Shown piece after piece: positions 1 through 64,000 of a DNA stretch of 64,000 nucleotides; position 1 is the stretch's first letter; every line of letters begins with the position of its first letter. The position numbers and the translations under genes were made by a program. The DNA is from Candidatus Melainabacteria bacterium 17Bon1m (GTDB taxonomy: Bacteria; Cyanobacteriota; Vampirovibrionia; Obscuribacterales; Obscuribacteraceae): assembly GCA_032128875.1 (NCBI GenBank), contig JAVLKG010000001.1:512001-576000 (forward strand), read 5' to 3'. The notes under the pieces were generated by a model, which saw nothing but the letters and a program-made list of their open reading frames with translations, did not search any database and was not told the origin of the DNA.

Positions 1-151
1 TTTGATCAGAAGGCATGTCGGCGGCTACAGACCTTATCTGAATTTTGGGTTCTTCAACCGTTGGAGCGTCGTTCCGGCTAGCGTCCAGCGCCAATGCGGG
101 CGCGAACAACAAAATGGATAAGCCTGCGGCAATGAGCGCTGTTTTTTGCAT
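1..151 (-). CDS. Partial exported protein (N-terminus only, runs off the window)
   Basis: GGAG then ATG at 151; reads MQKTALIAAGLSILLFAPALALDAS..., signal-peptide-like and open to the window edge. Confidence 0.6.
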   Translation of the reverse strand, partial: MQKTALIAAGLSILLFAPALALDASRNDAPTVEEPKIQIRSVAADMPSDQ

Positions 152-347
152 TGCGAAAAGCTCCTAAATCCATTCTACGCACGGATCTCATATTGCGCCA
201 ACCTCGTTCTGTTTTTTCGGCAGGGTACCCCCAAAATTTGATCCGTCTTATCTGTAACTTAATTGCAGAACTTCCTCAGCTCTTCCTAATATGCGTCTGT
301 AATAAGTGTTACTGATGGTATCCTTGAGATCTGGAAATCTTGGTTAT

Positions 348-1580
348 ATGAGCGTTATGCAGTTGTCGTCCTCAAAACTTTTTTGTTTGGCGACGTTCGC
401 CACGACGAGCCTGCTCCTTCATGGCTGCGGGCAGCAAGGTGCGCCCGCTTCGGCGACTTATGCCCCGCCGGCAGCTTCGGTTCAGCTTTCCGAGGTTCGA
501 CTCGGCCCCGTGACCGAGAGCAGTCGCTTTTCGGCTACTTTGAACTCTCGCAAGTCGGTGAGTTTGCGTCCTCGAGTCACAGGACAGGTAAAAGAGATTT
601 ACGTTCGCAGCGGCGACAAAGTGGGCTTTGGCTCAAAGTTGATACTCATTGACCAGGAGAAGCAGCAAGCCTCTGTCGATAGTTTTGAAGCACAAGTTTC
701 TTCCGACCAGGCGGATGTTCAGACTGCCCGTGAAACACTCCATTCGCTTGAGGCAGACAGGACTTCGCGGTTGTCAGAATTGAAGCTGGCGCAACAGGAG
801 TTCGATCGCGCCAAGGATTTGCATTCCCAAGGCGCCGTTTCTGCGCAAGAAGAAGACACACGTGCTAATCAATTGCGAGTCGCTAAGGCTCAAGTCGAAT
901 CTATTGAAGCAAAAATTAGCGCACAGCGCTCCGTTCTTTCTAGAGAGCAAATGGAGGAAAAGCAGCACCGCGCTTCAGTCAAAGAGCAAGGTGTGCAGCT
1001 TCGCTATCACTTGATTCGGGCTCCATTTGCCGGAACCGTCGGCGATATTCCAGTCAAGCTTGGTGACTATGTGACATCGGATACGGTGCTGACTACTGTC
1101 ACCCAAAATAGACCGCTGGAATTGTACGTTTCCATTCCCACCGAGTATTCCAGCCGCCTGCACAATGGCATGACGGTTGAGCTTACAGATGCATCCGATG
1201 CGATTCTCGGTCGTGCTAAAGTGTTTTTCGTCTCGCCTAATGTTGAGAGTCAGAGCCAAACTGTTTTAGTTAAGGCGATTTTCGATAATCCCGGTGAAAA
1301 ACTTCGCGCCGGTCAATTAATCACCGCGAGAGTATTGTGGAAGACTGAGCCAGGAGTGCTGGTTCCGACTCCTGCCGTCATGCACCTGACCGGACAAGAT
1401 TTTGTCTTCGTAGCAGAGCAGCAAGGCAAGAATTTCGTCGCGAAGCAGAAGCTGGTTCGACTCGGTGACATCGAAGGCAATGCATATCGCGTTCATAGTG
1501 GCTTGCAGCCGGGGCAGAAGATAGTCGTTTCAGGTATTCAAAACCTGACCGACGGCATGGCAATTCAGCCGAAAGAGTAA
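348..1580 (+). CDS. RND efflux periplasmic adaptor (MFP, AcrA/MexA-like), probable lipoprotein
   Basis: Lipobox LLHGC, barrel-sandwich motifs (RPRVTGQV, IRAPFAGTVG), coiled-coil hairpin; directly upstream of the RND permease. Start uncertain (306/348/357). Confidence 0.92.
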   Translation: MSVMQLSSSKLFCLATFATTSLLLHGCGQQGAPASATYAPPAASVQLSEVRLGPVTESSRFSATLNSRKSVSLRPRVTGQVKEIYVRSGDKVGFGSKLILIDQEKQQASVDSFEAQVSSDQADVQTARETLHSLEADRTSRLSELKLAQQEFDRAKDLHSQGAVSAQEEDTRANQLRVAKAQVESIEAKISAQRSVLSREQMEEKQHRASVKEQGVQLRYHLIRAPFAGTVGDIPVKLGDYVTSDTVLTTVTQNRPLELYVSIPTEYSSRLHNGMTVELTDASDAILGRAKVFFVSPNVESQSQTVLVKAIFDNPGEKLRAGQLITARVLWKTEPGVLVPTPAVMHLTGQDFVFVAEQQGKNFVAKQKLVRLGDIEGNAYRVHSGLQPGQKIVVSGIQNLTDGMAIQPKE

Positions 1581-1584
1581 CCTG

Positions 1585-4500
1585 ATGTTTGCAGACTTCT
1601 TCATCAAACGGCCGATTTTCGCCACCGTTTGCTCGCTCGTGCTGGTCATCGCAGGGGCTGTGTGCATCCCGAGCTTGCCGATTGCACAGTACCCACAGAT
1701 AGCACCCCCACGCGTCAACGTGACGTGCAATTACACCGGCGCCAGTGCAGAGACTGTCGAATCTGCAGTGACGACTGTTTTGGAAAAACAGATAAACGGT
1801 GCGCAAAATATTCGCTACATCAATTCGACCAGTGGCAATGACGGAACCGCCTCCGTCGACATCACCTTCAACCTCGGGCGCGACCCGGACCTGGCAGCCG
1901 TGGATGTTCAGACTCGCGTAGCAGCGGTCGAAGGACGCCTGCCAGAAGACGTGAAGCGCACCGGCGTGTCGGTCAACAAAGTATCCAGTCAATTCGTTTT
2001 GGCTATCGGTATCGGGTGCCGCGACAATCGATACGACAGCCAGTTCATCAGTAACTATTGCGACGTCTATGTAAAAGACGCTCTGAAGCGTGTCAAAGGC
2101 GTGGGCGATGCTCAAATCTTCGGGGAGCGTAAATACTCCATGAGGGTATGGCTAGACCCTCAAAAACTAGCCAACCGTAAGCTCACCGCCCTTGACGTTG
2201 TGAATGCTGTCGCAGAGCAAAACGTGCAAGTTGCCGCTGGCCAAATCGGTCAACCACCGGCTCCCGAGGGGCAACTCTATCAAATTAGCGTGCGCGCTGT
2301 CGGACGTTTGAAAACAGCCAAAGAGTTTGAAAACATGATCATCCGCGCCACGCCGGATGGTCAGATGATTCGCTTGAAGGACGTCGGACGTGCCGAACTG
2401 GGCGCGGAGAATTACCAGTCTATTGTGCGCTATCGCGGCAGAGAGGCAGTCGGCATCGGTATCTTCCAAACCCCGACTGCAAACGCGCTTGAAGTTTCTA
2501 AAGGCGTTCGCGAGGCAATGACTCGTCTGGCAAAGCGTTTTCCGCCCGGTTTGGAATATGACTACGCCTTCGACACTACACTGGCTGTGCGCGAGTCTAT
2601 CAAGGAGGTTTTGATTACACTTGGGCAAGCGATTGGGCTTGTCGTGTTGGTCACCTTCTTATTCCTACAAGACTGGCGCAGTACTTTTATACCGTCTATT
2701 ACCATCCCCGTCTCGCTTATCGGCACTTTCGCCTTTATGCAATTGTTGGGCTTTTCGATCAATACACTCACTCTATTCGGTATCACGCTTGCTACAGGAC
2801 TGGTCGTTGACGACGCGATTGTTGTTATCGAAAACATCAGCAGGTTGATTAAAGAACGCGCTCTGGGCGGCGTGGAAGCCGCCCACGAGTCGATGAAGGA
2901 AATCACCGGCGCAGTAATTGCTATCTCGCTTGTGTTGGGCGCAGTGTTCATACCTGTCGCTTTTTTTCCGGGCACTACTGGTCTTCTATACCGACAATTC
3001 GCACTTACCATCGCTTGCTCCGTCGGTATTTCAACCTGGGTTGCGCTTACATTGACACCGGCACTTTCCGCTAAGTGGCTCAAGGGGCACAGCGAGAAGC
3101 AGAGCGTGATTTTCGTACCGATCAACACATTCCTTGATTGGCTGCGGAGCAGTTATGAGTGGTCGCTGCGCTGGGCGCTCAAGGTCAAGCCATTGATTAT
3201 TTTGGCGTTCTTCGTGTGCATTGGGCTTACATATTGGCTCTTCAACGCTGTGCCAAAAGGGTTTGTCCCGAATGAAGACCAAGGCTATTTCATCGTCATT
3301 GTCGAGTCCCCGGAGGGCGTATCTCTGGGTTACACGGCTAATGTTTTGCAGCGCGTGGATGAGGCTCTCAGCAAAGAACCTTCGATCGAATCAAACTTCG
3401 GTATTGCAGGATTCAGCTTCTCGGGTAATTCTCCGAACAACGGGTTGCTCTTTGCCAGTTTGAAACCCTGGAAAGAACGCAAAGAAGGTCAATCGCTCGA
3501 CCAGATTATCGAACGCATTCGCGGTCCTTTGTCGTCGATCACCGACGCTACAGTCATCCCCTTCAACCCTCCTGTGATCGAGGGTTTGGGCAATTTCGGC
3601 GGCTTCCAATTTGAGCTGCAAGATATGTTGGGCGGCGACACCAAGATGATCGCCGACGCCACAAAATTGATGTGCCAGAAGGGCAATCAGTGTCCGGAGC
3701 TGCGTGGTGTCTATTCCAGCTTCAAAGCCAATTCTCCGCAACTGGTTGTCACTGTTTTCCGGGAGAAAGCAAAGAGTGTTGGCGTCGAAATGAGCGATGT
3801 TTTCAGGACGCTTCAGGTTTTCCTTGGCTCCGAGTACGTCAACGATTTCGACATGGGTTCGCGCATTTACCGCGTCTATGTTCAAGCAGATCAGAAGTTC
3901 CGTTCTAATCCAAAAGATATCGAGCGCTTCTATGTTCGCTCCAAATCAGGGCAGATGATAAGCCTATCCAATCTCGTCACCGTTTCGCGCACGACCACTC
4001 CCCAAACCATCACACACTACAATTTGTTCCGCTCTACGGAAATTAACGGTAGTGCCGCCCCTGGTATCAGTTCGGGCCAGGCAATGGAAAAGATGGAGCA
4101 GCTCGCCAAAGAAAATCTGCCCCCGGGTATGGGTTATGAGTGGTCTGGAATCGCTCTTGAGCAAACCGAATCCGCCAGCAAGTCCGTGCTTCTTTTCGGG
4201 CTTGGATTTGTATTTGTATTTTTGGTTCTTGCGGCCCAGTACGAAAGTTTTCTCGATCCATTCATCATTCTTCTATCGGTCCCTCTGGCAATGCTTGGAG
4301 CGCTGAGCGCGCAGTCTGCTCGCGGATTGGAGAATGATGTGTTTTGTCAGATTGGGTTGGTGATGTTGATTGGATTGGCGAGCAAAAACGCCATTTTGAT
4401 TGTCGAGTACGCCAATCAATTGAACGAACAGGGGCTGAGTGTGAAAGAGGCTGTCGTTAAGGCGGCAAGCATCCGACTGCGCCCAATTTTGATGACTTCA

Positions 4501-4725
4501 CTGGCGTTCATCATGGGTATCATGCCGCTGGTTTTTGCCCACGGCGCCGGTGCCGCCAGCCGTCACTCGCTCGGAACCGCGGTCTGTGGAGGGATGGTCG
4601 TTTCATCCATTCTCAGCCTCTACCTGGTCCCCGTTGTATATGAATACCTGGGCATGCTCCGGCAAAAACTCCGCAAACGTAAGCCCCCAGAGCCTGTAGC
4701 GGAAAAAGAGCACGTTTCTCTATAG
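1585..4725 (+). CDS. RND efflux permease, HAE1 (AcrB/MexB-like)
   Basis: 1046 aa; FFIKRPIFA start, GLVVDDAIVVIEN, KNAILIVEYA, RLRPILMTS motifs. Confidence 0.97.
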   Translation: MFADFFIKRPIFATVCSLVLVIAGAVCIPSLPIAQYPQIAPPRVNVTCNYTGASAETVESAVTTVLEKQINGAQNIRYINSTSGNDGTASVDITFNLGRDPDLAAVDVQTRVAAVEGRLPEDVKRTGVSVNKVSSQFVLAIGIGCRDNRYDSQFISNYCDVYVKDALKRVKGVGDAQIFGERKYSMRVWLDPQKLANRKLTALDVVNAVAEQNVQVAAGQIGQPPAPEGQLYQISVRAVGRLKTAKEFENMIIRATPDGQMIRLKDVGRAELGAENYQSIVRYRGREAVGIGIFQTPTANALEVSKGVREAMTRLAKRFPPGLEYDYAFDTTLAVRESIKEVLITLGQAIGLVVLVTFLFLQDWRSTFIPSITIPVSLIGTFAFMQLLGFSINTLTLFGITLATGLVVDDAIVVIENISRLIKERALGGVEAAHESMKEITGAVIAISLVLGAVFIPVAFFPGTTGLLYRQFALTIACSVGISTWVALTLTPALSAKWLKGHSEKQSVIFVPINTFLDWLRSSYEWSLRWALKVKPLIILAFFVCIGLTYWLFNAVPKGFVPNEDQGYFIVIVESPEGVSLGYTANVLQRVDEALSKEPSIESNFGIAGFSFSGNSPNNGLLFASLKPWKERKEGQSLDQIIERIRGPLSSITDATVIPFNPPVIEGLGNFGGFQFELQDMLGGDTKMIADATKLMCQKGNQCPELRGVYSSFKANSPQLVVTVFREKAKSVGVEMSDVFRTLQVFLGSEYVNDFDMGSRIYRVYVQADQKFRSNPKDIERFYVRSKSGQMISLSNLVTVSRTTTPQTITHYNLFRSTEINGSAAPGISSGQAMEKMEQLAKENLPPGMGYEWSGIALEQTESASKSVLLFGLGFVFVFLVLAAQYESFLDPFIILLSVPLAMLGALSAQSARGLENDVFCQIGLVMLIGLASKNAILIVEYANQLNEQGLSVKEAVVKAASIRLRPILMTSLAFIMGIMPLVFAHGAGAASRHSLGTAVCGGMVVSSILSLYLVPVVYEYLGMLRQKLRKRKPPEPVAEKEHVSL

Positions 4726-4806
4726 AGGCTGCTAAATTTTGCTCGCGGGCGCTACTATTGCTGCCCCTGCGGCTACTTGCGTGGTTCTGCAAACAATTTT
4801 GAAAAA

Positions 4807-4860
4807 GTCACTCTGCCTTAACGGATATTCCGGAAAAATTCACGTATCAACTGCTAACAT
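4807..4860 (+). promoter_or_regulatory. Phased box promoter GTCAC/TTAAC/TTCCG/TTCAC-N11-TAACAT
   Basis: Boxes at 4807, 4818, 4828 and 4839; -10-like TAACAT at 4855-4860, 11 nt after the last box, as at six other sites. Confidence 0.6.
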
Positions 4861-4889
4861 CCCCTCACTGATACCCCAGGTTTTTAGAA

Positions 4890-5462
4890 ATGTCCTTTAC
4901 TAACAAGCTTCTCCGGCTGTGCCCCTATTCATTAATGAGCTTCGGGCTCTCGCTGTTTCTCACGTGTCTGTGTGCGCCGGCAAACGCGCAGCAGGCAGAA
5001 AGCAAAACTGTTTACGAGTCCAAGCGGACCGCGCATAAGGTCAGCGGGTGGGAGCGCGGCTTGGTAAAACGGTCGCCAAATCTCGGCAAATATTATTGGA
5101 CGCCACTGACTGAGTACTCCCAAAATAAAGGCTCGCGTCGAACCGGCAAGGGGGTTCGGCAAGCCAGCCCCAGCGGGCAGCCAGCTCAAACTGCCAGGCA
5201 CTATGTAAAACCGCGTTTTGCCCCATTGCCCAAGAACGATCGCGCCGAGTTCTCTTGTGATGAAATTCAAACTCGTTCGGGTGTGAGTGCGAAGGTAAGC
5301 TTTGATAAAGCACGCAGCCAGCTCGCTTCGCGTCGAGTTACGGATTCAACAAATGATTGCTCTGCTGTTCTCACTTACGGAGACAAGGAAAAGGGAGAAG
5401 GCTACAGCTATAAACGACAAGATTTGTCGGTCAGTGGGCGCCTCTACAATCAAAAGAAATAG
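4890..5462 (+). CDS. Secreted hypothetical protein (basic)
   Basis: 190 aa ORF with signal peptide ending APANA. Confidence 0.75.
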   Translation: MSFTNKLLRLCPYSLMSFGLSLFLTCLCAPANAQQAESKTVYESKRTAHKVSGWERGLVKRSPNLGKYYWTPLTEYSQNKGSRRTGKGVRQASPSGQPAQTARHYVKPRFAPLPKNDRAEFSCDEIQTRSGVSAKVSFDKARSQLASRRVTDSTNDCSAVLTYGDKEKGEGYSYKRQDLSVSGRLYNQKK

Positions 5463-5770
5463 AATTCGAAAAGGACAAGCTCCCGGCCGTGCTGAGAGCT
5501 TGTGAAAGCAGTACGAGTTAGGAGCGATTTTTCCCCTGAACTGCAATTTTTGTGCGCGCATCGCAGAGAACCCATCTGCTGTGCGCGGTTTCGCTGTGTT
5601 GACTGGTGCTCTCTGGTTCAGTTTGTTTTACGTCGCCGGCGTTTTTCAAAACGCTGACATTGACACTTGATTGAAACAATTGACCTTCAGAATTCAGAAA
5701 TCCCGAGCCCGCCCTCCCAAACAATTGTCCGCCCGTTTACGGCCGGCAAGCTTTTAAAAGGAATACCACT

Positions 5771-6823
5771 ATGGGTCAAACCATCGGATTTCCCGCTAAT
5801 GCAGCAAAATTGAATCGCGGCCCGCGCACGGCAGCACGCAAGAGACTAGAAAGACAATTACTAAGTCAGAACACTGCAAAAGGGTCTAGTGCCGCCAATG
5901 AGTCCCGCGAGAAGGAAGACGCCGGCGCCCGGAGAAGTTTAGACCCCGAGGCACAATTGCCTGCGAATGAAGAAGAAGCCGACGTCGAAGTTTATCTCGA
6001 TTTGCCGGAAGAATGGTTTGGTCTAACAACACCAACCACTAAGTATGACTACGATGTTTATTTGACGACTGAAACGTTTAAAGCGGCTGTATATGCGCAT
6101 AATCGCGAATATCGTTATGTAGAGCGTTTGTTGCCTGACGGGAAGACTGAGACGATTTATTCGGGTCCGAATTTTCTAGACAGCCGCACTGTAATTGAAG
6201 ACGCCAACGGTCAAATCATTTGCACCATCAGGGCTAATCACCTGGGTAACGGTGTCATTGAAGTGCGATACCTGGCTGATGGCTCATACACCACAGAACA
6301 CCAAGCGCCCGAAGAGCACGACAATTTCAGCTATGAGAAAGATAATCGAGGGCGCATCACCAGCTTGACCCTGGGCGATGGCACTCATTTAAAACTCGCT
6401 TATGGTGGCACTAGTCCTACGCCGTATCTTTTTATAGATGCCGACGGTGTCGAATGGCGGCGCTGTCCGCGTACTGAAGTGTTTAAGAACGAACAAGGGG
6501 AAAACCTTGGTGGCAAGCCTGTTCAGATGGTCGCTGCCAACGAGTCAGGCTCGTACATGTTTGCAAGTTATGGTCGCTACACAGTGATGCACAGAAATGG
6601 TTTCATTGAAGAGCGCTACTTTCCGACCATTCGTGATTTGTTGGATCAAGATTTGCCGGTGACGGTGGCAATTCGCAACGAGAAAGATCGTGAGCGTGCC
6701 GACAAATTCACAGACAGTTTGCGTGCTCAGTATGCAAATGCCGATCTTAAAGTGGAAGTCTTGCCTTGCGAAGACAAGGACGGTGCCATCGTAAATGGTC
6801 GCCACGTGAGCCGTTTCTACTAG
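5771..6823 (+). CDS. Hypothetical protein with YD/RHS-like beta repeats
   Basis: 350 aa with RBS; segments such as YEKDNRGRITSLTLGDGTHLKLAY resemble YD repeats. Confidence 0.65.
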   Translation: MGQTIGFPANAAKLNRGPRTAARKRLERQLLSQNTAKGSSAANESREKEDAGARRSLDPEAQLPANEEEADVEVYLDLPEEWFGLTTPTTKYDYDVYLTTETFKAAVYAHNREYRYVERLLPDGKTETIYSGPNFLDSRTVIEDANGQIICTIRANHLGNGVIEVRYLADGSYTTEHQAPEEHDNFSYEKDNRGRITSLTLGDGTHLKLAYGGTSPTPYLFIDADGVEWRRCPRTEVFKNEQGENLGGKPVQMVAANESGSYMFASYGRYTVMHRNGFIEERYFPTIRDLLDQDLPVTVAIRNEKDRERADKFTDSLRAQYANADLKVEVLPCEDKDGAIVNGRHVSRFY

Positions 6824-6856
6824 GGGCTAAGCGCATACAGCGCCTTGCTAAATTGA

Positions 6857-7042
6857 TCAGACGATATCTTTTACGTCGGTAAAACCTTCTAGTTGGCTTA
6901 CAAAAGAGTCGACAAGCCATTTGTCGCTCTGCGGGCAATCTTTCATTGCGCTTCTGAAAAGCTGCATTGCTTGTTCTTCTTCACCTTTTTCGAGCAGGTC
7001 ACGGGCAACAAGTAATTTCAACAAGCGTTTTTCGAGAAGCAT
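6857..7042 (-). CDS. Small helical (TPR-like) hypothetical protein
   Basis: 61 aa; GGAG upstream; ARDLLEKGEEEQAMQLFRSAM helix pair. Confidence 0.55.
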   Translation of the reverse strand: MLLEKRLLKLLVARDLLEKGEEEQAMQLFRSAMKDCPQSDKWLVDSFVSQLEGFTDVKDIV

Positions 7043-7256
7043 GTTAGGCCGACTCCGTGGTGTCCTTACTCGACCATCTTGAATGTAGTGTAAAGAAGTT
7101 ACCTCCCTCGTCAGAGGGGGGTAACGTTAAATCCGACCAGGCTGGACTTTTAAGCGTTTTTGAACCTGGGTGAGGTATAGCCGGACAGCCTTCTGCTCAT
7201 CTAATCGTCGGGTCCGTCCGGCCACTTTTGTTTGACTCAAGAGAAGCTTGTTTTCC

Positions 7257-8537
7257 TTAGTGGAAGAAACGCAATCGTTGGTGGCGATTGTCGACTGTAA
7301 AGCGCCAACCTCCAAAAAATGCTTGCCCTAGCAATCCGGCTGAGCCTTCTTTGCCGACCATTCCTTTGCCTCCGACGTCGGCGCTACATTTCACGTGGCG
7401 CACGATGATAGGTCCAAGCCGCAGCATGTCCACGTTAAATCCAATCGCCTCTGTTGTGCCGTCACCTCCGACGCCCTTGTGATATTCCGTGACGCCGCCG
7501 GCTGTGTCTAGTCCCAGTTCGCGCACGTTGGAGGGGCTAAACATAATACCTTCTGCGCCCGTGTCCACAATCATTTGCGTTTTCTTCCCTTTCTCACCTT
7601 CTAACTGGACATATAAGTGCTTGCCGATTCGTTGAAACGGAATTGAGTATTGGTCATCTTTTACGAAGTCTGCGGATTTCGTAAATCGAATACAATGCCC
7701 TACATTGTCTATCTCGTAGTCGATGTCGCTGAAGAAATCCTGACCGAGTAGTGGTGCATGATCCCATTCTTCGGTAATTGTCACAGGAATGCGCTTTGTG
7801 ATACCGCCTATGGTGACATCGAGTTTCATGTTCCAAGAGTCGACACTACCGCCTATTCCGCCAACTTTGTTTGTTGCTGGTGTTGTAGGTGGATGAATGC
7901 CGAGTTCACGCAAATGGTTTTTGCCTAGCATGGTTACTGACGCGCCTGTGTCGAAACAGAAGGTCATGCGCCGTTTATTGACGGCGCCTTCGACATTCAT
8001 ATCGTCGTGACCAGGTGTCAGTGAAAAATATGCTTTGGCATTAGGCGGCACGACAGTCACCACAGGGCGGTCATCATCATCGTCGTCGTCTTCGTCGCCG
8101 GGCGGCAAGCCACGCCGCGGCGGCGTATTTGAAGAAGGAAGTTTTTTGTTGCTGCTCGTCGAGAGGGCCGTGCCAGCTGAAGCTTGCGCACGCTCGATGA
8201 TAGAGAGTTGTTTTTGGGCAAGTGCTTTGATACTTGGGTCCGCTCCACTCGCGACAACGCCCTCGTACAAGTTTTTAGCCTGGTCTAGCTGCCCGCCGAC
8301 GTGGAAGCAAAGCCCTCGGTAATACTGGGCATATGGGTCGTTCGGGTTTGATTTGAGCCGGGTATCAAAGTACTGCGCCGCTACTTTGTAATTCCGCGCC
8401 TGAAACATCTTCAGCCCATAATCGAAATATTGGTCGGCTGCCGCGGGTTGAATCTGATAGGTGGAGAGGCTAGCTGCACCGCACGCGATTGCGAAAGTTT
8501 TTCCAAGAAAAACTCGAAAACCTTTCATATTCATCAA
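7257..8537 (-). CDS. Exported TPR plus tandem retropepsin-like (clan AA) aspartyl protease
   Basis: Signal peptide, N-terminal TPRs, acidic linker, two domains with DTGAS and DTGAE, each followed by LLGQxFF. Confidence 0.88.
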   Translation of the reverse strand: MMNMKGFRVFLGKTFAIACGAASLSTYQIQPAAADQYFDYGLKMFQARNYKVAAQYFDTRLKSNPNDPYAQYYRGLCFHVGGQLDQAKNLYEGVVASGADPSIKALAQKQLSIIERAQASAGTALSTSSNKKLPSSNTPPRRGLPPGDEDDDDDDDRPVVTVVPPNAKAYFSLTPGHDDMNVEGAVNKRRMTFCFDTGASVTMLGKNHLRELGIHPPTTPATNKVGGIGGSVDSWNMKLDVTIGGITKRIPVTITEEWDHAPLLGQDFFSDIDYEIDNVGHCIRFTKSADFVKDDQYSIPFQRIGKHLYVQLEGEKGKKTQMIVDTGAEGIMFSPSNVRELGLDTAGGVTEYHKGVGGDGTTEAIGFNVDMLRLGPIIVRHVKCSADVGGKGMVGKEGSAGLLGQAFFGGWRFTVDNRHQRLRFFH

Positions 8538-8648
8538 TTACGACCCCTCACCGCTTTGACCATAATATTCCCGGCCAATATGCGCGACAGCGATCTTTCA
8601 CGGCTCACGAAAGGTTAATTGGTTGAAGAACGACAAATTTCCAGAATC

Positions 8649-8681
8649 TCAACGCCAATTTCACGTTGTCTACCCTATTGT
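8649..8681 (+). promoter_or_regulatory. TCAAC-N6-TTCAC-N11-TATTGT promoter
   Basis: Same box spacing and -10 position as the other motif copies. Confidence 0.6.
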
Positions 8682-8726
8682 GATAACACGTCTCGAACCA
8701 CCAGATCCTTGCACGGAGAATTCCCA

Positions 8727-9206
8727 ATGGTTGATGCTGTTTACGACTCTAAGGTCGAGGCCCCGAAGCCTGTTTTACAATTCGCCGCCAGCGGTCTTCA
8801 GAGTGATGAGCGTTCTGCCGTCGGGGACCGCATTAGGCAAGAAACTGATTTGGGCAATCGTCTAATGAATCAGGACCAGGTCACCATTGGGCTAATTGGC
8901 GACGCGAGAACCCAGTTTCCGAATATGCCGCTGGAGCAGGGGCTTGTGAAGGCGCTCGAGTCCGGTAAGGAGGAAGTTTTTCAAGAGCAAAAACGCCAGA
9001 AAGATGCAGGGATGAACCCTCCACCGTTAGGAAAAATGATGGTGGACTCTGGTTTGGTTACCCAAAAACAGGTCGACGACGCCCTTGTCGAGCAGGGAAG
9101 GCTGAAAGCCGAAGGAAAACCAGCGCCGCGTATTGGCGACATTCTTGTGCAACAGTTGAAGGACAATATCGCCAAGGCAGTGGCTGATCAGAACAGCAAG
9201 AAGTAA
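8727..9206 (+). CDS. Small protein with MshEN-like (c-di-GMP-binding-type) motif
   Basis: GGAG plus ATG at 8727; PLGKMMVDSGLVTQKQVDDALVEQ...PRIGDILVQ matches the RLGxxLxxxGxxxxxxLxxxLxxQ pattern. Confidence 0.7.
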   Translation: MVDAVYDSKVEAPKPVLQFAASGLQSDERSAVGDRIRQETDLGNRLMNQDQVTIGLIGDARTQFPNMPLEQGLVKALESGKEEVFQEQKRQKDAGMNPPPLGKMMVDSGLVTQKQVDDALVEQGRLKAEGKPAPRIGDILVQQLKDNIAKAVADQNSKK

Positions 9207-9297
9207 ACTTCGTTTTCATCCCGTCCTCAAGCAAGTTCTGAATAGGCTACAATCAGATCCGGCATCGGCATTGCGGGCTGATGTAACGGTGAACTTG

Positions 9298-10614
9298 ATG
9301 CTCAGGCTGATTGTTTCTCTCACAATTTTATCCGTCTCTTTTTGCTCTCCGGCGTGGTCTGCGACGAGCGAGCGCAAGATTTTGTCATTGCCGATTCTCT
9401 ATGTCACGGACCGGGAGAAAACGGTGAATCGCGGCAGCTATCAGGATTATGGTGTGCAGATGATCGAGCCGGTTGACGCGCTTTATTATGGCTGTCAGCA
9501 GGTGAAGGTCAAGCTGACCGCGAAAGAAGCCGAGGAGATGGAAAGTCTTCCCCGCTGGGGATGGCAGCTGCGCGGGGAGAAGGACCCGGACCCGTATGTT
9601 CAAAACGGACAAACAGCGGCTGCTGCGCATAGCGGACAAACTGTTCAAGCCACCCAAACAAGTAAAGAAGGAAAAGCACAGACCGAAGTTAGCGAAACCG
9701 GCGAGTCTGGAGAAAAGAGCGTAACCGGCAAAACTGGCGAGACTTCAGTGTCCCCGTCGGCCGCGGTGCCTCAGGATGCGACCAATGGGCCGAATCTTGA
9801 ATTCGGAAATCAAGTTTTCGACAAAGAATCCGACTTTCAAAGCCTCGTTGCAAAACTGCGAAGAGCGATGGAAATCAACAAACGCAAAGAGTTCATAATC
9901 TTCGTGCATGGTTGTTGCATCGGATTTGAGGGCTCGATGAATCAAGCCGCAGCACTGGAAGAGGCGACGCACATACCTGTAATCAACTATGCCTGGGGCT
10001 CTGTGAAAGGCAATTACGGCGGCTCGACGATGACTTATCCGCGATCGCAAGAGCGCTTCAATGGACTTGTGCGTCGACTTTTAAAAGAGTTTCCGGACGA
10101 GAAAATCACACTCGCCGGCAACAGTGTCGGCAATATGATGATTGTTGAATACTGCCTGGAAACTTGCGAACACAGCGACCTTCGGAAGTTCGACAATATC
10201 ATTTTGTCTCGTGCTGATATGGACGCATTTGCTTTCAAGACGCAAGTGAAACATGTGATGCGCACGACGAAGCATGTGAGTTTATACGTCGCGAAGAATG
10301 ATCCGCAAATCAATCTCTCAGGCGTTTTGCGTTGGTTTTTCAATCCGAAAGATGGAAGTGAGCGAGTTGGAAATACACGCTCCGCGGCGATGTATCATTG
10401 CGACCAACCCGTTGTTGTTTATGATGTTTCCGCGTTGCGCCTGAAGCACATTATGCCGCACAGAGCTGTTTCCGAACTGCTGAACAATGATGGTTGCACG
10501 CCCGCGGATTCGCCCGTGTACATCTACACCGCTGAAAAGGATAATGTCGTGCGAGTTGTTCAGCGCCCCGGCAAAGTCGCCGAGCGGCAGTTTGCCAATG
10601 CAAGTGGGGAATAA
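9298..10614 (+). CDS. Exported alpha/beta hydrolase (DUF900-like)
   Basis: Signal peptide, ILYVTDR, FVHG, nucleophile elbow GNSVG, downstream ADMD and His. Confidence 0.8.
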   Translation: MLRLIVSLTILSVSFCSPAWSATSERKILSLPILYVTDREKTVNRGSYQDYGVQMIEPVDALYYGCQQVKVKLTAKEAEEMESLPRWGWQLRGEKDPDPYVQNGQTAAAAHSGQTVQATQTSKEGKAQTEVSETGESGEKSVTGKTGETSVSPSAAVPQDATNGPNLEFGNQVFDKESDFQSLVAKLRRAMEINKRKEFIIFVHGCCIGFEGSMNQAAALEEATHIPVINYAWGSVKGNYGGSTMTYPRSQERFNGLVRRLLKEFPDEKITLAGNSVGNMMIVEYCLETCEHSDLRKFDNIILSRADMDAFAFKTQVKHVMRTTKHVSLYVAKNDPQINLSGVLRWFFNPKDGSERVGNTRSAAMYHCDQPVVVYDVSALRLKHIMPHRAVSELLNNDGCTPADSPVYIYTAEKDNVVRVVQRPGKVAERQFANASGE

Positions 10615-10699
10615 ACCCACAAGAATTTCACAACAACAGTCAACAATGGTCTGAATAGCACCGAGCGGTTGGCTGTTGTTTTTTGCCTCGGGTGAGTTG

Positions 10700-11242
10700 A
10701 TGGAGAGAAAAGCTCGCATCACAAATATGATTGTGTTTTTTCTGCTTACTACAGTGGCGACTGCGTGTGGAGCGATCGCGTCTAACTTGCTCTGGAGGGC
10801 TGTTTCCATGGATCTGCTTCGCTTATTCGAAGCTCCTAAATGGCTCTATATAATGACGTGTTCACTCATTCCAGTAATTTCGTTCGTCTTGAGTCTTCTG
10901 CTTTTTAGAATTTATCTTTGCTTCCAACAAGCTGCCGAGCCTGTTAGGAGCTGCGGATTGGACTTTCTTTTGGGCTTCATCCCATCGTGGAGTATCGTGT
11001 CGTCGCTGGCGATGTTTTGGGGCACAGCTTCCTACCTAAACCATCTGCCGCAGCGCACGGCCGAAGATGTGATGTCGAATATTTTCACCGCATACATGCG
11101 TGGATCTCACTTGCTCCTTAATGCGCTTGTCGCCTCCGTTTGCATAGGCGTTTTTGTCGCATTTTTCCTAAGAGCATGCAGAACCTTGCTGCCCTACTTT
11201 ATCGAAGCCATTAATTTTAGAAGCAGAAAACTAGTGGGGTAG
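10700..11242 (+). CDS. Hypothetical membrane protein (about 4 TM)
   Basis: ORF with several hydrophobic stretches. Confidence 0.6.
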   Translation: MERKARITNMIVFFLLTTVATACGAIASNLLWRAVSMDLLRLFEAPKWLYIMTCSLIPVISFVLSLLLFRIYLCFQQAAEPVRSCGLDFLLGFIPSWSIVSSLAMFWGTASYLNHLPQRTAEDVMSNIFTAYMRGSHLLLNALVASVCIGVFVAFFLRACRTLLPYFIEAINFRSRKLVG

Positions 11243-12028
11243 AGCGCTCAATCCGGCAATGGCAGCATTCTTGGTTGCAACATAGGTGCTGCCAGCTGTT
11301 TGATAGATTGTTCTTACGCTCAAACAAACGATCAACACTCCTACTGCAACCATTAGAGGTTTTGGTTGGACAGACTTACATGCTTTTGCTGCAATTGGAG
11401 CGGCAATCATTCCACCAATTACGAGCCCAATGACGGCATTAAGGTAAATAGAGCCGAGTGACACGAGAAACACTGCCGAGGTTGCCGCAGCAACGAAGAA
11501 TTCAGCCACATTGACAGATCCGATGACGAAGCGAGGGCTGTTGCCTTTTGCCACTAGGGTGGAAGTGACGACTGGACCCCAGCCACCACCGCCGATGGCA
11601 TCTACGAAACCACCGAGAAAACCCAAGCGTCCGATGTGATTTCTCTTCGGCTCCGGCTGGTGCTTGCGTGCAGCTTTAGCAAGGATGAGAATGCCCATTC
11701 CTAGCAGGTATAAGCTGATGAATGGCTTGATGACTTCGCCATTGACGTTGCACAAAATATAGGCGCCTATAATACCGCCGATAACACCAGGGATGACCAG
11801 CCGCTTTAAAAATTCCTTGTCGACGTTGCCCGCCCTTAGATGGCAGAATGCTGAAACAGCAGTCGTGAATAGCTCTGCAGTATGAACGCTAGCGGATGCT
11901 ACGACTGGTGACACGCCGATAGAGAGCATCAGTGTTGAACAGCTAACGCCGTAAGCCATGCCCAATGTCCCATCGATCATTTGTGCGATGAAACCGGCGA
12001 GAATAAAGAATGGAAGCGAGTTGTCCAT
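11231..12028 (-). CDS. TSUP (TauE/SafE) sulfite/sulfur-compound transporter
   Basis: IDGTLGMAYG and DAIGGGGWGP motifs; multiple TM segments. Confidence 0.9.
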   Translation of the reverse strand: MDNSLPFFILAGFIAQMIDGTLGMAYGVSCSTLMLSIGVSPVVASASVHTAELFTTAVSAFCHLRAGNVDKEFLKRLVIPGVIGGIIGAYILCNVNGEVIKPFISLYLLGMGILILAKAARKHQPEPKRNHIGRLGFLGGFVDAIGGGGWGPVVTSTLVAKGNSPRFVIGSVNVAEFFVAAATSAVFLVSLGSIYLNAVIGLVIGGMIAAPIAAKACKSVQPKPLMVAVGVLIVCLSVRTIYQTAGSTYVATKNAAIAGLSALPH

Positions 12029-12049
12029 AATAACTTTTGAGGGTTTCCT

Positions 12050-12490
12050 TTAAGCAGTCGTGCAGGATGTCGACGATTTGCGAATGAGATCTGCGAGTGA
12101 GGTGTTGTCCAAAATGTCTGAGATTGCGTCACGCACTTCGCGCATCAGGAGCCGCAGGTTGCAGGCTTCCGGTTCGGGACAGCTTGGACAGGGCTCGTAT
12201 GCTGTCACTGAGGCGCACGGGATGGGCGCTAAAGGTCCGTCCATAAGCCGCGCCACCTCTCCGATAGTGATTTGGTCAGCCGGGCGATTGAGTACATAGC
12301 CGCCGCGCGAACCTCTCCGGCTGCGCAGGACTCCTGCGTTTTTCAGCGTGAGCATGATTTGGTTGAGGAAAGGCTCCGGTATTTGAGCTTTTTTGGCTAT
12401 TTCAGATGCGGAAACACCTTGCTCTTGGTCGCAAGCGCCAAGAAAAAGCAGCGCTTTGGTTGCGTATTCGCCTCTTCGTGAGAGTTTCAT
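12050..12490 (-). CDS. Rrf2-family transcriptional regulator (Cys-containing)
   Basis: MKLSRRGEYA..., SRRGSRGGYVL, PIPCAS...CPSCPEPEAC; ATG at 12490. Confidence 0.92.
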   Translation of the reverse strand: MKLSRRGEYATKALLFLGACDQEQGVSASEIAKKAQIPEPFLNQIMLTLKNAGVLRSRRGSRGGYVLNRPADQITIGEVARLMDGPLAPIPCASVTAYEPCPSCPEPEACNLRLLMREVRDAISDILDNTSLADLIRKSSTSCTTA

Positions 12491-12530
12491 ATTGGCAAGG
12501 GATTGGTCGCCGGGGTATTTCTTAAGGCAT

Positions 12531-12555
12531 AAAGTTGACCGGATTGGTCGCCTAT
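12531..12555. promoter_or_regulatory. Putative Rrf2 operator (IscR type-1-like 25-bp imperfect palindrome)
   Basis: AAAGTTGACCGGATTGGTCGCCTAT about 40 nt upstream of the Rrf2 gene. Confidence 0.5.
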
Positions 12556-12700
12556 TGGAAGAACCATATGGTGTCATGTCTAATAAGGATGCGGCAAGTT
12601 CTTGACAGCCCGGCTGCAAAGAATGCTAAACATAGCGCTGGCTTTAGTTTTGACCTGTTTTTGCCTCGCTTGATTTCTAAGAACGCTCTCATTCCATACT

Positions 12701-12731
12701 CAGAAGTTAAACCGTTATCGGTTTAACTTCT
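12701..12731. repeat. 31-bp palindrome, copy 1 (REP-like or operator)
   Basis: CAGAAGTTAAACCG-TTAT-CGGTTTAACTTCT, identical to 49803-49833. Confidence 0.85.
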
Positions 12732-12831
12732 AGATGATATACGCGGCTGGATGTGCCCAGAATTGCCAGCCCGTGGCGTTGACTGGAATTGGTTGGGTTT
12801 TGGAGGGGTTCTAGTGCCTCGTGACGACCGC

Positions 12832-15444
12832 TTAGAAATCCTCTTCGCCCTTCTCCTTGGGGATGCTAAACCAGAAGGCGCAACCGCCAGTTTCGGCGTC
12901 GACGACGCCGACTTTTCCGCCGTGGGCAGCAATGATCATTTTGCAAATGGCGAGGCCGAGTCCGTAGCCTTTGCCTCTCGTCTTCGAGTCTGCAGTTTGG
13001 AAGAAGCGGTCAAAGACTTTGACTTTATTCTCGTCAGAAAGTCCTGGTCCGCTGTCGTTGACGTAAATCTCTGTTTGATAAGTTGTATTTTTGTGCGTGA
13101 TACTAATAGTGGTATCAGGTGGAGAATGGCTTATAGCATTGCCCAGGTAATTAACCAATACTTGTACAAGCCTATGTCTATCTGCTGTTACGACGATAGG
13201 CTTTACTTTATTGACGAGCGCGACTTTGCGTTGCAGCGCCAGCGATTGAACCGACGTGATTGCTTGATCAATTACTTCGGTAATGTCGAAATCCGAGAGT
13301 TGTATCTCAATGCGTCCGGACTCCAAGTTCTCAATTGTGAGCAGATCGTCTACTAATCCAAGCATGCGATCGACATTGGCACGGGCCGAATTTAGCTGCC
13401 GTGTGCCCAGTTCTGATGCCTCTTTTTCTACTTGCATCTGCAAAGCTCTGAGTGTTCCTTGCACGAGAATCAACGGCTCACGCAAATCGCGAGCCACCAT
13501 CTTCATAATGGTTGTGCGTTGTTTCCAAACATCATTTAGTTGCTCGGCCACGTCGTGTAATACAAAGTCTAGATACGAAATTTCGTCCGTGCCCGAAACC
13601 TGCGGTTTAAGCGGTTCTCGCAGTGGCAGGCGTGTTGAATTGTAAGTCAGTTGCTGCATGCGGCTGGAGATATCTCGGCCGAAGAGAAACACAAGAATGA
13701 AAGAGAGAAAGAGGCTGCCGATTATACCGCCGGTGATAATTCCTTCAACTCTCTGGTGCTGCTGCGCCTGAGCCTGGCGTGCGGCTTTCAATCGAGTTTG
13801 TTCTGCTTCCGAAAGTTTCAAAAATTCTTCTTGTCTGTAGATAGCGAACTTCCAAAACGGCATGACGCTGTTGTACAGTTCCATCTCGTCTTGCAGGTTT
13901 TCTTGAGTCATGTACGGGCGCATTTCGACAAATCGTTTGTATTCGACATCACCCAAATTCTTCAGTTTGTCCAGCAGCTTACGCATCTCCGCGTCGTCTT
14001 TGACTAGCTGGTAAAGATTGTCGTACTGGTGTTCTGCCATGTTGCGGTAATAGAGACCCTGTTGATGGTCTGTCGATTTTCCGTACAGCAAGTAGTTGCC
14101 CATAAAACCATAAGAGACCACTCCCATGCTCATCATGCGGTTGAGGTATGTGGCAATTTCTGTTTGTTTGTGCTCATTGATGAGCGCTGCTTCTTGCTCG
14201 TTGATGACTTGACCGATACCAGTCAAAAGCATTGTTGTCAGAGTCAGAGGCACAATCACCAAAAGCATCGCTTTCTTGAATATGCCGGGTTTGAATTTCC
14301 TTTCTTGGGCGACGCGTTCTGCTGATTGCCCGCTCAGCTCAAGCCGCATCAGTTGAGTCAATTCGTGAATGCCTGCATGATTATCTTTTTCGAAGGACTC
14401 CACACCTACTGCGGTTACTTCGGTGACATTGGCTGCCAATTTTTCCAGAGTGAGAAGGTCGTTGACGAGGGCAATCAATCGTTCTACATTCTCGGTACCC
14501 TGCGTTAAAAGCGGCTTGGCTTCCTGGTTTATCTTTTCGCCGTCCGACTTGTCGAAGACCGCCAATGACAAACTAACCGCCGAGAGCGGCGAGCGCATGT
14601 CGTGTGCCACCATCTCCATCAAATGCTTTCTGAATTGCGCGGCTTTGTTTAGCTGTGCAGACGCTTTATGCAAAATATTGTCGAGATACGCAAATTCGTC
14701 ATCGCCAAGAATTTCTTTTTCAAGAGTTACTCTTTTCGGCAGCTTGACGGCGTTTTCGATGAGGATTGCCATCCGCTCAGTGATTTCTTTGTTGAATGCA
14801 AAAAGCAGCAAGATCGCAACAATGAAGTTGACGACCATGCCCCAGTACACCACTTTCTTGGTCAATTCTCGATAGTGTTTTTCACTCGCGATTGATTTGG
14901 CGAGGCGGTCTTGCTCGTTTTGCGAAATTGAATAGAAGCGTTTGTAATTTTCGTACGCTGAGAAAACCAAACTGCGCGCGCTTCTCAACTGGCGAAAAGG
15001 CTCTTCGGCCGACTCTCCGGGAATCCACGGACGCAGCCACTTGAGTTTTTCCATCTCCGGCACTGCCAACTCATAAACTTCGCGCGCCGCACGTTTTCTC
15101 TCTTCGTCATTGCCGGCAAGAGCTAACAGAACTTTGAATTCATCAAGGGCGATTTGGACATAATGCTCGCCCTTTTCGCGTGACTTGTCGTCGCGAGAAA
15201 TCAAATAGCGGCAGTACAATCCGTACCCGACCGTACCTGCTGCAATGAGACGATTGGCGTGGATCGTCTGCTCCAGGCTATTGCGCTGATCGACAAGCGC
15301 TGATTCCGCCTGCTGACTCATCCAGCCGACCCATAGGAGCAAAATAATTTCAATCAACAGCGGGACAAAAACCAGCATTAGCCCCTTGGTAAATATCCGC
15401 CGTTTAAATTTGACGTTTGGGGTTGCTAGATCGGATTCCGCCAT
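12832..15444 (-). CDS. Internally duplicated membrane sensor histidine kinase (2x TM-sensor-TM-HAMP-HisKA, one HATPase)
   Basis: Two homologous halves (KFKRRIFTKGLMLV / KFKPGIFKKAMLLV; GDDEFAYLD / GTDEISYLD); H-boxes VAHDMRSPL and VARDLREPL; a single N/G1/F/G2 ATPase domain at the C-terminus. Confidence 0.9.
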   Translation of the reverse strand: MAESDLATPNVKFKRRIFTKGLMLVFVPLLIEIILLLWVGWMSQQAESALVDQRNSLEQTIHANRLIAAGTVGYGLYCRYLISRDDKSREKGEHYVQIALDEFKVLLALAGNDEERKRAAREVYELAVPEMEKLKWLRPWIPGESAEEPFRQLRSARSLVFSAYENYKRFYSISQNEQDRLAKSIASEKHYRELTKKVVYWGMVVNFIVAILLLFAFNKEITERMAILIENAVKLPKRVTLEKEILGDDEFAYLDNILHKASAQLNKAAQFRKHLMEMVAHDMRSPLSAVSLSLAVFDKSDGEKINQEAKPLLTQGTENVERLIALVNDLLTLEKLAANVTEVTAVGVESFEKDNHAGIHELTQLMRLELSGQSAERVAQERKFKPGIFKKAMLLVIVPLTLTTMLLTGIGQVINEQEAALINEHKQTEIATYLNRMMSMGVVSYGFMGNYLLYGKSTDHQQGLYYRNMAEHQYDNLYQLVKDDAEMRKLLDKLKNLGDVEYKRFVEMRPYMTQENLQDEMELYNSVMPFWKFAIYRQEEFLKLSEAEQTRLKAARQAQAQQHQRVEGIITGGIIGSLFLSFILVFLFGRDISSRMQQLTYNSTRLPLREPLKPQVSGTDEISYLDFVLHDVAEQLNDVWKQRTTIMKMVARDLREPLILVQGTLRALQMQVEKEASELGTRQLNSARANVDRMLGLVDDLLTIENLESGRIEIQLSDFDITEVIDQAITSVQSLALQRKVALVNKVKPIVVTADRHRLVQVLVNYLGNAISHSPPDTTISITHKNTTYQTEIYVNDSGPGLSDENKVKVFDRFFQTADSKTRGKGYGLGLAICKMIIAAHGGKVGVVDAETGGCAFWFSIPKEKGEEDF

Positions 15445-15524
15445 ATTTGAATTTAGCTCACTGGCCTTCGTGTAAGATATTACTTCAAGCGACAAGAAAT
15501 GCTTGTCCAGTTGCTGGAAGTTCC

Positions 15525-16214
15525 ATGGCGAAGATACTCATCGTAGAAGATGATACCGAACTTGCAAAGAGTATTGCCGACTGGCTTACTCTGGAGAATC
15601 ACACGGTCGAGCATGCCGAGACCGGAGAGGACGGATTGCAGCTGGTAAACGGTTACCAGTACGACCTTTTGATTCTCGACTGGCAACTGCCCGGCATTTC
15701 CGGCGTAGATGTTTGCAAGCAATACAGGCGTCAGGGCGGCGAGATGCCGGTGCTTTTCTTGACGGGCAAATCAGGCGCGGATGCCATTGAGACAGGTCTG
15801 GACGCAGGGGCGGATGACTATCTGGTCAAGCCTTTCCAGGTTCGAGAGCTTTCTGCCCGTATTCGCTCATTAATGCGTCGCCCCAAAGGTTTGCTGCCAA
15901 CCAAGTTGAAAGTGGACTATTTGTCGGTCGAGCTCGAGACGCGTACCGCAATTGTCAACAACGACCGGGTCGTTCTTTCGCCCAAAGAGTTTGCCTTACT
16001 GGAGTTTCTCTTCCGCCATCCCAACCGCTGCTACGGGGCTAAGGCACTGTTGGAAGCCATATGGCCGTCCGAGACCGAAAGTTCGGAAGATACCGTGCGT
16101 ACGATTATGAAAAACCTGCGGCGCAAGATCACGCCGGCTGGATCCGAATGTGTCATAAAAACGGTTCAAGGCTCTGGCTATATTATTGAACAGGCCGTCA
16201 CGTCCGAGTCCTGA
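15525..16214 (+). CDS. OmpR/PhoB-family response regulator
   Basis: MAKILIVEDD, LILDWQLP, GADDYLVKPF, wHTH ending TVQGSGY; divergent from the kinase. Confidence 0.95.
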   Translation: MAKILIVEDDTELAKSIADWLTLENHTVEHAETGEDGLQLVNGYQYDLLILDWQLPGISGVDVCKQYRRQGGEMPVLFLTGKSGADAIETGLDAGADDYLVKPFQVRELSARIRSLMRRPKGLLPTKLKVDYLSVELETRTAIVNNDRVVLSPKEFALLEFLFRHPNRCYGAKALLEAIWPSETESSEDTVRTIMKNLRRKITPAGSECVIKTVQGSGYIIEQAVTSES

Positions 16215-16264
16215 AACCCGGCGCCGTTCCAATTTCTTGATAGATATACTTTTGCCTGAAATCA

Positions 16265-16297
16265 TTCACGTTTAATTCACGTGTCGGCACTTACTAT
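16265..16297 (+). promoter_or_regulatory. TTCAC-N6-TTCAC-N11-TACTAT promoter
   Basis: Exact motif; no protein gene follows on this strand. Confidence 0.7.
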
Positions 16298-16302
16298 CAT
16301 GT

Positions 16303-16585
16303 CATCGAAGACGTCAGTCCGACATCACTGACGACGGCGATACTGAAAGGCTCGAGCAGGTTCACCATCCTCCTCGCTCGCGTCGCGAAAACCAATCGAA
16401 CCGCATTCGGTGGTCTGCCCCACAGTTTGCATTCTGTGCTCGTAAACCGAAATTCACGCGTCGCTTTACGAGCCTCGATTGGATTTATCCCCCGCCCATC
16501 TATAACTAAATAAGAATTGCCTTGCAGGCTAAGAATTTTGTGCAAGGGGGGAGAGGGGCTTTCGAGCCTCTCTCTCGGGCTTTTT
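16303..16585 (+). ncRNA. Candidate structured ncRNA (~280 nt)
   Basis: Upstream promoter motif, several nested stems and an intrinsic terminator; no credible start codon in a long frame. Confidence 0.5.
16551..16585 (+). terminator. Rho-independent terminator
   Basis: GAGAGGGGCT-TTCG-AGCCTCTCTC with TTTTT shortly after. Confidence 0.7.
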
Positions 16586-16719
16586 GTATTATTCTCCGCG
16601 CTTATCTATGACGTCTATGGTGGACGTCTCCTGATACCACAGGTAGTTTTACGCCGGTCGTTTATCGCTGGTAATTCGCCAGCCAGCGTTGGGCAATGCC
16701 AGGCATCGCCCCGCCCGAA

Positions 16720-17946
16720 CTAATAAACGCGAACTGGCCTGCCGCTTACTTTTTTCGCTTCGAATTTCGGCTTCTCCGGATTGCGTCCGAAAGAAACTCC
16801 GAACGTCTCGAAAAGCGCTACATCTGCCGGATCTACAAGGCGCTGAACAATTGCTTCTTTGACGTCCATGTATTCCAGGTTGCCGGCGCGATAGGAGACG
16901 ACGGTCACACCGTTTATTCCTTGGGTAACCAGTTCTACTGCAGCTGAGCCGACTTCCAGACCGAAGTTGGAATCGAGTGCCGATGAGGCTCCGCAGCGCA
17001 CCATGTGGCTGGGGCGAATCTCGCGAACTTCAGGAATTTCGTACACGCCTTCGACAAATTGTCCGGTGCGCTTCATGAATTCTTTGATTTCAGGATCGGC
17101 TTTGATGCGGTCTTCGATTTGTTTTACGACGTACTTTCCAGCTCCCATCAGTTTTCTATGACCAAAGGAGTCTGGTTCTGAACTCATGTCTACGAGTTCG
17201 TTGCCCGACGCATCTCTCAAGCCTTCTGCGACGACGACCACGCAAGTGCCCGCTTTGACGTCGCTTTCTTCGATCCGCTTGATGAATTTGCCTTTCAATT
17301 GTTTGTACAAAACGTCGAAGTCGACTGGAATTTCTGGAATCAAAACAGCATCGCAATCCGCTGCTACACCGCCGCGGAATGCTGTGTGACCTGCGTAGCG
17401 TCCGAACACTTCCATGACGATGATGCGGTTATGAGTGCGACCGGTAGTCTTCAAATCGCGCACAGCTTCAGCGATTCTGTTGATAGTCGAATCGCCGCCA
17501 ACGCTGTAAGGCATCAAATCGAGGTCCATTGTTTTTGGCGCATGAACGCATGGAATGCCTTGAGAAGCCAGATCTGCTACCACCGAGCCGGTGTCGTCGC
17601 CGCCTGCGATTACCAATGCATCGAGCTGAAACTTCTTCAGACCTTCTTTGATACGGTCGTATTTCTTTTCGTCTTTGATTTTTGAAACTTTCACTCGTGA
17701 GTTGCCGGCCTCGCTGCCAGCCACGATGACGTCGATTTGTTCTACGCGGTCAGCGGTCAGCTTGCAAAGGGATTTGAATTCGACCAGATTGTAAAGTCCA
17801 GCGTAGCCGTTAGGGATGATGTACGCCGTCATTCCCTTGGAAAGAGCTGTCAGTGCTGCTCCCTTGATAACGCCGTTCAGACCGCCGCAGTCGCCGCCCG
17901 ATGTAATGATGCCAATATTTTTCACGCTGCCTCCAATGTCTTTCAT
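16720..17946 (-). CDS. pfkA: 6-phosphofructokinase (PfkA family), PPi-type signature
   Basis: TSGGDCGGLN, GGDDT, PKTMDLD, MEVFGRYAG, VAEG motifs. Confidence 0.93.
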   Translation of the reverse strand: MKDIGGSVKNIGIITSGGDCGGLNGVIKGAALTALSKGMTAYIIPNGYAGLYNLVEFKSLCKLTADRVEQIDVIVAGSEAGNSRVKVSKIKDEKKYDRIKEGLKKFQLDALVIAGGDDTGSVVADLASQGIPCVHAPKTMDLDLMPYSVGGDSTINRIAEAVRDLKTTGRTHNRIIVMEVFGRYAGHTAFRGGVAADCDAVLIPEIPVDFDVLYKQLKGKFIKRIEESDVKAGTCVVVVAEGLRDASGNELVDMSSEPDSFGHRKLMGAGKYVVKQIEDRIKADPEIKEFMKRTGQFVEGVYEIPEVREIRPSHMVRCGASSALDSNFGLEVGSAAVELVTQGINGVTVVSYRAGNLEYMDVKEAIVQRLVDPADVALFETFGVSFGRNPEKPKFEAKKVSGRPVRVY

Positions 17947-18304
17947 CGCGCCAAGGTCTTTGACATGCCCTTTTCTGGTCTTCGCATCGGTAAACTGCCG
18001 AACGAAAAGACCTATAAAAGGTCCGGAAAATTTTAGTCGATAGGAGGTCTTGACCTCACTGAGTGTAAACAGCAGCGAAGTGTGTTCTCATTTGAACGTC
18101 TCGATCAATTGAAAAACTGTTGTGAGCCCAAGGCGCGGCGCGTAGTGTTTCACTAGAGTGGAAATGTTGAGGTTTGGATCGTTGCAGGGCAGCGCCCTGG
18201 GAGCGCCGGCGGCTCGCCGGCTTCGGGCGGCATGAGTGCCGCTCCTCAGCGGAGGCTGATGTGTTAGAAGAGCAGAGGGCTGCACAACTCGGAGCATTGC
18301 GTCA

Positions 18305-18958
18305 GTGAATCAGCTTTCTAAACTTTCAAAAGTTGCCTGTATTCTCTGTCTGGTTGTGGTTTTTACCTTTCTATCAGCTTCGCTCTGGTGGGGCTGTGTC
18401 TACCGTTTGCCGCGCAGCAAGCCGATCCTGCTCGATTTGCGTTCTGATAAAACGCGCGACGACCCCGCTAGTGACCGCTGTTTTATGATTTGCGCCGGGC
18501 TGGCAAACAATCCTCACGGTTTTCCAGGGCACTGTTACATAATCTGGGACCGCTATGCTCCCGAACGGCTTGAGTACACTACTTCCGATGGATTTGTGCC
18601 GGGGCGAATGGAAGATTTGATACCCTCCTTGTACTCCGACATTCACGGAATAATGGCTGACAATGCGCTTGTTGGCAATATGAGAAATTTTGATTACGTC
18701 GCTGTACGAGTTGACCGACCGGTGTATGACAGTGCCAGAGCTGTTCGACAGAAGTTTGTGCAAAACCCAATCTTCCATACTGGCGTGCGCGATTGTGTCG
18801 CTTACGTTGACGAAATCAGCGAGATTGCAGGGCTGAAGAGGCCAAAGCGCGATTTTGTTTATCCGCTCGACTATTTGGTTCAATTGAAAAAACTGAATGA
18901 ATCGAAGCTCGAAGTGTCGCTGGAAAGCTATAGCGGCGTAAGAAACGCGAAAGAATAG
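18305..18958 (+). CDS. Membrane-anchored hypothetical protein
   Basis: 217 aa, N-terminal TM; GHC and DCVAY segments could be a permuted papain-like pair (weak). Confidence 0.65.
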   Translation: MNQLSKLSKVACILCLVVVFTFLSASLWWGCVYRLPRSKPILLDLRSDKTRDDPASDRCFMICAGLANNPHGFPGHCYIIWDRYAPERLEYTTSDGFVPGRMEDLIPSLYSDIHGIMADNALVGNMRNFDYVAVRVDRPVYDSARAVRQKFVQNPIFHTGVRDCVAYVDEISEIAGLKRPKRDFVYPLDYLVQLKKLNESKLEVSLESYSGVRNAKE

Positions 18959-19045
18959 CTAGGGCTAAGGTTGCTCCTTCGTCAATCGGCTATTCTGTCG
19001 GCTGACAACAGGCGCGTGACCGTTCGCGCAGGATACAGAGGCATT

Positions 19046-20350
19046 ATGTTGGCTAGAAGAAAGTCGCTCAAATCACTATTACTCGCTGCCACGCTGGTTG
19101 GCGCTCTATGCCCGCAAGTATGGGCAGACGAAGTTATCGACACCAATCCGAATCCGCCGGACAACAAGCCTGGCGAGACCACCGTAAAAATTGAGCCGAC
19201 AGATTCTTCCTCGTCGTCGTCTTCGTCGCCTTCTTCGTCGTCGTCGTCTTCTTCTTCTTCTTCTTCTTCTTCTTCTTCTTCTTCTTCTTCTTCTTCTTCT
19301 TCTTCTTCTTCTTCCGACGCTGCAGCTCAAAAGGAATACGATAAAGATTCCAAAATCGTGTCGCCCGAATCGATTCCTGTGTCTAAAGTGCCGGACAAAG
19401 TTGGCATTATCGAAACCAGTCGCGGTTATTACATGGATGTCGAACACTGGAAGGCAAAGCCGAAAGTTGCTCGTCCCAAGATTGGTCTGGCTCTTGGCGG
19501 TGGCGGCGCGAGGGGCGCGGCGCATGTCCCAGTCATTCGTGCTCTCGAGAAAGAAGGCATCAAGTTCGACTACATTGCAGGCACTAGCATTGGCTCTGTT
19601 GTAGGCGGCCTTTATGCTGCCGGTGTTTCTCTCGATGACATGGAAGATGAGTTTGAAAACGGAAAGCTCATGAGGAGCTTCATGACCGTTTCGCTCGCTG
19701 TGAGAATCGCTGTCTCACCAGTGATGCTCATGCCGCGCGTTTTCGGCTCAAAAGAATACGACGGACTTTATCGTGGCAACAAGTTTCGAAAGTATTTGGT
19801 CAAGGGATTATCTTGTCACGACTTGAATATTGAAGATCTGAAAATACCGTTTGCGGCAGTTTCACTGAATCTTTTGGATGGCAAGCCTTACATGATTCGC
19901 AAAGGCAATCTTGGATTTGCAATGCAGTCTAGCTCTGCTGTGCCTGGCTTGAGAAAACCAGTGGAAATCGGTGATTATTTGTTTGTTGATGGTGGCGCGC
20001 TCTGCAATCTGCCCGTGAAGCAAGTGCGCGAGATGGGCGCTGATTTTGTTATCGCAGTGAACATCGATCAACCCTTTCCAGCCGCGAAGAAAGAGGAGTT
20101 TCGCAAGATTGGCAGTGTCACCACTCGAATGCTCAACTGGGACCTGTGGGAGATGGACATGCCTCAATCCCAACTTGCCGACATCACGATTCAACCCGAC
20201 ACAACAGGTGTAAGCTTGATTTCCACGAAGAAATCTGATGCAGTCAAGTGCGTCAAGGCTGGAGAGAAAGCCGTGCAAGAAGCTCTGCCTCTGCTGCGCG
20301 AGAAGCTGAAAAACTACGGCATTGCTACGTCATCTCAACAGAGCGAATAA
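19046..20350 (+). CDS. Exported patatin-like phospholipase with poly-Ser linker
   Basis: Signal peptide; GGGGARG, GTSIG, DGG motifs. Confidence 0.92.
   Translation: MLARRKSLKSLLLAATLVGALCPQVWADEVIDTNPNPPDNKPGETTVKIEPTDSSSSSSSSPSSSSSSSSSSSSSSSSSSSSSSSSSSSSDAAAQKEYDKDSKIVSPESIPVSKVPDKVGIIETSRGYYMDVEHWKAKPKVARPKIGLALGGGGARGAAHVPVIRALEKEGIKFDYIAGTSIGSVVGGLYAAGVSLDDMEDEFENGKLMRSFMTVSLAVRIAVSPVMLMPRVFGSKEYDGLYRGNKFRKYLVKGLSCHDLNIEDLKIPFAAVSLNLLDGKPYMIRKGNLGFAMQSSSAVPGLRKPVEIGDYLFVDGGALCNLPVKQVREMGADFVIAVNIDQPFPAAKKEEFRKIGSVTTRMLNWDLWEMDMPQSQLADITIQPDTTGVSLISTKKSDAVKCVKAGEKAVQEALPLLREKLKNYGIATSSQQSE
19247..19312 (+). repeat. (TCT)22 microsatellite in the poly-Ser tract
   Basis: 22 perfect TCT units within a 37-codon Ser-rich run (19205-19315). 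Confidence 0.95.
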
Positions 20351-20364
20351 AGGGATTGGAAAAT

Positions 20365-20387
20365 GGGCGCGTGCAACGCGCCCCCAC
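20365..20387 (-). repeat. GTAG-type REP-like hairpin
   Basis: Minus strand GTGGGGGCGCGTTGCACGCGCCC between convergent genes. Confidence 0.5.
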
Positions 20388-20418
20388 GATTTTTGCGAAC
20401 CAGCTTATGCGAACCAGC

Positions 20419-21144
20419 TTAAGCGAACCAGCTGCTGCTGATTTGCTGATTTACTGGAGCCAGCGCGCGGGTCTTCAAAATTGCGTTCAAACCAGAGCTG
20501 GTTTGTGTCGGCTTTGCAGCTACTGCGACTGGCGCGGCGATTGCCATTGCTGCTACCGGCTCTCCAACAGATACTAACTCAGCAACTGCCACGGCAACTT
20601 CGTCGAGATGAACAGGTTTTGCCATTGCTGTGAAATCAACAACCGTGATCACGCCTTCATCGCTGTCTTCAGTTTCTTCTTGCGGTGCGATAAATGAATT
20701 GATCGGTGCAATGAAGTTGGATGATGTTTGGCGCTGGGCTTCCATTTCCGCATGCACTTGAGGCATATGTGAGGCATAAATCTTTGCCAACTCTTGAGCA
20801 AAATTCCTTGCTGCTTGTTCGCGCTCGATTGGTTCGATAGGGCAGAAGGTGTTTGCCTTTTCTACTTGAGCTGCTTGCTTCTCTTGAACATAGGTGGGCA
20901 CTTCCGGCACAAACAAATTTGCCTTGGGTACCACAGCTTCGATGTGTTCATAGCCGTCACTGACCACCGCCATCTTTGAGAGCAGCGAGGTGCAGGTTTC
21001 TTCTTCGATTGCCATTGGGATATCGGATACCGACATGCAAGCGTCGAATGACTTGCCTTTGTCGGAAGAAGCCAGAGGCGGTGGCATGAAGCAGAATCTA
21101 TCGTCTTCTTGCTTGACCGATCTCGGAGGGTCTACATTTCGCAT
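20419..21144 (-). CDS. Stand-alone homolog of the C-terminal tail of the 27891-30344 protein
   Basis: DPPR...DRFCFMPPPL, VITVVDFT, LNAILKTR, SSSWFA match DDPR...DQRFNYPPPPM, LVTVADFT, LGTVLRQR, SNSWWS; has its own RBS and promoter motif. Confidence 0.8.
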   Translation of the reverse strand: MRNVDPPRSVKQEDDRFCFMPPPLASSDKGKSFDACMSVSDIPMAIEEETCTSLLSKMAVVSDGYEHIEAVVPKANLFVPEVPTYVQEKQAAQVEKANTFCPIEPIEREQAARNFAQELAKIYASHMPQVHAEMEAQRQTSSNFIAPINSFIAPQEETEDSDEGVITVVDFTAMAKPVHLDEVAVAVAELVSVGEPVAAMAIAAPVAVAAKPTQTSSGLNAILKTRALAPVNQQISSSWFA

Positions 21145-21186
21145 CTATGATTCCTCGGGACTTCGAACTTTGATGGAGTTGTTCAG

Positions 21187-21219
21187 ATAGTAACTGGCAG
21201 TGAGTTAATTTCTCGTGAA
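21187..21219 (-). promoter_or_regulatory. TTCAC-N6-TTAAC-N11-TACTAT promoter
   Basis: Motif on the minus strand upstream of the 21144 start. Confidence 0.7.
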
Positions 21220-21284
21220 TATCAATTTGGTTTACAGCTATTTTTCAACTTTGCTTTCCGTAGTTTGACCCAAAATTGTTGCAG

Positions 21285-23096
21285 CTATGTAACTGCGGTT
21301 TGATTTCCGTTGGTGTTTGGATTTGTCAGCGGGGGCATTTTGATTGGGTCGTTCCAAACACCGGTGACCGGGTTGAACGTTTTGCTGTGAGTATTGCGGT
21401 ACTCGGATACGTAAATCGGGTCGATGCCTTCGATGCCTTCGAGTCCGAGCAATCTTCCTGTCGAAGCGACTTCTTGCGGTGGGAGTGGAACGAGTTTGGG
21501 GTCCACTGCGGCAACGCGGATTGGTTTGTTGGGAACTGTGAGGAAAGCAGGAGCGACGTTCGGTTTGCGAATTCCGTTTTCGTCCAGGTCGGCAACTTGC
21601 GTTTTCGGCTTCGGAAGCAGTTGTGTTCTTGCTGCAACTTGCGTCGGTGTTTGATCCGGAACGATGTTCGGAGTGGTATTTGGGGTGGTGTTCGGAGTAG
21701 TGTTGTTCGAGCCGGTATTGCTGCTGCCGCTCTTCTTGCCACCCTTGCCGCCTTTTCCGCCACCTTTGCCAGCTTGTTGAGCTGCTTTGGCGCCGAGTCT
21801 TTCGGCTTCGGAGGCTGCACCGCGCATCAGACCAGCGAAGTCGAATGCATACTTAACAGCTGCTGTGGCGAGGAAGTTGCAAGCGCTGACGATGTAGAGA
21901 CCGCTGGAAGCTTCGCTTTTAGTAAGGGCGAGGATGAGGATGACGACGTTCCAGAAGAAAGACCAGAATGCCAGAGTGATTACGCCTTGGCACCATGCCG
22001 GGAATGCGTCTCTGAAGAGCTTCATCGGCCAGACCCAGAGCGCTGCCATGATTGGTCCGACGAAGAAGAGGTAGTACATGAACGCCATTTGGAAGGCGGT
22101 GAGGATAGACCATGCAGTGTTGATGCCGGCGTTGGACATGAACATAGCCATGCGCATACCGAGCGAACCTTGGCTCATGGTTCCGTCGTCGCGGTTGGCT
22201 GGAACTTCATTGAGACCGACGCAAGGATCAACCAGTTTGCCCCACATCATTCCTTCGCCTTTGGCGAAAGGCTCGTTGCCGCGGGGGGAAGTGTCGGCTG
22301 GCGGGAGGTTGGCGATGCTGCCGTCGTTTTCAGACAAGGAGCGAACACCGAAAGCGCGGATTTCAGCGCACATCGCATCTTGGTACATGTCGGTGCCTTG
22401 AATGCGGCGGTACTCGGAAGCGATGGTGTACTGGAGGCTATTGCCGAGGTCGATTGAGTAGTTGACGACGAGGTAGGTGCTGGGGACGAGGAAAACGCCG
22501 ATGATTGCGCGTTGGATGCCTTCGAGTGGGCTAGCTTGTCCGACCATGCACGGATTGCCTTGGGCGATGATCGCTCTGACTTGTGTGAGCACTGCGCCTG
22601 GAAGAATGAGAAGCAGAGCCATCGGTACGAAGAATCCGTCGCGGAGTCTGTTCCAACGGTTGCCACCTTCGGTGGTGAAGTTCTTCATCACGCGCTGGCA
22701 GTAGTCGATTGCTTGAATGGCTTGCTCGCGAGCAATTTCACCAGCATTGTTGCCAGCTTGATTTTGTTGAGCTTGCTGGGTTGCTTGTGCTTGCGGAACA
22801 GAGTTGCTGGGTTTTTTCTGTTTTGCTACGGTTCTGTCTGCTCTGTTTTCCATAACACGAGCTTGCTGCGTGTTGTTCCACAGTCCAGGAACGAGCTTCA
22901 GCGATTCTGCCGTTGCATCGAGCTGGGGCATACCCACGTAGGTGTCCCAGTTTCTGTTTTGTACAGAGAGTGGGTCGCCTTTGGCGTTGGCATCAAAACA
23001 AAAAGCAGTCACTACGAACAGTGCTGCCATCAAAGCAAGTACAACCGACTTGGCTGATTTGTTATCGGTGAAAACCGAAGAAACGCTGCGTGTCAT
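21285..23096 (-). CDS. VirB6/TrbL-like membrane protein, subfamily A (A4)
   Basis: Signal peptide; core DYC..NFTTEGGNRWNR, LLILPGAV, YSIDLGNS, VGPIMAALWVWP..F..W; Gly/Lys- and Pro-rich tail. Confidence 0.75.
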   Translation of the reverse strand: MTRSVSSVFTDNKSAKSVVLALMAALFVVTAFCFDANAKGDPLSVQNRNWDTYVGMPQLDATAESLKLVPGLWNNTQQARVMENRADRTVAKQKKPSNSVPQAQATQQAQQNQAGNNAGEIAREQAIQAIDYCQRVMKNFTTEGGNRWNRLRDGFFVPMALLLILPGAVLTQVRAIIAQGNPCMVGQASPLEGIQRAIIGVFLVPSTYLVVNYSIDLGNSLQYTIASEYRRIQGTDMYQDAMCAEIRAFGVRSLSENDGSIANLPPADTSPRGNEPFAKGEGMMWGKLVDPCVGLNEVPANRDDGTMSQGSLGMRMAMFMSNAGINTAWSILTAFQMAFMYYLFFVGPIMAALWVWPMKLFRDAFPAWCQGVITLAFWSFFWNVVILILALTKSEASSGLYIVSACNFLATAAVKYAFDFAGLMRGAASEAERLGAKAAQQAGKGGGKGGKGGKKSGSSNTGSNNTTPNTTPNTTPNIVPDQTPTQVAARTQLLPKPKTQVADLDENGIRKPNVAPAFLTVPNKPIRVAAVDPKLVPLPPQEVASTGRLLGLEGIEGIDPIYVSEYRNTHSKTFNPVTGVWNDPIKMPPLTNPNTNGNQTAVT

Positions 23097-23129
23097 GTAT
23101 GCAGTGCCTGGGGGGTGGGGGACCTTTAG

Positions 23130-23162
23130 ATATTAAAGAGGAGATCGTGAAAACCACGTGAA
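23130..23162 (-). promoter_or_regulatory. TTCAC-N6-TTCAC-N11-TAATAT promoter
   Basis: Exact motif upstream of 23096; three extra TTCAC boxes on the + strand at 23214, 23226 and 23238. Confidence 0.75.
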
Positions 23163-23396
23163 CGCGCAAATTTAGGCGCCTGTGAAGGTTTTGGCTGTTG
23201 AGCCGAGCGAATGTTCACCCTCATGTTCACGCTGAAATTCACGCGATCAAGCCAGAGAATTAATGTGTTTTTTTTCGAGACGTAACTCGACATCAATTCG
23301 ACCCAAAAAAATTTGAGTAGAAGAACGCCGACCTCCGATTTTTTGTCTATCTCGGATTAATTTTTGCCGTTTTCTGAGGCGTTTCTTTAGCTGAGG

Positions 23397-26060
23397 CTAT
23401 TTGCTGTCACCCGCTTTGTCAGCCAGTTCCGCAGCTTTCTGACCAGCTGCTTTGACGAGTCCACCGAAGTCGAATGCGTATTTGACAGACGCTGTGGCGA
23501 GGAAATTGATGGCTGTCACCATGAAGATGCCTGTGTCGTCGGTCCCTTTGAAGCACGCTAGAAGCAAGATTGTGGTGCTCCAGAACAAACTCCAGAAGCA
23601 CAGCGTGACTACGCCTTCAACCCAGCTGCCGAACGCGTCTCGAAGGAATTTCATTGGCCACACCCAGAGCGCGGCCATGATTGGTCCTACAAAGAAAAGG
23701 TAATAGAAAAATGCCATTTGGAATGCGCAGAGAATTGACCAGCCTGTGCACATCGCTGCGTTGGTCGTGTTTAGCAGTGAACGTACAGCAACGTTGGAGG
23801 ACTCGATACTGGCGTCGTCTCTGTTCGCTGGAACCAGGTGTAGTCCCGAACAGGGGTCTTCTAATTTGCCCCATATTCGCGCTTCTGCTTTTGCGAAGAT
23901 ACCCTGCGGATTTCGAGGTGTGAAGTCCCATGGTGGGGTGTTGAGCGAACTATCGTTCTCTGACACATAGCGAGGACCAAAGGCGCGAATTTCAGCGCAC
24001 ATGGCGTCCTCGTACATGTCTGTTTGGAACAGCCGCTTGTACTCATCAGCAACGGTAAATTGAATACTGTTGCCTAAGTCAATCGCGTAGTTACAGATTA
24101 AATAGCTTCCCGGAATTAAGAAAACAGCTATCATGCCGCGCTGCATTCCATCGATTGGGCTGACTTGCCCAACGATAGGCGAACCTTGCGAAATAATCGC
24201 ACGCACTTGGCACACGACTGCGCCTGGCAGCAAAATAAGAATCGCCATCGGCACGAAGACACCATCGCGGAACCTGTTCCACTTATTGCCGCCTTCGGTT
24301 GTGAAATTCCTCATGAAGCGTGAGCAATAGTCGATAGCTTGTACCGCTTGTTCTCTCGCGATGTCTGCAGCGGAGTTACCTGCTTGGTTTGCTTGTGCTT
24401 GCCCTGATGCTTTTGCTGCTGGAGTTGAGTTTTTCGGTTGACGAGCCAACCCGGCCATCCGCTCTGCTGCTAGGAACTGAGTCTTTTGAATCTGGTCGTT
24501 CGTAGCAAGTGCAGTGTCTGCTGCCAAAGCTTTTGCCTTAGCAGCAGCTTCTCGCATGTAGGTCGTTTTATAGACCTCGTTCTGCAAAATGTTTGCGTTG
24601 TTCTGCCTGTTTTGATTTTGGCTTTGCTGGTTGCCTTGCGACTGCCCGCCACCGTTGTTGCCGCCGCCATTGTTGCCACCATTGCCGCCTCCGGCCCCGT
24701 TACCGCCTCCGCCGTTGTTGTTTCCAACTCCAAAGGCGCCGCCACCTTGCGGCAAATATTGCTGCAGTTGTTGCTGCAAATTTTGGTTATTGGGCTGTTG
24801 CTGAAGCGCATTTTGCATCGCTTGCTGACGCGCGAGACGCTGCGCAGCCAGCGCTTGCTGTGTCCGCTGCTGCGGTGTCAGTTGCGACTGTCCTTGCGGC
24901 TGATACCCACCTGCTTGTGGGGTGAACGTAACCGCTGGCTGCCCCGTCGTGCCACCAGGCAGTGTTACTCCGCCACCGCCTTGGGGTACCTGTGCTCCCG
25001 GAAACGGAAGATTCCCTAACTGTGGAAGTTGAGGAAACTGCAGGTTCGGAAATGGAAGTTGTGGTAATTGAATTTGAGGACCGCCCGGCAATTGAAGCGT
25101 CGGGAGGTTGGCGGAAACATTAGGCGCCTGGCCCTGAATGGTGGGAAGTTGTCCCTGGACGTTGACACCTAATTTAGGAACTTGAGCCTTTAGTAAAGGC
25201 GCTTGACCTTGCAGTGTGGGCAGCTGTCCGTTGACGCGAACATTGAGACTGCCCTGGGCACTTCCGTTTCCGCCCCTGACGCGGCCATTCACGCTCAGCC
25301 CGTTTCCATTCGCGGTGGCACGGATACTGCCGCTGGAGTTGCCTCCATTGTTTCCGCTGGCACTTCCGCGGACGTTTCCGCCAGCACTTGCACTAATGCT
25401 TCCGCTGCCGCCGCCGTTTCCACCTGAATTTGCACTGATGCTTCCGCTGGCATTGCCCCCAGCGCTTCCATTGGCGTTTCCACTTATACTTCCGCTGGCG
25501 TTTCCACCGGCATTACCACCAAAACTGCCGCTCGCACTGCCGCTCACACTGCCGCCGCCCTGTGCTTGTGAGCTTGAACCAAAAACGGTGACGCCGCTGC
25601 CCGGTGCGGGAGTTGTGTAGCCGGTTTTGCCTTTCTTGTTATTTTTTGCGACTTTGCCTTGACCAGCTTGTTGCCCCTGTGAATTTTGCTGGGTGGTTTG
25701 AGTCGGATTTTGGCGAAGCAATTGCAATAGACTTTGCATTTGCTTTTGGTTTTGCATCTGTTTTAGTAAAGCTTGCTGATGTTGCAGCTCCTGCTGCCCC
25801 ACTGCAGGCTGAGAGCCTGAACTGGAGCCAGCCTTGGCTTGAGCACTGGTGCCTGAAACTGATCCCGAAACAGATACGGAACCAGAGCCAGAACCGGAAC
25901 CGGAACTGGAACCCTTCTTGCAATGCGCAGGCTTCTTGATCGGTGCCCCTTTGTCACAAGAATGCGTTTGCGCGGTTGCGCCCACTGTCGACACTAAAAT
26001 TGCCCCAAGTGTCAGCAGGCTGTAGGCGATTGATAATCTTCGGTATTTCAAGGAAGTCAC
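23397..26060 (-). CDS. VirB6/TrbL-like membrane protein, subfamily A (A3), with long G/S/N/Q/P-rich N-terminal extension
   Basis: GGAG plus GTG at 26060; signal peptide; ~500 aa low-complexity region; conserved A core. Confidence 0.75.
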   Translation of the reverse strand: MTSLKYRRLSIAYSLLTLGAILVSTVGATAQTHSCDKGAPIKKPAHCKKGSSSGSGSGSGSVSVSGSVSGTSAQAKAGSSSGSQPAVGQQELQHQQALLKQMQNQKQMQSLLQLLRQNPTQTTQQNSQGQQAGQGKVAKNNKKGKTGYTTPAPGSGVTVFGSSSQAQGGGSVSGSASGSFGGNAGGNASGSISGNANGSAGGNASGSISANSGGNGGGSGSISASAGGNVRGSASGNNGGNSSGSIRATANGNGLSVNGRVRGGNGSAQGSLNVRVNGQLPTLQGQAPLLKAQVPKLGVNVQGQLPTIQGQAPNVSANLPTLQLPGGPQIQLPQLPFPNLQFPQLPQLGNLPFPGAQVPQGGGGVTLPGGTTGQPAVTFTPQAGGYQPQGQSQLTPQQRTQQALAAQRLARQQAMQNALQQQPNNQNLQQQLQQYLPQGGGAFGVGNNNGGGGNGAGGGNGGNNGGGNNGGGQSQGNQQSQNQNRQNNANILQNEVYKTTYMREAAAKAKALAADTALATNDQIQKTQFLAAERMAGLARQPKNSTPAAKASGQAQANQAGNSAADIAREQAVQAIDYCSRFMRNFTTEGGNKWNRFRDGVFVPMAILILLPGAVVCQVRAIISQGSPIVGQVSPIDGMQRGMIAVFLIPGSYLICNYAIDLGNSIQFTVADEYKRLFQTDMYEDAMCAEIRAFGPRYVSENDSSLNTPPWDFTPRNPQGIFAKAEARIWGKLEDPCSGLHLVPANRDDASIESSNVAVRSLLNTTNAAMCTGWSILCAFQMAFFYYLFFVGPIMAALWVWPMKFLRDAFGSWVEGVVTLCFWSLFWSTTILLLACFKGTDDTGIFMVTAINFLATASVKYAFDFGGLVKAAGQKAAELADKAGDSK

Positions 26061-26091
26061 TTTAGAATTTCTCCGGGTCGAAAACCAATGA

Positions 26092-27633
26092 TTAAGCTCT
26101 ACCTTGGTGGTGCGGCGAGCCGCCTTTCTTACCGCCACTGGCGCCATTTTCACTGGCTTCTCTGGCTTTTTCGAGCAGTCTGTCGACCAATTCGCCCGGT
26201 TTTAATTCGAATGGTGCAAAGGGTACGTACATCATCATAACCATGAAGCACATGAGCATGAGTCCTTCCCACTCTGTGTTTGGTACATATTCACCAATTT
26301 CTCTGAGCCAAGAAATACGGGTGACCATGACAAACACAATCAGGACCCACCAGAATCTCCAAAGAGATAGTGTTACTACTGCATTTACCCAATTTATAAA
26401 GACTGGTTTGAATAATCTGCCTACGCTACCCGGCCATGCATAGAGGGCGGCGGCGATAGGTCCCATCAAAAGAAGGTAGCAGCTCATTGCCAACTGGAAT
26501 GCTGCGAGGATGAGCAAGCCAACTCCCATAGACATATTGATCATGCCGGAAGCCATTTGGAAGGTTTGATCTTTAAATTCTTGCGGATCGAGACCGTCTC
26601 TGAGTTGACCTCTGGCTTCTTTGGCTTGTTGCTGACCAAGTGCCCATTGAACGACTTCATTTGCAGTGAATTGCTGTGCGATTGCATAGGTCATCGAGTT
26701 ACCGACGTCAATCGAGTAGCTCATGATCAATTGAGTAGAAGGAATAAGGAAAAGAGCAATCATTGCGCGGAGGATATGTCCCAGCGGTCCGCCTTGGTTG
26801 TCTTCGTCAGGATTTGCGAATTGGGAGATCATCAGCTTCATTTGAAGGATGACGGCTCCCGGTACGAGAAGGAGAAGAGCCATCGGCAGGTAAACATGGC
26901 GGTACATTTGCTGCACCATGCCGATTGCTTGTGATACCGGACGGAAAGGAGCGCGGGTGCTGCCGGTTGTGCCGACTGCTTCGTTGGCTACATTTATGTT
27001 GCCTGCCAGAAGCATCGGGATGTAATCGGAGAGTGCATCGCAGTTGCCATTTTGCATGGCATCGCCCGCTGCCTGCATTTGACCTTGCATGTCGCTAACT
27101 GCGTTGGGTATTGCTTGCTGGGGAGCGCCACCGATTGCTACTTGCTGTGTTGTTGCATTGTCGGCCGCCAAGGCTTGCTGTGGGTTGCCTGCCGGAGTGC
27201 GAGGATAAGTAGGTTGTTCTTTGGTGAAGTTGTTTTGGTATCCCTTATTACCTGTGTTAGAACCTTCTTGGTTCTTCTTGCGCTGCTTCATCATTTCGAT
27301 AGTAAGGGTGTAATCGCGAAGTCTCGTTCTATCCGGAGCCGGCTTCGACTCGTGAACGTATGGGGTGCCTTCGCAATTAGAATCCGGACGCGGCTGAGCA
27401 TCGTGAAGAGCTGACAACGGGTGGTCTTGGTTCCAGCGTCTTTGCTGCTGGGTGAGAGAGTTGCCTTGTCTTTGAGCCAAAGCATCTTGAGCGACGGCGC
27501 CGAACATGATGACCATCAAGATCGCAAGCGCGAGGGTCTTGGTCATTTGACCGACCTTTGCTGCTTTGGCGATGTTGGTAAGGAGGTTACGAGTAAAAGC
27601 CGACTCGTCCGGCGAAAAAACGCGGTTTGTCAT
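26092..27633 (-). CDS. VirB6/TrbL-like membrane protein, subfamily B (B2)
   Basis: QPRPD..HES.PAPDRT, NVANEA, LPMALLLLVPGAV, YSIDVGNS, MGPIAAALYAWP..F..W. Confidence 0.75.
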   Translation of the reverse strand: MTNRVFSPDESAFTRNLLTNIAKAAKVGQMTKTLALAILMVIMFGAVAQDALAQRQGNSLTQQQRRWNQDHPLSALHDAQPRPDSNCEGTPYVHESKPAPDRTRLRDYTLTIEMMKQRKKNQEGSNTGNKGYQNNFTKEQPTYPRTPAGNPQQALAADNATTQQVAIGGAPQQAIPNAVSDMQGQMQAAGDAMQNGNCDALSDYIPMLLAGNINVANEAVGTTGSTRAPFRPVSQAIGMVQQMYRHVYLPMALLLLVPGAVILQMKLMISQFANPDEDNQGGPLGHILRAMIALFLIPSTQLIMSYSIDVGNSMTYAIAQQFTANEVVQWALGQQQAKEARGQLRDGLDPQEFKDQTFQMASGMINMSMGVGLLILAAFQLAMSCYLLLMGPIAAALYAWPGSVGRLFKPVFINWVNAVVTLSLWRFWWVLIVFVMVTRISWLREIGEYVPNTEWEGLMLMCFMVMMMYVPFAPFELKPGELVDRLLEKAREASENGASGGKKGGSPHHQGRA

Positions 27634-27667
27634 TCGTGGGCTCTGGGGGCGTCAGGGCTACACGAAG

Positions 27668-27700
27668 ATAGTAGTTAGGGGAACGTGAAAGTAGCGTGAA
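27668..27700 (-). promoter_or_regulatory. TTCAC-N6-TTCAC-N11-TACTAT promoter
   Basis: Exact motif upstream of 27633. Confidence 0.75.
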
Positions 27701-27890
27701 CGGCATGAAAGCGCACCCTGGTCAGCCTTCCCGGTTTTAATCTTCCGAGAAGGAGGGGCCGTCGAACCGATTTTCGACGCTGCAGTTACTTGAGAGAGAG
27801 AAGAAAAATATGCTGGCTTTCGGTTGGCTCTGTTTTAAGGTGCTCCTTCTTTGATTTGTAATTTGCTTCTAGGTAATTGTTTTTAGGAGC

Positions 27891-30344
27891 CTAAGACCAC
27901 CAGCTATTGCTCAGTGCTTGTGGCACTGGAGGCTTGACTGGGGTCTCTGCCTGCGCCCAGGCGCCGCGCTGACGCAGGACTGTGCCGAGAGCGTGGTTGA
28001 GATTCGGTTTGCGAGATTCGGGAGCGGACCGCCCCTGAAGGTCGCTAGTAAAATCAGCGACTGTGACGAGTACTTCTTCCTGCGGCTCGAACGATTGCTG
28101 GGTGTTTGGCACCAGGCTAAAACCAGTGAGAGGTGGTGCACTGACGGGCGGCGCCGTGGCTGCAGCTGCTTCTGCGACTGTTTGCAGCTTGGAGAGCAAT
28201 TGCTGAGGCGTCAGCGCTACGCCGGATGGAACTTTGGCAAATCCGGCCGCAGGCTGTCCGCTCACCATTGGGGGCGGCGGGTAATTGAAGCGCTGGTCTC
28301 TGAGTGCGGCGATTCTAGGATCATCGTTCGAGTTCATTTCTGACTCCTGATTGGGGGTGGAGGTGGAGGTGGAGGATGGGGAGAAGTCTTCTGCTTCTAT
28401 TTCTGCTTTTACTTTTTCTAGATAGATAAGATCCGGATCTTGGTGCGGGACGCTCGCCGGATAGTGCATCACGTTCTGAATCGAGTTGCCGAGCACGCTG
28501 CCGATTGTGTTTCTCGGCAATGGCGCAACCGGATGTCCGGATGAAGGCGGTGCCGCACAGACGGGGTCATTCCAAACACCGGTTTCTTTGTTGAGCGTGC
28601 ATTTTGTTTCGACTGGTGTTTCTTGTACGTCAGGAGACCAGCCAGTCATTGGGTCGGAAAAGGCGATGCGAGGTGCGGCAGGTTGGATTGATTCGGCGGG
28701 GGTTGCAGGAACAGCAGGCACGACCGGAGCGACGGGGGCTGCCAGCGGTGGTTTTGAAACGTTTTGGGGAGAAACGAGCGGCATTGGTCCTTTCGCATTA
28801 GCTTTGAGCGGGGCCGCTGGAACCTTGGGCAATTCATTGCCCTCGTCATCGTGAGTAACTGTGAATCCTGCCATTCTGGCAGCGATTGGAGCAGCGCTGG
28901 CGACTTTGTCCGGAGCCGCTGCAGGAGCGCTATTTTGTTTGCTGCCGGCGCCTTTCGAGCCACCTTTCTTGCCACCCTTGCCGCCGCCTTTGCCACCACC
29001 GCCGCCACCACCTTCCGCGCCTGCTGCAACTTCAGCGCCGATCATTTCGCACTGTTGAACAGCGCTCTTCATGATGGCAGCGCAGTCAAATGCATGTTTT
29101 ACAGAGGTCGTCGCGAGTACGTTCAGCGCAGTCACCATGTATAGACCGGTCGAAGCTTGTGCTTTGGTCATTGCCAGAAGGCAGATGGTGATTTGCCAGA
29201 GGAAACTCCAGAACGCCAGCGTAATGCAGCTTTCAACCCAGGTGGGGAATGCTTGTTTGAACATTTGGGTCGGCCATGCCCAGAGCCCGGCCATGATCGG
29301 ACCAGCGAAGTAGAGGTAGTAAAAGAAAGCCATTTGGAACGCGGTTAGCATTGCCCAACCGGCGCAAAGCCCTGCGTTAGCTGTGTACATGCCCATGCGT
29401 GTTGCAATCGATGCTTGCGGCATGATGGTGTCTTCGCGGTTGGGCGGAACAAGATAGAGACCGGTGCAGGGATCGCTGATTTTGCCCCAAAGGCGACCTT
29501 CAATTTTCGCGAACGGCTCGTTGCCGCGGGGGGAAAGATCTGGGGAGATATCTTTGCTCAGCGAACCTTCGGCTTCAGCCAAATAACGAACACCGAATGC
29601 GCGGATTTCTGCGCACATTGCGTCGCGGTACATGTCACCGCCGACGATGCGCGAGTATTCTGAACTGACTGTGTAGTGAAGGCTGTTGCCCAGGTCGATG
29701 GCGAAGTTTGTGACGAGGCAGCTTGCCGGAACCAGCGCGACTGCAATGATTCCGCGCTGTATACCTTCGAGCGGGCTGGTCGCACCGAGGACCGGGTTGC
29801 CTTGCGCCATGATTGCTCTTACTTGTGTAAGGACGGCACCAGGCAGAATCAGCAAAAGTGCGATAGGCACGAAAACATTGTTGCGGTGTCTGTTCCAACG
29901 GTTGCCGTCCGATGTCGTGAAGTTTTTCATAAAACGCGAAGCGTAGTCGATGGCCATGCACGCCATGTCGCGTGCGATGTCACCGGCTGAGTTGCCGACT
30001 TGGCTTTGACCGGCTTGCGACTCGGCGGCAGCACCCTTGGTGGCATTTTTCGGACGAAGCGATTTTGCTGCAATCAGTTCGGCTCTGTTCTTGGACACTT
30101 GGCCTACTTGCTGGTCCTTTACCTCGCCTTGTTTTTTTGCAAGCGCCTCTGCTTCCTCTGCGAGCTCGTCGGGCTTCATCGCTTGGTTTTGCTCTTCTTC
30201 CATCGACTTCAAATTGGTCTTGTTCACATCTTCAGCAAATGCTTGAGAGTTGCAAGCGAAAAACGAGATGAGTAGCGCGCTCACAAAGGTGAGGACGAAA
30301 CCAGCGTGTTGCATTTTTTGAAGATTGGACTTCGACAATTTCAC
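27891..30344 (-). CDS. VirB6/TrbL-like membrane protein, subfamily A (A2), with long Pro-rich C-terminal extension
   Basis: GAGG plus GTG; signal peptide; conserved A core; C-terminus homologous to the A4 tail plus the 20419-21144 protein. Confidence 0.75.
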   Translation of the reverse strand: MKLSKSNLQKMQHAGFVLTFVSALLISFFACNSQAFAEDVNKTNLKSMEEEQNQAMKPDELAEEAEALAKKQGEVKDQQVGQVSKNRAELIAAKSLRPKNATKGAAAESQAGQSQVGNSAGDIARDMACMAIDYASRFMKNFTTSDGNRWNRHRNNVFVPIALLLILPGAVLTQVRAIMAQGNPVLGATSPLEGIQRGIIAVALVPASCLVTNFAIDLGNSLHYTVSSEYSRIVGGDMYRDAMCAEIRAFGVRYLAEAEGSLSKDISPDLSPRGNEPFAKIEGRLWGKISDPCTGLYLVPPNREDTIMPQASIATRMGMYTANAGLCAGWAMLTAFQMAFFYYLYFAGPIMAGLWAWPTQMFKQAFPTWVESCITLAFWSFLWQITICLLAMTKAQASTGLYMVTALNVLATTSVKHAFDCAAIMKSAVQQCEMIGAEVAAGAEGGGGGGGKGGGKGGKKGGSKGAGSKQNSAPAAAPDKVASAAPIAARMAGFTVTHDDEGNELPKVPAAPLKANAKGPMPLVSPQNVSKPPLAAPVAPVVPAVPATPAESIQPAAPRIAFSDPMTGWSPDVQETPVETKCTLNKETGVWNDPVCAAPPSSGHPVAPLPRNTIGSVLGNSIQNVMHYPASVPHQDPDLIYLEKVKAEIEAEDFSPSSTSTSTPNQESEMNSNDDPRIAALRDQRFNYPPPPMVSGQPAAGFAKVPSGVALTPQQLLSKLQTVAEAAAATAPPVSAPPLTGFSLVPNTQQSFEPQEEVLVTVADFTSDLQGRSAPESRKPNLNHALGTVLRQRGAWAQAETPVKPPVPQALSNSWWS

Positions 30345-30358
30345 TGTTGATTCCTCGC

Positions 30359-31711
30359 TTACTTGCCGCTCGAAGCTGCTTTGCCCATCTTTTCGCCGAT
30401 TTCGGCCGCTTTCATACCGGCTGCTTTGACCAGTCCGGAGAAGTCAAATGCGTGTTTGACTGAGCCTGTGGCGAGGAAATTCAAAGCCGTTAGCATGAAG
30501 ATGCCCGTGTCGTCTGTGCCTTTGAAGCAAGCGATGAGGAGTACTACTGTTGTCCAAAAAAAGCTCCAGAAGCAGAGGGTAATGACGCCTTCAACCCATA
30601 TGCCGAACGAATCTCTGAACACTTTCAACGGCCAGACCCAAAGACCAGCGAATACAGGACCGATGAAGAACAAGTAGTAAAAGAAAGCTGTTTGGAATGC
30701 GCAGCATATTGTCCAACCGGTATTCGCTGCTGCGTTTGTCGAGAAGAGAACGGCGCGAGCGGCAATTGTTGAAGCCGGCATCGATGCGTCATCGCGGTTG
30801 GGAGGAACCAGGTAGAGACCGGCGCATGGATCGTTGAGTTTGCCCCAGAGTCTGCCTTCTGCAGGTGAGAAGAGACCTGCAAAACGTGGGGCGAGGTCTG
30901 GGTCAGGAACTTTGAGCGAGCCTTCATTTTCCGAAAGATAGCGCACTCCGAATGCGCGAATCTCGGCGCACATCGCATCGTGATACATGTCCGTGCCGCA
31001 CATGTTGCGGTATTCCTGAGCGATTGTGTACTGAAAACTGTTGGCGAGGTCTACGGCGTAATTGACGATCAAGTAGCTGGCGGGGATGAGGAAAACGCCG
31101 ATGAACGAACGTTGAAGACCGTCGATTGGGCTGACTTGACCGACTACCGGATTGCCTTGTGCGATGATGGCGCGCATTTGCGACATTACTGCACCGGGAA
31201 GGAGGAAAAGAATTCCGATCGGTACGAACACGCCATCACGAAAACGATTCCAACGGTTGCCGCCTTCAGTAGTAAAGTTTTTCAAAAAACGCGAGCAGTA
31301 GTCGATTGCTGCGCAACCTTGATCGCGTGCGATGTCGGCTGCAGAATTGCCTGCTTGAGTGGCTTGCGCTTGACCGGTCGCTTTGGCTGTCGGAGCGGTG
31401 TTGCGCGGTTGGTTCATCTGACCGATCATGCGCTCGGTTTGATTCCAGCGTGACATTCGCAGGACGATCGCTTTGAGTTTTTCGGGAGGAAGTTTTGAGA
31501 GCGCTTCGGCGATTGCATCCAAGCGTTCTTTCTTGATTGCCTTGTCGTATTCTTTTGCCGCTTTGACAGATGTCGAGGCGCCGTCTGTTCCCATTTTTTC
31601 TTTCGGGCGTAGTCCTTGAGCCAGACATTCTGGCGCGGCTACCGTGAGAATCAGCATTAGAACTGCCACACCGGCGAGAGCTATTTTTGTGATATTGCCT
31701 GAAGATGACAC
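30359..31711 (-). CDS. VirB6/TrbL-like membrane protein, subfamily A (A1, minimal form)
   Basis: GAGG plus GTG; conserved A core; ends like A3 (FKGTDDTGIFM...VKAAG.KAAE). Confidence 0.75.
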   Translation of the reverse strand: MSSSGNITKIALAGVAVLMLILTVAAPECLAQGLRPKEKMGTDGASTSVKAAKEYDKAIKKERLDAIAEALSKLPPEKLKAIVLRMSRWNQTERMIGQMNQPRNTAPTAKATGQAQATQAGNSAADIARDQGCAAIDYCSRFLKNFTTEGGNRWNRFRDGVFVPIGILFLLPGAVMSQMRAIIAQGNPVVGQVSPIDGLQRSFIGVFLIPASYLIVNYAVDLANSFQYTIAQEYRNMCGTDMYHDAMCAEIRAFGVRYLSENEGSLKVPDPDLAPRFAGLFSPAEGRLWGKLNDPCAGLYLVPPNRDDASMPASTIAARAVLFSTNAAANTGWTICCAFQTAFFYYLFFIGPVFAGLWVWPLKVFRDSFGIWVEGVITLCFWSFFWTTVVLLIACFKGTDDTGIFMLTALNFLATGSVKHAFDFSGLVKAAGMKAAEIGEKMGKAASSGK

Positions 31712-31798
31712 TTTGTTTTCCTCGGGGGTGGAGAGGCGGAGCTTAGGAGGTTTTTCTTAAAACGTTTCGCTTAGGCGGTTTCGCTTAGGCTGTTTTGT

Positions 31799-33349
31799 TT
31801 AGGCAGCCTTTTTGCCTTGAGCGGCTTGGCTGATTTCTTTGCCCTTCTCCAGGAGCTTGTCGACCATGTCACCGGGTCTGCAATCGAATGGTGCAAACGG
31901 TACGTACATCATCATCACCAGGAAGCAGCCGAGCATAAGAGCTTCCCACTCTGTATTCGCCTGGTATTCGCCGATCTCTGAGAGCCAATGAATTCGTGTC
32001 ACCATCACGAATGTGATTAGCACCCACCAGAAGCGCCACAACGAAAGAACCACGACGCCGTTCACCCAGTTGATGAAAATTGGCTTGAATAGCTTGCCCA
32101 CGCTACCCGGCCAACTATAAAACGCGGCGGCGATTGGTCCTAACAAGAGCAAATAGCAACTGAGCGCTAATTGGAACGCTGCCAAAATCAACAGTCCATA
32201 GCCCAAGGACATATTGATGATGCCGGCGGCCATCTGCCACAGCTGCTCTTTGAATGGTTGTGGGTCGAGCCTCTCTTGAGGCTTCCCGGCTGCTTCCCTC
32301 GCTTTTTGCATTCCTTCCGCCCATGCCACGATTTCCATGGCGGAGAATTGCTGAGCGACTGTATAAGTCATCGAGTTGCCCACGTCGATGCTGTAGCTCA
32401 TGATCAACTGTGTGGATGGAACCAGGAACAGTGCAATCATGGCGCGAAGAATGTGAGCCCATGGTCCGCCTTGAAAATCTTCGTCAGGGTTGGCGAACGA
32501 TGTGCACATGTTTTTCAAGTGAAGAAGAACAGCGCCCGGCAATAGGAGAAGTAATGCCATAGGCAGATAGCAGTGGCGGAACATGTGTTGCACCATTCCT
32601 ATCGCTTGTGACAATGGACGCCAGGGCTGTGCGCTGTTGCCGATGCCACCGCCTGCTGCTTCGTTGGCTACGTTGACGTTGCCGGCGACGATCATCGGAA
32701 TGTATTCTTTCAGAGCGTTGATATTCGCGTTTTGTCCAGCATCTCCCGCTCCTTGCTGCTGCCCTTGCATGTTGGCGAGCGCGCCGGGAATCTTTTGTTG
32801 TGGAGCTAGACCAATCTGTTCCCAAACATCTGCGGTCTCTTTGTTCATCCCGCCTTCGTGCCCGTCGCCTGCAGGGACGGCCGGGTATTTGGGTTTATTC
32901 GGATCGTAGTTTTGTTGGTGACCTTTGTTGCCGGCTTCTTTGCCTTGCTCATTTTGTTTTCTCTGCTTTTGCGGCATGAATTGGAGCAAGTAATAGCGCT
33001 GCATCGTGCGGTCGGGTGCCGGTTGCGATTCGTGGATAACCATTTCTGCATCGGCATTCGCATCCGGACGTGGCTGCGAGTTGTGCTTCTTGGACAGAGG
33101 ATTTGTCTTATCCCATGTCTTTTGCATTTTTCCGAGGCTTGAATCTTCGTCGCCGTCTTCAGCTAGCGCCTCAGTGGAGCCTGCCAGCAAGAAGAGTATG
33201 GACAACGACGCCATCACCACTACAACACCAGCAAAAAGAGCTGCGAGCCGGGCTGTTGTACCCGATGCCTTTTTGAAATTGTTGGTAAAGGGAGATGGCG
33301 CGACGCGGCTAAATGCCGCAGCGCAAAGCGCGATGACGGTTTTTGTCAT
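31799..33349 (-). CDS. VirB6/TrbL-like membrane protein, subfamily B (B1)
   Basis: Full-length paralog of 26092-27633. Confidence 0.75.
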   Translation of the reverse strand: MTKTVIALCAAAFSRVAPSPFTNNFKKASGTTARLAALFAGVVVVMASLSILFLLAGSTEALAEDGDEDSSLGKMQKTWDKTNPLSKKHNSQPRPDANADAEMVIHESQPAPDRTMQRYYLLQFMPQKQRKQNEQGKEAGNKGHQQNYDPNKPKYPAVPAGDGHEGGMNKETADVWEQIGLAPQQKIPGALANMQGQQQGAGDAGQNANINALKEYIPMIVAGNVNVANEAAGGGIGNSAQPWRPLSQAIGMVQHMFRHCYLPMALLLLLPGAVLLHLKNMCTSFANPDEDFQGGPWAHILRAMIALFLVPSTQLIMSYSIDVGNSMTYTVAQQFSAMEIVAWAEGMQKAREAAGKPQERLDPQPFKEQLWQMAAGIINMSLGYGLLILAAFQLALSCYLLLLGPIAAAFYSWPGSVGKLFKPIFINWVNGVVVLSLWRFWWVLITFVMVTRIHWLSEIGEYQANTEWEALMLGCFLVMMMYVPFAPFDCRPGDMVDKLLEKGKEISQAAQGKKAA

Positions 33350-33421
33350 AGTAACGTTTTGGTGAGAAGAGAGGTAGGAAGAGAGGACTGCGGACGAGGG
33401 AAAGGGGTTTTTGGCACACTG

Positions 33422-33454
33422 ATGTTAATTGGGCTTGCGTGAATGCAGTGTGAA
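33422..33454 (-). promoter_or_regulatory. TTCAC-N6-TTCAC-N11-TAACAT promoter
   Basis: Exact motif upstream of 33349. Confidence 0.75.
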
Positions 33455-33865
33455 CAAAACCGGTTCCCAGAAGCGGCGCCAAGCCGGGCTAGAGCTTGTT
33501 TTCGCTATCTTTTCTTACTGTGTATTTAGTAGCTTACTGGTAACAGGATATAGCTTAGTTCCTATTGGATTTCGGCTGCGTCCTGGTTCGAAGGGGAGGA
33601 TAATTCGAATGTTAGGACCGAAAAATATCAATCGCGTATCAGCGCCGTTATTTTTCTGTAACGGGGCACAGGCGCCCCTTTGTGCTAAGTTGTAGTCAAA
33701 AATCACCAAGTTTATTTGCCCTCGTCTGCACTGTTGCAGTCCTGAAAGTTGCAGGTGGGCAAAACTCTCGCAAATCGGGCAAGAAACAATCAGAATAAAT
33801 CTGATCTACTAAGTATTAGTTATAAGACCTGACGTAGGAAAGATGGAGCCGAAGAATAACAGCGC

Positions 33866-35713
33866 ATGAAGCTGCGATTTTCACTAACCCACAAGATTAT
33901 TTTGCTGATTACCGTACCGGTATTGATGCAGTTCGGCTTCTTCTTTTGGCTTACGAAAATCGTTTCAGACTTGGAGCAAGCTCGCGAAAAGGAATCTGAA
34001 GCCGTAGACGGGCTGGTTCTTGTTAATGAAGTATTGAACGATGTTATGTCGATCGGTGCCGGTATGTTCATGTTTCAAGCCGCCAAGGATCCGACCTTCC
34101 TTATGGAGATCGAGTCAAACTACGCTCGATTAGACACTCACACTGAAGAACTAAAACGTCTTGCTGCGCGAACAACTGACAAATCATCAGGCGTTAAAGG
34201 TTTTGCTGCAATCATTTCTGAAGTGAGCACAACTCTTGAACAAGCCGCTGATTTCAGACAGGAAGAAGTTTGGGATATTGACAGTGTCCATATATCAGGA
34301 ACAATCAAAAGCCTATGCCGCCGTATTCGCGTAATCGGTGAACGCACAATTGAGCAACAGGCTAGGGTTCGTGCCTTGACTCGTGCGAAAGAACAAAAAA
34401 GTCGTGCAGAATTGGAAACAATGCTTCGTGTTATGACTGTTTCTAACCTGGCATTGGCTGTGCTTCTCGGACTGATATTTACAATGAATGTCGGTATGAG
34501 ATTCAGGCAGTTGATGTATGACACAATGACAGTGTCCTTTGGAAAGCCCCTTGGTACGCCAATGGAAGGCGACGATGAAATTGCGAGACTCGACCAAGTG
34601 GTTCACGGTCTCGCCGCTGACCTTGCTGCCACACGCAAGCAAGAGCGCGCCATGATTGACAATACTGCCGAAATTATTTGTTCGTTGGATGATTCATTCC
34701 GTTTTGAAGAAGTAAATCCGGCGGTGACAACGCGCCTCGGCTACGATCAGGACTCTGTGCGCGGAAGTCTCTTTCAGTCTTATGTTCACGAGGAAGATAG
34801 AAAGTCTGCTTACGATGTACTTTCTCGCATTAAGAATGAAGCGAGGGAAATTCAGTTCGAGGCGCGCATTCAAGGAAAAGATGGGCGTTACCGAGACATG
34901 GAGCTGGTCGGTAATTGGTCGAAAGAGAATCAACATCTCTTCTTGATCATGCGAGATGTGACTGCCAGGAAAGAAGCGGAGAGATTGAAACAAGAAGTTA
35001 TTGCTATGGTCAGTCACGACCTGCGCGCGCCGCTTTCTTCTCTCGGAATTACGCTTGATTTGATTTTGGAAGGAGTCGCGGGCGATTTGAATGAACGCGG
35101 CAACAGGCTTGTCAGCGTAGGCCGGCGCTCTGTGGCGTCATTGATTGCGATCATCAATGACCTTTTGGATATAGAACGTTTTGAATCATCGGGTTTTAAG
35201 CTTGACTATGAAGACAGCGAGCCTGCACAGATGGTTAGTGATGCTGTAAGCACGGTTCTTCCTGAAGCAGAATCTCGCAAGATCCGAGTTGTTCAAGAGT
35301 GCGAAGATGTTGACCTGGTGGTTGATAAAGAGCGCTTGAAGAGGGTTTTGCAAAACCTGATCAATAATGCCATCAAGTTTTCACCCGATGAGCAAGAGAT
35401 CAAAGTTACTTGCAAGTCGGGAGGCAATGGCACCGGTTACGATACCACTTCTGATTACGCCGTATTTCGCGTAGCCGACCATGGACCAGGCATTCCGGAA
35501 GATGCGCGCGAGGCTGTTTTTGAAAAATTCAGACAAGTAGGCACAGGCTCGGAAGGTGAGCGGAAAGGCACCGGACTTGGTCTGGCTATTTGCAAAACGA
35601 TTGTAGAAGCCCATGGCGGGCGCATCGGCATTGATGAAAACGATGGCGGCGGCAGCGTCTTTTGGTTTGTGGTACCGAAAAAACCGCACACAGATTCAGA
35701 GCTCTTCCTGTAG
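33866..35713 (+). CDS. Membrane sensor histidine kinase (TM-sensor-TM-HAMP-PAS-HisKA-HATPase)
   Basis: VSHDLRAPL, NLINNAIKFS, DHGPGI, GTGLGLAIC; PAS ending MRDVT. Confidence 0.95.
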   Translation: MKLRFSLTHKIILLITVPVLMQFGFFFWLTKIVSDLEQAREKESEAVDGLVLVNEVLNDVMSIGAGMFMFQAAKDPTFLMEIESNYARLDTHTEELKRLAARTTDKSSGVKGFAAIISEVSTTLEQAADFRQEEVWDIDSVHISGTIKSLCRRIRVIGERTIEQQARVRALTRAKEQKSRAELETMLRVMTVSNLALAVLLGLIFTMNVGMRFRQLMYDTMTVSFGKPLGTPMEGDDEIARLDQVVHGLAADLAATRKQERAMIDNTAEIICSLDDSFRFEEVNPAVTTRLGYDQDSVRGSLFQSYVHEEDRKSAYDVLSRIKNEAREIQFEARIQGKDGRYRDMELVGNWSKENQHLFLIMRDVTARKEAERLKQEVIAMVSHDLRAPLSSLGITLDLILEGVAGDLNERGNRLVSVGRRSVASLIAIINDLLDIERFESSGFKLDYEDSEPAQMVSDAVSTVLPEAESRKIRVVQECEDVDLVVDKERLKRVLQNLINNAIKFSPDEQEIKVTCKSGGNGTGYDTTSDYAVFRVADHGPGIPEDAREAVFEKFRQVGTGSEGERKGTGLGLAICKTIVEAHGGRIGIDENDGGGSVFWFVVPKKPHTDSELFL

Positions 35714-35764
35714 TGGCGATTCCATGCATCGCCCGGTTTTGGTAGGGGCGACGCCAGGCGTCGC
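35710..35764 (+). repeat. Two tandem GTAG-type REP-like hairpins
   Basis: GTAGTGGCGATTCCATGCATCGCCC and GTAGGGGCGACGCCAGGCGTCGC between convergent genes. Confidence 0.6.
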
Positions 35765-35766
35765 GA

Positions 35767-37191
35767 CTAGTCGCCTTCCGGCGTACCGAACTTTTCCAAA
35801 TTCTGCACCCGTTTCAAATCAGCAGCTGACTTTTCCGCGTTACCCATATTCTTGTAGATATCTGCGCGCGAAGTGTAATACTCTGCGACGTTGGGATTTT
35901 TCGAAATCAGCATATTGATGTCCGCGAGCGCCTCTATCCATCTGCCTTTCTTCTTGTAGAGATTTTGACGCGCGTAGATAGAATTGAGGTCGCCAGGAAA
36001 GACTTTTGTAAATTTGACGAGTTCTGCAAGCGCGTCATCGTACTTTCCTGTCTTTTGCAGCAGCAGAATGTATTTAAGCCATGTTGCCTTTGTGCTCGAA
36101 AGTTCTGTAGCGTCACCACCAGACATCATTTTGTTCCACGCAGAACGTCGAGTTGCGGCATGTGAGATGGCGTATTTTTTATCGTAATCTGGTCTTGTCA
36201 CACCGTAAGCATCAAGAGCTTTTTTGTAGTCTTGCGCTGCGGCTTCAAGGTTGCCTACCTTCTCGTAGCACTCCGCACGGCGCGCGAATGAGGTGTTGCC
36301 GCCACCTCCCATCTTTTCCAGAACATTCAAATCTTCGATCGCTTCTTTGTACCGACCTGTTTTCTTGTTTAGCTTCGCTCTTGTTGTGCGTACATAAATG
36401 TCGTCGGAATGGTGCTTTATGACTTCATCGAGATCTTTGAGAGCCCCTGAGTTGTTAAAAACCTCGCGACGAAAAAAACCGCGCTGATAGTATGGCAACG
36501 CCGTGTTTGGATACGCTTTCACAAACTGGCTGTATGCCTTTTCAGCTTGATCATATTCCAACTTCCGCAAATGAATTATGCCAGCGATGATAAGCACTGT
36601 GACGTCTTTGGGCGCCAGCTTCATTGCTTTATCTAGCTCTTCCTGCGTGCCGAGTGTCTCGTTGCGCAGCCCGCACAGGGCAAGTGCTGCATGTGCACGA
36701 CCATTCTTGTTGTTGATTGCAATCGCTTCCTGTGCAAGCTGCTCTGCTCTCACGACATAGCCTGCTAAAAATTCAACGATTGAACACGTGGAAATTACTT
36801 GCGCATCCTTCGGAGCCAGGCGCGTCGCAAGGCGAATCGAATCAATGCCTGACTTTCCTTTAGCCGCAACGATGTACATCTCGCCCATCTTGCGCAGAAA
36901 GACAACCCGATCTTTCGGATTTTCCTTAATCGCTTTTACGCACAAATCATGCGCGGCATTAAATTGAGTGTTCATAAACAGCTTGTCGATCTCAGCTTCA
37001 TACGCCGACGTTGTCATGGCGCAAGCTGGGGTGATCGATGCGATGCTAATATGTCCGGCGAATAGTGAGAACGCGAGGCTAAGCACCATCGTTCTTTCGC
37101 TGGTAATTTTGCGTATCTTGCGCACAATATTCACGGATGCCACCCGCCGCCTGATCGAATGATTAGATTCTACCCTGCGGCAGGCGTACAC
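35767..37191 (-). CDS. Exported TPR-repeat protein
   Basis: Many TPR units; signal peptide implies a true start near 37090-37128. Confidence 0.85.
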   Translation of the reverse strand: MYACRRVESNHSIRRRVASVNIVRKIRKITSERTMVLSLAFSLFAGHISIASITPACAMTTSAYEAEIDKLFMNTQFNAAHDLCVKAIKENPKDRVVFLRKMGEMYIVAAKGKSGIDSIRLATRLAPKDAQVISTCSIVEFLAGYVVRAEQLAQEAIAINNKNGRAHAALALCGLRNETLGTQEELDKAMKLAPKDVTVLIIAGIIHLRKLEYDQAEKAYSQFVKAYPNTALPYYQRGFFRREVFNNSGALKDLDEVIKHHSDDIYVRTTRAKLNKKTGRYKEAIEDLNVLEKMGGGGNTSFARRAECYEKVGNLEAAAQDYKKALDAYGVTRPDYDKKYAISHAATRRSAWNKMMSGGDATELSSTKATWLKYILLLQKTGKYDDALAELVKFTKVFPGDLNSIYARQNLYKKKGRWIEALADINMLISKNPNVAEYYTSRADIYKNMGNAEKSAADLKRVQNLEKFGTPEGD

Positions 37192-37209
37192 CCGCGTCCC
37201 TTTCGCGCA

Positions 37210-37902
37210 TTAACCTGTTCTTTCAAACCTCCGATCTACGTCCAAATCCTGCCACTTGGACTGCATATCTAGGTTGAGCAATATTTGTTGGTCTGGTGTG
37301 AGCATCTCTTTGCGAATCTGCTTGTTGTCGATGTCATTGTCGTCAAGGTCTTCGACCTGGGCTTTCTGTTTGTTGTCCGGCTTTTCGTCGAAGTCGAGTT
37401 TGTCGAGTTCTTTAACGAGTGCGCCGCTCAGAAGTCCGCCCACAATGCCCTCAAGCAGGCGTGGGAAAAAATCGTCTTTCTGTCTGTGGTGGTGACGGTG
37501 ATGTCCATGTCCGTCGTAATAGTAGTTGTCCTGCCAGCTGTCGCGGAAGAAGTTGTTCATTCCGTCGTATGGATTTCGGAAATGTTGTTGCTGGTACCTT
37601 CTGAAATCGCCCTGATCGCGGTAATCAAAGTGGTTGTGTAGTTGCTGTTTTTGATATGTTGGATGGAAACTCTGGGGATATCTGAACTGCGGCGGTGTTG
37701 GATACTGCGCGCGTGGAGTCTCGATGCGGCGCTCTTGGCGCTGGTCGCGTTCTTGGCGATGTTCGTAACGCTGCTCGTGCCGGTGTTCATGCCGGTTTTC
37801 ATGCCTATGCTCATGCCGATGTTCCTGGCGCTGCTCGTGGCGCTGTTCCTGCTTGTGATCGTGCTTTTGATTATTGCGATCTTGCTCTTTTCTTTCTGGC
37901 AT
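37210..37902 (-). CDS. Low-complexity H/Q/R-rich protein (possibly the 3' part of a frameshifted gene)
   Basis: RHE(Q/H/N) tetrapeptide repeats, His cluster, LLEGIVGGLLSGAL glycine-zipper-like helix. Confidence 0.65.
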   Translation of the reverse strand: MPERKEQDRNNQKHDHKQEQRHEQRQEHRHEHRHENRHEHRHEQRYEHRQERDQRQERRIETPRAQYPTPPQFRYPQSFHPTYQKQQLHNHFDYRDQGDFRRYQQQHFRNPYDGMNNFFRDSWQDNYYYDGHGHHRHHHRQKDDFFPRLLEGIVGGLLSGALVKELDKLDFDEKPDNKQKAQVEDLDDNDIDNKQIRKEMLTPDQQILLNLDMQSKWQDLDVDRRFERTG

Positions 37903-38834
37903 TTTTAACGCTCGATTAATTGATTCGTGAACATTTGGCGTAATTCTTGAGATGGTCTATGTCGCTCCGTTTGCGCCGGAAGATTGATTTGATTCGGCAT
38001 ACGCATTCGCAAGTAATTGCGGAAGGTATCTTGTAGGCGCATTGAAAGACCAAGCGACGAATTCTGATTTTGGTGTTGAGGACTTTCCTGTTTTTGGCTC
38101 TGACTCTGCTGTTTATTGTGTGAAGGGGCGGACTTTCTTGCGTATAAGCACTCAGTCATTGTTTTTTTGAACTGATACCGCATGTGATGCAGCGATCAAT
38201 GCATAACTTTCAATAGCCTTGAGCTTTTGCGCTTCTGTGAGTTGTGGTTGGGATTGGGGAGTGAGCGAGCCACAGGATGATGGTTCGTCTACAGCAAAGG
38301 AAAGCATGATCGGAGGACCATACGTCAACATAGGAAAACCTCATGTTTACTAGTTAGACGCAGACTCGAGGTCTTGCGGCTAAAGTGTGCAGGGGAAGGA
38401 AGGAGGGAAGATAGGAGGAAGGGGGCGGACTCGGAGAGAACTGTTGAATTTCAGGTGGCGGTGACAGGAAGCATTGGCTGAACTAATATCAACCGGAATC
38501 AAAAATTGTGAGTAGATCTTTGATTTGGTTGAGTCCTGTCGGCGAACTTTCCGCTCACCCGACTCAACAATCGCACTCCACTGGGGGGAACACTGTCACT
38601 TTAGGAAACGAAAGTAGCAATCGCGTAACAGCCGAAGAAATTATTCAAATCGAATTCTTGGCAGCACTCACCCTCGAAGCCTGACCCTTGAAGCCTGTCC
38701 CTGTTATTGATTTCCCGGTTTGAGGATTTGGGAGCCAGTTGCAGGAAAGATCAGGCGGCTACCGTGGAACAGTAGGGTAAGCTTATTAATATTCAAATAT
38801 GCGGGCATCGCCCGGTCAGGAGAATGGGGAGCGA

Positions 38835-39506
38835 ATGGCGAAGATCTTGGTTGTTGAGGACGATAAGGACCTGTGCAATCTCGTATCTGAATATTTTGCC
38901 GTCGCCGGTTATACGGTGGACAAAGCCTTTACCGGCTCGGACGGACGCAACTTCCTGAAGACCTATCAATACGACGTGGTTATTTTGGATTGGTCGCTAC
39001 CCGAGGTCAGCGGGATTGCTCTTTGCAGGGAGTACCGGGCTAACGGCGGCAACTGCCCAGTCATATTTTTGACCGGAAAGACAGAAATTGCTGATAAAGA
39101 AACCGGTCTGGACGCCGGCAGCGACGATTATGTGACCAAACCGTTTTCAATTCAGGAGCTGGCAGCGCGCGTGCGGGCATTGCTCAGGCGCTCACCGGTT
39201 TATCACCATAATGTCTTGAAAGTGAAAGACATTGAGCTTGATCCAAACGAGCACAAGGTCACGAAGAATGGTAAAGAGATCAAACTCTTTCCGCGCGAAT
39301 TCGCGCTGCTGGAGTTTTTCATGCGCCACCCCAACCAAGTTTTTAGTGCTGACACTTTAATCGATCGCGTATGGCAGTCCGATACGGAAGCGACTGCAAA
39401 AACGGTCAGAGTTTCACTTATGCGTCTTCGCCAGGGCTTGGAAGAGGACAAAGACAATTCGCTTATTAAGAACGTCTATGGCGTCGGATATAAACTGGAG
39501 ACATAA
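38835..39506 (+). CDS. OmpR/PhoB-family response regulator
   Basis: MAKILVVEDD, ILDWSLP, GSDDYVTKPF, NVYGVGY. Confidence 0.95.
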   Translation: MAKILVVEDDKDLCNLVSEYFAVAGYTVDKAFTGSDGRNFLKTYQYDVVILDWSLPEVSGIALCREYRANGGNCPVIFLTGKTEIADKETGLDAGSDDYVTKPFSIQELAARVRALLRRSPVYHHNVLKVKDIELDPNEHKVTKNGKEIKLFPREFALLEFFMRHPNQVFSADTLIDRVWQSDTEATAKTVRVSLMRLRQGLEEDKDNSLIKNVYGVGYKLET

Positions 39507-39636
39507 TGCCTCTCTAAAGCGTGGGATTGCCCCTGGCTTGTAGGGGGAGGCGGAATTTTTCGAATTGGTCTACGGTAAGTAGTGTTGCAGTTCTTCTCTA
39601 TCCGAAGTGCAATCATAGTAATAGCGTGCAGCTAAT

Positions 39637-40536
39637 ATGGAAACTAAAGCGATTTCCGATTTAGAAACAAGGCCTCAGAAAAAAGACACGCGCAAAGATT
39701 TCGGCTTAGGCGCAGGCTTTAGCGCAGGTACTCATACAGGCGGCGATAGCGCGCGTTTAATCGCTCTTGCACTGTGTGCCGCTGCAATATGCGCGATCTT
39801 CGCTTCTTTCGTCACCACAAGGGTTTCCGCTGCACCCGTCAAGCCTGTTTCTACCAACGCTACATCTAAGTCTCCAGTGTCTGCTAAGTCATACGCAGGC
39901 ATAAGCGCACGTCAGACAACAGGCTGGGGCATTTTTGAAATCAAAATCTGTCCCGCTGGAATTCGAATCGAGTCGCAGACTGGCGCAATACTCATTGCTC
40001 AACCGCCGGACTGGACCGTTTACATCTATCGAAAAAATCAGAAGAAAGCTGCAAAGATGAGCTATCAGCTCTATCGAACTAAAAATCGCTATGCGGTCAA
40101 ACTGTCTCAAATTCGTGAGAAGCCGCGCATGGTGAAGGTAGCAGGCGTCAACGCGCTGAGTTACAGCTTCGATGTTGGTCGGCCACTGGACGAAATGACC
40201 AGTCTTGGCAGTCTGTATCGTTCGAAACAGAATACGCAGATTGTGCAGCGCAAGGAGGTTACGTTCGCTCCCCATGCTGAATATCTTCCGAATCAAGCAA
40301 AGGAAATTTGGCGTTCGTACTTCGAGAGTCCTGTGATTGATGAGATTCCGCTGACAACGACCCTGTATTTTGCAAACGGCGAAAAGCGCGCCAGCATGGA
40401 CACAACGTCCTATTTGCGCGCCACGATGAAGCCCACCGATTTTGCAGTGCCGCCGGGATTGTCATTTACAGCGCAGTTCATTGAGATGATTTACGGGAAA
40501 GAAATGGAAGGTGTCGCTGACCTTTTATGGGAATAG
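39637..40536 (+). CDS. Exported hypothetical protein, paralog 1
   Basis: Hydrophobic leader; shares WG..IK.C..GIRIE...G.IL.A..P.W.V, QAKEIWR.YFE and MIYG..ME.VADLL with the next gene. Confidence 0.8.
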   Translation: METKAISDLETRPQKKDTRKDFGLGAGFSAGTHTGGDSARLIALALCAAAICAIFASFVTTRVSAAPVKPVSTNATSKSPVSAKSYAGISARQTTGWGIFEIKICPAGIRIESQTGAILIAQPPDWTVYIYRKNQKKAAKMSYQLYRTKNRYAVKLSQIREKPRMVKVAGVNALSYSFDVGRPLDEMTSLGSLYRSKQNTQIVQRKEVTFAPHAEYLPNQAKEIWRSYFESPVIDEIPLTTTLYFANGEKRASMDTTSYLRATMKPTDFAVPPGLSFTAQFIEMIYGKEMEGVADLLWE

Positions 40537-40587
40537 CAGCTTAGCACGTGTATTTGAAATCGGAATCCGCATAATCTCTTCACCTCA

Positions 40588-41373
40588 ATGCTCAATATTT
40601 TCAGAACAACGCTAATTGCTACCGTGGCTGCTGTTTTTGCCTGTAGCGAGCCCGCGCTCTCGGTCGGTCCGCCGGTGGCAACAAAAAACAGCGCTAAAAC
40701 TGATTCAAAGACTGACTCAAAATCATACAAAGTTTGGGAAGTTCATCAAAGCAGCAACTGGGGTAAGTCAACAATTAAGGCGTGTGCGGAAGGTATTCGC
40801 ATTGAAGCAAATCAGGGCTCGATCCTGGTTGCGAAAGCGCCCACGTGGGAAGTGGTGGTCTTTAGAAAGGGGCAGAAGAAAGCCAGTCGCAACTCATATG
40901 CGACGTTCATCACGAAGTATCCGACTCGCGCGCATGCAGAGAAGTTTCGAGGAAAGACGCGTGCAATCAAGCTTGCTGGCGCTCCAGCAGTGCAGTATGT
41001 ACTGCCGTTCAATCGAAGATTGGATGCGACAGACGGTTTTGGGCATACGTTTCAGGCTAAGTTGGAAACTCCATATGTCACCAATATGGTCATGACGATC
41101 GCCGCAGACTCTATCTCGCTGCCGCTGCAAGCCAAGGAGATTTGGAGAACTTATTTCGAATTTTCTTTCGTGGAAAAAGTTCCGCTCGAATACTATATGG
41201 AGCTTGGCGACGGCTCGAAGCGTTATCAATTTCAGACTCTGTCGCAGAAGTTCGTCACCGTTCCAGCCTCTGAATTCGAGCACCCAAAAGATTTAGCGTA
41301 CACTGGCGAATTCATGCAGATGATTTACGGACAGAAAATGGAAGATGTTGCCGACCTGCTGATGAGCCCTTGA
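40588..41373 (+). CDS. Exported hypothetical protein, paralog 2
   Basis: Signal peptide; tandem paralog of 39637-40536. Confidence 0.8.
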   Translation: MLNIFRTTLIATVAAVFACSEPALSVGPPVATKNSAKTDSKTDSKSYKVWEVHQSSNWGKSTIKACAEGIRIEANQGSILVAKAPTWEVVVFRKGQKKASRNSYATFITKYPTRAHAEKFRGKTRAIKLAGAPAVQYVLPFNRRLDATDGFGHTFQAKLETPYVTNMVMTIAADSISLPLQAKEIWRTYFEFSFVEKVPLEYYMELGDGSKRYQFQTLSQKFVTVPASEFEHPKDLAYTGEFMQMIYGQKMEDVADLLMSP

Positions 41374-41454
41374 ATGATAGGAGAGGGCTTTTACACCCCC
41401 TCCCGAGCAGAAACTCACGCTGTTTCTAGTTTTCTGTCTTTAGTGTTTTAATCT

Positions 41455-42843
41455 TTAGTTTTTTCCAGCTTGTTGAACCTGCGAGTACATGCCTTCGAAT
41501 TTCGCGGCATTGACGATGTAAAACTCGTTATTCGGTCCCATAATCAGATAGTCGCCAGCGCGTCCAGAACTTGTGCCTTCGAGCGATTGAACGCTGTAAT
41601 CGACCTTGAGTTTCATAGCGCGGGCAAGTGCTGTTTTTTCGAACACTCCCGAACCCGGAGTCACTTCACCGTACGTTTTGGCGAAGATGTCTGGCTTAAC
41701 CGTCCATGTGCTGCCGTCGGGACCTGTCACTTTCCAGTCACCCGCGTTGCCTGTGAGCGTGTCTCCGTTGGTTGATTTCCAACTCATGTCCTGCGTCAAC
41801 TGCTCAGCTTTCACTTGCCCGGCCTTCTTATAATAGAAATAGTTGCCGTCTCCTGCACCATCATGCTGGTGTTGAATTTGATCGATTTTCTGCTGTGCGG
41901 CTTGGTGAGCTTGGTAGTCTGAGTACCAGGCGCCTGGCGCTGCTGCGAATCCGTAGACTACTGATGTCGCCAAACTCTTGCCTCCTACACGGCTCCAGTT
42001 GACTTGTTCGCCTGCAATCCGGGCCGCTGTTATTTCAGATATGGCACCGCGGGCGGCACCAGCAATTGCGCTGGTTTCGATTTTCTGTGCAAATGGTGTC
42101 ATCAGTTTTGGAGCCGCAGCACCAATTGCCCAGCCGCCTAGGTAGGCTGTTCCCATTACTGCTGCATCAACTGCAAGATGCTCCGGGTTTATCATCTCTG
42201 ATGCTGTATTTTTCGCGCCAGTCCAGAGACTGTAGCTTTGCTCTTTTTGATCGTAGTAGTTAGAGCGTGTAAGAGCGGTATCAATTGTGCGCCCGCCTAT
42301 GCTCATGGCGCCGCCTTTGAGCGCGATGTTCATGTCGCTGGACATGGTTTTGTCCATAAGGAATTTAAAGGTAAGACCTTTAGCTGCACCCAGCGTGAGG
42401 TCTACAGCTTGCCCGCCAATTTTGTCTGCAGGCTTTGCTTCGTCTGCTGCAAAGAAGCCGGCGCTGGCGATGTACCCAGCTTTTCCGCCAAAGAATAACG
42501 CGCCAATCTTAAGACCCGCGCCACCGAGCTGCGAAATATCGTTCTGCCATTTGAGTTTATTCTTGTCTTTATCTACAGCTTGATTGATCTCGTCGCGCAT
42601 CTTTTCGAGCGCATCAACGTCATTGTTTTTTACATGCGTGATGGCTCGCTGCTCAACTTCTTCGAGTTGCTTAAACGACTTCTCGTCAGCGCCATAAACC
42701 CAGTCGAAGGCTTTTCCCAGATAGCTTCGTTTGCTGTCAGCATAGCGATGCTGATCGATTTCGTTACGCATGCTCACGAGAGCGTCTGCGGTCTCCTTAC
42801 TAACTTGGGTTCCTGCCTGCGCAGTAGTAATAACGTCCGCCAT
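41455..42843 (-). CDS. Gly/Ala-rich helical protein with C-terminal tandem PGDYG-like domains
   Basis: GNAGDWKVTGPDGSTWTVKPDIFAKTY and GRAGDYLIMGPNNEFYIVNAAKFEGMY. Confidence 0.75.
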   Translation of the reverse strand: MADVITTAQAGTQVSKETADALVSMRNEIDQHRYADSKRSYLGKAFDWVYGADEKSFKQLEEVEQRAITHVKNNDVDALEKMRDEINQAVDKDKNKLKWQNDISQLGGAGLKIGALFFGGKAGYIASAGFFAADEAKPADKIGGQAVDLTLGAAKGLTFKFLMDKTMSSDMNIALKGGAMSIGGRTIDTALTRSNYYDQKEQSYSLWTGAKNTASEMINPEHLAVDAAVMGTAYLGGWAIGAAAPKLMTPFAQKIETSAIAGAARGAISEITAARIAGEQVNWSRVGGKSLATSVVYGFAAAPGAWYSDYQAHQAAQQKIDQIQHQHDGAGDGNYFYYKKAGQVKAEQLTQDMSWKSTNGDTLTGNAGDWKVTGPDGSTWTVKPDIFAKTYGEVTPGSGVFEKTALARAMKLKVDYSVQSLEGTSSGRAGDYLIMGPNNEFYIVNAAKFEGMYSQVQQAGKN

Positions 42844-43126
42844 GATATGCCCCCCAACCCAATAATTCGAGTGGATGCAAAAACCGCAGCATGTGCGCCG
42901 CGTTTTACGCTAATTTTTCCCGGAGTAAGACAGCCGCGACTTCGCCGCGGTGTTCAGTATGTTAGGAACAGATGAGGTTTCCAGCCGATGTAGGTTTGTA
43001 TACGGCAAATACGATAATTGGACACAGAATCGAACAGCGAAGTGAAAGGATTGTTTTCACAGAGACGCGAACTCAACGTAAAATGAGGAAAACGTCCACT
43101 GGTGGGATGTTAAGGGGCTTGGTGAA

Positions 43127-43906
43127 TTGGACGTGCGGATCTATATATTGATTTCGATCTTGGCACTGATTTTTTGCGCGCCCGCAAACGCTACGGACAA
43201 AGAGAGCGATATAGAAACAAATCGTCCCAGCTTCACTTTCTCTTCGATTGTTGTACCGAAAGGTAGTATCCAGATAGAGAATGGCGGGCAGTTCGTCTCT
43301 CTAGATTCGAGAAAGGGGATTATTGATCTTCCGGAGACACAAATTCGTTTGGGGTTGCTCGAAAAAACCGAGTTTCAAATGTTTGTGCCTAATTATCTCC
43401 TGTTTCACAGACCCGGGCAGACAAATGATGGCGTCACAGATCTAGAAGAGATCGGAATAAAGCAACAACTGCCGCTTATCAAAGGTATCCAATCTTCATT
43501 CATTGGTTCTGTGAACCTACCGACTGGGCGGAGGTTTATAAGCGGACCTGGTGTTCAACCAGTCTTTAGATTGCCGACATCCATGCCAATCGGAAAGACG
43601 CATCAATTGTGTGTAATGCCGTCCTTCGCACTATTTGATTCTGGTCGCAACGCGGCGTATCAACAAACTGTGATGTACAACCATACCATTGGAAAAAAAG
43701 GCATCGTCTTTATAGAGTATGCGGGGTTTTTCAAACGCCAATCGCCGGTATTGAACTTTGCGCATTTTGGAGGGGAGTACAAGGTCACCCCTCATCAGCA
43801 AATAGACGTACATTTTGGAGTGGGCTTAAACAGAGAAGCGCCAAATTTCTTTGTAGGTGCTGGTTATTCGGTGCGAATCGACAAGTTTTGCAAGGCGTCT
43901 AAATAG
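43127..43906 (+). CDS. Putative outer-membrane beta-barrel (MetA-pathway/phenol degradation-like channel)
   Basis: Signal peptide; IETNRPSFT...VPKGSIQIENG, QIDVHFGVGL...FFVGAGYSVR. Confidence 0.75.
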   Translation: MDVRIYILISILALIFCAPANATDKESDIETNRPSFTFSSIVVPKGSIQIENGGQFVSLDSRKGIIDLPETQIRLGLLEKTEFQMFVPNYLLFHRPGQTNDGVTDLEEIGIKQQLPLIKGIQSSFIGSVNLPTGRRFISGPGVQPVFRLPTSMPIGKTHQLCVMPSFALFDSGRNAAYQQTVMYNHTIGKKGIVFIEYAGFFKRQSPVLNFAHFGGEYKVTPHQQIDVHFGVGLNREAPNFFVGAGYSVRIDKFCKASK

Positions 43907-43920
43907 CGCGAGTGCTTTTT

Positions 43921-44607
43921 CTAAATGGATTTAGATCTGCCCGGCGGGGTGTAGACGGTGATGCGGTCGTAGCTTCCCTGGCGAAATCTTGCGGTTATCG
44001 ATTCGTAATTGATGTGGCCTTTGCTAGTGTGCAGCATGCGCCCGTTGAGCACCAATCCGACATGATTCGCCTCACCATCCTTACCACCGCCGACACCGAC
44101 TATGTAGGTACCGTCTGGGTAAGATTTGCCGGGTACGAATTTCTCTGGCTTGTAGCCTTTGCTCTGGATCATAGAACCGAATTCCGATGCTCTAATGGTC
44201 ACATCGCTGGGTTTAATAATGCCGGCCATTACAGCTATATTGCTCTGGAAGATCGCGCAGCGTAAATTCTCGGGCACATCGAAGCCTTTAAATCTGCCCG
44301 ACTTAACGTCGAAGATGCTCGGATCCTGACTGCCTTGATACTGCATACCAATTGATTCCAGTCGGCGAATCTTTGCGTCAATATTGCCGCTGCTCAGTGC
44401 AGTGAAAGCGCTGGCAAATTCCAACTGCGCAGGCTCTGCTTCTTGCAGCTTTTTGAAAGGCTCTGGTTTGGTCATTGCCGCTAGAGAGCGCGTTGTGTTG
44501 ACGTCATCCATGAGGATGCGATCAGTCGAGTCAGATACCGTTTCTGCGGTTTTGACTTTGGACCGATCGCCTTCAACCCACGCATGCGGGGAGGCGTTCG
44601 TAATCAT
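43921..44607 (-). CDS. Protein with NlpC/P60-like (papain-fold) C-terminal domain
   Basis: RCAIFQS...HVGLV...MLH Cys/His pattern; no signal peptide; TTGACA-17-TACTAT promoter upstream. Confidence 0.6.
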   Translation of the reverse strand: MITNASPHAWVEGDRSKVKTAETVSDSTDRILMDDVNTTRSLAAMTKPEPFKKLQEAEPAQLEFASAFTALSSGNIDAKIRRLESIGMQYQGSQDPSIFDVKSGRFKGFDVPENLRCAIFQSNIAVMAGIIKPSDVTIRASEFGSMIQSKGYKPEKFVPGKSYPDGTYIVGVGGGKDGEANHVGLVLNGRMLHTSKGHINYESITARFRQGSYDRITVYTPPGRSKSI

Positions 44608-44794
44608 GGTAAGTCCTGGCAGTTATTACTGCGCTTCGAAGGAAGATGGGGAGGAAGAATTGAATAGTAACAAAGCATTACGGGCATGTCAAGAAGTTTT
44701 GGCGTGTCGAATCGCACTGTTGGTCACCTTATATGGTGCCTGTTTGATTCTTCGCGGAAAAATTTTTTTTCGTATACGCGCATTCCATGCCGTT

Positions 44795-44875
44795 TTCACG
44801 CTGAACTAACGCTATGTTCACGCTAATTCAACGCATGTTCACGATCTTTTCACGCTCTTTTCACACTGCGTCAAC
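44795..44875 (+). repeat. Array of 8 helically phased TTCAC/TCAAC boxes (11-bp period)
   Basis: Boxes at 44795, 44806, 44817, 44828, 44838, 44849, 44860 and 44871. Confidence 0.85.
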
Positions 44876-45426
44876 GCTTGCAATCTATTTATACGTTATA
44901 CGCTTAACCGTGCAAGACAAGGGAGTAAGACCTTCTCTCAAAGTCATCGGGCTTTTGAAGCATCTATTGATAGTTCAATTTATTTTTTGTGAAAACATGA
45001 AAGGAGGCACCATATACGGTGCCCCATAGATGGCGATGATTGAGTGCCTTCCGTGTGTTTTTTGCCAACAATCTCTTCTCTCGATCAAATTGCCGCAACG
45101 CTCGATTTCGCCACAGAGCGTGCCAGCCACAAAATTGCAAGAACTGTAATATAGATTAAAGATTGACCACCTATAGATTCCGGGCTTTGCCCTGTGTTTC
45201 TGTGCTAACGACAAGTGATTTCCGCCAGCCAATCCTGATATTGCAAATATCCAACCACCCGCCGAATCTCACAGCCTCGTACTTCACTCGTTTCTAAGCA
45301 GTAAACCCACAAAAAAATCTCGACCACCACTCCATAACGCCCATGCGGCGCACTATTGTGCACGCTGGTCGGATTTCTACTTGCGCTTTCGCGCCGCTCG
45401 CGGCGCGCGTATGAGCGCGAGAAAGG

Positions 45427-47298
45427 ATGCTAATGCCACCTACCGCCACGCACTCCGCGCAATTTGTTGAAAGAGACGAAAAGCCACGGACTGATTCATC
45501 GCCTTTAGCCTCAGCTTCAAACAACGACGCATTCGATAGTGATAAAGGTAATGAAACCTCATCGAATGCAAATGACAAAATCGCGGAGGCTGGCTCACAG
45601 AGCAGCAAAGGCGGGTTGAACGCATTCGACCTGTTGAATGACTCGGCTAAGTTGTTCAAGCAGGGTGGTGAATTGCTGGGATTTGGCTTGGCGCCTTCAG
45701 CGGATGTGCTTCCTCAATCTGATGTTTCCAAAATGACTCCAGCGCAGAAGGGCGCGCGTGGGTATCAGAATGCTGAGAGTCACGAAAATCAGTATATGAA
45801 ACTGAAAGAGCCGTATCAGCAGAAAACCTTTGATGAAGCTGGTTTGCATGCACCCAAAGACGCTTCTGTATCATTGAATGATAAGGGGCAGATTACTGGT
45901 TTTACCACATCGCCTGCACCTGGAAAAGCTGAAGGCGCTTCGTACAAGAACATAAAGTACGATGAAGGGGGTGCGATAAAGAGCTTCGAAACGCCGTGGG
46001 GAACAACGATTTCGCGCGTCGGTGACGCTGACAAAAATGGGTACGGCAAGTGGCAACAGACAAATAGCAGAGGGCAGCTCGTTAACTACCAGGGTGCAGA
46101 CGCAGCGCAATGGTATGGAAAGTCAGTCGTTGACGAGAAAGGCATGCACAACATCGTTGCTAGTCCTGGAGCCAAACAATGGAATATGTACTCTCGTTCG
46201 TTTGATGGAACATATACTGAGACAAATCCAAATGTCGAGAAGGGCGTGCTCAAAGGGTTTGAAACTACTACCACTCTAGCCGACAACACCAAAATTTCCA
46301 GCAAGTCTCATTTCGAGAAGGGCGACATTGTGCGTAATTCTTCCGTTGATTTGTTCGGTGCAAAAGGCGAGAAAAACTCAGTTGAAATGGACGAGTCGAA
46401 GAAGAGTGGAAAGTTTGTTTCGAGTGATGAGCTGAAGAAGCGCGAAGCACTTGCGGCGATGATGGACTTTGACAAAAATCCGATGTTCGACAACGTCAAT
46501 TCAATGAAATTGAATCGCAGGGGCAATAATCTCGATTTCTCTGCCGACCTAGACAAAGCGGTCAACATGCCGCCTCCCAATGTTCGTATTTATGGTGTTG
46601 GCGGATTCAAGCGAGCATCTGCCGTGCCGGTAAGCTCGCAAGTTGACGATCCAAGTGGCACCATTGTCACTCATCCGGAAAATCCCGGGCGCGTGGACAT
46701 TGTTAATATGCATGGATTCACGGGAGCTGCTCAAGCATATGGACCACTCGGGCGACCACGCGGGGTGCATGCGTCTTCAACCGATTCAATGACGATGTAT
46801 AGCGATCAGCATGGAAATGGGCATGTGGTCGCGCGTTCAGAACAGGCGTCCGTCGATCTGACTGCACAACACATGCGCGGTGGCATGTTCGGAGATATGC
46901 TCGCAAATCCGGCAAAGAAACAGCAATTTACTGATGGACTTGCAAAACTGCGCGATAATCTCGACAGCCTCGAATTCAAAAAGGATGCCAAAGGCGATTT
47001 GCATGGATCGTTTGATCCACGTGCGAGCGAAATTCCGATCAACAAAAATATAGCTCCTGGTTTTGATGCCACAAAGCTCTATTTCAACGAAGGCAAGCTA
47101 AATTTCGATGTGCACAAAATCCCGAACGGTAAGGAATTATCCTTCAAGGAAGGCGACTTGAAAGTTGGAGTCAACGTCCCTGTTCTGGGCGAAACAAAGT
47201 TGTCCGTATCAAAAGTGGTGACGACAAAGGACGCACAAGGCAAGCCGCACATAGAAGTCGAATTCCACGGAAAACCAGGCAGAACGAAAGTCTTCTAG
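45427..47298 (+). CDS. Large beta-rich hypothetical protein with YD-like segments
   Basis: 623 aa; disordered N-terminus, LNDKGQITGF and IKYDEGGAIKSF; no signal peptide. Confidence 0.75.
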   Translation: MLMPPTATHSAQFVERDEKPRTDSSPLASASNNDAFDSDKGNETSSNANDKIAEAGSQSSKGGLNAFDLLNDSAKLFKQGGELLGFGLAPSADVLPQSDVSKMTPAQKGARGYQNAESHENQYMKLKEPYQQKTFDEAGLHAPKDASVSLNDKGQITGFTTSPAPGKAEGASYKNIKYDEGGAIKSFETPWGTTISRVGDADKNGYGKWQQTNSRGQLVNYQGADAAQWYGKSVVDEKGMHNIVASPGAKQWNMYSRSFDGTYTETNPNVEKGVLKGFETTTTLADNTKISSKSHFEKGDIVRNSSVDLFGAKGEKNSVEMDESKKSGKFVSSDELKKREALAAMMDFDKNPMFDNVNSMKLNRRGNNLDFSADLDKAVNMPPPNVRIYGVGGFKRASAVPVSSQVDDPSGTIVTHPENPGRVDIVNMHGFTGAAQAYGPLGRPRGVHASSTDSMTMYSDQHGNGHVVARSEQASVDLTAQHMRGGMFGDMLANPAKKQQFTDGLAKLRDNLDSLEFKKDAKGDLHGSFDPRASEIPINKNIAPGFDATKLYFNEGKLNFDVHKIPNGKELSFKEGDLKVGVNVPVLGETKLSVSKVVTTKDAQGKPHIEVEFHGKPGRTKVF

Positions 47299-47332
47299 AC
47301 TTCACAATTCTGTAGGTAAGACTGTTGATGTT

Positions 47333-48745
47333 TCAGTTGAGATTGTCTTTGGGTCTTGCAAGACCTGATATCAAATTCGCGTCCGAAACTTCTTTCTCCG
47401 ACTCAGTTATGAATCCATGCATTGGCACTGTTGCCTCTGGGATAGCAGCGCTGCACGGAATAACGTCGGCTGGGACGGGCGTTTCTTGCGAGATCAGATT
47501 TCCTTGCACGCTCTGCTCTGAATCGGCGCTTGGACCGCCAACCGGATCGTCTTTTGGCGGTTCTTTCTTCTCATCGCCCGGAGTTGTTGGCGCGGATTTT
47601 GAAGGAGCGCTGGTGTTTCCTTTCGGATCTTTCTTTTTGCCTTTGTTCGGGTCTTGCTGTTTTGGCTTAGGCGGTGGATCTTGATAGCGCTTCTTCAGCT
47701 GACTGGTGTAGAGGAGAAGCGACGGTTTGGAGACAGCGCCTCTCAGTCCGTAGAAAAGACGGAAGTCCATCCCCGCGAGTCCAGGCAGGTTGTCGGTGCC
47801 GAAGTTGTACACTGGCTCAGCTCTGATAAAGCCCTGGAAGCCCGGAACTTTTTTGAAAAGTTGTTTGGCGACTTCGAAGTCGCAGATGATTGTTTGGCTG
47901 TTTACGTCGATTGATGCATCGCGGAATCCGCGGCGGAAGTTAACGAGATAGGTCATGTTTGCCGAAAAGGACCAAGGTCCGCGTTGATGCAATGCGCCAA
48001 TAGTAAAGAATGGGTCGATTTCACGATTTATGCCTCCAAAGAAATTCAAAGAGCGAAACTGCGCAAGAGCATTGAAATAAGCGATGGTGTTGTTTTTGAT
48101 CGGAATCGAGATGGTCGTGCTCGGGATGTAGTCGAAGATCGGGTCTGCGTTTGCTTGCCAGAGCTCCCGGGTCATCATTTGCAATTCAAGGTTGGCGCGT
48201 TTGGGCAGTGAAATGTTGTGTTCAATACCTGTGCCAATCTGGTTGATAAACGTATTCAGTGTGTTGAAGCGTGCCAGTTTATCGCGTAGATAGAAGTAGT
48301 TCACAAACGCGCGTGTGTTAGGCGTGAGGGACCATCCAGCGGTGATGTTCGGCGAAATACGATAGACACTGTCAGCTTGGCTGGCTCGATCTACTGCGGC
48401 ACCTAAAGCTATTTGATCGTCGGGTGATAAAGCACCGAACGGAACTCCCCGGTTGTAGGTCGCCGAGTTCAAAATATGGCGCTTCGTTGGAAATTGAAAA
48501 ACGTTCGTTTCAATACGACCCGAGGTTTCGCAGGTCGCGTTCATGTAAAAGCGAGAAGGCAGCCTTTGGAAAATCCGAAATTTCAGACTTTCTCCGACCG
48601 CTCGGCGTTCTTCCGGTAAGGGCAGAGGAACAACGTCTGTCGGCAATACGGTTGACCTACTAGCGCCGCCCACACCGCCAAGGTTATTCGTTGCTTGCGC
48701 CAAAGCTTCAGGTGCAAAAACAAAAGTGGCGAGAGAAAGCGCCAC
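47333..48745 (-). CDS. Putative outer-membrane beta-barrel protein with disordered tail
   Basis: Signal peptide, amphipathic aromatic-rich strands; same operon as the OmpH-like gene. Confidence 0.65.
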   Translation of the reverse strand: MALSLATFVFAPEALAQATNNLGGVGGASRSTVLPTDVVPLPLPEERRAVGESLKFRIFQRLPSRFYMNATCETSGRIETNVFQFPTKRHILNSATYNRGVPFGALSPDDQIALGAAVDRASQADSVYRISPNITAGWSLTPNTRAFVNYFYLRDKLARFNTLNTFINQIGTGIEHNISLPKRANLELQMMTRELWQANADPIFDYIPSTTISIPIKNNTIAYFNALAQFRSLNFFGGINREIDPFFTIGALHQRGPWSFSANMTYLVNFRRGFRDASIDVNSQTIICDFEVAKQLFKKVPGFQGFIRAEPVYNFGTDNLPGLAGMDFRLFYGLRGAVSKPSLLLYTSQLKKRYQDPPPKPKQQDPNKGKKKDPKGNTSAPSKSAPTTPGDEKKEPPKDDPVGGPSADSEQSVQGNLISQETPVPADVIPCSAAIPEATVPMHGFITESEKEVSDANLISGLARPKDNLN

Positions 48746-48786
48746 GCTTACTGCTCGCCACTTGTTTAGAGTCTTGGGTGCCAGTT

Positions 48787-49371
48787 CTACTTGGTAGATG
48801 TCTTGCTCTCCCCGGATGCCGTCGTTGCAGCAGGAGCTGCAGCTTTCTTGGCGCCAGGGGTGAGAGTCTTCACGATGTCTTCGGTTACATCAACACCGCT
48901 GTCGAGAACCTTTTGACCACCGGCGAAAACGCCTGCGCCATCAACAATCAAATCAAGTCCTTTGTCTTTTGCAACTTGGTTAACAGCGCCGAAGATGCGT
49001 TGTTGTTCCAATTGGTTTTGCGATTGAACCAGTTGAGCCAATGCTTGTTGCTTAGCTGCGAGTTCGGTTTGAACTTGTTGAACAATTTTCTTGATGTCTT
49101 CATCGGACTTTTTGTCTTCGCGAGCTTTTTGGATCGCCTTTTGTCCTGCTTCAATGTCACGACGGAGTTGGCTTTCTGCTTGATTCTTCAGAGCTTCGGA
49201 ATCGCTGCCTGTGCCACTAGCCTTGACCATCGCGAGATTGAAATAACCGATTTTCAGGCTTGTCGCGCTGGCTGTTTTTTGCGCGAACGCAGGACTGAGA
49301 GTCCCTGCTACGAGCAATGAAGCCAAAAGGGAGCCGCCCAGGATTTGTTTTGTGCTGCGTGCGAGTTGCAT
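48787..49371 (-). CDS. OmpH/Skp-family periplasmic chaperone
   Basis: GGAGG plus ATG at 49371; LKIGYFNL, coiled coil, VAKDKGLDLIVD...VDVTEDIVK. Confidence 0.88.
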   Translation of the reverse strand: MQLARSTKQILGGSLLASLLVAGTLSPAFAQKTASATSLKIGYFNLAMVKASGTGSDSEALKNQAESQLRRDIEAGQKAIQKAREDKKSDEDIKKIVQQVQTELAAKQQALAQLVQSQNQLEQQRIFGAVNQVAKDKGLDLIVDGAGVFAGGQKVLDSGVDVTEDIVKTLTPGAKKAAAPAATTASGESKTSTK

Positions 49372-49802
49372 GTATTCCTCCAACATCACCGAATCTGCAT
49401 CCACTTAGGATTGAATAAGCGCAGATTATATATCAATAGTTGGTATTTAAATCTATTGTTGTCGCCGGTACGCACCAATACGCAACATTCACTCATCATA
49501 AGCAAACTTTATCAGTTCACGCACATAAGTGAAAGAAGATTTGCTTTCAAAAACCAGAATTTTAACAGCTATAAAGCCTGTCAACAAGCGCACTTTGGAA
49601 GCTTTCTGCAAGTAACGCGTTAGGAGCGGATATGGCACCGTCGGCGGTATCTGAAAATTTATCGGTATGCCGGGATGGACCTTGATTTCCTTTGTATATA
49701 TAAGAGATGTATTACTATTTGAACATTTTTAATGTTGACAGTCGATCCTGCTGGCAACCCTGGCATTTTTGGTTGTCATGGATGGGCGGACTGCTTCTAG
49801 TC

Positions 49803-49834
49803 CAGAAGTTAAACCGTTATCGGTTTAACTTCTG
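49803..49834. repeat. 31-bp palindrome, copy 2
   Basis: Identical to 12701-12731. Confidence 0.85.
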
Positions 49835-49859
49835 AGGGACCTACTCGCGGAAATAACAG

Positions 49860-49890
49860 CAAGAGCCTGAGCTGTAAGCCCAGGCTCTTG
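49860..49890 (-). terminator. Possible intrinsic terminator hairpin
   Basis: CAAGAGCCTG-N11-CAGGCTCTTG, with a T-rich tail on the minus strand. Confidence 0.5.
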
Positions 49891-50051
49891 ACTGATTTCG
49901 CGTTCATTTTAAATCGTTTTTGGGGTAGTCGGCGCCTGGTTCTTGTTGTGTCTGCCGACTCGAAGCCGCGCGATTCCGAGCACCTTGACCCCTTAAGCGG
50001 TTTGATCCAAAGCAGTTTGATCCTAGGCAACTCACTCTGGAGCATCTGGAC

Positions 50052-50255
50052 CTATGCAGCTTTGTATTCCTCTGCGTACAAAGGGGTTGGGGCCGAGGAG
50101 CGCATCCACTCAATGAGTTCCAGTGCCATCTTCCTGGTCCAGCACGAAGGACAGTGGTCGGGAGCCAAGCTGGCGGGATGCTCGTGAAGAGATTCTTCGA
50201 GTAATTGCGTGGAGAGGAACACCAACGAGCCAGTGGAGTGGGAGTTTGTATTCAT
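50052..50255 (-). CDS. Small hypothetical protein with a CxxC motif
   Basis: 67 aa MNTNS...HEH...HCPSCW...YKAA in an otherwise empty interval. Confidence 0.45.
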   Translation of the reverse strand: MNTNSHSTGSLVFLSTQLLEESLHEHPASLAPDHCPSCWTRKMALELIEWMRSSAPTPLYAEEYKAA

Positions 50256-50559
50256 TTTGACTACCGCAAAAAGTGGGTGGGGCGCGGACTGACGCACGAA
50301 CAAGAAGGCGGGTGCGGCTAAACAGTTTTGATAAGAAAGCGGGGAGAGAAGGGGCTGGGTGACTTAACGTCTGGGGTTGCTATCATCATGCAACGGAACC
50401 GAGGCAAAGTAAATTCGCAAAAAAGCGGGTCAGAAATCGCGTACGCGAAAACGTGTATAAATCAGCGAAAACACGCTTGAAACTTGAATCCGTGAGCGTC
50501 AATGATTGACTTTTTACCGTTTGTGGCATGGATTACACAAGCAGCTGCCCGAGGATTTA

Positions 50560-50871
50560 ATGCAGGAACCTTCTTCCCAATCAGTTTCTATCCCAGAAGA
50601 AGTTACGTCCGAGCTGGTGAGACTCTTGACCAGTGGGCATTTTGAGCAATTTATGGGGTTGTACAGAGAAACCGCTCTCGGTATTCAGGGCGATGGCGCC
50701 GTTGTGTTGGCTGAAGTCATAAATGCCGGCATCAAAACAGCAATTCCTGACTGCGAACTTAAGTTGGTCGTTTCTCAAAAGACTGACAACAAACACATAA
50801 TCATGATCCAGGATGGGTCTAAGTTTTTTGGACCAAGTTGGACTGTTTCGCGACAGATGTTCGTCGTCTAG
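50560..50871 (+). CDS. Small hypothetical protein
   Basis: GAGG plus ATG; followed by a terminator at about 50870-50898. Confidence 0.65.
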   Translation: MQEPSSQSVSIPEEVTSELVRLLTSGHFEQFMGLYRETALGIQGDGAVVLAEVINAGIKTAIPDCELKLVVSQKTDNKHIIMIQDGSKFFGPSWTVSRQMFVV

Positions 50872-50914
50872 CTGGCACCACCATTGGTGCTAGTTTTTGC
50901 TTTGCCATCCGTGA

Positions 50915-51047
50915 GTAAAGAAAAACCGGCAGGGAATTCCCTGCCGGTGAAACTCATATAGGTATGTGACTTAGATGGTTCTACTACATCCGCTTCAGCG
51001 GCTATTTATCCAATTTGCACAATTCCCGAGTTTTATATCCTTTATGG
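50915..51047 (-). ncRNA. Candidate ECF-sigma-dependent sRNA (~130 nt)
   Basis: GGGAACT-N16-GTCT at 51080-51054; terminator ACCGGCAGGGAATTCCCTGCCGGT plus T run at 50948-50921; no credible ORF. Confidence 0.5.
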
Positions 51048-51121
51048 ATAACTAGACAACGACGAACCCTATAAGTTCCCACCTTCTAAAAAGAATCCTG
51101 GGAATTTTTTTCGGGAGTCTC

Positions 51122-51979
51122 TTATAACGATTGTCTGAGCCCGTGCAAATCGCTAAATGCCGGTTCTCTTTTTTCCTTTTGTGCCTTCATGCATTCCATC
51201 AAATCTGCAGTCGAAAAGATTGAGGCTTGCAAATTTGCGCAGTGCAGCAGCGCGTCCTGAATGCTGTGGTCTCGTGCATAGGTTATTGCTTCTTTTGATG
51301 CTGAGACTGCTAGTGGCGAACGGCTTGCGATGGCATCGGCGACTCCCATAACGCAGTCGAGCAAAGCCTTTTGGTCTGGCAAGACGTCGTTTACCAGACC
51401 CAGTGCCAGGGCACGTTCAGCCGTCAATGCTTTGCCCGTAAAGGCTAGCTCGCGGAGCACCGCATCGGGTAACAGGTATGGCAGTCTTTGCAATCCGCCC
51501 AGATCTGCCATCATTGCCAGGTTTATTTCCTGAATCTTGAAAGTTGCATCCGTTGTCGCGTAGCGCATGTCGCACGCTGCTACCATATCAAAAGCGCCAC
51601 CGATGCACGCCCCATGAATTGCTGCGATTATTGGAATGCGAGAACGCTCGAGTGCGTTGAATGTTGATTGCAACCCAAGCACCAATTGTTTGAGTTTTTC
51701 TCTATCTTGCGGCGTGTCAGTCTTTAGATCTCCGGATTGAAAAACACTTAGATCCATCCCGGCACTAAAATGTTTTCCTTCTGCGGAAATAACGATGACG
51801 CGTGTCTTTCCACTTGCTTCCAGTTCGCTTATCAATTGCGGCAATTCGCTCCAGAATTCCTTGATCATTGAGTTCAATTGATCTGGGCGGTTCATTAACA
51901 CATGAGAGACACCATTCGGTTTTGTCTCGACCAGAAAGCATTTGTACAATTGTCGGCCCCTCTTTCGATGAGCCGACAA
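51122..51979 (-). CDS. Enoyl-CoA hydratase/isomerase (crotonase; dienoyl-CoA isomerase-like)
   Basis: FSAGMDL, AIHGACIGG, EINLAMMADLG. Confidence 0.93.
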   Translation of the reverse strand: MSAHRKRGRQLYKCFLVETKPNGVSHVLMNRPDQLNSMIKEFWSELPQLISELEASGKTRVIVISAEGKHFSAGMDLSVFQSGDLKTDTPQDREKLKQLVLGLQSTFNALERSRIPIIAAIHGACIGGAFDMVAACDMRYATTDATFKIQEINLAMMADLGGLQRLPYLLPDAVLRELAFTGKALTAERALALGLVNDVLPDQKALLDCVMGVADAIASRSPLAVSASKEAITYARDHSIQDALLHCANLQASIFSTADLMECMKAQKEKREPAFSDLHGLRQSL

Positions 51980-52007
51980 TTATATCCGTATATGACGCTT
52001 TAGGACT

Positions 52008-52598
52008 CTAGGCTTGTTTTCGAAGCTTTTTGATTGGTGTTGTGAAATTGCCTTTGAGCAGATGCTTCATCTGCAGACGTTCTAGTGTCAGTTTTGCGCG
52101 CCCGGCTACATATGGGTTTGGGTCATCTTGCAATGATTCCAAAACCTCGAGCGGAGTGCTGTGGTTTTCTGCTAGTGCAAACCTGATATCTGCATTCTTA
52201 TCCTGTGCCAGCGCGGCTTTCACGTCACAGGGCGTGTGGACGTTGTCGGCAACGGCCATGCGCACTTCGCTTCTTGATTCGCAGGCCAGGTCTGCCAAGA
52301 TAGAGGGTGCATCAGCTGTTTCGGCTACCTTAACAAGGGCGTTTTGAATTCCGCGATTACGTCCCGCAAGCCTTGCTGTGTGAAGAATATCTTGCTTAAC
52401 AGAAGGTTTTGTCGCTTGGCGCGGCTCTGGTTGCAGCGCGGCAGCTAGACTAGGGGCGGTTCTTCTCTTTTCTTGCCCCTCCTTCGAACTTGCAATTTGT
52501 TTGAGCCGCTCGGCTTGATCGCTCACAGCATCAAGATCAACTGGATTGATGCGGTTGGGCGCCTTGGACTCAAATTTTGCAAATTTGTCTTTTAACAT
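52008..52598 (-). CDS. LRV/HEAT-like repeat protein
   Basis: AGGAGG RBS; VRMAVADN..TP, IRFALAEN..TP, D.NPYVA repeats. Confidence 0.8.
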   Translation of the reverse strand: MLKDKFAKFESKAPNRINPVDLDAVSDQAERLKQIASSKEGQEKRRTAPSLAAALQPEPRQATKPSVKQDILHTARLAGRNRGIQNALVKVAETADAPSILADLACESRSEVRMAVADNVHTPCDVKAALAQDKNADIRFALAENHSTPLEVLESLQDDPNPYVAGRAKLTLERLQMKHLLKGNFTTPIKKLRKQA

Positions 52599-52656
52599 TG
52601 GTTACCTCCTCAACGCCACAATGCTGAAAAACCAACAAGGGCGTGTGTTTCCAGAG

Positions 52657-52683
52657 AGACTGGCAGCGCCTCTCTGGGTTCCC
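52657..52683 (-). promoter_or_regulatory. ECF-like promoter GGGAACC-N16-GTCT
   Basis: One of five exact-spacing copies. Confidence 0.65.
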
Positions 52684-52717
52684 GTTGCGGGACTTCAAAG
52701 CAGATTAATTACAGGTC

Positions 52718-52987
52718 TTAAGCTGTTTTCTCGCCATCATCTAGCATGCATTCTTCGCACTTTGCCAGCATCTTCGACACTCGCGTTCGCAATCCTTTTG
52801 CAATACTCGCCACGGCGCCGATACTAGGATTTCGGCGACCTTGTTCGATGTTACTGATGAATGCTCTATTGACTCCTGATTCCGCTGCAAGGTCATCCTG
52901 CGTGAGTTTTAGGCGTTTGCGCCGCTGGTTGATGACTTCGCCTAAACACCGGTATAAATGATTGTGAGTTTCTCTTTTGTTAGCCAT
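52718..52987 (-). CDS. XRE-family HTH regulator
   Basis: LTQDDLAAESGVNRAFISNIEQGRRNPS; GGAGG RBS. Confidence 0.92.
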   Translation of the reverse strand: MANKRETHNHLYRCLGEVINQRRKRLKLTQDDLAAESGVNRAFISNIEQGRRNPSIGAVASIAKGLRTRVSKMLAKCEECMLDDGEKTA

Positions 52988-53143
52988 TTGGATTTACCTC
53001 CGCGGTTTAGACGCAGGTTAATGGCAAAGGTTTCTAACTTAGAGTATCCAGTTGCATACTTTTCTTTAAATCGCAAAGTTTTGAATAAAGGCGCTGCTGC
53101 TTATTTTTGAAAAGGTGTCCGCTAGATTAAAAATCACTTTCGC

Positions 53144-53170
53144 GGGAACTGAAGGGTTGCTCTTGAGTCT
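53144..53170 (+). promoter_or_regulatory. ECF-like promoter GGGAACT-N16-GTCT
   Basis: Upstream of the 53216 ORF. Confidence 0.65.
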
Positions 53171-53215
53171 CTTCAAGCGAGGGAACCAAAAAAGTTTTGT
53201 TCGAGGACACACACG

Positions 53216-53398
53216 ATGACACCTGATAATGAACCTTCCAGACCATTTCAGGAGCTAGATGAGGCTCTGGAGCGTAGCGCCAAAGAGTTGGAAATTCTCT
53301 CAACTATATATAAACAGCGTGGTCATACCCAAGAAGCTTCTGATATAGACAACACTCTAGCGAGTCTTAACCGGACGCAAGAACCACAAGATTATTAG
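53216..53398 (+). CDS. Small helical protein
   Basis: 60 aa; GAGG RBS; promoter motif upstream and hairpin downstream. Confidence 0.6.
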   Translation: MTPDNEPSRPFQELDEALERSAKELEILSTIYKQRGHTQEASDIDNTLASLNRTQEPQDY

Positions 53399-53520
53399 TC
53401 TGCGCAGGAAAAAAGCATTTGTCAGGGAAGGTGTAAATGCCTTCCCTGTTGCGTTAATGGACTTTTTGCCATGAGCGGCATGGTGGTCTAGAATCATAGG
53501 TTCAAAATTATGAGGTTGCC

Positions 53521-53751
53521 ATGTCCGAGCAAGTTATAAAGGATGCCATCGCCAACTCTACGATGCGCTGCCCTAAGTGCAAAAATCCCATCCAAAAGTA
53601 CGAAAAATACTCGGAAACAATCGATGCTGTACGCGATGGATTCAATGTAGTGGAGGTTGACTCTCGTTCTTCCCGCGTGACGTTGACCTGTGGAAACGGT
53701 GATTGTGACTGGCGTGAGCGCACAGAGTACTGGTCTGAACTCATCGACTGA
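53521..53751 (+). CDS. Small Zn-ribbon-like protein
   Basis: CPKC...CGNGDC; GAGG RBS; TTGCCA-17-TAGAAT promoter. Confidence 0.7.
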   Translation: MSEQVIKDAIANSTMRCPKCKNPIQKYEKYSETIDAVRDGFNVVEVDSRSSRVTLTCGNGDCDWRERTEYWSELID

Positions 53752-53958
53752 TAGTTGCCGTGTTCAGGTAATACTAGATATGGTGGCGCTCATTTGAGCT
53801 GCGGTATCGAAGATGATGGCATTTTGCAGTCTCGGCGAGCGGGTGCCACTCGACTATCGGGCTTAAATCCTTTCAATTACCTAACAGCCGTTTTATCCGG
53901 CTCTTGATAAGATTCTCCTGAGTTTTGCTTGAAAGGTTGCTGAAGGTTTCTGCCGAGC

Positions 53959-53985
53959 GGGAACTAGTGACCGCTGAGCCCGTCA
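53959..53985 (+). promoter_or_regulatory. ECF-like promoter GGGAACT-N16-GTCA
   Basis: Upstream of the TonB-like gene. Confidence 0.6.
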
Positions 53986-54086
53986 CCGCAGTATTTCGTG
54001 CGCATTGTCAAGTGAAATCAAGGTTGCAAGGAATGTGAGAGAATTACATACCCCCCAAGTGTCTGGGAACGAAGACTCATTCGAGT

Positions 54087-55229
54087 ATGCAAACCGTCAA
54101 GAACCGTGAGCCGGAAGTCGAAGTGCCGCCGGAATCACCGGAAGAAAAACCAGTAAACAAAAAACAGGCGGCGTCGCGCTACCAGCCGGGTAAAGCTGCG
54201 CTTCTTTCGCTCATTCCTGGTCTCGGACACTTTTACGTCGGGCAGCCTGTTGTGGGCTCGCTCGTTCTTGTCAGCAGCTTTCTCGGTCTGACATTCCTAA
54301 CGACCCTGATTGCTGGAAAAAATCTCTACCCGATCATCGCTCCGATTGCCTTATCTTTCGGAGTTCATCTCGATAAGGCGACGAGCACGCCGCAAGTCGT
54401 TGCCGGACCAGCCGCTGTCGCACTCTACATTTTGTGCTTCCTGTACATCAGCGCATATTTCATCGCTGATGCGTACCAGCAAGCGGTGAAGAAGTCGCAT
54501 TATCCCGAAGGCTTTAAGCCTGACATGGGAGTTACGTTCTCCGGCTCGACAAGCTTCTCCTATTTGATGCACTGCTTGTTGCTTGTTGTTTGCGCTACAG
54601 CGTGCCTTTTCATTCTCAAAGTTCCAGAGAAACACACGACGGTAATCGAGTTCGAGTTTCCCGAACCGCCACCACCGCCGCCACCACCTCCACCGCCGAA
54701 AGCGCAACCAAAACCACAAGAAGCACCCAAGGCGAAGCCTGAGCCTGTAAAACAAGTTGTTCAACCGCCTCCTAAGCCGCAGCCGATTGCCGTCAAAGCG
54801 GACGACAGCAAACCTGCCGATATTCCGCTTGTCGAAGAAGCAAAACAGCCTGAACCGGCTGCATCAACAGGTGGCTCAACCGGCAGCGGCACTGGTGATG
54901 CCGGTGGAAGTTCTGGTGCAGGCAAGAGCGATGAAGTAGATCTTTCCGACTACGTCGCGCAGATGGAAAAGAAAATCCGTAAGGCTTGGTTCCCTCCGAA
55001 AGGCGAAGAGACCAAGAAGATCATTTTGAAGTTCAAGATCAGCAGTCAGGGCGCTGTGTCGTCTGTTCGTTTGAAGTCTTCTTCCGGCATCATGGTTGCG
55101 GATGAAGCTGCGATGACTGCGGTAAAGACCGCGGCACCGTTTGCACCACTTCCAAAAGGCGCTCCGGACCCTGTCGAGATACTGTTTACTTTCGACTACA
55201 GCGTGTTCGGCGGAAAGCAGACGAACTGA
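54087..55229 (+). CDS. TonB/TolA-family energy transducer with extra N-terminal TM domain
   Basis: SLIPGLGHFY TM domain, SYLMH anchor, poly-Pro linker, TonB-C (KAWFPP...SSGI..AD.AA...APF.PLP). Confidence 0.82.
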   Translation: MQTVKNREPEVEVPPESPEEKPVNKKQAASRYQPGKAALLSLIPGLGHFYVGQPVVGSLVLVSSFLGLTFLTTLIAGKNLYPIIAPIALSFGVHLDKATSTPQVVAGPAAVALYILCFLYISAYFIADAYQQAVKKSHYPEGFKPDMGVTFSGSTSFSYLMHCLLLVVCATACLFILKVPEKHTTVIEFEFPEPPPPPPPPPPPKAQPKPQEAPKAKPEPVKQVVQPPPKPQPIAVKADDSKPADIPLVEEAKQPEPAASTGGSTGSGTGDAGGSSGAGKSDEVDLSDYVAQMEKKIRKAWFPPKGEETKKIILKFKISSQGAVSSVRLKSSSGIMVADEAAMTAVKTAAPFAPLPKGAPDPVEILFTFDYSVFGGKQTN

Positions 55230-55253
55230 GAGTGCGAAAAAAACAAAGCTATG

Positions 55254-55283
55254 AAAAAGGGAGGCTCAAGGCCTCCCTTTTTT
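55254..55283. terminator. Bidirectional intrinsic terminator
   Basis: AAAAAGGGAGGC-TCAAG-GCCTCCCTTTTTT between convergent genes. Confidence 0.85.
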
Positions 55284-55339
55284 CCAGACTCGTCGTCTCT
55301 CATGTCTGGTTTAACTTGCTTCTGATCCACAGACCGCTC

Positions 55340-56116
55340 TTACACTGTGATGCCACCATCAGCAGCGATCGTGTGTCCAGTTACCCAGCGTCCATCGTCC
55401 GAGGCAAGAAAAGCAACTACGGCTGCGATGTCCTCTGGTTCGCCAACGCGTCCAAGTGCGGTCTTTTCGATGAACTGTGCTTTGAGTTCTTCCGGAACTG
55501 TGTTGAACATGTCGGAAGCAACAGGACCAGGTGCAACGCCGTTCACTGTAATTTTGCGTCTGCCCAGCTCTTGAGCCCAAGTGCGAGTCAACGTGTCGAG
55601 TGCCGCTTTTGTTGCGCTGTAAACGCTGAATCCTGGCATTGCAGCTTCTGCTGCTTTCGAAGAAATATTGATGATGCGACCGCCGTCAGCGAAGTTTTTC
55701 AAAGCTTCTTTGGTCGCAAGAATGACGCCTTTTACGTTGGTGCCGAGGACATGGTCAATGTGTTCTTCAGTAACGTCAGTGATGAAGAGGGTTTCGTACA
55801 CACCAGCGTTGTTGACGAGAATGTCGATTTTTCCAAATTCTTTGGTAACTTCAGCAAACAGTTTTTTGCTGTCTTCTTCTGACTTTACATTGCCTTGTAA
55901 TGCGATTGCTTTTGAGCCGAGCTCTTCGATTTGTTTCACGACTTTGTCGGCTGCGGACTTATTGCTGTTGTAGTTGACGGCGACAGTGGCTCCTTCTTCC
56001 GCCAAGCGTAACGCGATGGCTGCTCCGATGCCTCTAGAACCACCGGTCACAACGGCGACTTTGCCGGCGAGGCGCTTTGCGCTTGTGGTCTTTGGTTGCT
56101 GCTGAGTTAACGTCAT
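55340..56116 (-). CDS. SDR-family oxidoreductase (FabG-like)
   Basis: TGGSRGIG, NNAG, YSATK; GGAG plus ATG at 56116. Confidence 0.95.
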   Translation of the reverse strand: MTLTQQQPKTTSAKRLAGKVAVVTGGSRGIGAAIALRLAEEGATVAVNYNSNKSAADKVVKQIEELGSKAIALQGNVKSEEDSKKLFAEVTKEFGKIDILVNNAGVYETLFITDVTEEHIDHVLGTNVKGVILATKEALKNFADGGRIINISSKAAEAAMPGFSVYSATKAALDTLTRTWAQELGRRKITVNGVAPGPVASDMFNTVPEELKAQFIEKTALGRVGEPEDIAAVVAFLASDDGRWVTGHTIAADGGITV

Positions 56117-56426
56117 TTTTTTTCTACTCCTGTGGGTGAATTGATTTAACACTAAGTGATTTGGTTTTCCCTTAAGGCGCAGCCGTTTGCGAACTTATTT
56201 GATCGAGAACTTTTGTGATCAAGTTTGTTCATCAAGCGGGGCGATTTCCACATCGCCCCGTTGATGCGTGCGTCTTTTTAAAAGTTGGCGGCGCCCATTG
56301 GGGCAGTGCGCCGCCTTGCGTGGTCCTAGCGCTGTCGTTGCGTGTCAGTCGCAACATTTTTGGCTGACTGCGCTTTCCCTGTGCAAACTCGGATTGCTTG
56401 AAAAGCTTGATAGGTCCTGGTTTCAA

Positions 56427-56846
56427 CTATGCAGCTTGGAACTGAGCGCGGTTCACAGTTGAGAAAACAGGTTCGAGCTTTTCTAGCGTTTTTGCTGCGC
56501 GATGTGCAACGTACGGATTCTCATCAGTGCTCAATCTTTGCAGTGTCGCCCGCGGTACTGCAGAATTTTCTGCCAGTGCAAAACGCACATCAGCATCTTC
56601 GTCTTCTGCCAGTTCAGCCAACAGAATATCGGTGACGACCGGGTTGAACGCTAGATTTATGCGTACTTCTGGGCTTGCGTCGTGTACGAGTTTGATGAGC
56701 AAGCGAAGCGGGGTTCTTGGGTTTTCTGCGACACGTGCTCTGATATGAGCATCTTCGGATTCTGCATACTCTTCCAGGAGTTGCACTGGTGCTTCGGGAT
56801 TGCCTGCAAGAAGGTATCTGGCTTTTGCTGTGAGACTGAATAACAT
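56427..56846 (-). CDS. LRV/HEAT-like repeat protein (paralog of 52008-52598)
   Basis: IRARVAENPRTP, VRFALAEN, DENPYVA. Confidence 0.8.
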   Translation of the reverse strand: MLFSLTAKARYLLAGNPEAPVQLLEEYAESEDAHIRARVAENPRTPLRLLIKLVHDASPEVRINLAFNPVVTDILLAELAEDEDADVRFALAENSAVPRATLQRLSTDENPYVAHRAAKTLEKLEPVFSTVNRAQFQAA

Positions 56847-56935
56847 GGTTGGTTTCCCTCGATGTGTTCGATCTGCCCTGGCGGAATTCAGGGAGCAGAG
56901 GTGGTGTGGTTGGTGTGTTTATGCGGTTTTCGTAT

Positions 56936-57535
56936 TTAGTTTTTGAGAACAAGCTCGAACATTAGTTTGATAAAAACGTCGAGCGGCTCTAAGCTTTTTG
57001 CTGTTTTCGCTCGCATCATTGCTCCCTCCCAACAGGATGAGAACAAATCTGCTATCAATCTGGCGTCTACTGTCGATGTAATTTCGCCAATTCTCTGAGC
57101 CTCTTCAATGCAGACGGCAAATGCGTTTAGCCGCCTTTCCATCGCTTCCGACAATGCTTGTCTGAGGGTCTCGCTTTGGTCGGACATCTCCTGACTCAAG
57201 TTGCCAATCAAGCATCCTTTGCGGCAACTTGCCGCGCGCATACACTCGCGTTTTGTTTCACAAAATGACCGCAGTCTTTCTTTCGGTGTGAGCGCATTGT
57301 TGGTGAGGATGGGCATTAGGAATGCCATGAAGTCTCTGTCAAACTCTTCGATGATTGCCAGCGCGAAATCTTCTTTGCTATCGAAATAGTGATAGAAGGA
57401 GCCTTTCGGTACGCCAACTTTAGACAAGACTTCTTGGATGCCGGAATTGGTATAACCCTTTTCGATCATCACTTCTACTCCGGCTTCGAGCAAAAGCTGC
57501 TTTGTGTCTTGTCTTGTAGAAACCCTGGCGTTCAT
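56936..57535 (-). CDS. TetR-family regulator (NemR-like)
   Basis: GVPKGSFYHYFDSKE, GCLIGNLSQEMSD. Confidence 0.93.
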   Translation of the reverse strand: MNARVSTRQDTKQLLLEAGVEVMIEKGYTNSGIQEVLSKVGVPKGSFYHYFDSKEDFALAIIEEFDRDFMAFLMPILTNNALTPKERLRSFCETKRECMRAASCRKGCLIGNLSQEMSDQSETLRQALSEAMERRLNAFAVCIEEAQRIGEITSTVDARLIADLFSSCWEGAMMRAKTAKSLEPLDVFIKLMFELVLKN

Positions 57536-57571
57536 CGTCTTGACCTCTGACTCGTGATTCCGTTATTTTTG

Positions 57572-57600
57572 ATATTAGACCGGTCGTCTAGTTTTGTCAA
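57572..57600 (-). promoter_or_regulatory. Sigma70 promoter with TetR operator in the spacer, copy 1
   Basis: TTGACA-17-TAATAT enclosing TAGACGACCGGTCTA (NemR-box-like). Confidence 0.85.
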
Positions 57601-57869
57601 TTAGAAAAACGAACTTGATTGCCGGCTTTGAAATTTTTCTTTGGTGTAGTGGCTACAGTTTGCAAAGCTGGCTGGGCTTTGCGCGACTGGAAAACGATTG
57701 CATCAGCCAGCTTGTTTTTATAAACCGGGATGTAATCTTGGATAAGAGCATAAATGAGCATGCTGCTCGTCATTATTGTCATCGGATAAACGACCATAAA
57801 TGACATTGGGTCTTGCTCTGCGGCTCGGTAGAGCCCTTCTATCAGGTTGAATATGTCTCCGAAATTCAT
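57597..57869 (-). CDS. Small single-TM protein
   Basis: GAGG plus ATG at 57869; lies between the two operator copies. Confidence 0.6.
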   Translation of the reverse strand: MNFGDIFNLIEGLYRAAEQDPMSFMVVYPMTIMTSSMLIYALIQDYIPVYKNKLADAIVFQSRKAQPALQTVATTPKKNFKAGNQVRFSN

Positions 57870-57895
57870 TTGCGTGACCTCGTCGGTATGCATTT

Positions 57896-57924
57896 ATATT
57901 AGACCGGTCGTCTAGTTCTGTCAA
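57896..57924 (-). promoter_or_regulatory. Sigma70 promoter with TetR operator, copy 2
   Basis: 28 of 29 bp identical to 57572-57600. Confidence 0.85.
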
Positions 57925-58128
57925 CCCTATTTGCGTGATTCCTTGAAACTTGCTACTGGCGAGGGTTTTGCCGTTCTTCGAGAGGTGTTGAAGGTGCCTA
58001 ACTGGACACCGTCTGCCTGGGTCGATTTAACTAACTAACATGTTTGTTAGTATGCGCTTACCCCACGAATCTGTCAAGAGTGAGCCAGGATACTACCTAT
58101 ACATGGATATGCCTGTACCATTGCCCTT

Positions 58129-59160
58129 ATGAAAGGTTGCCCCAGACATTCGAAGCTTTGCACCACGCTGCGTGTTACTTCTCAGCTCGTTGTATGCGCT
58201 GCCGTTTCTCTCTGCGTTTTATTGCCTGCCCGTGCGGTTGCACCCACGTGGGCGGAACTGATGACTGCCGGCCGGCATGCGCACATGACCGGCAATTTCG
58301 ATCAAGCGAAGGAATACTTAAAGGGCGCGCTAAAAGAGGCGCAGAACGAAAACAATGACGCTATGCAAGCGCAGTCATATTTGTGGTTGGGGCGAGTGTA
58401 TGAGTCTACGAATCAGTGGGACTTCGCCGAACAGATGTTCTCAAAAGGAAACAGCATCGGTATTAAAGCGAAAGCGCTTGATCCTGAGATCATGATCGCG
58501 CTCCGGCACGAACTCGAAAACGCGCTCCACAAGCAAGGAAAGGTAGACGCGATTCATACACTGCGGCGTTCTGAGGGCAACCGAGAGAATCAATATATAC
58601 GCTCGTACAAGCCCAGCGCTTTTATGCGCGGGCGTGAGTTTTTTGCGGACAAGAATTTCTCGAAGGCTGAACCTACGTTGCAGAAGGCGCTACAAGCGTA
58701 TAGAGATGCAAATGAAACTGAAATTCCGCAAGCGATGATGTGTATCGATATGCTGTATCAGATTTATCGTGATCAAAAAGAATGGGGAAAAGCGCAGAAC
58801 ATCATTGACCAGGGTCTCGCTGATTTACGTCGAAGACGAGCCTCCGGCAGCGAATATAGTTTGAAGGCTGCTAACTTGATGTTTTACCGCAGCGCAATCA
58901 TGGATATGCAAGGTCATTCTAAAGAAGCTGCAACCGAGGCTGACAAAGGTTTTGCAATCTACAAAAACTTGAAGAAAGATCCTCAAGTAATTCAGAATCT
59001 ATTTTTGCAATGGGACTTGACTGGAAAGGTCAAAGAAGTTGCACGCCTGCGAGAGCATTATGCCAAGATTGCCGCGGAGCTACCGAAGGTCCAAAAGTCT
59101 GGGTGGGTTGAATATCCCGAAGAACGGCAGAAGAAGCCGGAAGAACTACTGAAAAAGTAA
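58129..59160 (+). CDS. Exported TPR-like protein
   Basis: Signal peptide, TPR helices. Confidence 0.8.
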   Translation: MKGCPRHSKLCTTLRVTSQLVVCAAVSLCVLLPARAVAPTWAELMTAGRHAHMTGNFDQAKEYLKGALKEAQNENNDAMQAQSYLWLGRVYESTNQWDFAEQMFSKGNSIGIKAKALDPEIMIALRHELENALHKQGKVDAIHTLRRSEGNRENQYIRSYKPSAFMRGREFFADKNFSKAEPTLQKALQAYRDANETEIPQAMMCIDMLYQIYRDQKEWGKAQNIIDQGLADLRRRRASGSEYSLKAANLMFYRSAIMDMQGHSKEAATEADKGFAIYKNLKKDPQVIQNLFLQWDLTGKVKEVARLREHYAKIAAELPKVQKSGWVEYPEERQKKPEELLKK

Positions 59161-59162
59161 AG

Positions 59163-60065
59163 CTACTTCGCTTCTAGCAATTGCAGTTTGTCCAGCAAAT
59201 CTCTACCTTCTCTTCTTGCACTGACCTGTTTGTAGAGAAGGGCACCGCATATGGTGAGGACAGCCGACATAAAACCATCGAGCGGTCCGGCAATGATTGC
59301 TGAGATAATGCCACCCACAAAGTACCAGATTGCGTCTCTCGGTAGAAGGGCTTCAAATGCCATTATTCCGAGGATTGGAGCGCCGGCGCAAAAGTAAACT
59401 AAGCACATGAGTGATAGCGTGATAGTAACGTATAACCAGTCTTCAGCGGTGAGTGAGAAGAAACGACCGCATGCTCTTGCAATCGATGAATCCTCGAAGA
59501 TGATAAAAGCGATGTAGTAAGCGTTCAACACAATTACTAAGAGAAATGGCAAAAGAAGTAAGAACTCGGCTCCTATTAGCCACAGCTCAAAGAACGCAAA
59601 GACCTCGGAAACCTTTTCATGACCGGATATAGCACTCAACTTGGTCGAAATCACTGCGAGAAAATTCTCTATAGTCTCGAAGATAAACACCGGGATAGTC
59701 AGCACTAAGACGGTCCACATTTTTTTCTGTGCTTTCTTGAGCGCTTCGTCCAGAGTTGGTGCGGCTCCAGCCATGTAGTAGATGAGCGCGAACTTCTTTA
59801 CTGCCACCTCCCACATGGAGAGGAATATCATGATGAAGCCGAAAACCACAATCCAAAAACTTACAGTGGATGGAAAACTATTTGTATATGCAGTCGAATC
59901 CCAGAATGCACAGGGCACGGCAAGCCAATAAATCATTGTAGGCAAAAGAAAGAATTTGCCAAATACCAGCCAGTTTTGCCGTGCAATGCGCACTGCTCGT
60001 CCAACTACATCACCTGCGGTTAGCAGTTTGTCTGGAAGATCAATCTTGAGCTCTTTGTCAGACAT
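59163..60065 (-). CDS. Integral membrane protein (about 6 TM)
   Basis: LTAGDVVGRAVRI and LYKQVSARREGRDL ends; hydrophobic core. Confidence 0.8.
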   Translation of the reverse strand: MSDKELKIDLPDKLLTAGDVVGRAVRIARQNWLVFGKFFLLPTMIYWLAVPCAFWDSTAYTNSFPSTVSFWIVVFGFIMIFLSMWEVAVKKFALIYYMAGAAPTLDEALKKAQKKMWTVLVLTIPVFIFETIENFLAVISTKLSAISGHEKVSEVFAFFELWLIGAEFLLLLPFLLVIVLNAYYIAFIIFEDSSIARACGRFFSLTAEDWLYVTITLSLMCLVYFCAGAPILGIMAFEALLPRDAIWYFVGGIISAIIAGPLDGFMSAVLTICGALLYKQVSARREGRDLLDKLQLLEAK

Positions 60066-60480
60066 TTGATACTTCGCCTTGAATCTCACCAGCCTTATAG
60101 AACCATCGATTATTTTCCTTCACGAAAAAACTCTTTTCACAAAATGTAGCGTCAGAGCCACCCTGTCGTAGGTGCGCTGTGAAAGTGACTGTCGCTGTTT
60201 CGTCACCATCTACGAACTCTTCGATGGTGAGATGATCGAAGTTGGTTGCCCGTGAAAAACTTTCAATGCTCTCTTTCCACTTCGCACGTTCTTTGGAAAA
60301 CTCAGGATGCTCGCTGTGAGTGGTGTCAATAATGTAGTCGGCAAGACCCAGTGCATATGCGGCAAACCGAGAACGCATCAGACGCAGCGCATCTGCTGCT
60401 GGTGTGCCATCGTGATACGGCTTGCAGCATTTGTGATACAGCACTTTGCTTGCACAGGGGCAACGCTCGAACTTACTCAT
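60058..60480 (-). CDS. ychJ: YchJ/UPF0225 family (SEC-C motif)
   Basis: CPCAS..Y..CC.PYH, LMRSRF.AY, EKS.F.....W.Y. Confidence 0.9.
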   Translation of the reverse strand: MSKFERCPCASKVLYHKCCKPYHDGTPAADALRLMRSRFAAYALGLADYIIDTTHSEHPEFSKERAKWKESIESFSRATNFDHLTIEEFVDGDETATVTFTAHLRQGGSDATFCEKSFFVKENNRWFYKAGEIQGEVSNV

Positions 60481-60500
60481 TCCAGTCTGCCAAGTCTCCG

Positions 60501-61358
60501 CTACTTGCCGTATTGGCTTTCCATCGCTTTTTCTAGGTCAGTCGCTGTACTTGATTTTGCTGGAGCCGATTGTTTTTGCGCAAATGGTGAGCCTGCGCGT
60601 GGGGCGTTCATCTTCGGCATTCCGCCGAGCATTCCTGCGCCACCGGGCATTCTCATACCGCCGGGCTTGCCCATGCCGGACATGCCCATTGAGCCCATAC
60701 CCATTCCAGAGCCCATACCCATTCCCATGCCGCCCGGTCTATTCATTCCCATGCCTGGACGTCGCATGCCCATCATGCCCGGCATACCCATGCCATGATT
60801 CATTTGGTTGCGTTTCATGGTGTTGTTGAAAGCGGCATCCTGCTGCATCATCTTCGCGAATAATCCGCTCTGCATGCCCATTCCAGGTCCTGGTCCACCA
60901 CCCATTCCAGGCATCATATTTGGTGCCCCACGCTGGCGTTTTTGCATCATCTGCATCAACGAACCACCCCCGCCGCCGCTCTGCATGCGCGACATTTTTG
61001 CTTTCATCAATTGCAGCATTTGCGAACTGCTGCCCCCACCGCTGCGGCCGGCATAACCGCCTAAATTGCTAGGCCGTCTGCCGCCCATCATGTTGGCGTA
61101 GCCCGGCATGCCGCTGGCACTGCCACGCGCATAACCACCGCTGCTGTATGTTGGGCGTTTGCCTTGCTCAAACTGATTGAGCATCTGAGACATTCGCGCC
61201 TGGCTGGAAGCGTTATTCTGCGCTCGTGCCGCACCCGAACCATTGACGAAGACCGGCGCACAAAATGCCGCACAAAGTATTGCAGCAACGGCTAAAGAAA
61301 CGGTCAAATTATGTTCGGCTGAGATGGACTGCCAAAGCTTTTCAGGATTTGCTGACAT
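60501..61358 (-). CDS. Exported Gly/Met-rich low-complexity protein
   Basis: Hydrophobic leader; GMGM repeats. Confidence 0.7.
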   Translation of the reverse strand: MSANPEKLWQSISAEHNLTVSLAVAAILCAAFCAPVFVNGSGAARAQNNASSQARMSQMLNQFEQGKRPTYSSGGYARGSASGMPGYANMMGGRRPSNLGGYAGRSGGGSSSQMLQLMKAKMSRMQSGGGGGSLMQMMQKRQRGAPNMMPGMGGGPGPGMGMQSGLFAKMMQQDAAFNNTMKRNQMNHGMGMPGMMGMRRPGMGMNRPGGMGMGMGSGMGMGSMGMSGMGKPGGMRMPGGAGMLGGMPKMNAPRAGSPFAQKQSAPAKSSTATDLEKAMESQYGK

Positions 61359-61679
61359 TTTGCCTCTGGGATAGATCTAAGAATCTTTAGCTATTGTTCC
61401 CTGTGGCGCCACTTTTCCTTCCCCTTAGCCATTTGGGGGGGGGAGAAATGTGCTTCTTAAGAGAAATGGGGAAATCAAGCCCTGCCATGCGACTATATTA
61501 GCGCCTTTGAATCCCCTACCCCGAGCCAGAAAAGATAGTTGCCCGTCGCGGGAACGATTCTCTGCCTCGGTCGGTCATGCTTAACGCGTGAGTGTCGCCA
61601 AATGGGCGCAGCGTAAGTCCAGTGAAAGTGTTGTTTGAACAATTGGACTCATCTGAGGAATTGAACCAGAGGTACGGCT

Positions 61680-62165
61680 ATGTTTGAGCTGCAAACACCA
61701 TGGCACGAGTTAGTGCTCCGTTGCACCTTGCTCTACTGCTTCATTTTGACCATTCTTCGAATTGCTAACAGAGAAGGTGGCCAGTTGTCGCCGGTGGATC
61801 AAGTTGTGCTGTTTACCGTTGGTGATTTGATTGCTTCGGCAGCGATAAAGAATGATGATTCCCTGGTTGCTGCTTTCATTGCGATGTCTGTTTTTGTTGG
61901 CATGAGTTATATCGTCAATACGCTTTCGTACAGGTTCAAGCCGGTAGCGAAGGCTCTGCAAGGGGCGCCTTTGGTGCTGGTGCACAATGGCGAGATCAAA
62001 TGGGAAAACATGGAGAAAGAGAAGATTTCGAAAGGTGAGTTGATGGAGTCTATTCGTTCGGCGGGACATTTGTCGATTACGAATGTGCAAGTCGCTATGC
62101 TCGAAGCAAACGGCACCATTTCTGTCATTAGCAAACCAAATAGCGAATCTCAGCGGACCTTGTGA
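61680..62165 (+). CDS. DUF421/YetF-family membrane protein
   Basis: GQLSPVD, GAPLVLVHNG, LEANGTISVI. Confidence 0.9.
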   Translation: MFELQTPWHELVLRCTLLYCFILTILRIANREGGQLSPVDQVVLFTVGDLIASAAIKNDDSLVAAFIAMSVFVGMSYIVNTLSYRFKPVAKALQGAPLVLVHNGEIKWENMEKEKISKGELMESIRSAGHLSITNVQVAMLEANGTISVISKPNSESQRTL

Positions 62166-62236
62166 GACGTTATACTGTCCCTGATTACTCGTGCAAAATT
62201 GACACCATATGCGGTGGATATGCGCGAGGCGAAGGG

Positions 62237-63082
62237 ATGGTGTTTATGAACGCTTACGTTGTTGGATTTCTCGTGATGCTTGTCACATCTGCCGTTGCAG
62301 TTAGTGGCATGTTGATTGTGCGTCGTATTGTCGGCGTCGAAAAATTGAAGAGTTTCAATGAAGTTGCAGGCAATAGTTTTCAGGTTGTTGGAACATTCTA
62401 TGCTGTTCTTCTGGGACTTATCGTTGTCGATGCCATGACGGATATGTCTGACTTGCGCAACACGATAGAACAAGAGGCCAACGCCGTTGCTGACGTCTAC
62501 ATCTTGTCTCGTGGCTTGCCGGAGCCGCAGCAAACGAAGGTTCGGGAGCTGACGTCTGGTTATGTCGAGACAGTGATCGATGATGAATGGCCCGCGATGA
62601 AGCAAGGCAAGGTAAGCACGAAGGCGATTGTGCAGGTCAACGAATTGTGGAACACAATCATCGACTTCAAGCCAACCGCAGACGATCAAAAGGACATTCG
62701 CCAGATGTGCTTAGATCGGGTTTCGGAACTCGGCGATAGTCGCCGATCGCGATTAATAACCAGCTCGCACGGTGTTTCTACTGAGCTATGGACAGTGCTT
62801 ATAATTGGTGGCATTCTCACGCTAGGTTTCTCTTATTTCCTGGGTTTGTCGAGTCTGATTGGACAGGCTCTGATGACAGTAGTGATTGCCAGCACGCTAG
62901 CGCTGAATGTTTATCTCGTATTCCTCTTTGGGTATCCGCTTTCTGGTGCCTACTGTGTGGAGCCCGAAGGTTTTATAGTCGACAGGATTATCTTCAAGTT
63001 GCGTGGCAGTGGCGGTGGTGCCTTACCTCACTCGAAGACTATCGACCCCAAGTTGTTGTTGAAGACGCGCGGGAAACTTTAG
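62237..63082 (+). CDS. DUF4239-like membrane protein
   Basis: GTFYAVLLGLIVV, IDDEWPAM, YPLSG. Confidence 0.8.
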   Translation: MVFMNAYVVGFLVMLVTSAVAVSGMLIVRRIVGVEKLKSFNEVAGNSFQVVGTFYAVLLGLIVVDAMTDMSDLRNTIEQEANAVADVYILSRGLPEPQQTKVRELTSGYVETVIDDEWPAMKQGKVSTKAIVQVNELWNTIIDFKPTADDQKDIRQMCLDRVSELGDSRRSRLITSSHGVSTELWTVLIIGGILTLGFSYFLGLSSLIGQALMTVVIASTLALNVYLVFLFGYPLSGAYCVEPEGFIVDRIIFKLRGSGGGALPHSKTIDPKLLLKTRGKL

Positions 63083-63127
63083 TTTTCAATTTGCTTGCGA
63101 ATCTCGAGAAAAATAATTTCTCAGAGT

Positions 63128-63154
63128 GGGAACTGTGCTGTTTTTCCGGCGTCC
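63128..63154 (+). promoter_or_regulatory. ECF-like promoter GGGAACT-N16-GTCC
   Basis: Upstream of the 63215 ORF. Confidence 0.6.
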
Positions 63155-63214
63155 CTCGTGACGTGTAGGAAATGGCTCTTCGGCTGAGCTGTTTTGCAAC
63201 CCTGGAGGAGCTCG

Positions 63215-63682
63215 ATGAACACTGTTTTTACTCGGCGTCTTTTGGCTGGACTGGCGCTGCTGACCATTGTTAGCCCAATGGCTGCTTATGCCGACCACGA
63301 TCATCATCGCCACAACAATAATTGGAAGCAAAAGAATAATTGGCAAAAGAAGTATTACAAGAACGTCCAGAAAGCCCAAAAGCGTCAGTACAACAACTAT
63401 CGCAAGGTTGCGAACAATGTTAATCGTGACTACTGGCACACTCATTGGGGCAATAATTGGAACGACCAGCGCGAATGGTACAGGCACAATCTCCGCAACA
63501 TGCAGCGCGCGCAACAGCAGCAGTACGAAGCTCAAATGAGAGCGCAATATCTCGCGTATCGCAATAACAATTACAACGGTCCTTATGGCTGGGATGCTTA
63601 TTCTGAGCCAGGCTTCTTGGACTATTTGCATACTCGCAGTCCAGGTCTTCTCAATTCGATTCGTTCAATAATCGGGTTTTAG
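63215..63682 (+). CDS. Exported N/W/Y/Q-rich protein
   Basis: GGAGG plus ATG; signal peptide ending AYA. Confidence 0.75.
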   Translation: MNTVFTRRLLAGLALLTIVSPMAAYADHDHHRHNNNWKQKNNWQKKYYKNVQKAQKRQYNNYRKVANNVNRDYWHTHWGNNWNDQREWYRHNLRNMQRAQQQQYEAQMRAQYLAYRNNNYNGPYGWDAYSEPGFLDYLHTRSPGLLNSIRSIIGF

Positions 63683-63862
63683 ACACAAAACCGACATTTT
63701 CGGCTGTGGCAAGTTGTCAGCTGAAAAACGGAGACACTGAGTCCGGTGGAATCGAAAGAATCCGCCGGATTTCTGCGTACGTTCATCATCTTTCCATCAA
63801 GCGTCGTGTCCGCTAATCGATTAAAATAGGATGATTACACCGTTGTCAATATGCGTGCTTAG

Positions 63863-64000
63863 ATGAATACAAAGAGATTTGCAATCGTTGGTTTGGCTTT
63901 TGGCGTGATTGCGTTCACCGCCGTGCCCGTTCAGGCTCAATTTTTGAAGAAACTTTTGCAGGGCTCGTCTCAGCAGAATGATTTCCAAAACAATACTTTT
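63863..64000 (+). CDS. Partial exported protein
   Basis: MNTKRFAIVGLAFGVIAFTAVPVQAQF..., open to the window end. Confidence 0.6.
   Translation, partial: MNTKRFAIVGLAFGVIAFTAVPVQAQFLKKLLQGSSQQNDFQNNTF

Follow-up and report, generated by a model that had tools for sequence, protein, structure and literature searches.

A TTCAC direct-repeat promoter class without a -35 element, probably driven by a response regulator, heads a membrane-protein array and a candidate small RNA in an Obscuribacterales genome

Judged by the identity of its box pair, the CreB/BlrA system is the closest worked-out analogue of the promoters described here. In excerpts of PMC4689548 and PMC3660660, TTCACN6TTCAC is the binding tag of CreB/BlrA, occurs in the regulon promoters and is needed for control by this OmpR/PhoB-family regulator; a fixed N11 distance to the -10 element is not mentioned in these excerpts. 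Recognition of promoter DNA by two DNA-binding domains is described in excerpts of PMC4660055 and PMC4117788, with a tandem element in the latter. The cre/blr tag of CreBC (E. coli, Pseudomonas) and BlrAB (Aeromonas) is identical as a DNA element to the box pair found here, and the promoters of the present regulon carry this TTCAC-N6-TTCAC tag. However, the hosts of CreBC and BlrAB are proteobacterial, whereas the present host belongs to the Obscuribacterales, and the target genes here are unrelated orphans.

Other OmpR-type systems work by a similar design. In E. coli (PhoB, Pho box) and in Bacillus and Streptomyces (PhoP boxes), direct repeats with an 11-bp period stand in for the -35 element at a short, constant distance from the -10, where a regulator dimer binds them and makes contact with sigma. 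Promoters of the PhoB type without a -35 normally need an activator. The working principle is the same here, but the box sequence differs. The Pho regulon itself was rejected as an assignment, i.e., the boxes are TTCAC and not CTGTCA-type, and the best TIGR02154 score was 225.6 bits against a cut-off of 296. Activator-dependent cyanobacterial promoters without a -35, e.g., RpaB HLR1 and SphR Pho boxes, come from the same phylum as the host if the phylum is taken broadly. In these promoters, direct repeats close to the -35 position are bound by OmpR-type regulators, and the repeat sequences and periods differ from those of the TTCAC class.

The window, i.e., the whole stretch of DNA that was analyzed, is 64,000 nt long. 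The initial annotation listed seven intergenic sites of common geometry, and on re-scan each was located exactly at its claimed coordinates. The common geometry proved to be a real, conserved architecture, in which an 11-bp direct repeat and a sigma-70-type -10 are separated by a constant distance. The sites and the array and RNA which they precede were as follows.

4828..4860, plus strand: promoter of a secreted 190-aa protein, weaker; TTCCG-N6-TTCAC-N11-TAACAT, 19.5 bits
8649..8681, plus strand: promoter of a 160-aa protein (start codon 8724), weaker; TCAAC-N6-TTCAC-N11-TATTGT, 17.1 bits
16265..16297, plus strand: small-RNA promoter, 51 nt past the stop codon of the 15525-16214 regulator gene; exact match, 27.1 bits
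16304..16586, plus strand: candidate structured small RNA of approximately 285 nt, from the predicted 5' end to an intrinsic terminator at the 3' end
20419..33349, minus strand: array of six paralogous membrane proteins (516, 450, 817, 513, 918, and 603 aa), then a 241-aa protein
21187..21219, minus strand: promoter of the 241-aa gene at the array end; TTCAC-N6-TTAAC-N11-TACTAT, one mismatch, 20.2 bits
23130..23162, minus strand: promoter of array unit 3 (603-aa gene); TTCAC-N6-TTCAC-N11-TAATAT, exact, 25.3 bits
27668..27700, minus strand: promoter of array unit 2 (513- and 918-aa genes); TTCAC-N6-TTCAC-N11-TACTAT, exact, 27.1 bits
33422..33454, minus strand: promoter of array unit 1 (516-, 450-, and 817-aa genes); TTCAC-N6-TTCAC-N11-TAACAT, exact, 24.6 bits

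Both boxes and TAnnnT at N11 were exact in four of the seven sites (16265+, 23162-, 27700-, and 33454-). The degenerate boxes were as first described, with one mismatch at 21219- (TTAAC) and two each at 4828+ (TTCCG) and 8649+ (TCAAC). Six copies of the exact pair TTCAC-N6-TTCAC were found in the window, where 0.16 would be expected, and none of 100 shuffles reached six. At up to two mismatches the box pair alone was not enriched (60 found, 67 expected). Pairs with two mismatches are mostly background genome-wide as well (see below), and therefore sites 4828+ and 8649+ rest on other evidence. Each is followed by a start codon at a distance of 30-43 nt, and genomes G011 and G007 have conserved its proximal box, its spacer length, and its -10.

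The six array paralogues have a helical core of approximately 350 aa in common, the paralogy being established by BLASTP. No family match was found in Pfam, NCBIfam, or PHROGs, and homologues with names carried only Obscuribacterales, Melainabacteria, or other MAG names. The structure model reached pLDDT 64, and a PDB fold search with it gave no match. That the promoter geometry heads four array units was borne out by the four minus-strand sites, which are conserved in relatives. The boxes and -10 were kept in 4/4 aligned orthologous loci for unit 1, and were invariant in 8/8 for unit 2 and 10/10 for unit 3. The TTAAC variant before the 241-aa gene was also found in three relatives.

Additional TTCAC-like boxes were seen at two places in the window, both missed by the initial annotation.

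23214..23242, plus strand: three inverted TTCAC boxes upstream of the unit 3 promoter, 50-80 bp away from it and with a 12-bp period
44795..44875, plus strand: run of eight TTCACG/TCAACG-like boxes with a 10-11 bp period

In the upstream stretch of the former, GTGAA repeats are visible in most of the 10 aligned loci of relatives. The latter lacks a -10 at the usual distance, and thus the boxes do not always belong to this promoter design; G011 and G007 have runs of eight and seven boxes, respectively, at the orthologous position.

The proposed ncRNA behind the shared promoter was confirmed as a candidate structured RNA, preceded by the exact site 16265+. This promoter stands behind the orthologous regulator gene in 11/11 loci of relatives. 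The intrinsic terminator consists of a stem at 16549-16576 and a following T run, and the folding z-score was -3.3. Among the 11 orthologues the mean column identity was 81%, and six of the 64 predicted pairs showed compensatory changes. No family match was found in Rfam.

The secreted protein of the initial annotation was likewise recovered behind the shared promoter, with the geometry of site 4828+ kept in G011 and G007. A paralogue with 42% identity, on contig 4, carries an exact site. For the protein described as MshEN-like, i.e., the 160-aa protein, the promoter site before the gene stood, but the label rests on a sub-threshold match, 23.8 bits against a cut-off of 38. Of this promoter, both G011 and G007 retain the proximal box, the spacer, and the -10, whereas G007 does not retain the distal box.

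In the whole genome, the N6 spacing (11-bp period) gave 47 exact pairs, against 9-35 at other spacings. TAnnnT stood at N11 in 15 of these 47 pairs, whereas each of the other spacer lengths between 6 and 16 gave 0-4. Pairs with one mismatch showed the same preference (18 against 1-8), and pairs with two mismatches were mostly background (60 against 35-67). A weight-matrix scan gave 30 matches of at least 20 bits, which fell to 3-8 when the -10 was moved and to 0-2 when the box spacing was changed; the matrix was trained on the same geometry, so this control is partly circular, whereas the exact-match counts are not. In an unbiased ranking of all pentamer direct repeats with an 11-bp period and TAnnnT at +27, TTCAC was first.

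Enrichment of the motif upstream of genes, one of the checks named in the initial annotation, was observed. Of the 30 matches, 25 were intergenic, against 15% of random positions, and 22 had a same-strand ORF start within 350 nt, against 16%. The idea of a local regulon was not borne out, i.e., approximately 35-40 promoters are spread over the genome. Of 50 matches of at least 17 bits, seven lie inside the window, which is 0.85% of the genome. The targets are mostly orphan secreted or membrane proteins, together with one ECF sigma factor, and the site was found at each of two paralogous genes in separate loci. Two separate box classes, TGTCA (10/31) and TGTCC (6/18), have the same geometry in the same genome, and therefore the TTCAC class is not the Pho-type class.

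The exact 33-nt pattern was found in all 12 genomes of the same genus, with 5-16 matches each, against 0-1 for the reversed control. Among 25 other genera of the family, four genomes had 17, 11, 9, and 6 matches, ten had 1-3, and eleven had none. Outside the family, 16 genomes gave one match in all. In aligned orthologous promoters the boxes and the -10 are invariant, while flanks and spacers vary.

Thus the sites have the features of an activator-dependent promoter without a -35, i.e., direct repeats at about one helical turn, a fixed distance to a sigma-70-type -10, and a conserved position upstream of genes. The OmpR/PhoB-type signature recognized in the initial annotation agrees with this, in that the geometry fits activation at such a promoter. 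We consider it probable, at roughly 70%, that promoters of the form TTCAC(G)-N5/6-TTCAC(G)-N10/11-TAnnnT make up a class that lacks a -35, is driven by a response regulator, and heads the array, the small RNA, and other genes. From the sequence, a two-component response regulator is the most likely switch. A phosphorylated dimer of the OmpR/PhoB family would bind the two boxes head to tail. With transcription starting 6-7 nt after the -10, the boxes would span approximately -39 to -24, in place of the -35, and the bound dimer would recruit a sigma-70-type polymerase reading the TAnnnT -10. Seven units of the window would be switched on in this way, i.e., four array units, the small RNA of approximately 285 nt, and the secreted 190-aa and 160-aa proteins. 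In four public runs labelled RNA, the region was covered at flat depth and in contigs up to 180 kb, and therefore these runs behave like DNA.

Two candidate regulators and two kinases are encoded near the array.

12832..15444, minus strand: HK1, histidine kinase divergent from RR1 (Pfam HisKA, HATPase_c); likely start ATG 15444
15525..16214, plus strand: RR1, OmpR/PhoB-family response regulator (Pfam REC and Trans_reg_C)
33866..35713, plus strand: HK2, PAS histidine kinase divergent from the first array promoter (Pfam and NCBIfam matches)
38799..39506, plus strand: RR2, OmpR/PhoB-family regulator (domain matches)

These genes are present, but flanking does not serve as proof. The genome encodes 68 OmpR/PhoB-type regulators, and therefore two of them beside the array are weak evidence. 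Of the earlier proposal that one two-component system switches on the array and the other units, the shared promoter is retained; adjacency favors RR1 and not RR2. In other genera, a site of at least 19 bits was near RR1 homologues at 6/9 loci and near RR2 homologues at 0/8, where two of the nine RR1 loci (G041 and G053) were chosen after a site had already been seen nearby and most control loci are from genomes poor in the motif. The single exact site of the G053 genome heads an apparent operon ending in the RR1 homologue, and in G046 a kinase most like HK1 adjoins the RR1 homologue. By this recurrent adjacency, RR1 with HK1 is tentatively put forward as the most likely regulator, an assignment that may well prove wrong. 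The 80-bp region upstream of RR1 contains, as read by eye, only a weak half-site, and the closest RR1 paralogue in the genome (62%) has no site nearby. In the motif-rich genera G041 and G047, RR1 homologues have only 48-51% identity.

It is possible, at rather low odds, that the sites have a core in common without forming one regulon. Several OmpR-family paralogues would then read TTCAC-like boxes and mainly control their neighbors, and the sites need not follow one signal. Five of the 68 regulators have a site of at least 20 bits within 1.1 kb, against approximately 0.8 expected by our own arithmetic. They belong to at least three clades and not to one, and therefore several paralogues may read the same core. 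Sub-types of the site also exist, i.e., TTCACTCTGAGTT is common to both sites next to the regulator on contig 18, and other regulators have a recurrent TTCAGG-N5-TTCAG variant nearby. The TGTCA and TGTCC classes are the same geometry reused by different specificities. However, the canonical TTCACG sites are very uniform, and those of the array, the small RNA, and the RR1 clade are indistinguishable. Moreover, a master regulator controlling other two-component loci would also produce adjacency to regulators.

We regard it as unlikely that a CreB-like paralogue (contig 2:650565-651236 or contig 18:74377-75057), and not RR1, reads a motif that is a true homologue of the cre tag. The box pair matches the cre/blr tag exactly, and these two proteins had the top scores with the CreB model (NF008296), 236.9 and 191.9 bits, against 153.8 for RR1 and 155.6 for RR2. 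Their recognition helices, in an alignment read by eye, resemble that of CreB, whereas that of RR1 differs from E. coli CreB and RR1 comes 64th when the 68 regulators are ranked by identity to the DNA-binding domain of CreB. Two genes with the motif lie divergent from the contig 18 regulator, and homologues of at least 60% identity are present in all four motif-rich genera. However, every CreB-model score is below the curated cut-off of 273, and so no CreB orthologue was accepted. The same held for CreC, whose best NF008312 score was 194 bits against a cut-off of 356, and CreD (PF06123) had no match in the genome, which is 93% complete. No site lies within 5 kb of the contig 2 gene, both sites at the contig 18 regulator are of the distinct sub-type, and homologues also occur in G052 (68%) and G019 (65% complete), two genomes without the exact motif.

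Control of the array by RR2, perhaps with HK2, is very improbable. RR2 is a genuine OmpR/PhoB-type regulator, it flanks the array as does HK2, and HK2 is divergent from the first array promoter. Apart from the absence of sites near its homologues, the 615-bp region upstream of RR2 contains no TTCAC box. Three of the four motif-rich genera have no homologue at E 1e-78 or better, and the best homologue outside the genus (60%) is in G014, a genome with no exact motif.

Reading of the boxes by an occluding repressor, by a member of some other regulator family, or by an alternative sigma factor is equally hard to credit: the boxes overlap the -35 place, so that a bound protein could block polymerase, and one regulon member is an ECF sigma factor, but a good -35 is absent from the sites (a scan from 16200 to 34000 listed 11 matches to the sigma-70 consensus, and the seven sites are not in that list), a TAnnnT -10 is of sigma-70 and not ECF type, and head-to-tail repeats with a one-turn period are the known OmpR/PhoB binding mode.

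The host is an uncultured, non-photosynthetic relative of cyanobacteria, and the literature library searched yielded nothing on transcription control in Obscuribacterales. The promoter class, sharply defined and conserved, gives this lineage a regulon list of approximately 35-40 promoters, mostly before genes without an assigned function. It groups the orphan membrane-protein array and the new small RNA functionally, and yields testable candidate regulators. The cre/blr-tag sequence thus recurs far outside proteobacteria, probably by convergence. The mechanism is a textbook one, and the value lies in annotation and a testable network and not in a new principle. As a speculation, fairly unlikely as it stands, HK1/RR1 and the small RNA may form one circuit that switches on lineage-specific envelope or surface remodelling, i.e., the array and approximately 30 orphan secreted proteins. 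More broadly, under the same speculation, the 68 OmpR-type regulators of large Obscuribacterales genomes would all use one rigid promoter frame lacking a -35, and the half-site sequence alone (TTCAC, TGTCA, TGTCC, and TTCAGG) would partition the promoters among them. If this were true, the network of an uncultured lineage would be largely readable from sequence.

A promoter of the form TTCAC-N6-TTCAC-N11-TAnnnT was found at all seven positions in the window where the initial annotation had placed it. The sites, named by first coordinate and strand, are listed with the genes of the array, i.e., six paralogous membrane-protein genes and a 241-aa gene at 20419-33349 on the minus strand.

4828, plus strand: site with two mismatches, box TTCCG
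8649, plus strand: site with two mismatches, box TCAAC
16265, plus strand: perfect site; aligned in 11 relatives
21219, minus strand: site with a single box mismatch, TTAAC, before the 241-aa gene (putative array unit 4); aligned in 3 relatives
23162, minus strand: perfect site before the 603-aa gene (putative array unit 3); aligned in 10 relatives
27700, minus strand: perfect site before the 513- and 918-aa genes (putative array unit 2); aligned in 8 relatives
33454, minus strand: perfect site before the 516-, 450- and 817-aa genes (putative array unit 1); aligned in 4 relatives

The distance from the end of the -10 element to the start codon is 30-73 nt for the 516-, 513-, 603-, 241- and 190-aa genes and for the 160-aa protein (start 8724). 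Because promoter copies stand shortly before array start codons, the array probably consists of four transcription units, each under its own copy. The window has six copies of the exact box pair TTCAC-N6-TTCAC where 0.16 are expected, a count that none of 100 shuffles reached. When two mismatches were tolerated, the window was not enriched in the box pair by itself (60 found vs. 67 expected), so the weak sites 4828+ and 8649+ have to be supported in other ways.

Two of the six exact pairs fall in a run that the initial annotation omitted. This run, at 44795-44875 on the plus strand and flanked by a divergent 228-aa gene and a 623-aa gene, has eight TTCACG/CTAACG/TCAACG boxes with a 10-11 bp period and is without TAnnnT at the standard distance. 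The orthologous places in two relatives, G011 and G007, have runs of eight and seven boxes, and the run may serve as a binding platform for several dimers or as a decoy. Three inverted TTCAC boxes with a 12-bp period were also observed at 23214-23242 (plus strand), 50-80 bp upstream of the 23162 promoter, and GTGAA repeats are visible upstream of that promoter in most relatives aligned. As TAATGT follows the inverted boxes after 18 nt, an antisense promoter is conceivable there.

The geometry was counted over the whole genome (7.55 Mb, 35 contigs). Pairs of TTCAC are over-represented at N6 only, i.e., 47 pairs against 9-35 at other spacings. TAnnnT stands exactly N11 past the second box in 15 of these 47 exact pairs, against 0-4 at other spacers in the range 6-16. 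One box mismatch gave 18 sites with N11 against 1-8 at other spacers. Two mismatches gave 60 sites at N11 against 35-67 at other spacers, so two-mismatch sites are mostly background genome-wide. The number of such promoters in the genome is about 35-40, a figure estimated from the excess over other spacers rather than counted directly.

A weight matrix derived from the sites gave 30 hits of at least 20 bits, against 3-8 with the -10 shifted and 0-2 with the box spacing changed, a partly circular control since training of the matrix used that same geometry. A non-circular count covered all pentamer direct repeats with an 11-bp period and TAnnnT at +27; TTCAC ranked first (15/47), TGTCA second (10/31) and TGTCC third (6/18). 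By a crude ORF map with 89% genome coverage, 25 of the top 30 hits are intergenic, against 15% of random positions, and none lies inside an ORF of at least 200 aa. For 22 of the 30, a same-strand ORF start follows within 350 nt (16% for random positions). The window, 0.85% of the genome, holds seven of the 50 hits of at least 17 bits. The first 500 nt after these 50 sites showed no DNA similarity among themselves in all-against-all blastn (E 1e-3).

All 12 other genomes of the genus contained the exact 33-nt pattern, at 5-16 matches per genome, against 0-1 for the reversed control. Among 25 other genera of the family, each represented by one genome, four genomes had 17, 11, 9 and 6 exact matches, ten had 1-3 and eleven had none. 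Outside the family, 16 genomes gave one exact match in total. When orthologous promoters were aligned, the boxes, their spacing and the -10 were invariant and the spacers and upstream flanks varied, as in classic footprints. At the weak sites 4828+ and 8649+, G011 and G007 retain the proximal box and, at N11 from it, the -10; G007 does not retain the distal box of 8649+. A contig 4 paralogue of the 190-aa secreted protein (42% identity) carries a perfect site. The shared promoter is confirmed and better founded than the initial annotation knew. Its proposal of OmpR/PhoB-type control was right in kind, and the regulon it drew around the array was too narrow beside the genome-wide estimate.

The 11 consensus sigma-70 promoter matches at 16200-34000 include none of the seven sites. 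A transcription start 6-7 nt past TAnnnT, if correct, would put the boxes at about -39 to -24, in place of the -35. Dimers of the OmpR/PhoB family bind head-to-tail repeats spaced by one helical turn. Two papers describe promoter DNA recognized by the dimer's two DNA-binding domains (PMC4660055, PMC4117788), the DNA being a tandem element in the latter. The box pair is letter-for-letter identical to the cre/blr tag, TTCACN6TTCAC, which PMC4689548 and PMC3660660 describe as needed by CreB and BlrA in E. coli, Aeromonas and Pseudomonas. Given the boxes in place of the -35, the repeat mode and the tag identity, the best explanation is that a phosphorylated response-regulator dimer would bind the boxes and activate the promoter; binding, direction of control and start sites are predicted. 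The only public runs that contain the region and are labeled RNA-Seq, X1-X4, look DNA-like: their depth is flat and their contigs reach lengths of 180 kb.

The promoter would work like a Cre or Pho promoter and belongs to neither regulon. The best genome match to the CreB model reached 236.9 bits, below the cut-off of 273, and that to CreC reached 194 bits against a cut-off of 356. No CreD was found in the genome, and no genome match to PhoB exceeded the model cut-off. The TGTCA and TGTCC classes share the frame of N6, N11 and TAnnnT with the TTCAC class genome-wide, e.g., at contig 1:319756(-), contig 3:676447(-) and contig 16:18014(+) of this genome. Because these separate classes stand in the same frame, the design is a general one in this genome, and TTCAC is not its Pho-type class. 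A Pho regulon reading is ruled out by the same separation of the TGTCA and TTCAC classes. Some TGTCA/TGTCC-class sites adjoin other OmpR-type regulator genes, and at contig 1:242154 a TTCAC promoter is overlapped by a TGTCA site.

Two OmpR/PhoB-family regulators and two histidine kinases flank the array.

12832-15444, minus strand: divergent histidine kinase HK1
15525-16214, plus strand: regulator RR1
33866-35713, plus strand: PAS histidine kinase HK2
38799-39506, plus strand: regulator RR2

The genome encodes 68 OmpR/PhoB-type regulators in 7.55 Mb, so the position of these two is weak evidence, and the naming of one of the two flanking systems as controller was too confident. RR1 still has the leading odds, with a probability of roughly 0.4. 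Site 16265 directly behind RR1 is kept in 11 of 11 relatives' loci. In 10-12 kb fetched around the best RR1 homologues of other genera (nine loci, eight genomes), six of nine loci have a site of at least 19 bits, a proportion to be read with the facts that two of the nine were fetched because a site nearby had already been seen and that control loci came mostly from motif-poor genomes. In one of the compared genomes, G053, the only exact site heads an apparent operon ending in the RR1 homologue. In another, G046, the homologue adjoins a kinase most like HK1, and a 22.9-bit site lies 145 bp past its stop codon. RR1 and a contig 14 regulator, both beside top-scoring sites, share a clade in the FastTree tree.

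The odds left over after RR1, a CreB-like paralogue and RR2 fall to other regulators or to several. Five regulators have a site of at least 20 bits within 1.1 kb, against about 0.8 expected by our own arithmetic, and these five do not form one clade (FastTree). Several paralogous regulators may share the box core, as is hinted by motif sub-types, e.g., TTCACTCTGAGTT beside the contig 18 regulator and TTCAGG-type sites. A TTCAGG-N5-TTCAG variant was seen near some OmpR/PhoB-type genes (contig 8:244784, contig 5:575500 and contig 5:105325). In the phylogenetic profile of regulators against motif counts, larger genomes have higher counts, and the 68 paralogues are of unclear orthology. A CreB-like paralogue, with candidates on contigs 2 and 18, is a less likely regulator than RR1. 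RR1 itself has a recognition helix unlike that of CreB and is 64th of 68 for identity to the CreB DNA-binding domain. RR2 is very improbable: eight homologue loci have no site of at least 19 bits, its upstream region has no box, and the exact motif is absent from the genome with its best homologue outside the genus.

Around RR2, further features were observed. Upstream, on the opposite strand, a 230-aa protein at 37210-37902 (minus strand) has a striking H-E/Q-R repeat (HEQRQEHRHEHRHENRHEHRHEQ...), and a Q-rich 92-aa ORF lies next to it. Directly downstream is a paralogous pair without any family (39% identity), at 39637-40536 and 40588-41373 on the plus strand.

Site 16265 begins 51 nt past the stop codon of RR1, the regulator favored here, and no ORF follows it. 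A strong terminator is placed about 285 nt downstream.

16304-16586, plus strand: candidate small RNA, about 285 nt, ends predicted

This is a good small-RNA candidate. It folds better than all 200 shuffles (z = -3.3), and its 5' and 3' ends are predicted to pair. Over 11 species it has 81% identity with long invariant blocks, and six of its 64 predicted pairs show compensatory changes. It matched no Rfam family. Another stretch without an ORF, about 300 nt long (45124-45426) and upstream of the 623-aa gene, has matches of 72-91% identity in 10 of the 12 genus genomes and may be a leader or another RNA.

The six array proteins have in common a helical membrane core of about 350 aa, with variable low-complexity extensions. 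No family match was found in Pfam, NCBIfam or PHROGs. A profile search with an array protein against PDB sequences gave a best hit of only E 0.15, and its low-confidence AlphaFold model (pLDDT 64) had no Foldseek match at E ≤0.001. The 58 homologues found are all unnamed or hypothetical, and the names present among them are Candidatus Obscuribacterales and Melainabacteria. The homologue locus of one compared genome, G018, has two same-strand sites (23.2 and 20.5 bits), the second about 160 nt before the homologue start codon. The other five loci fetched, from other genera, had no site of at least 14 bits, in stretches that may miss operon promoters because the homologues there closely follow other genes.

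The X1-X4 contigs branch at 18196-18246 and 20361-20391, and several join 18221-18246 straight to 20361-20367. The omitted 2.1 kb or so holds a 217-aa gene and a patatin-like phospholipase gene, and this points either to a cassette that only some genomes of the population carry or to a short dispersed repeat at each end. The patatin-like protein (18971-20350) has a serine tract of more than 40 residues, encoded by a long run of TTC/GTC triplets at 19195-19329.

Elsewhere in the genome, 32 genes downstream of sites were searched for families, and most had none. The families found include an ECF sigma factor, a DPBB domain (Pfam 'lytic transglycolase'), a trypsin-like protease, a PEMT-like methyltransferase and DUF2490. 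These matches suggest, as an impression only, that the regulon serves the envelope or the surface. The mechanism is an unsurprising one; the TTCAC promoter class is useful for annotating this uncultured lineage.
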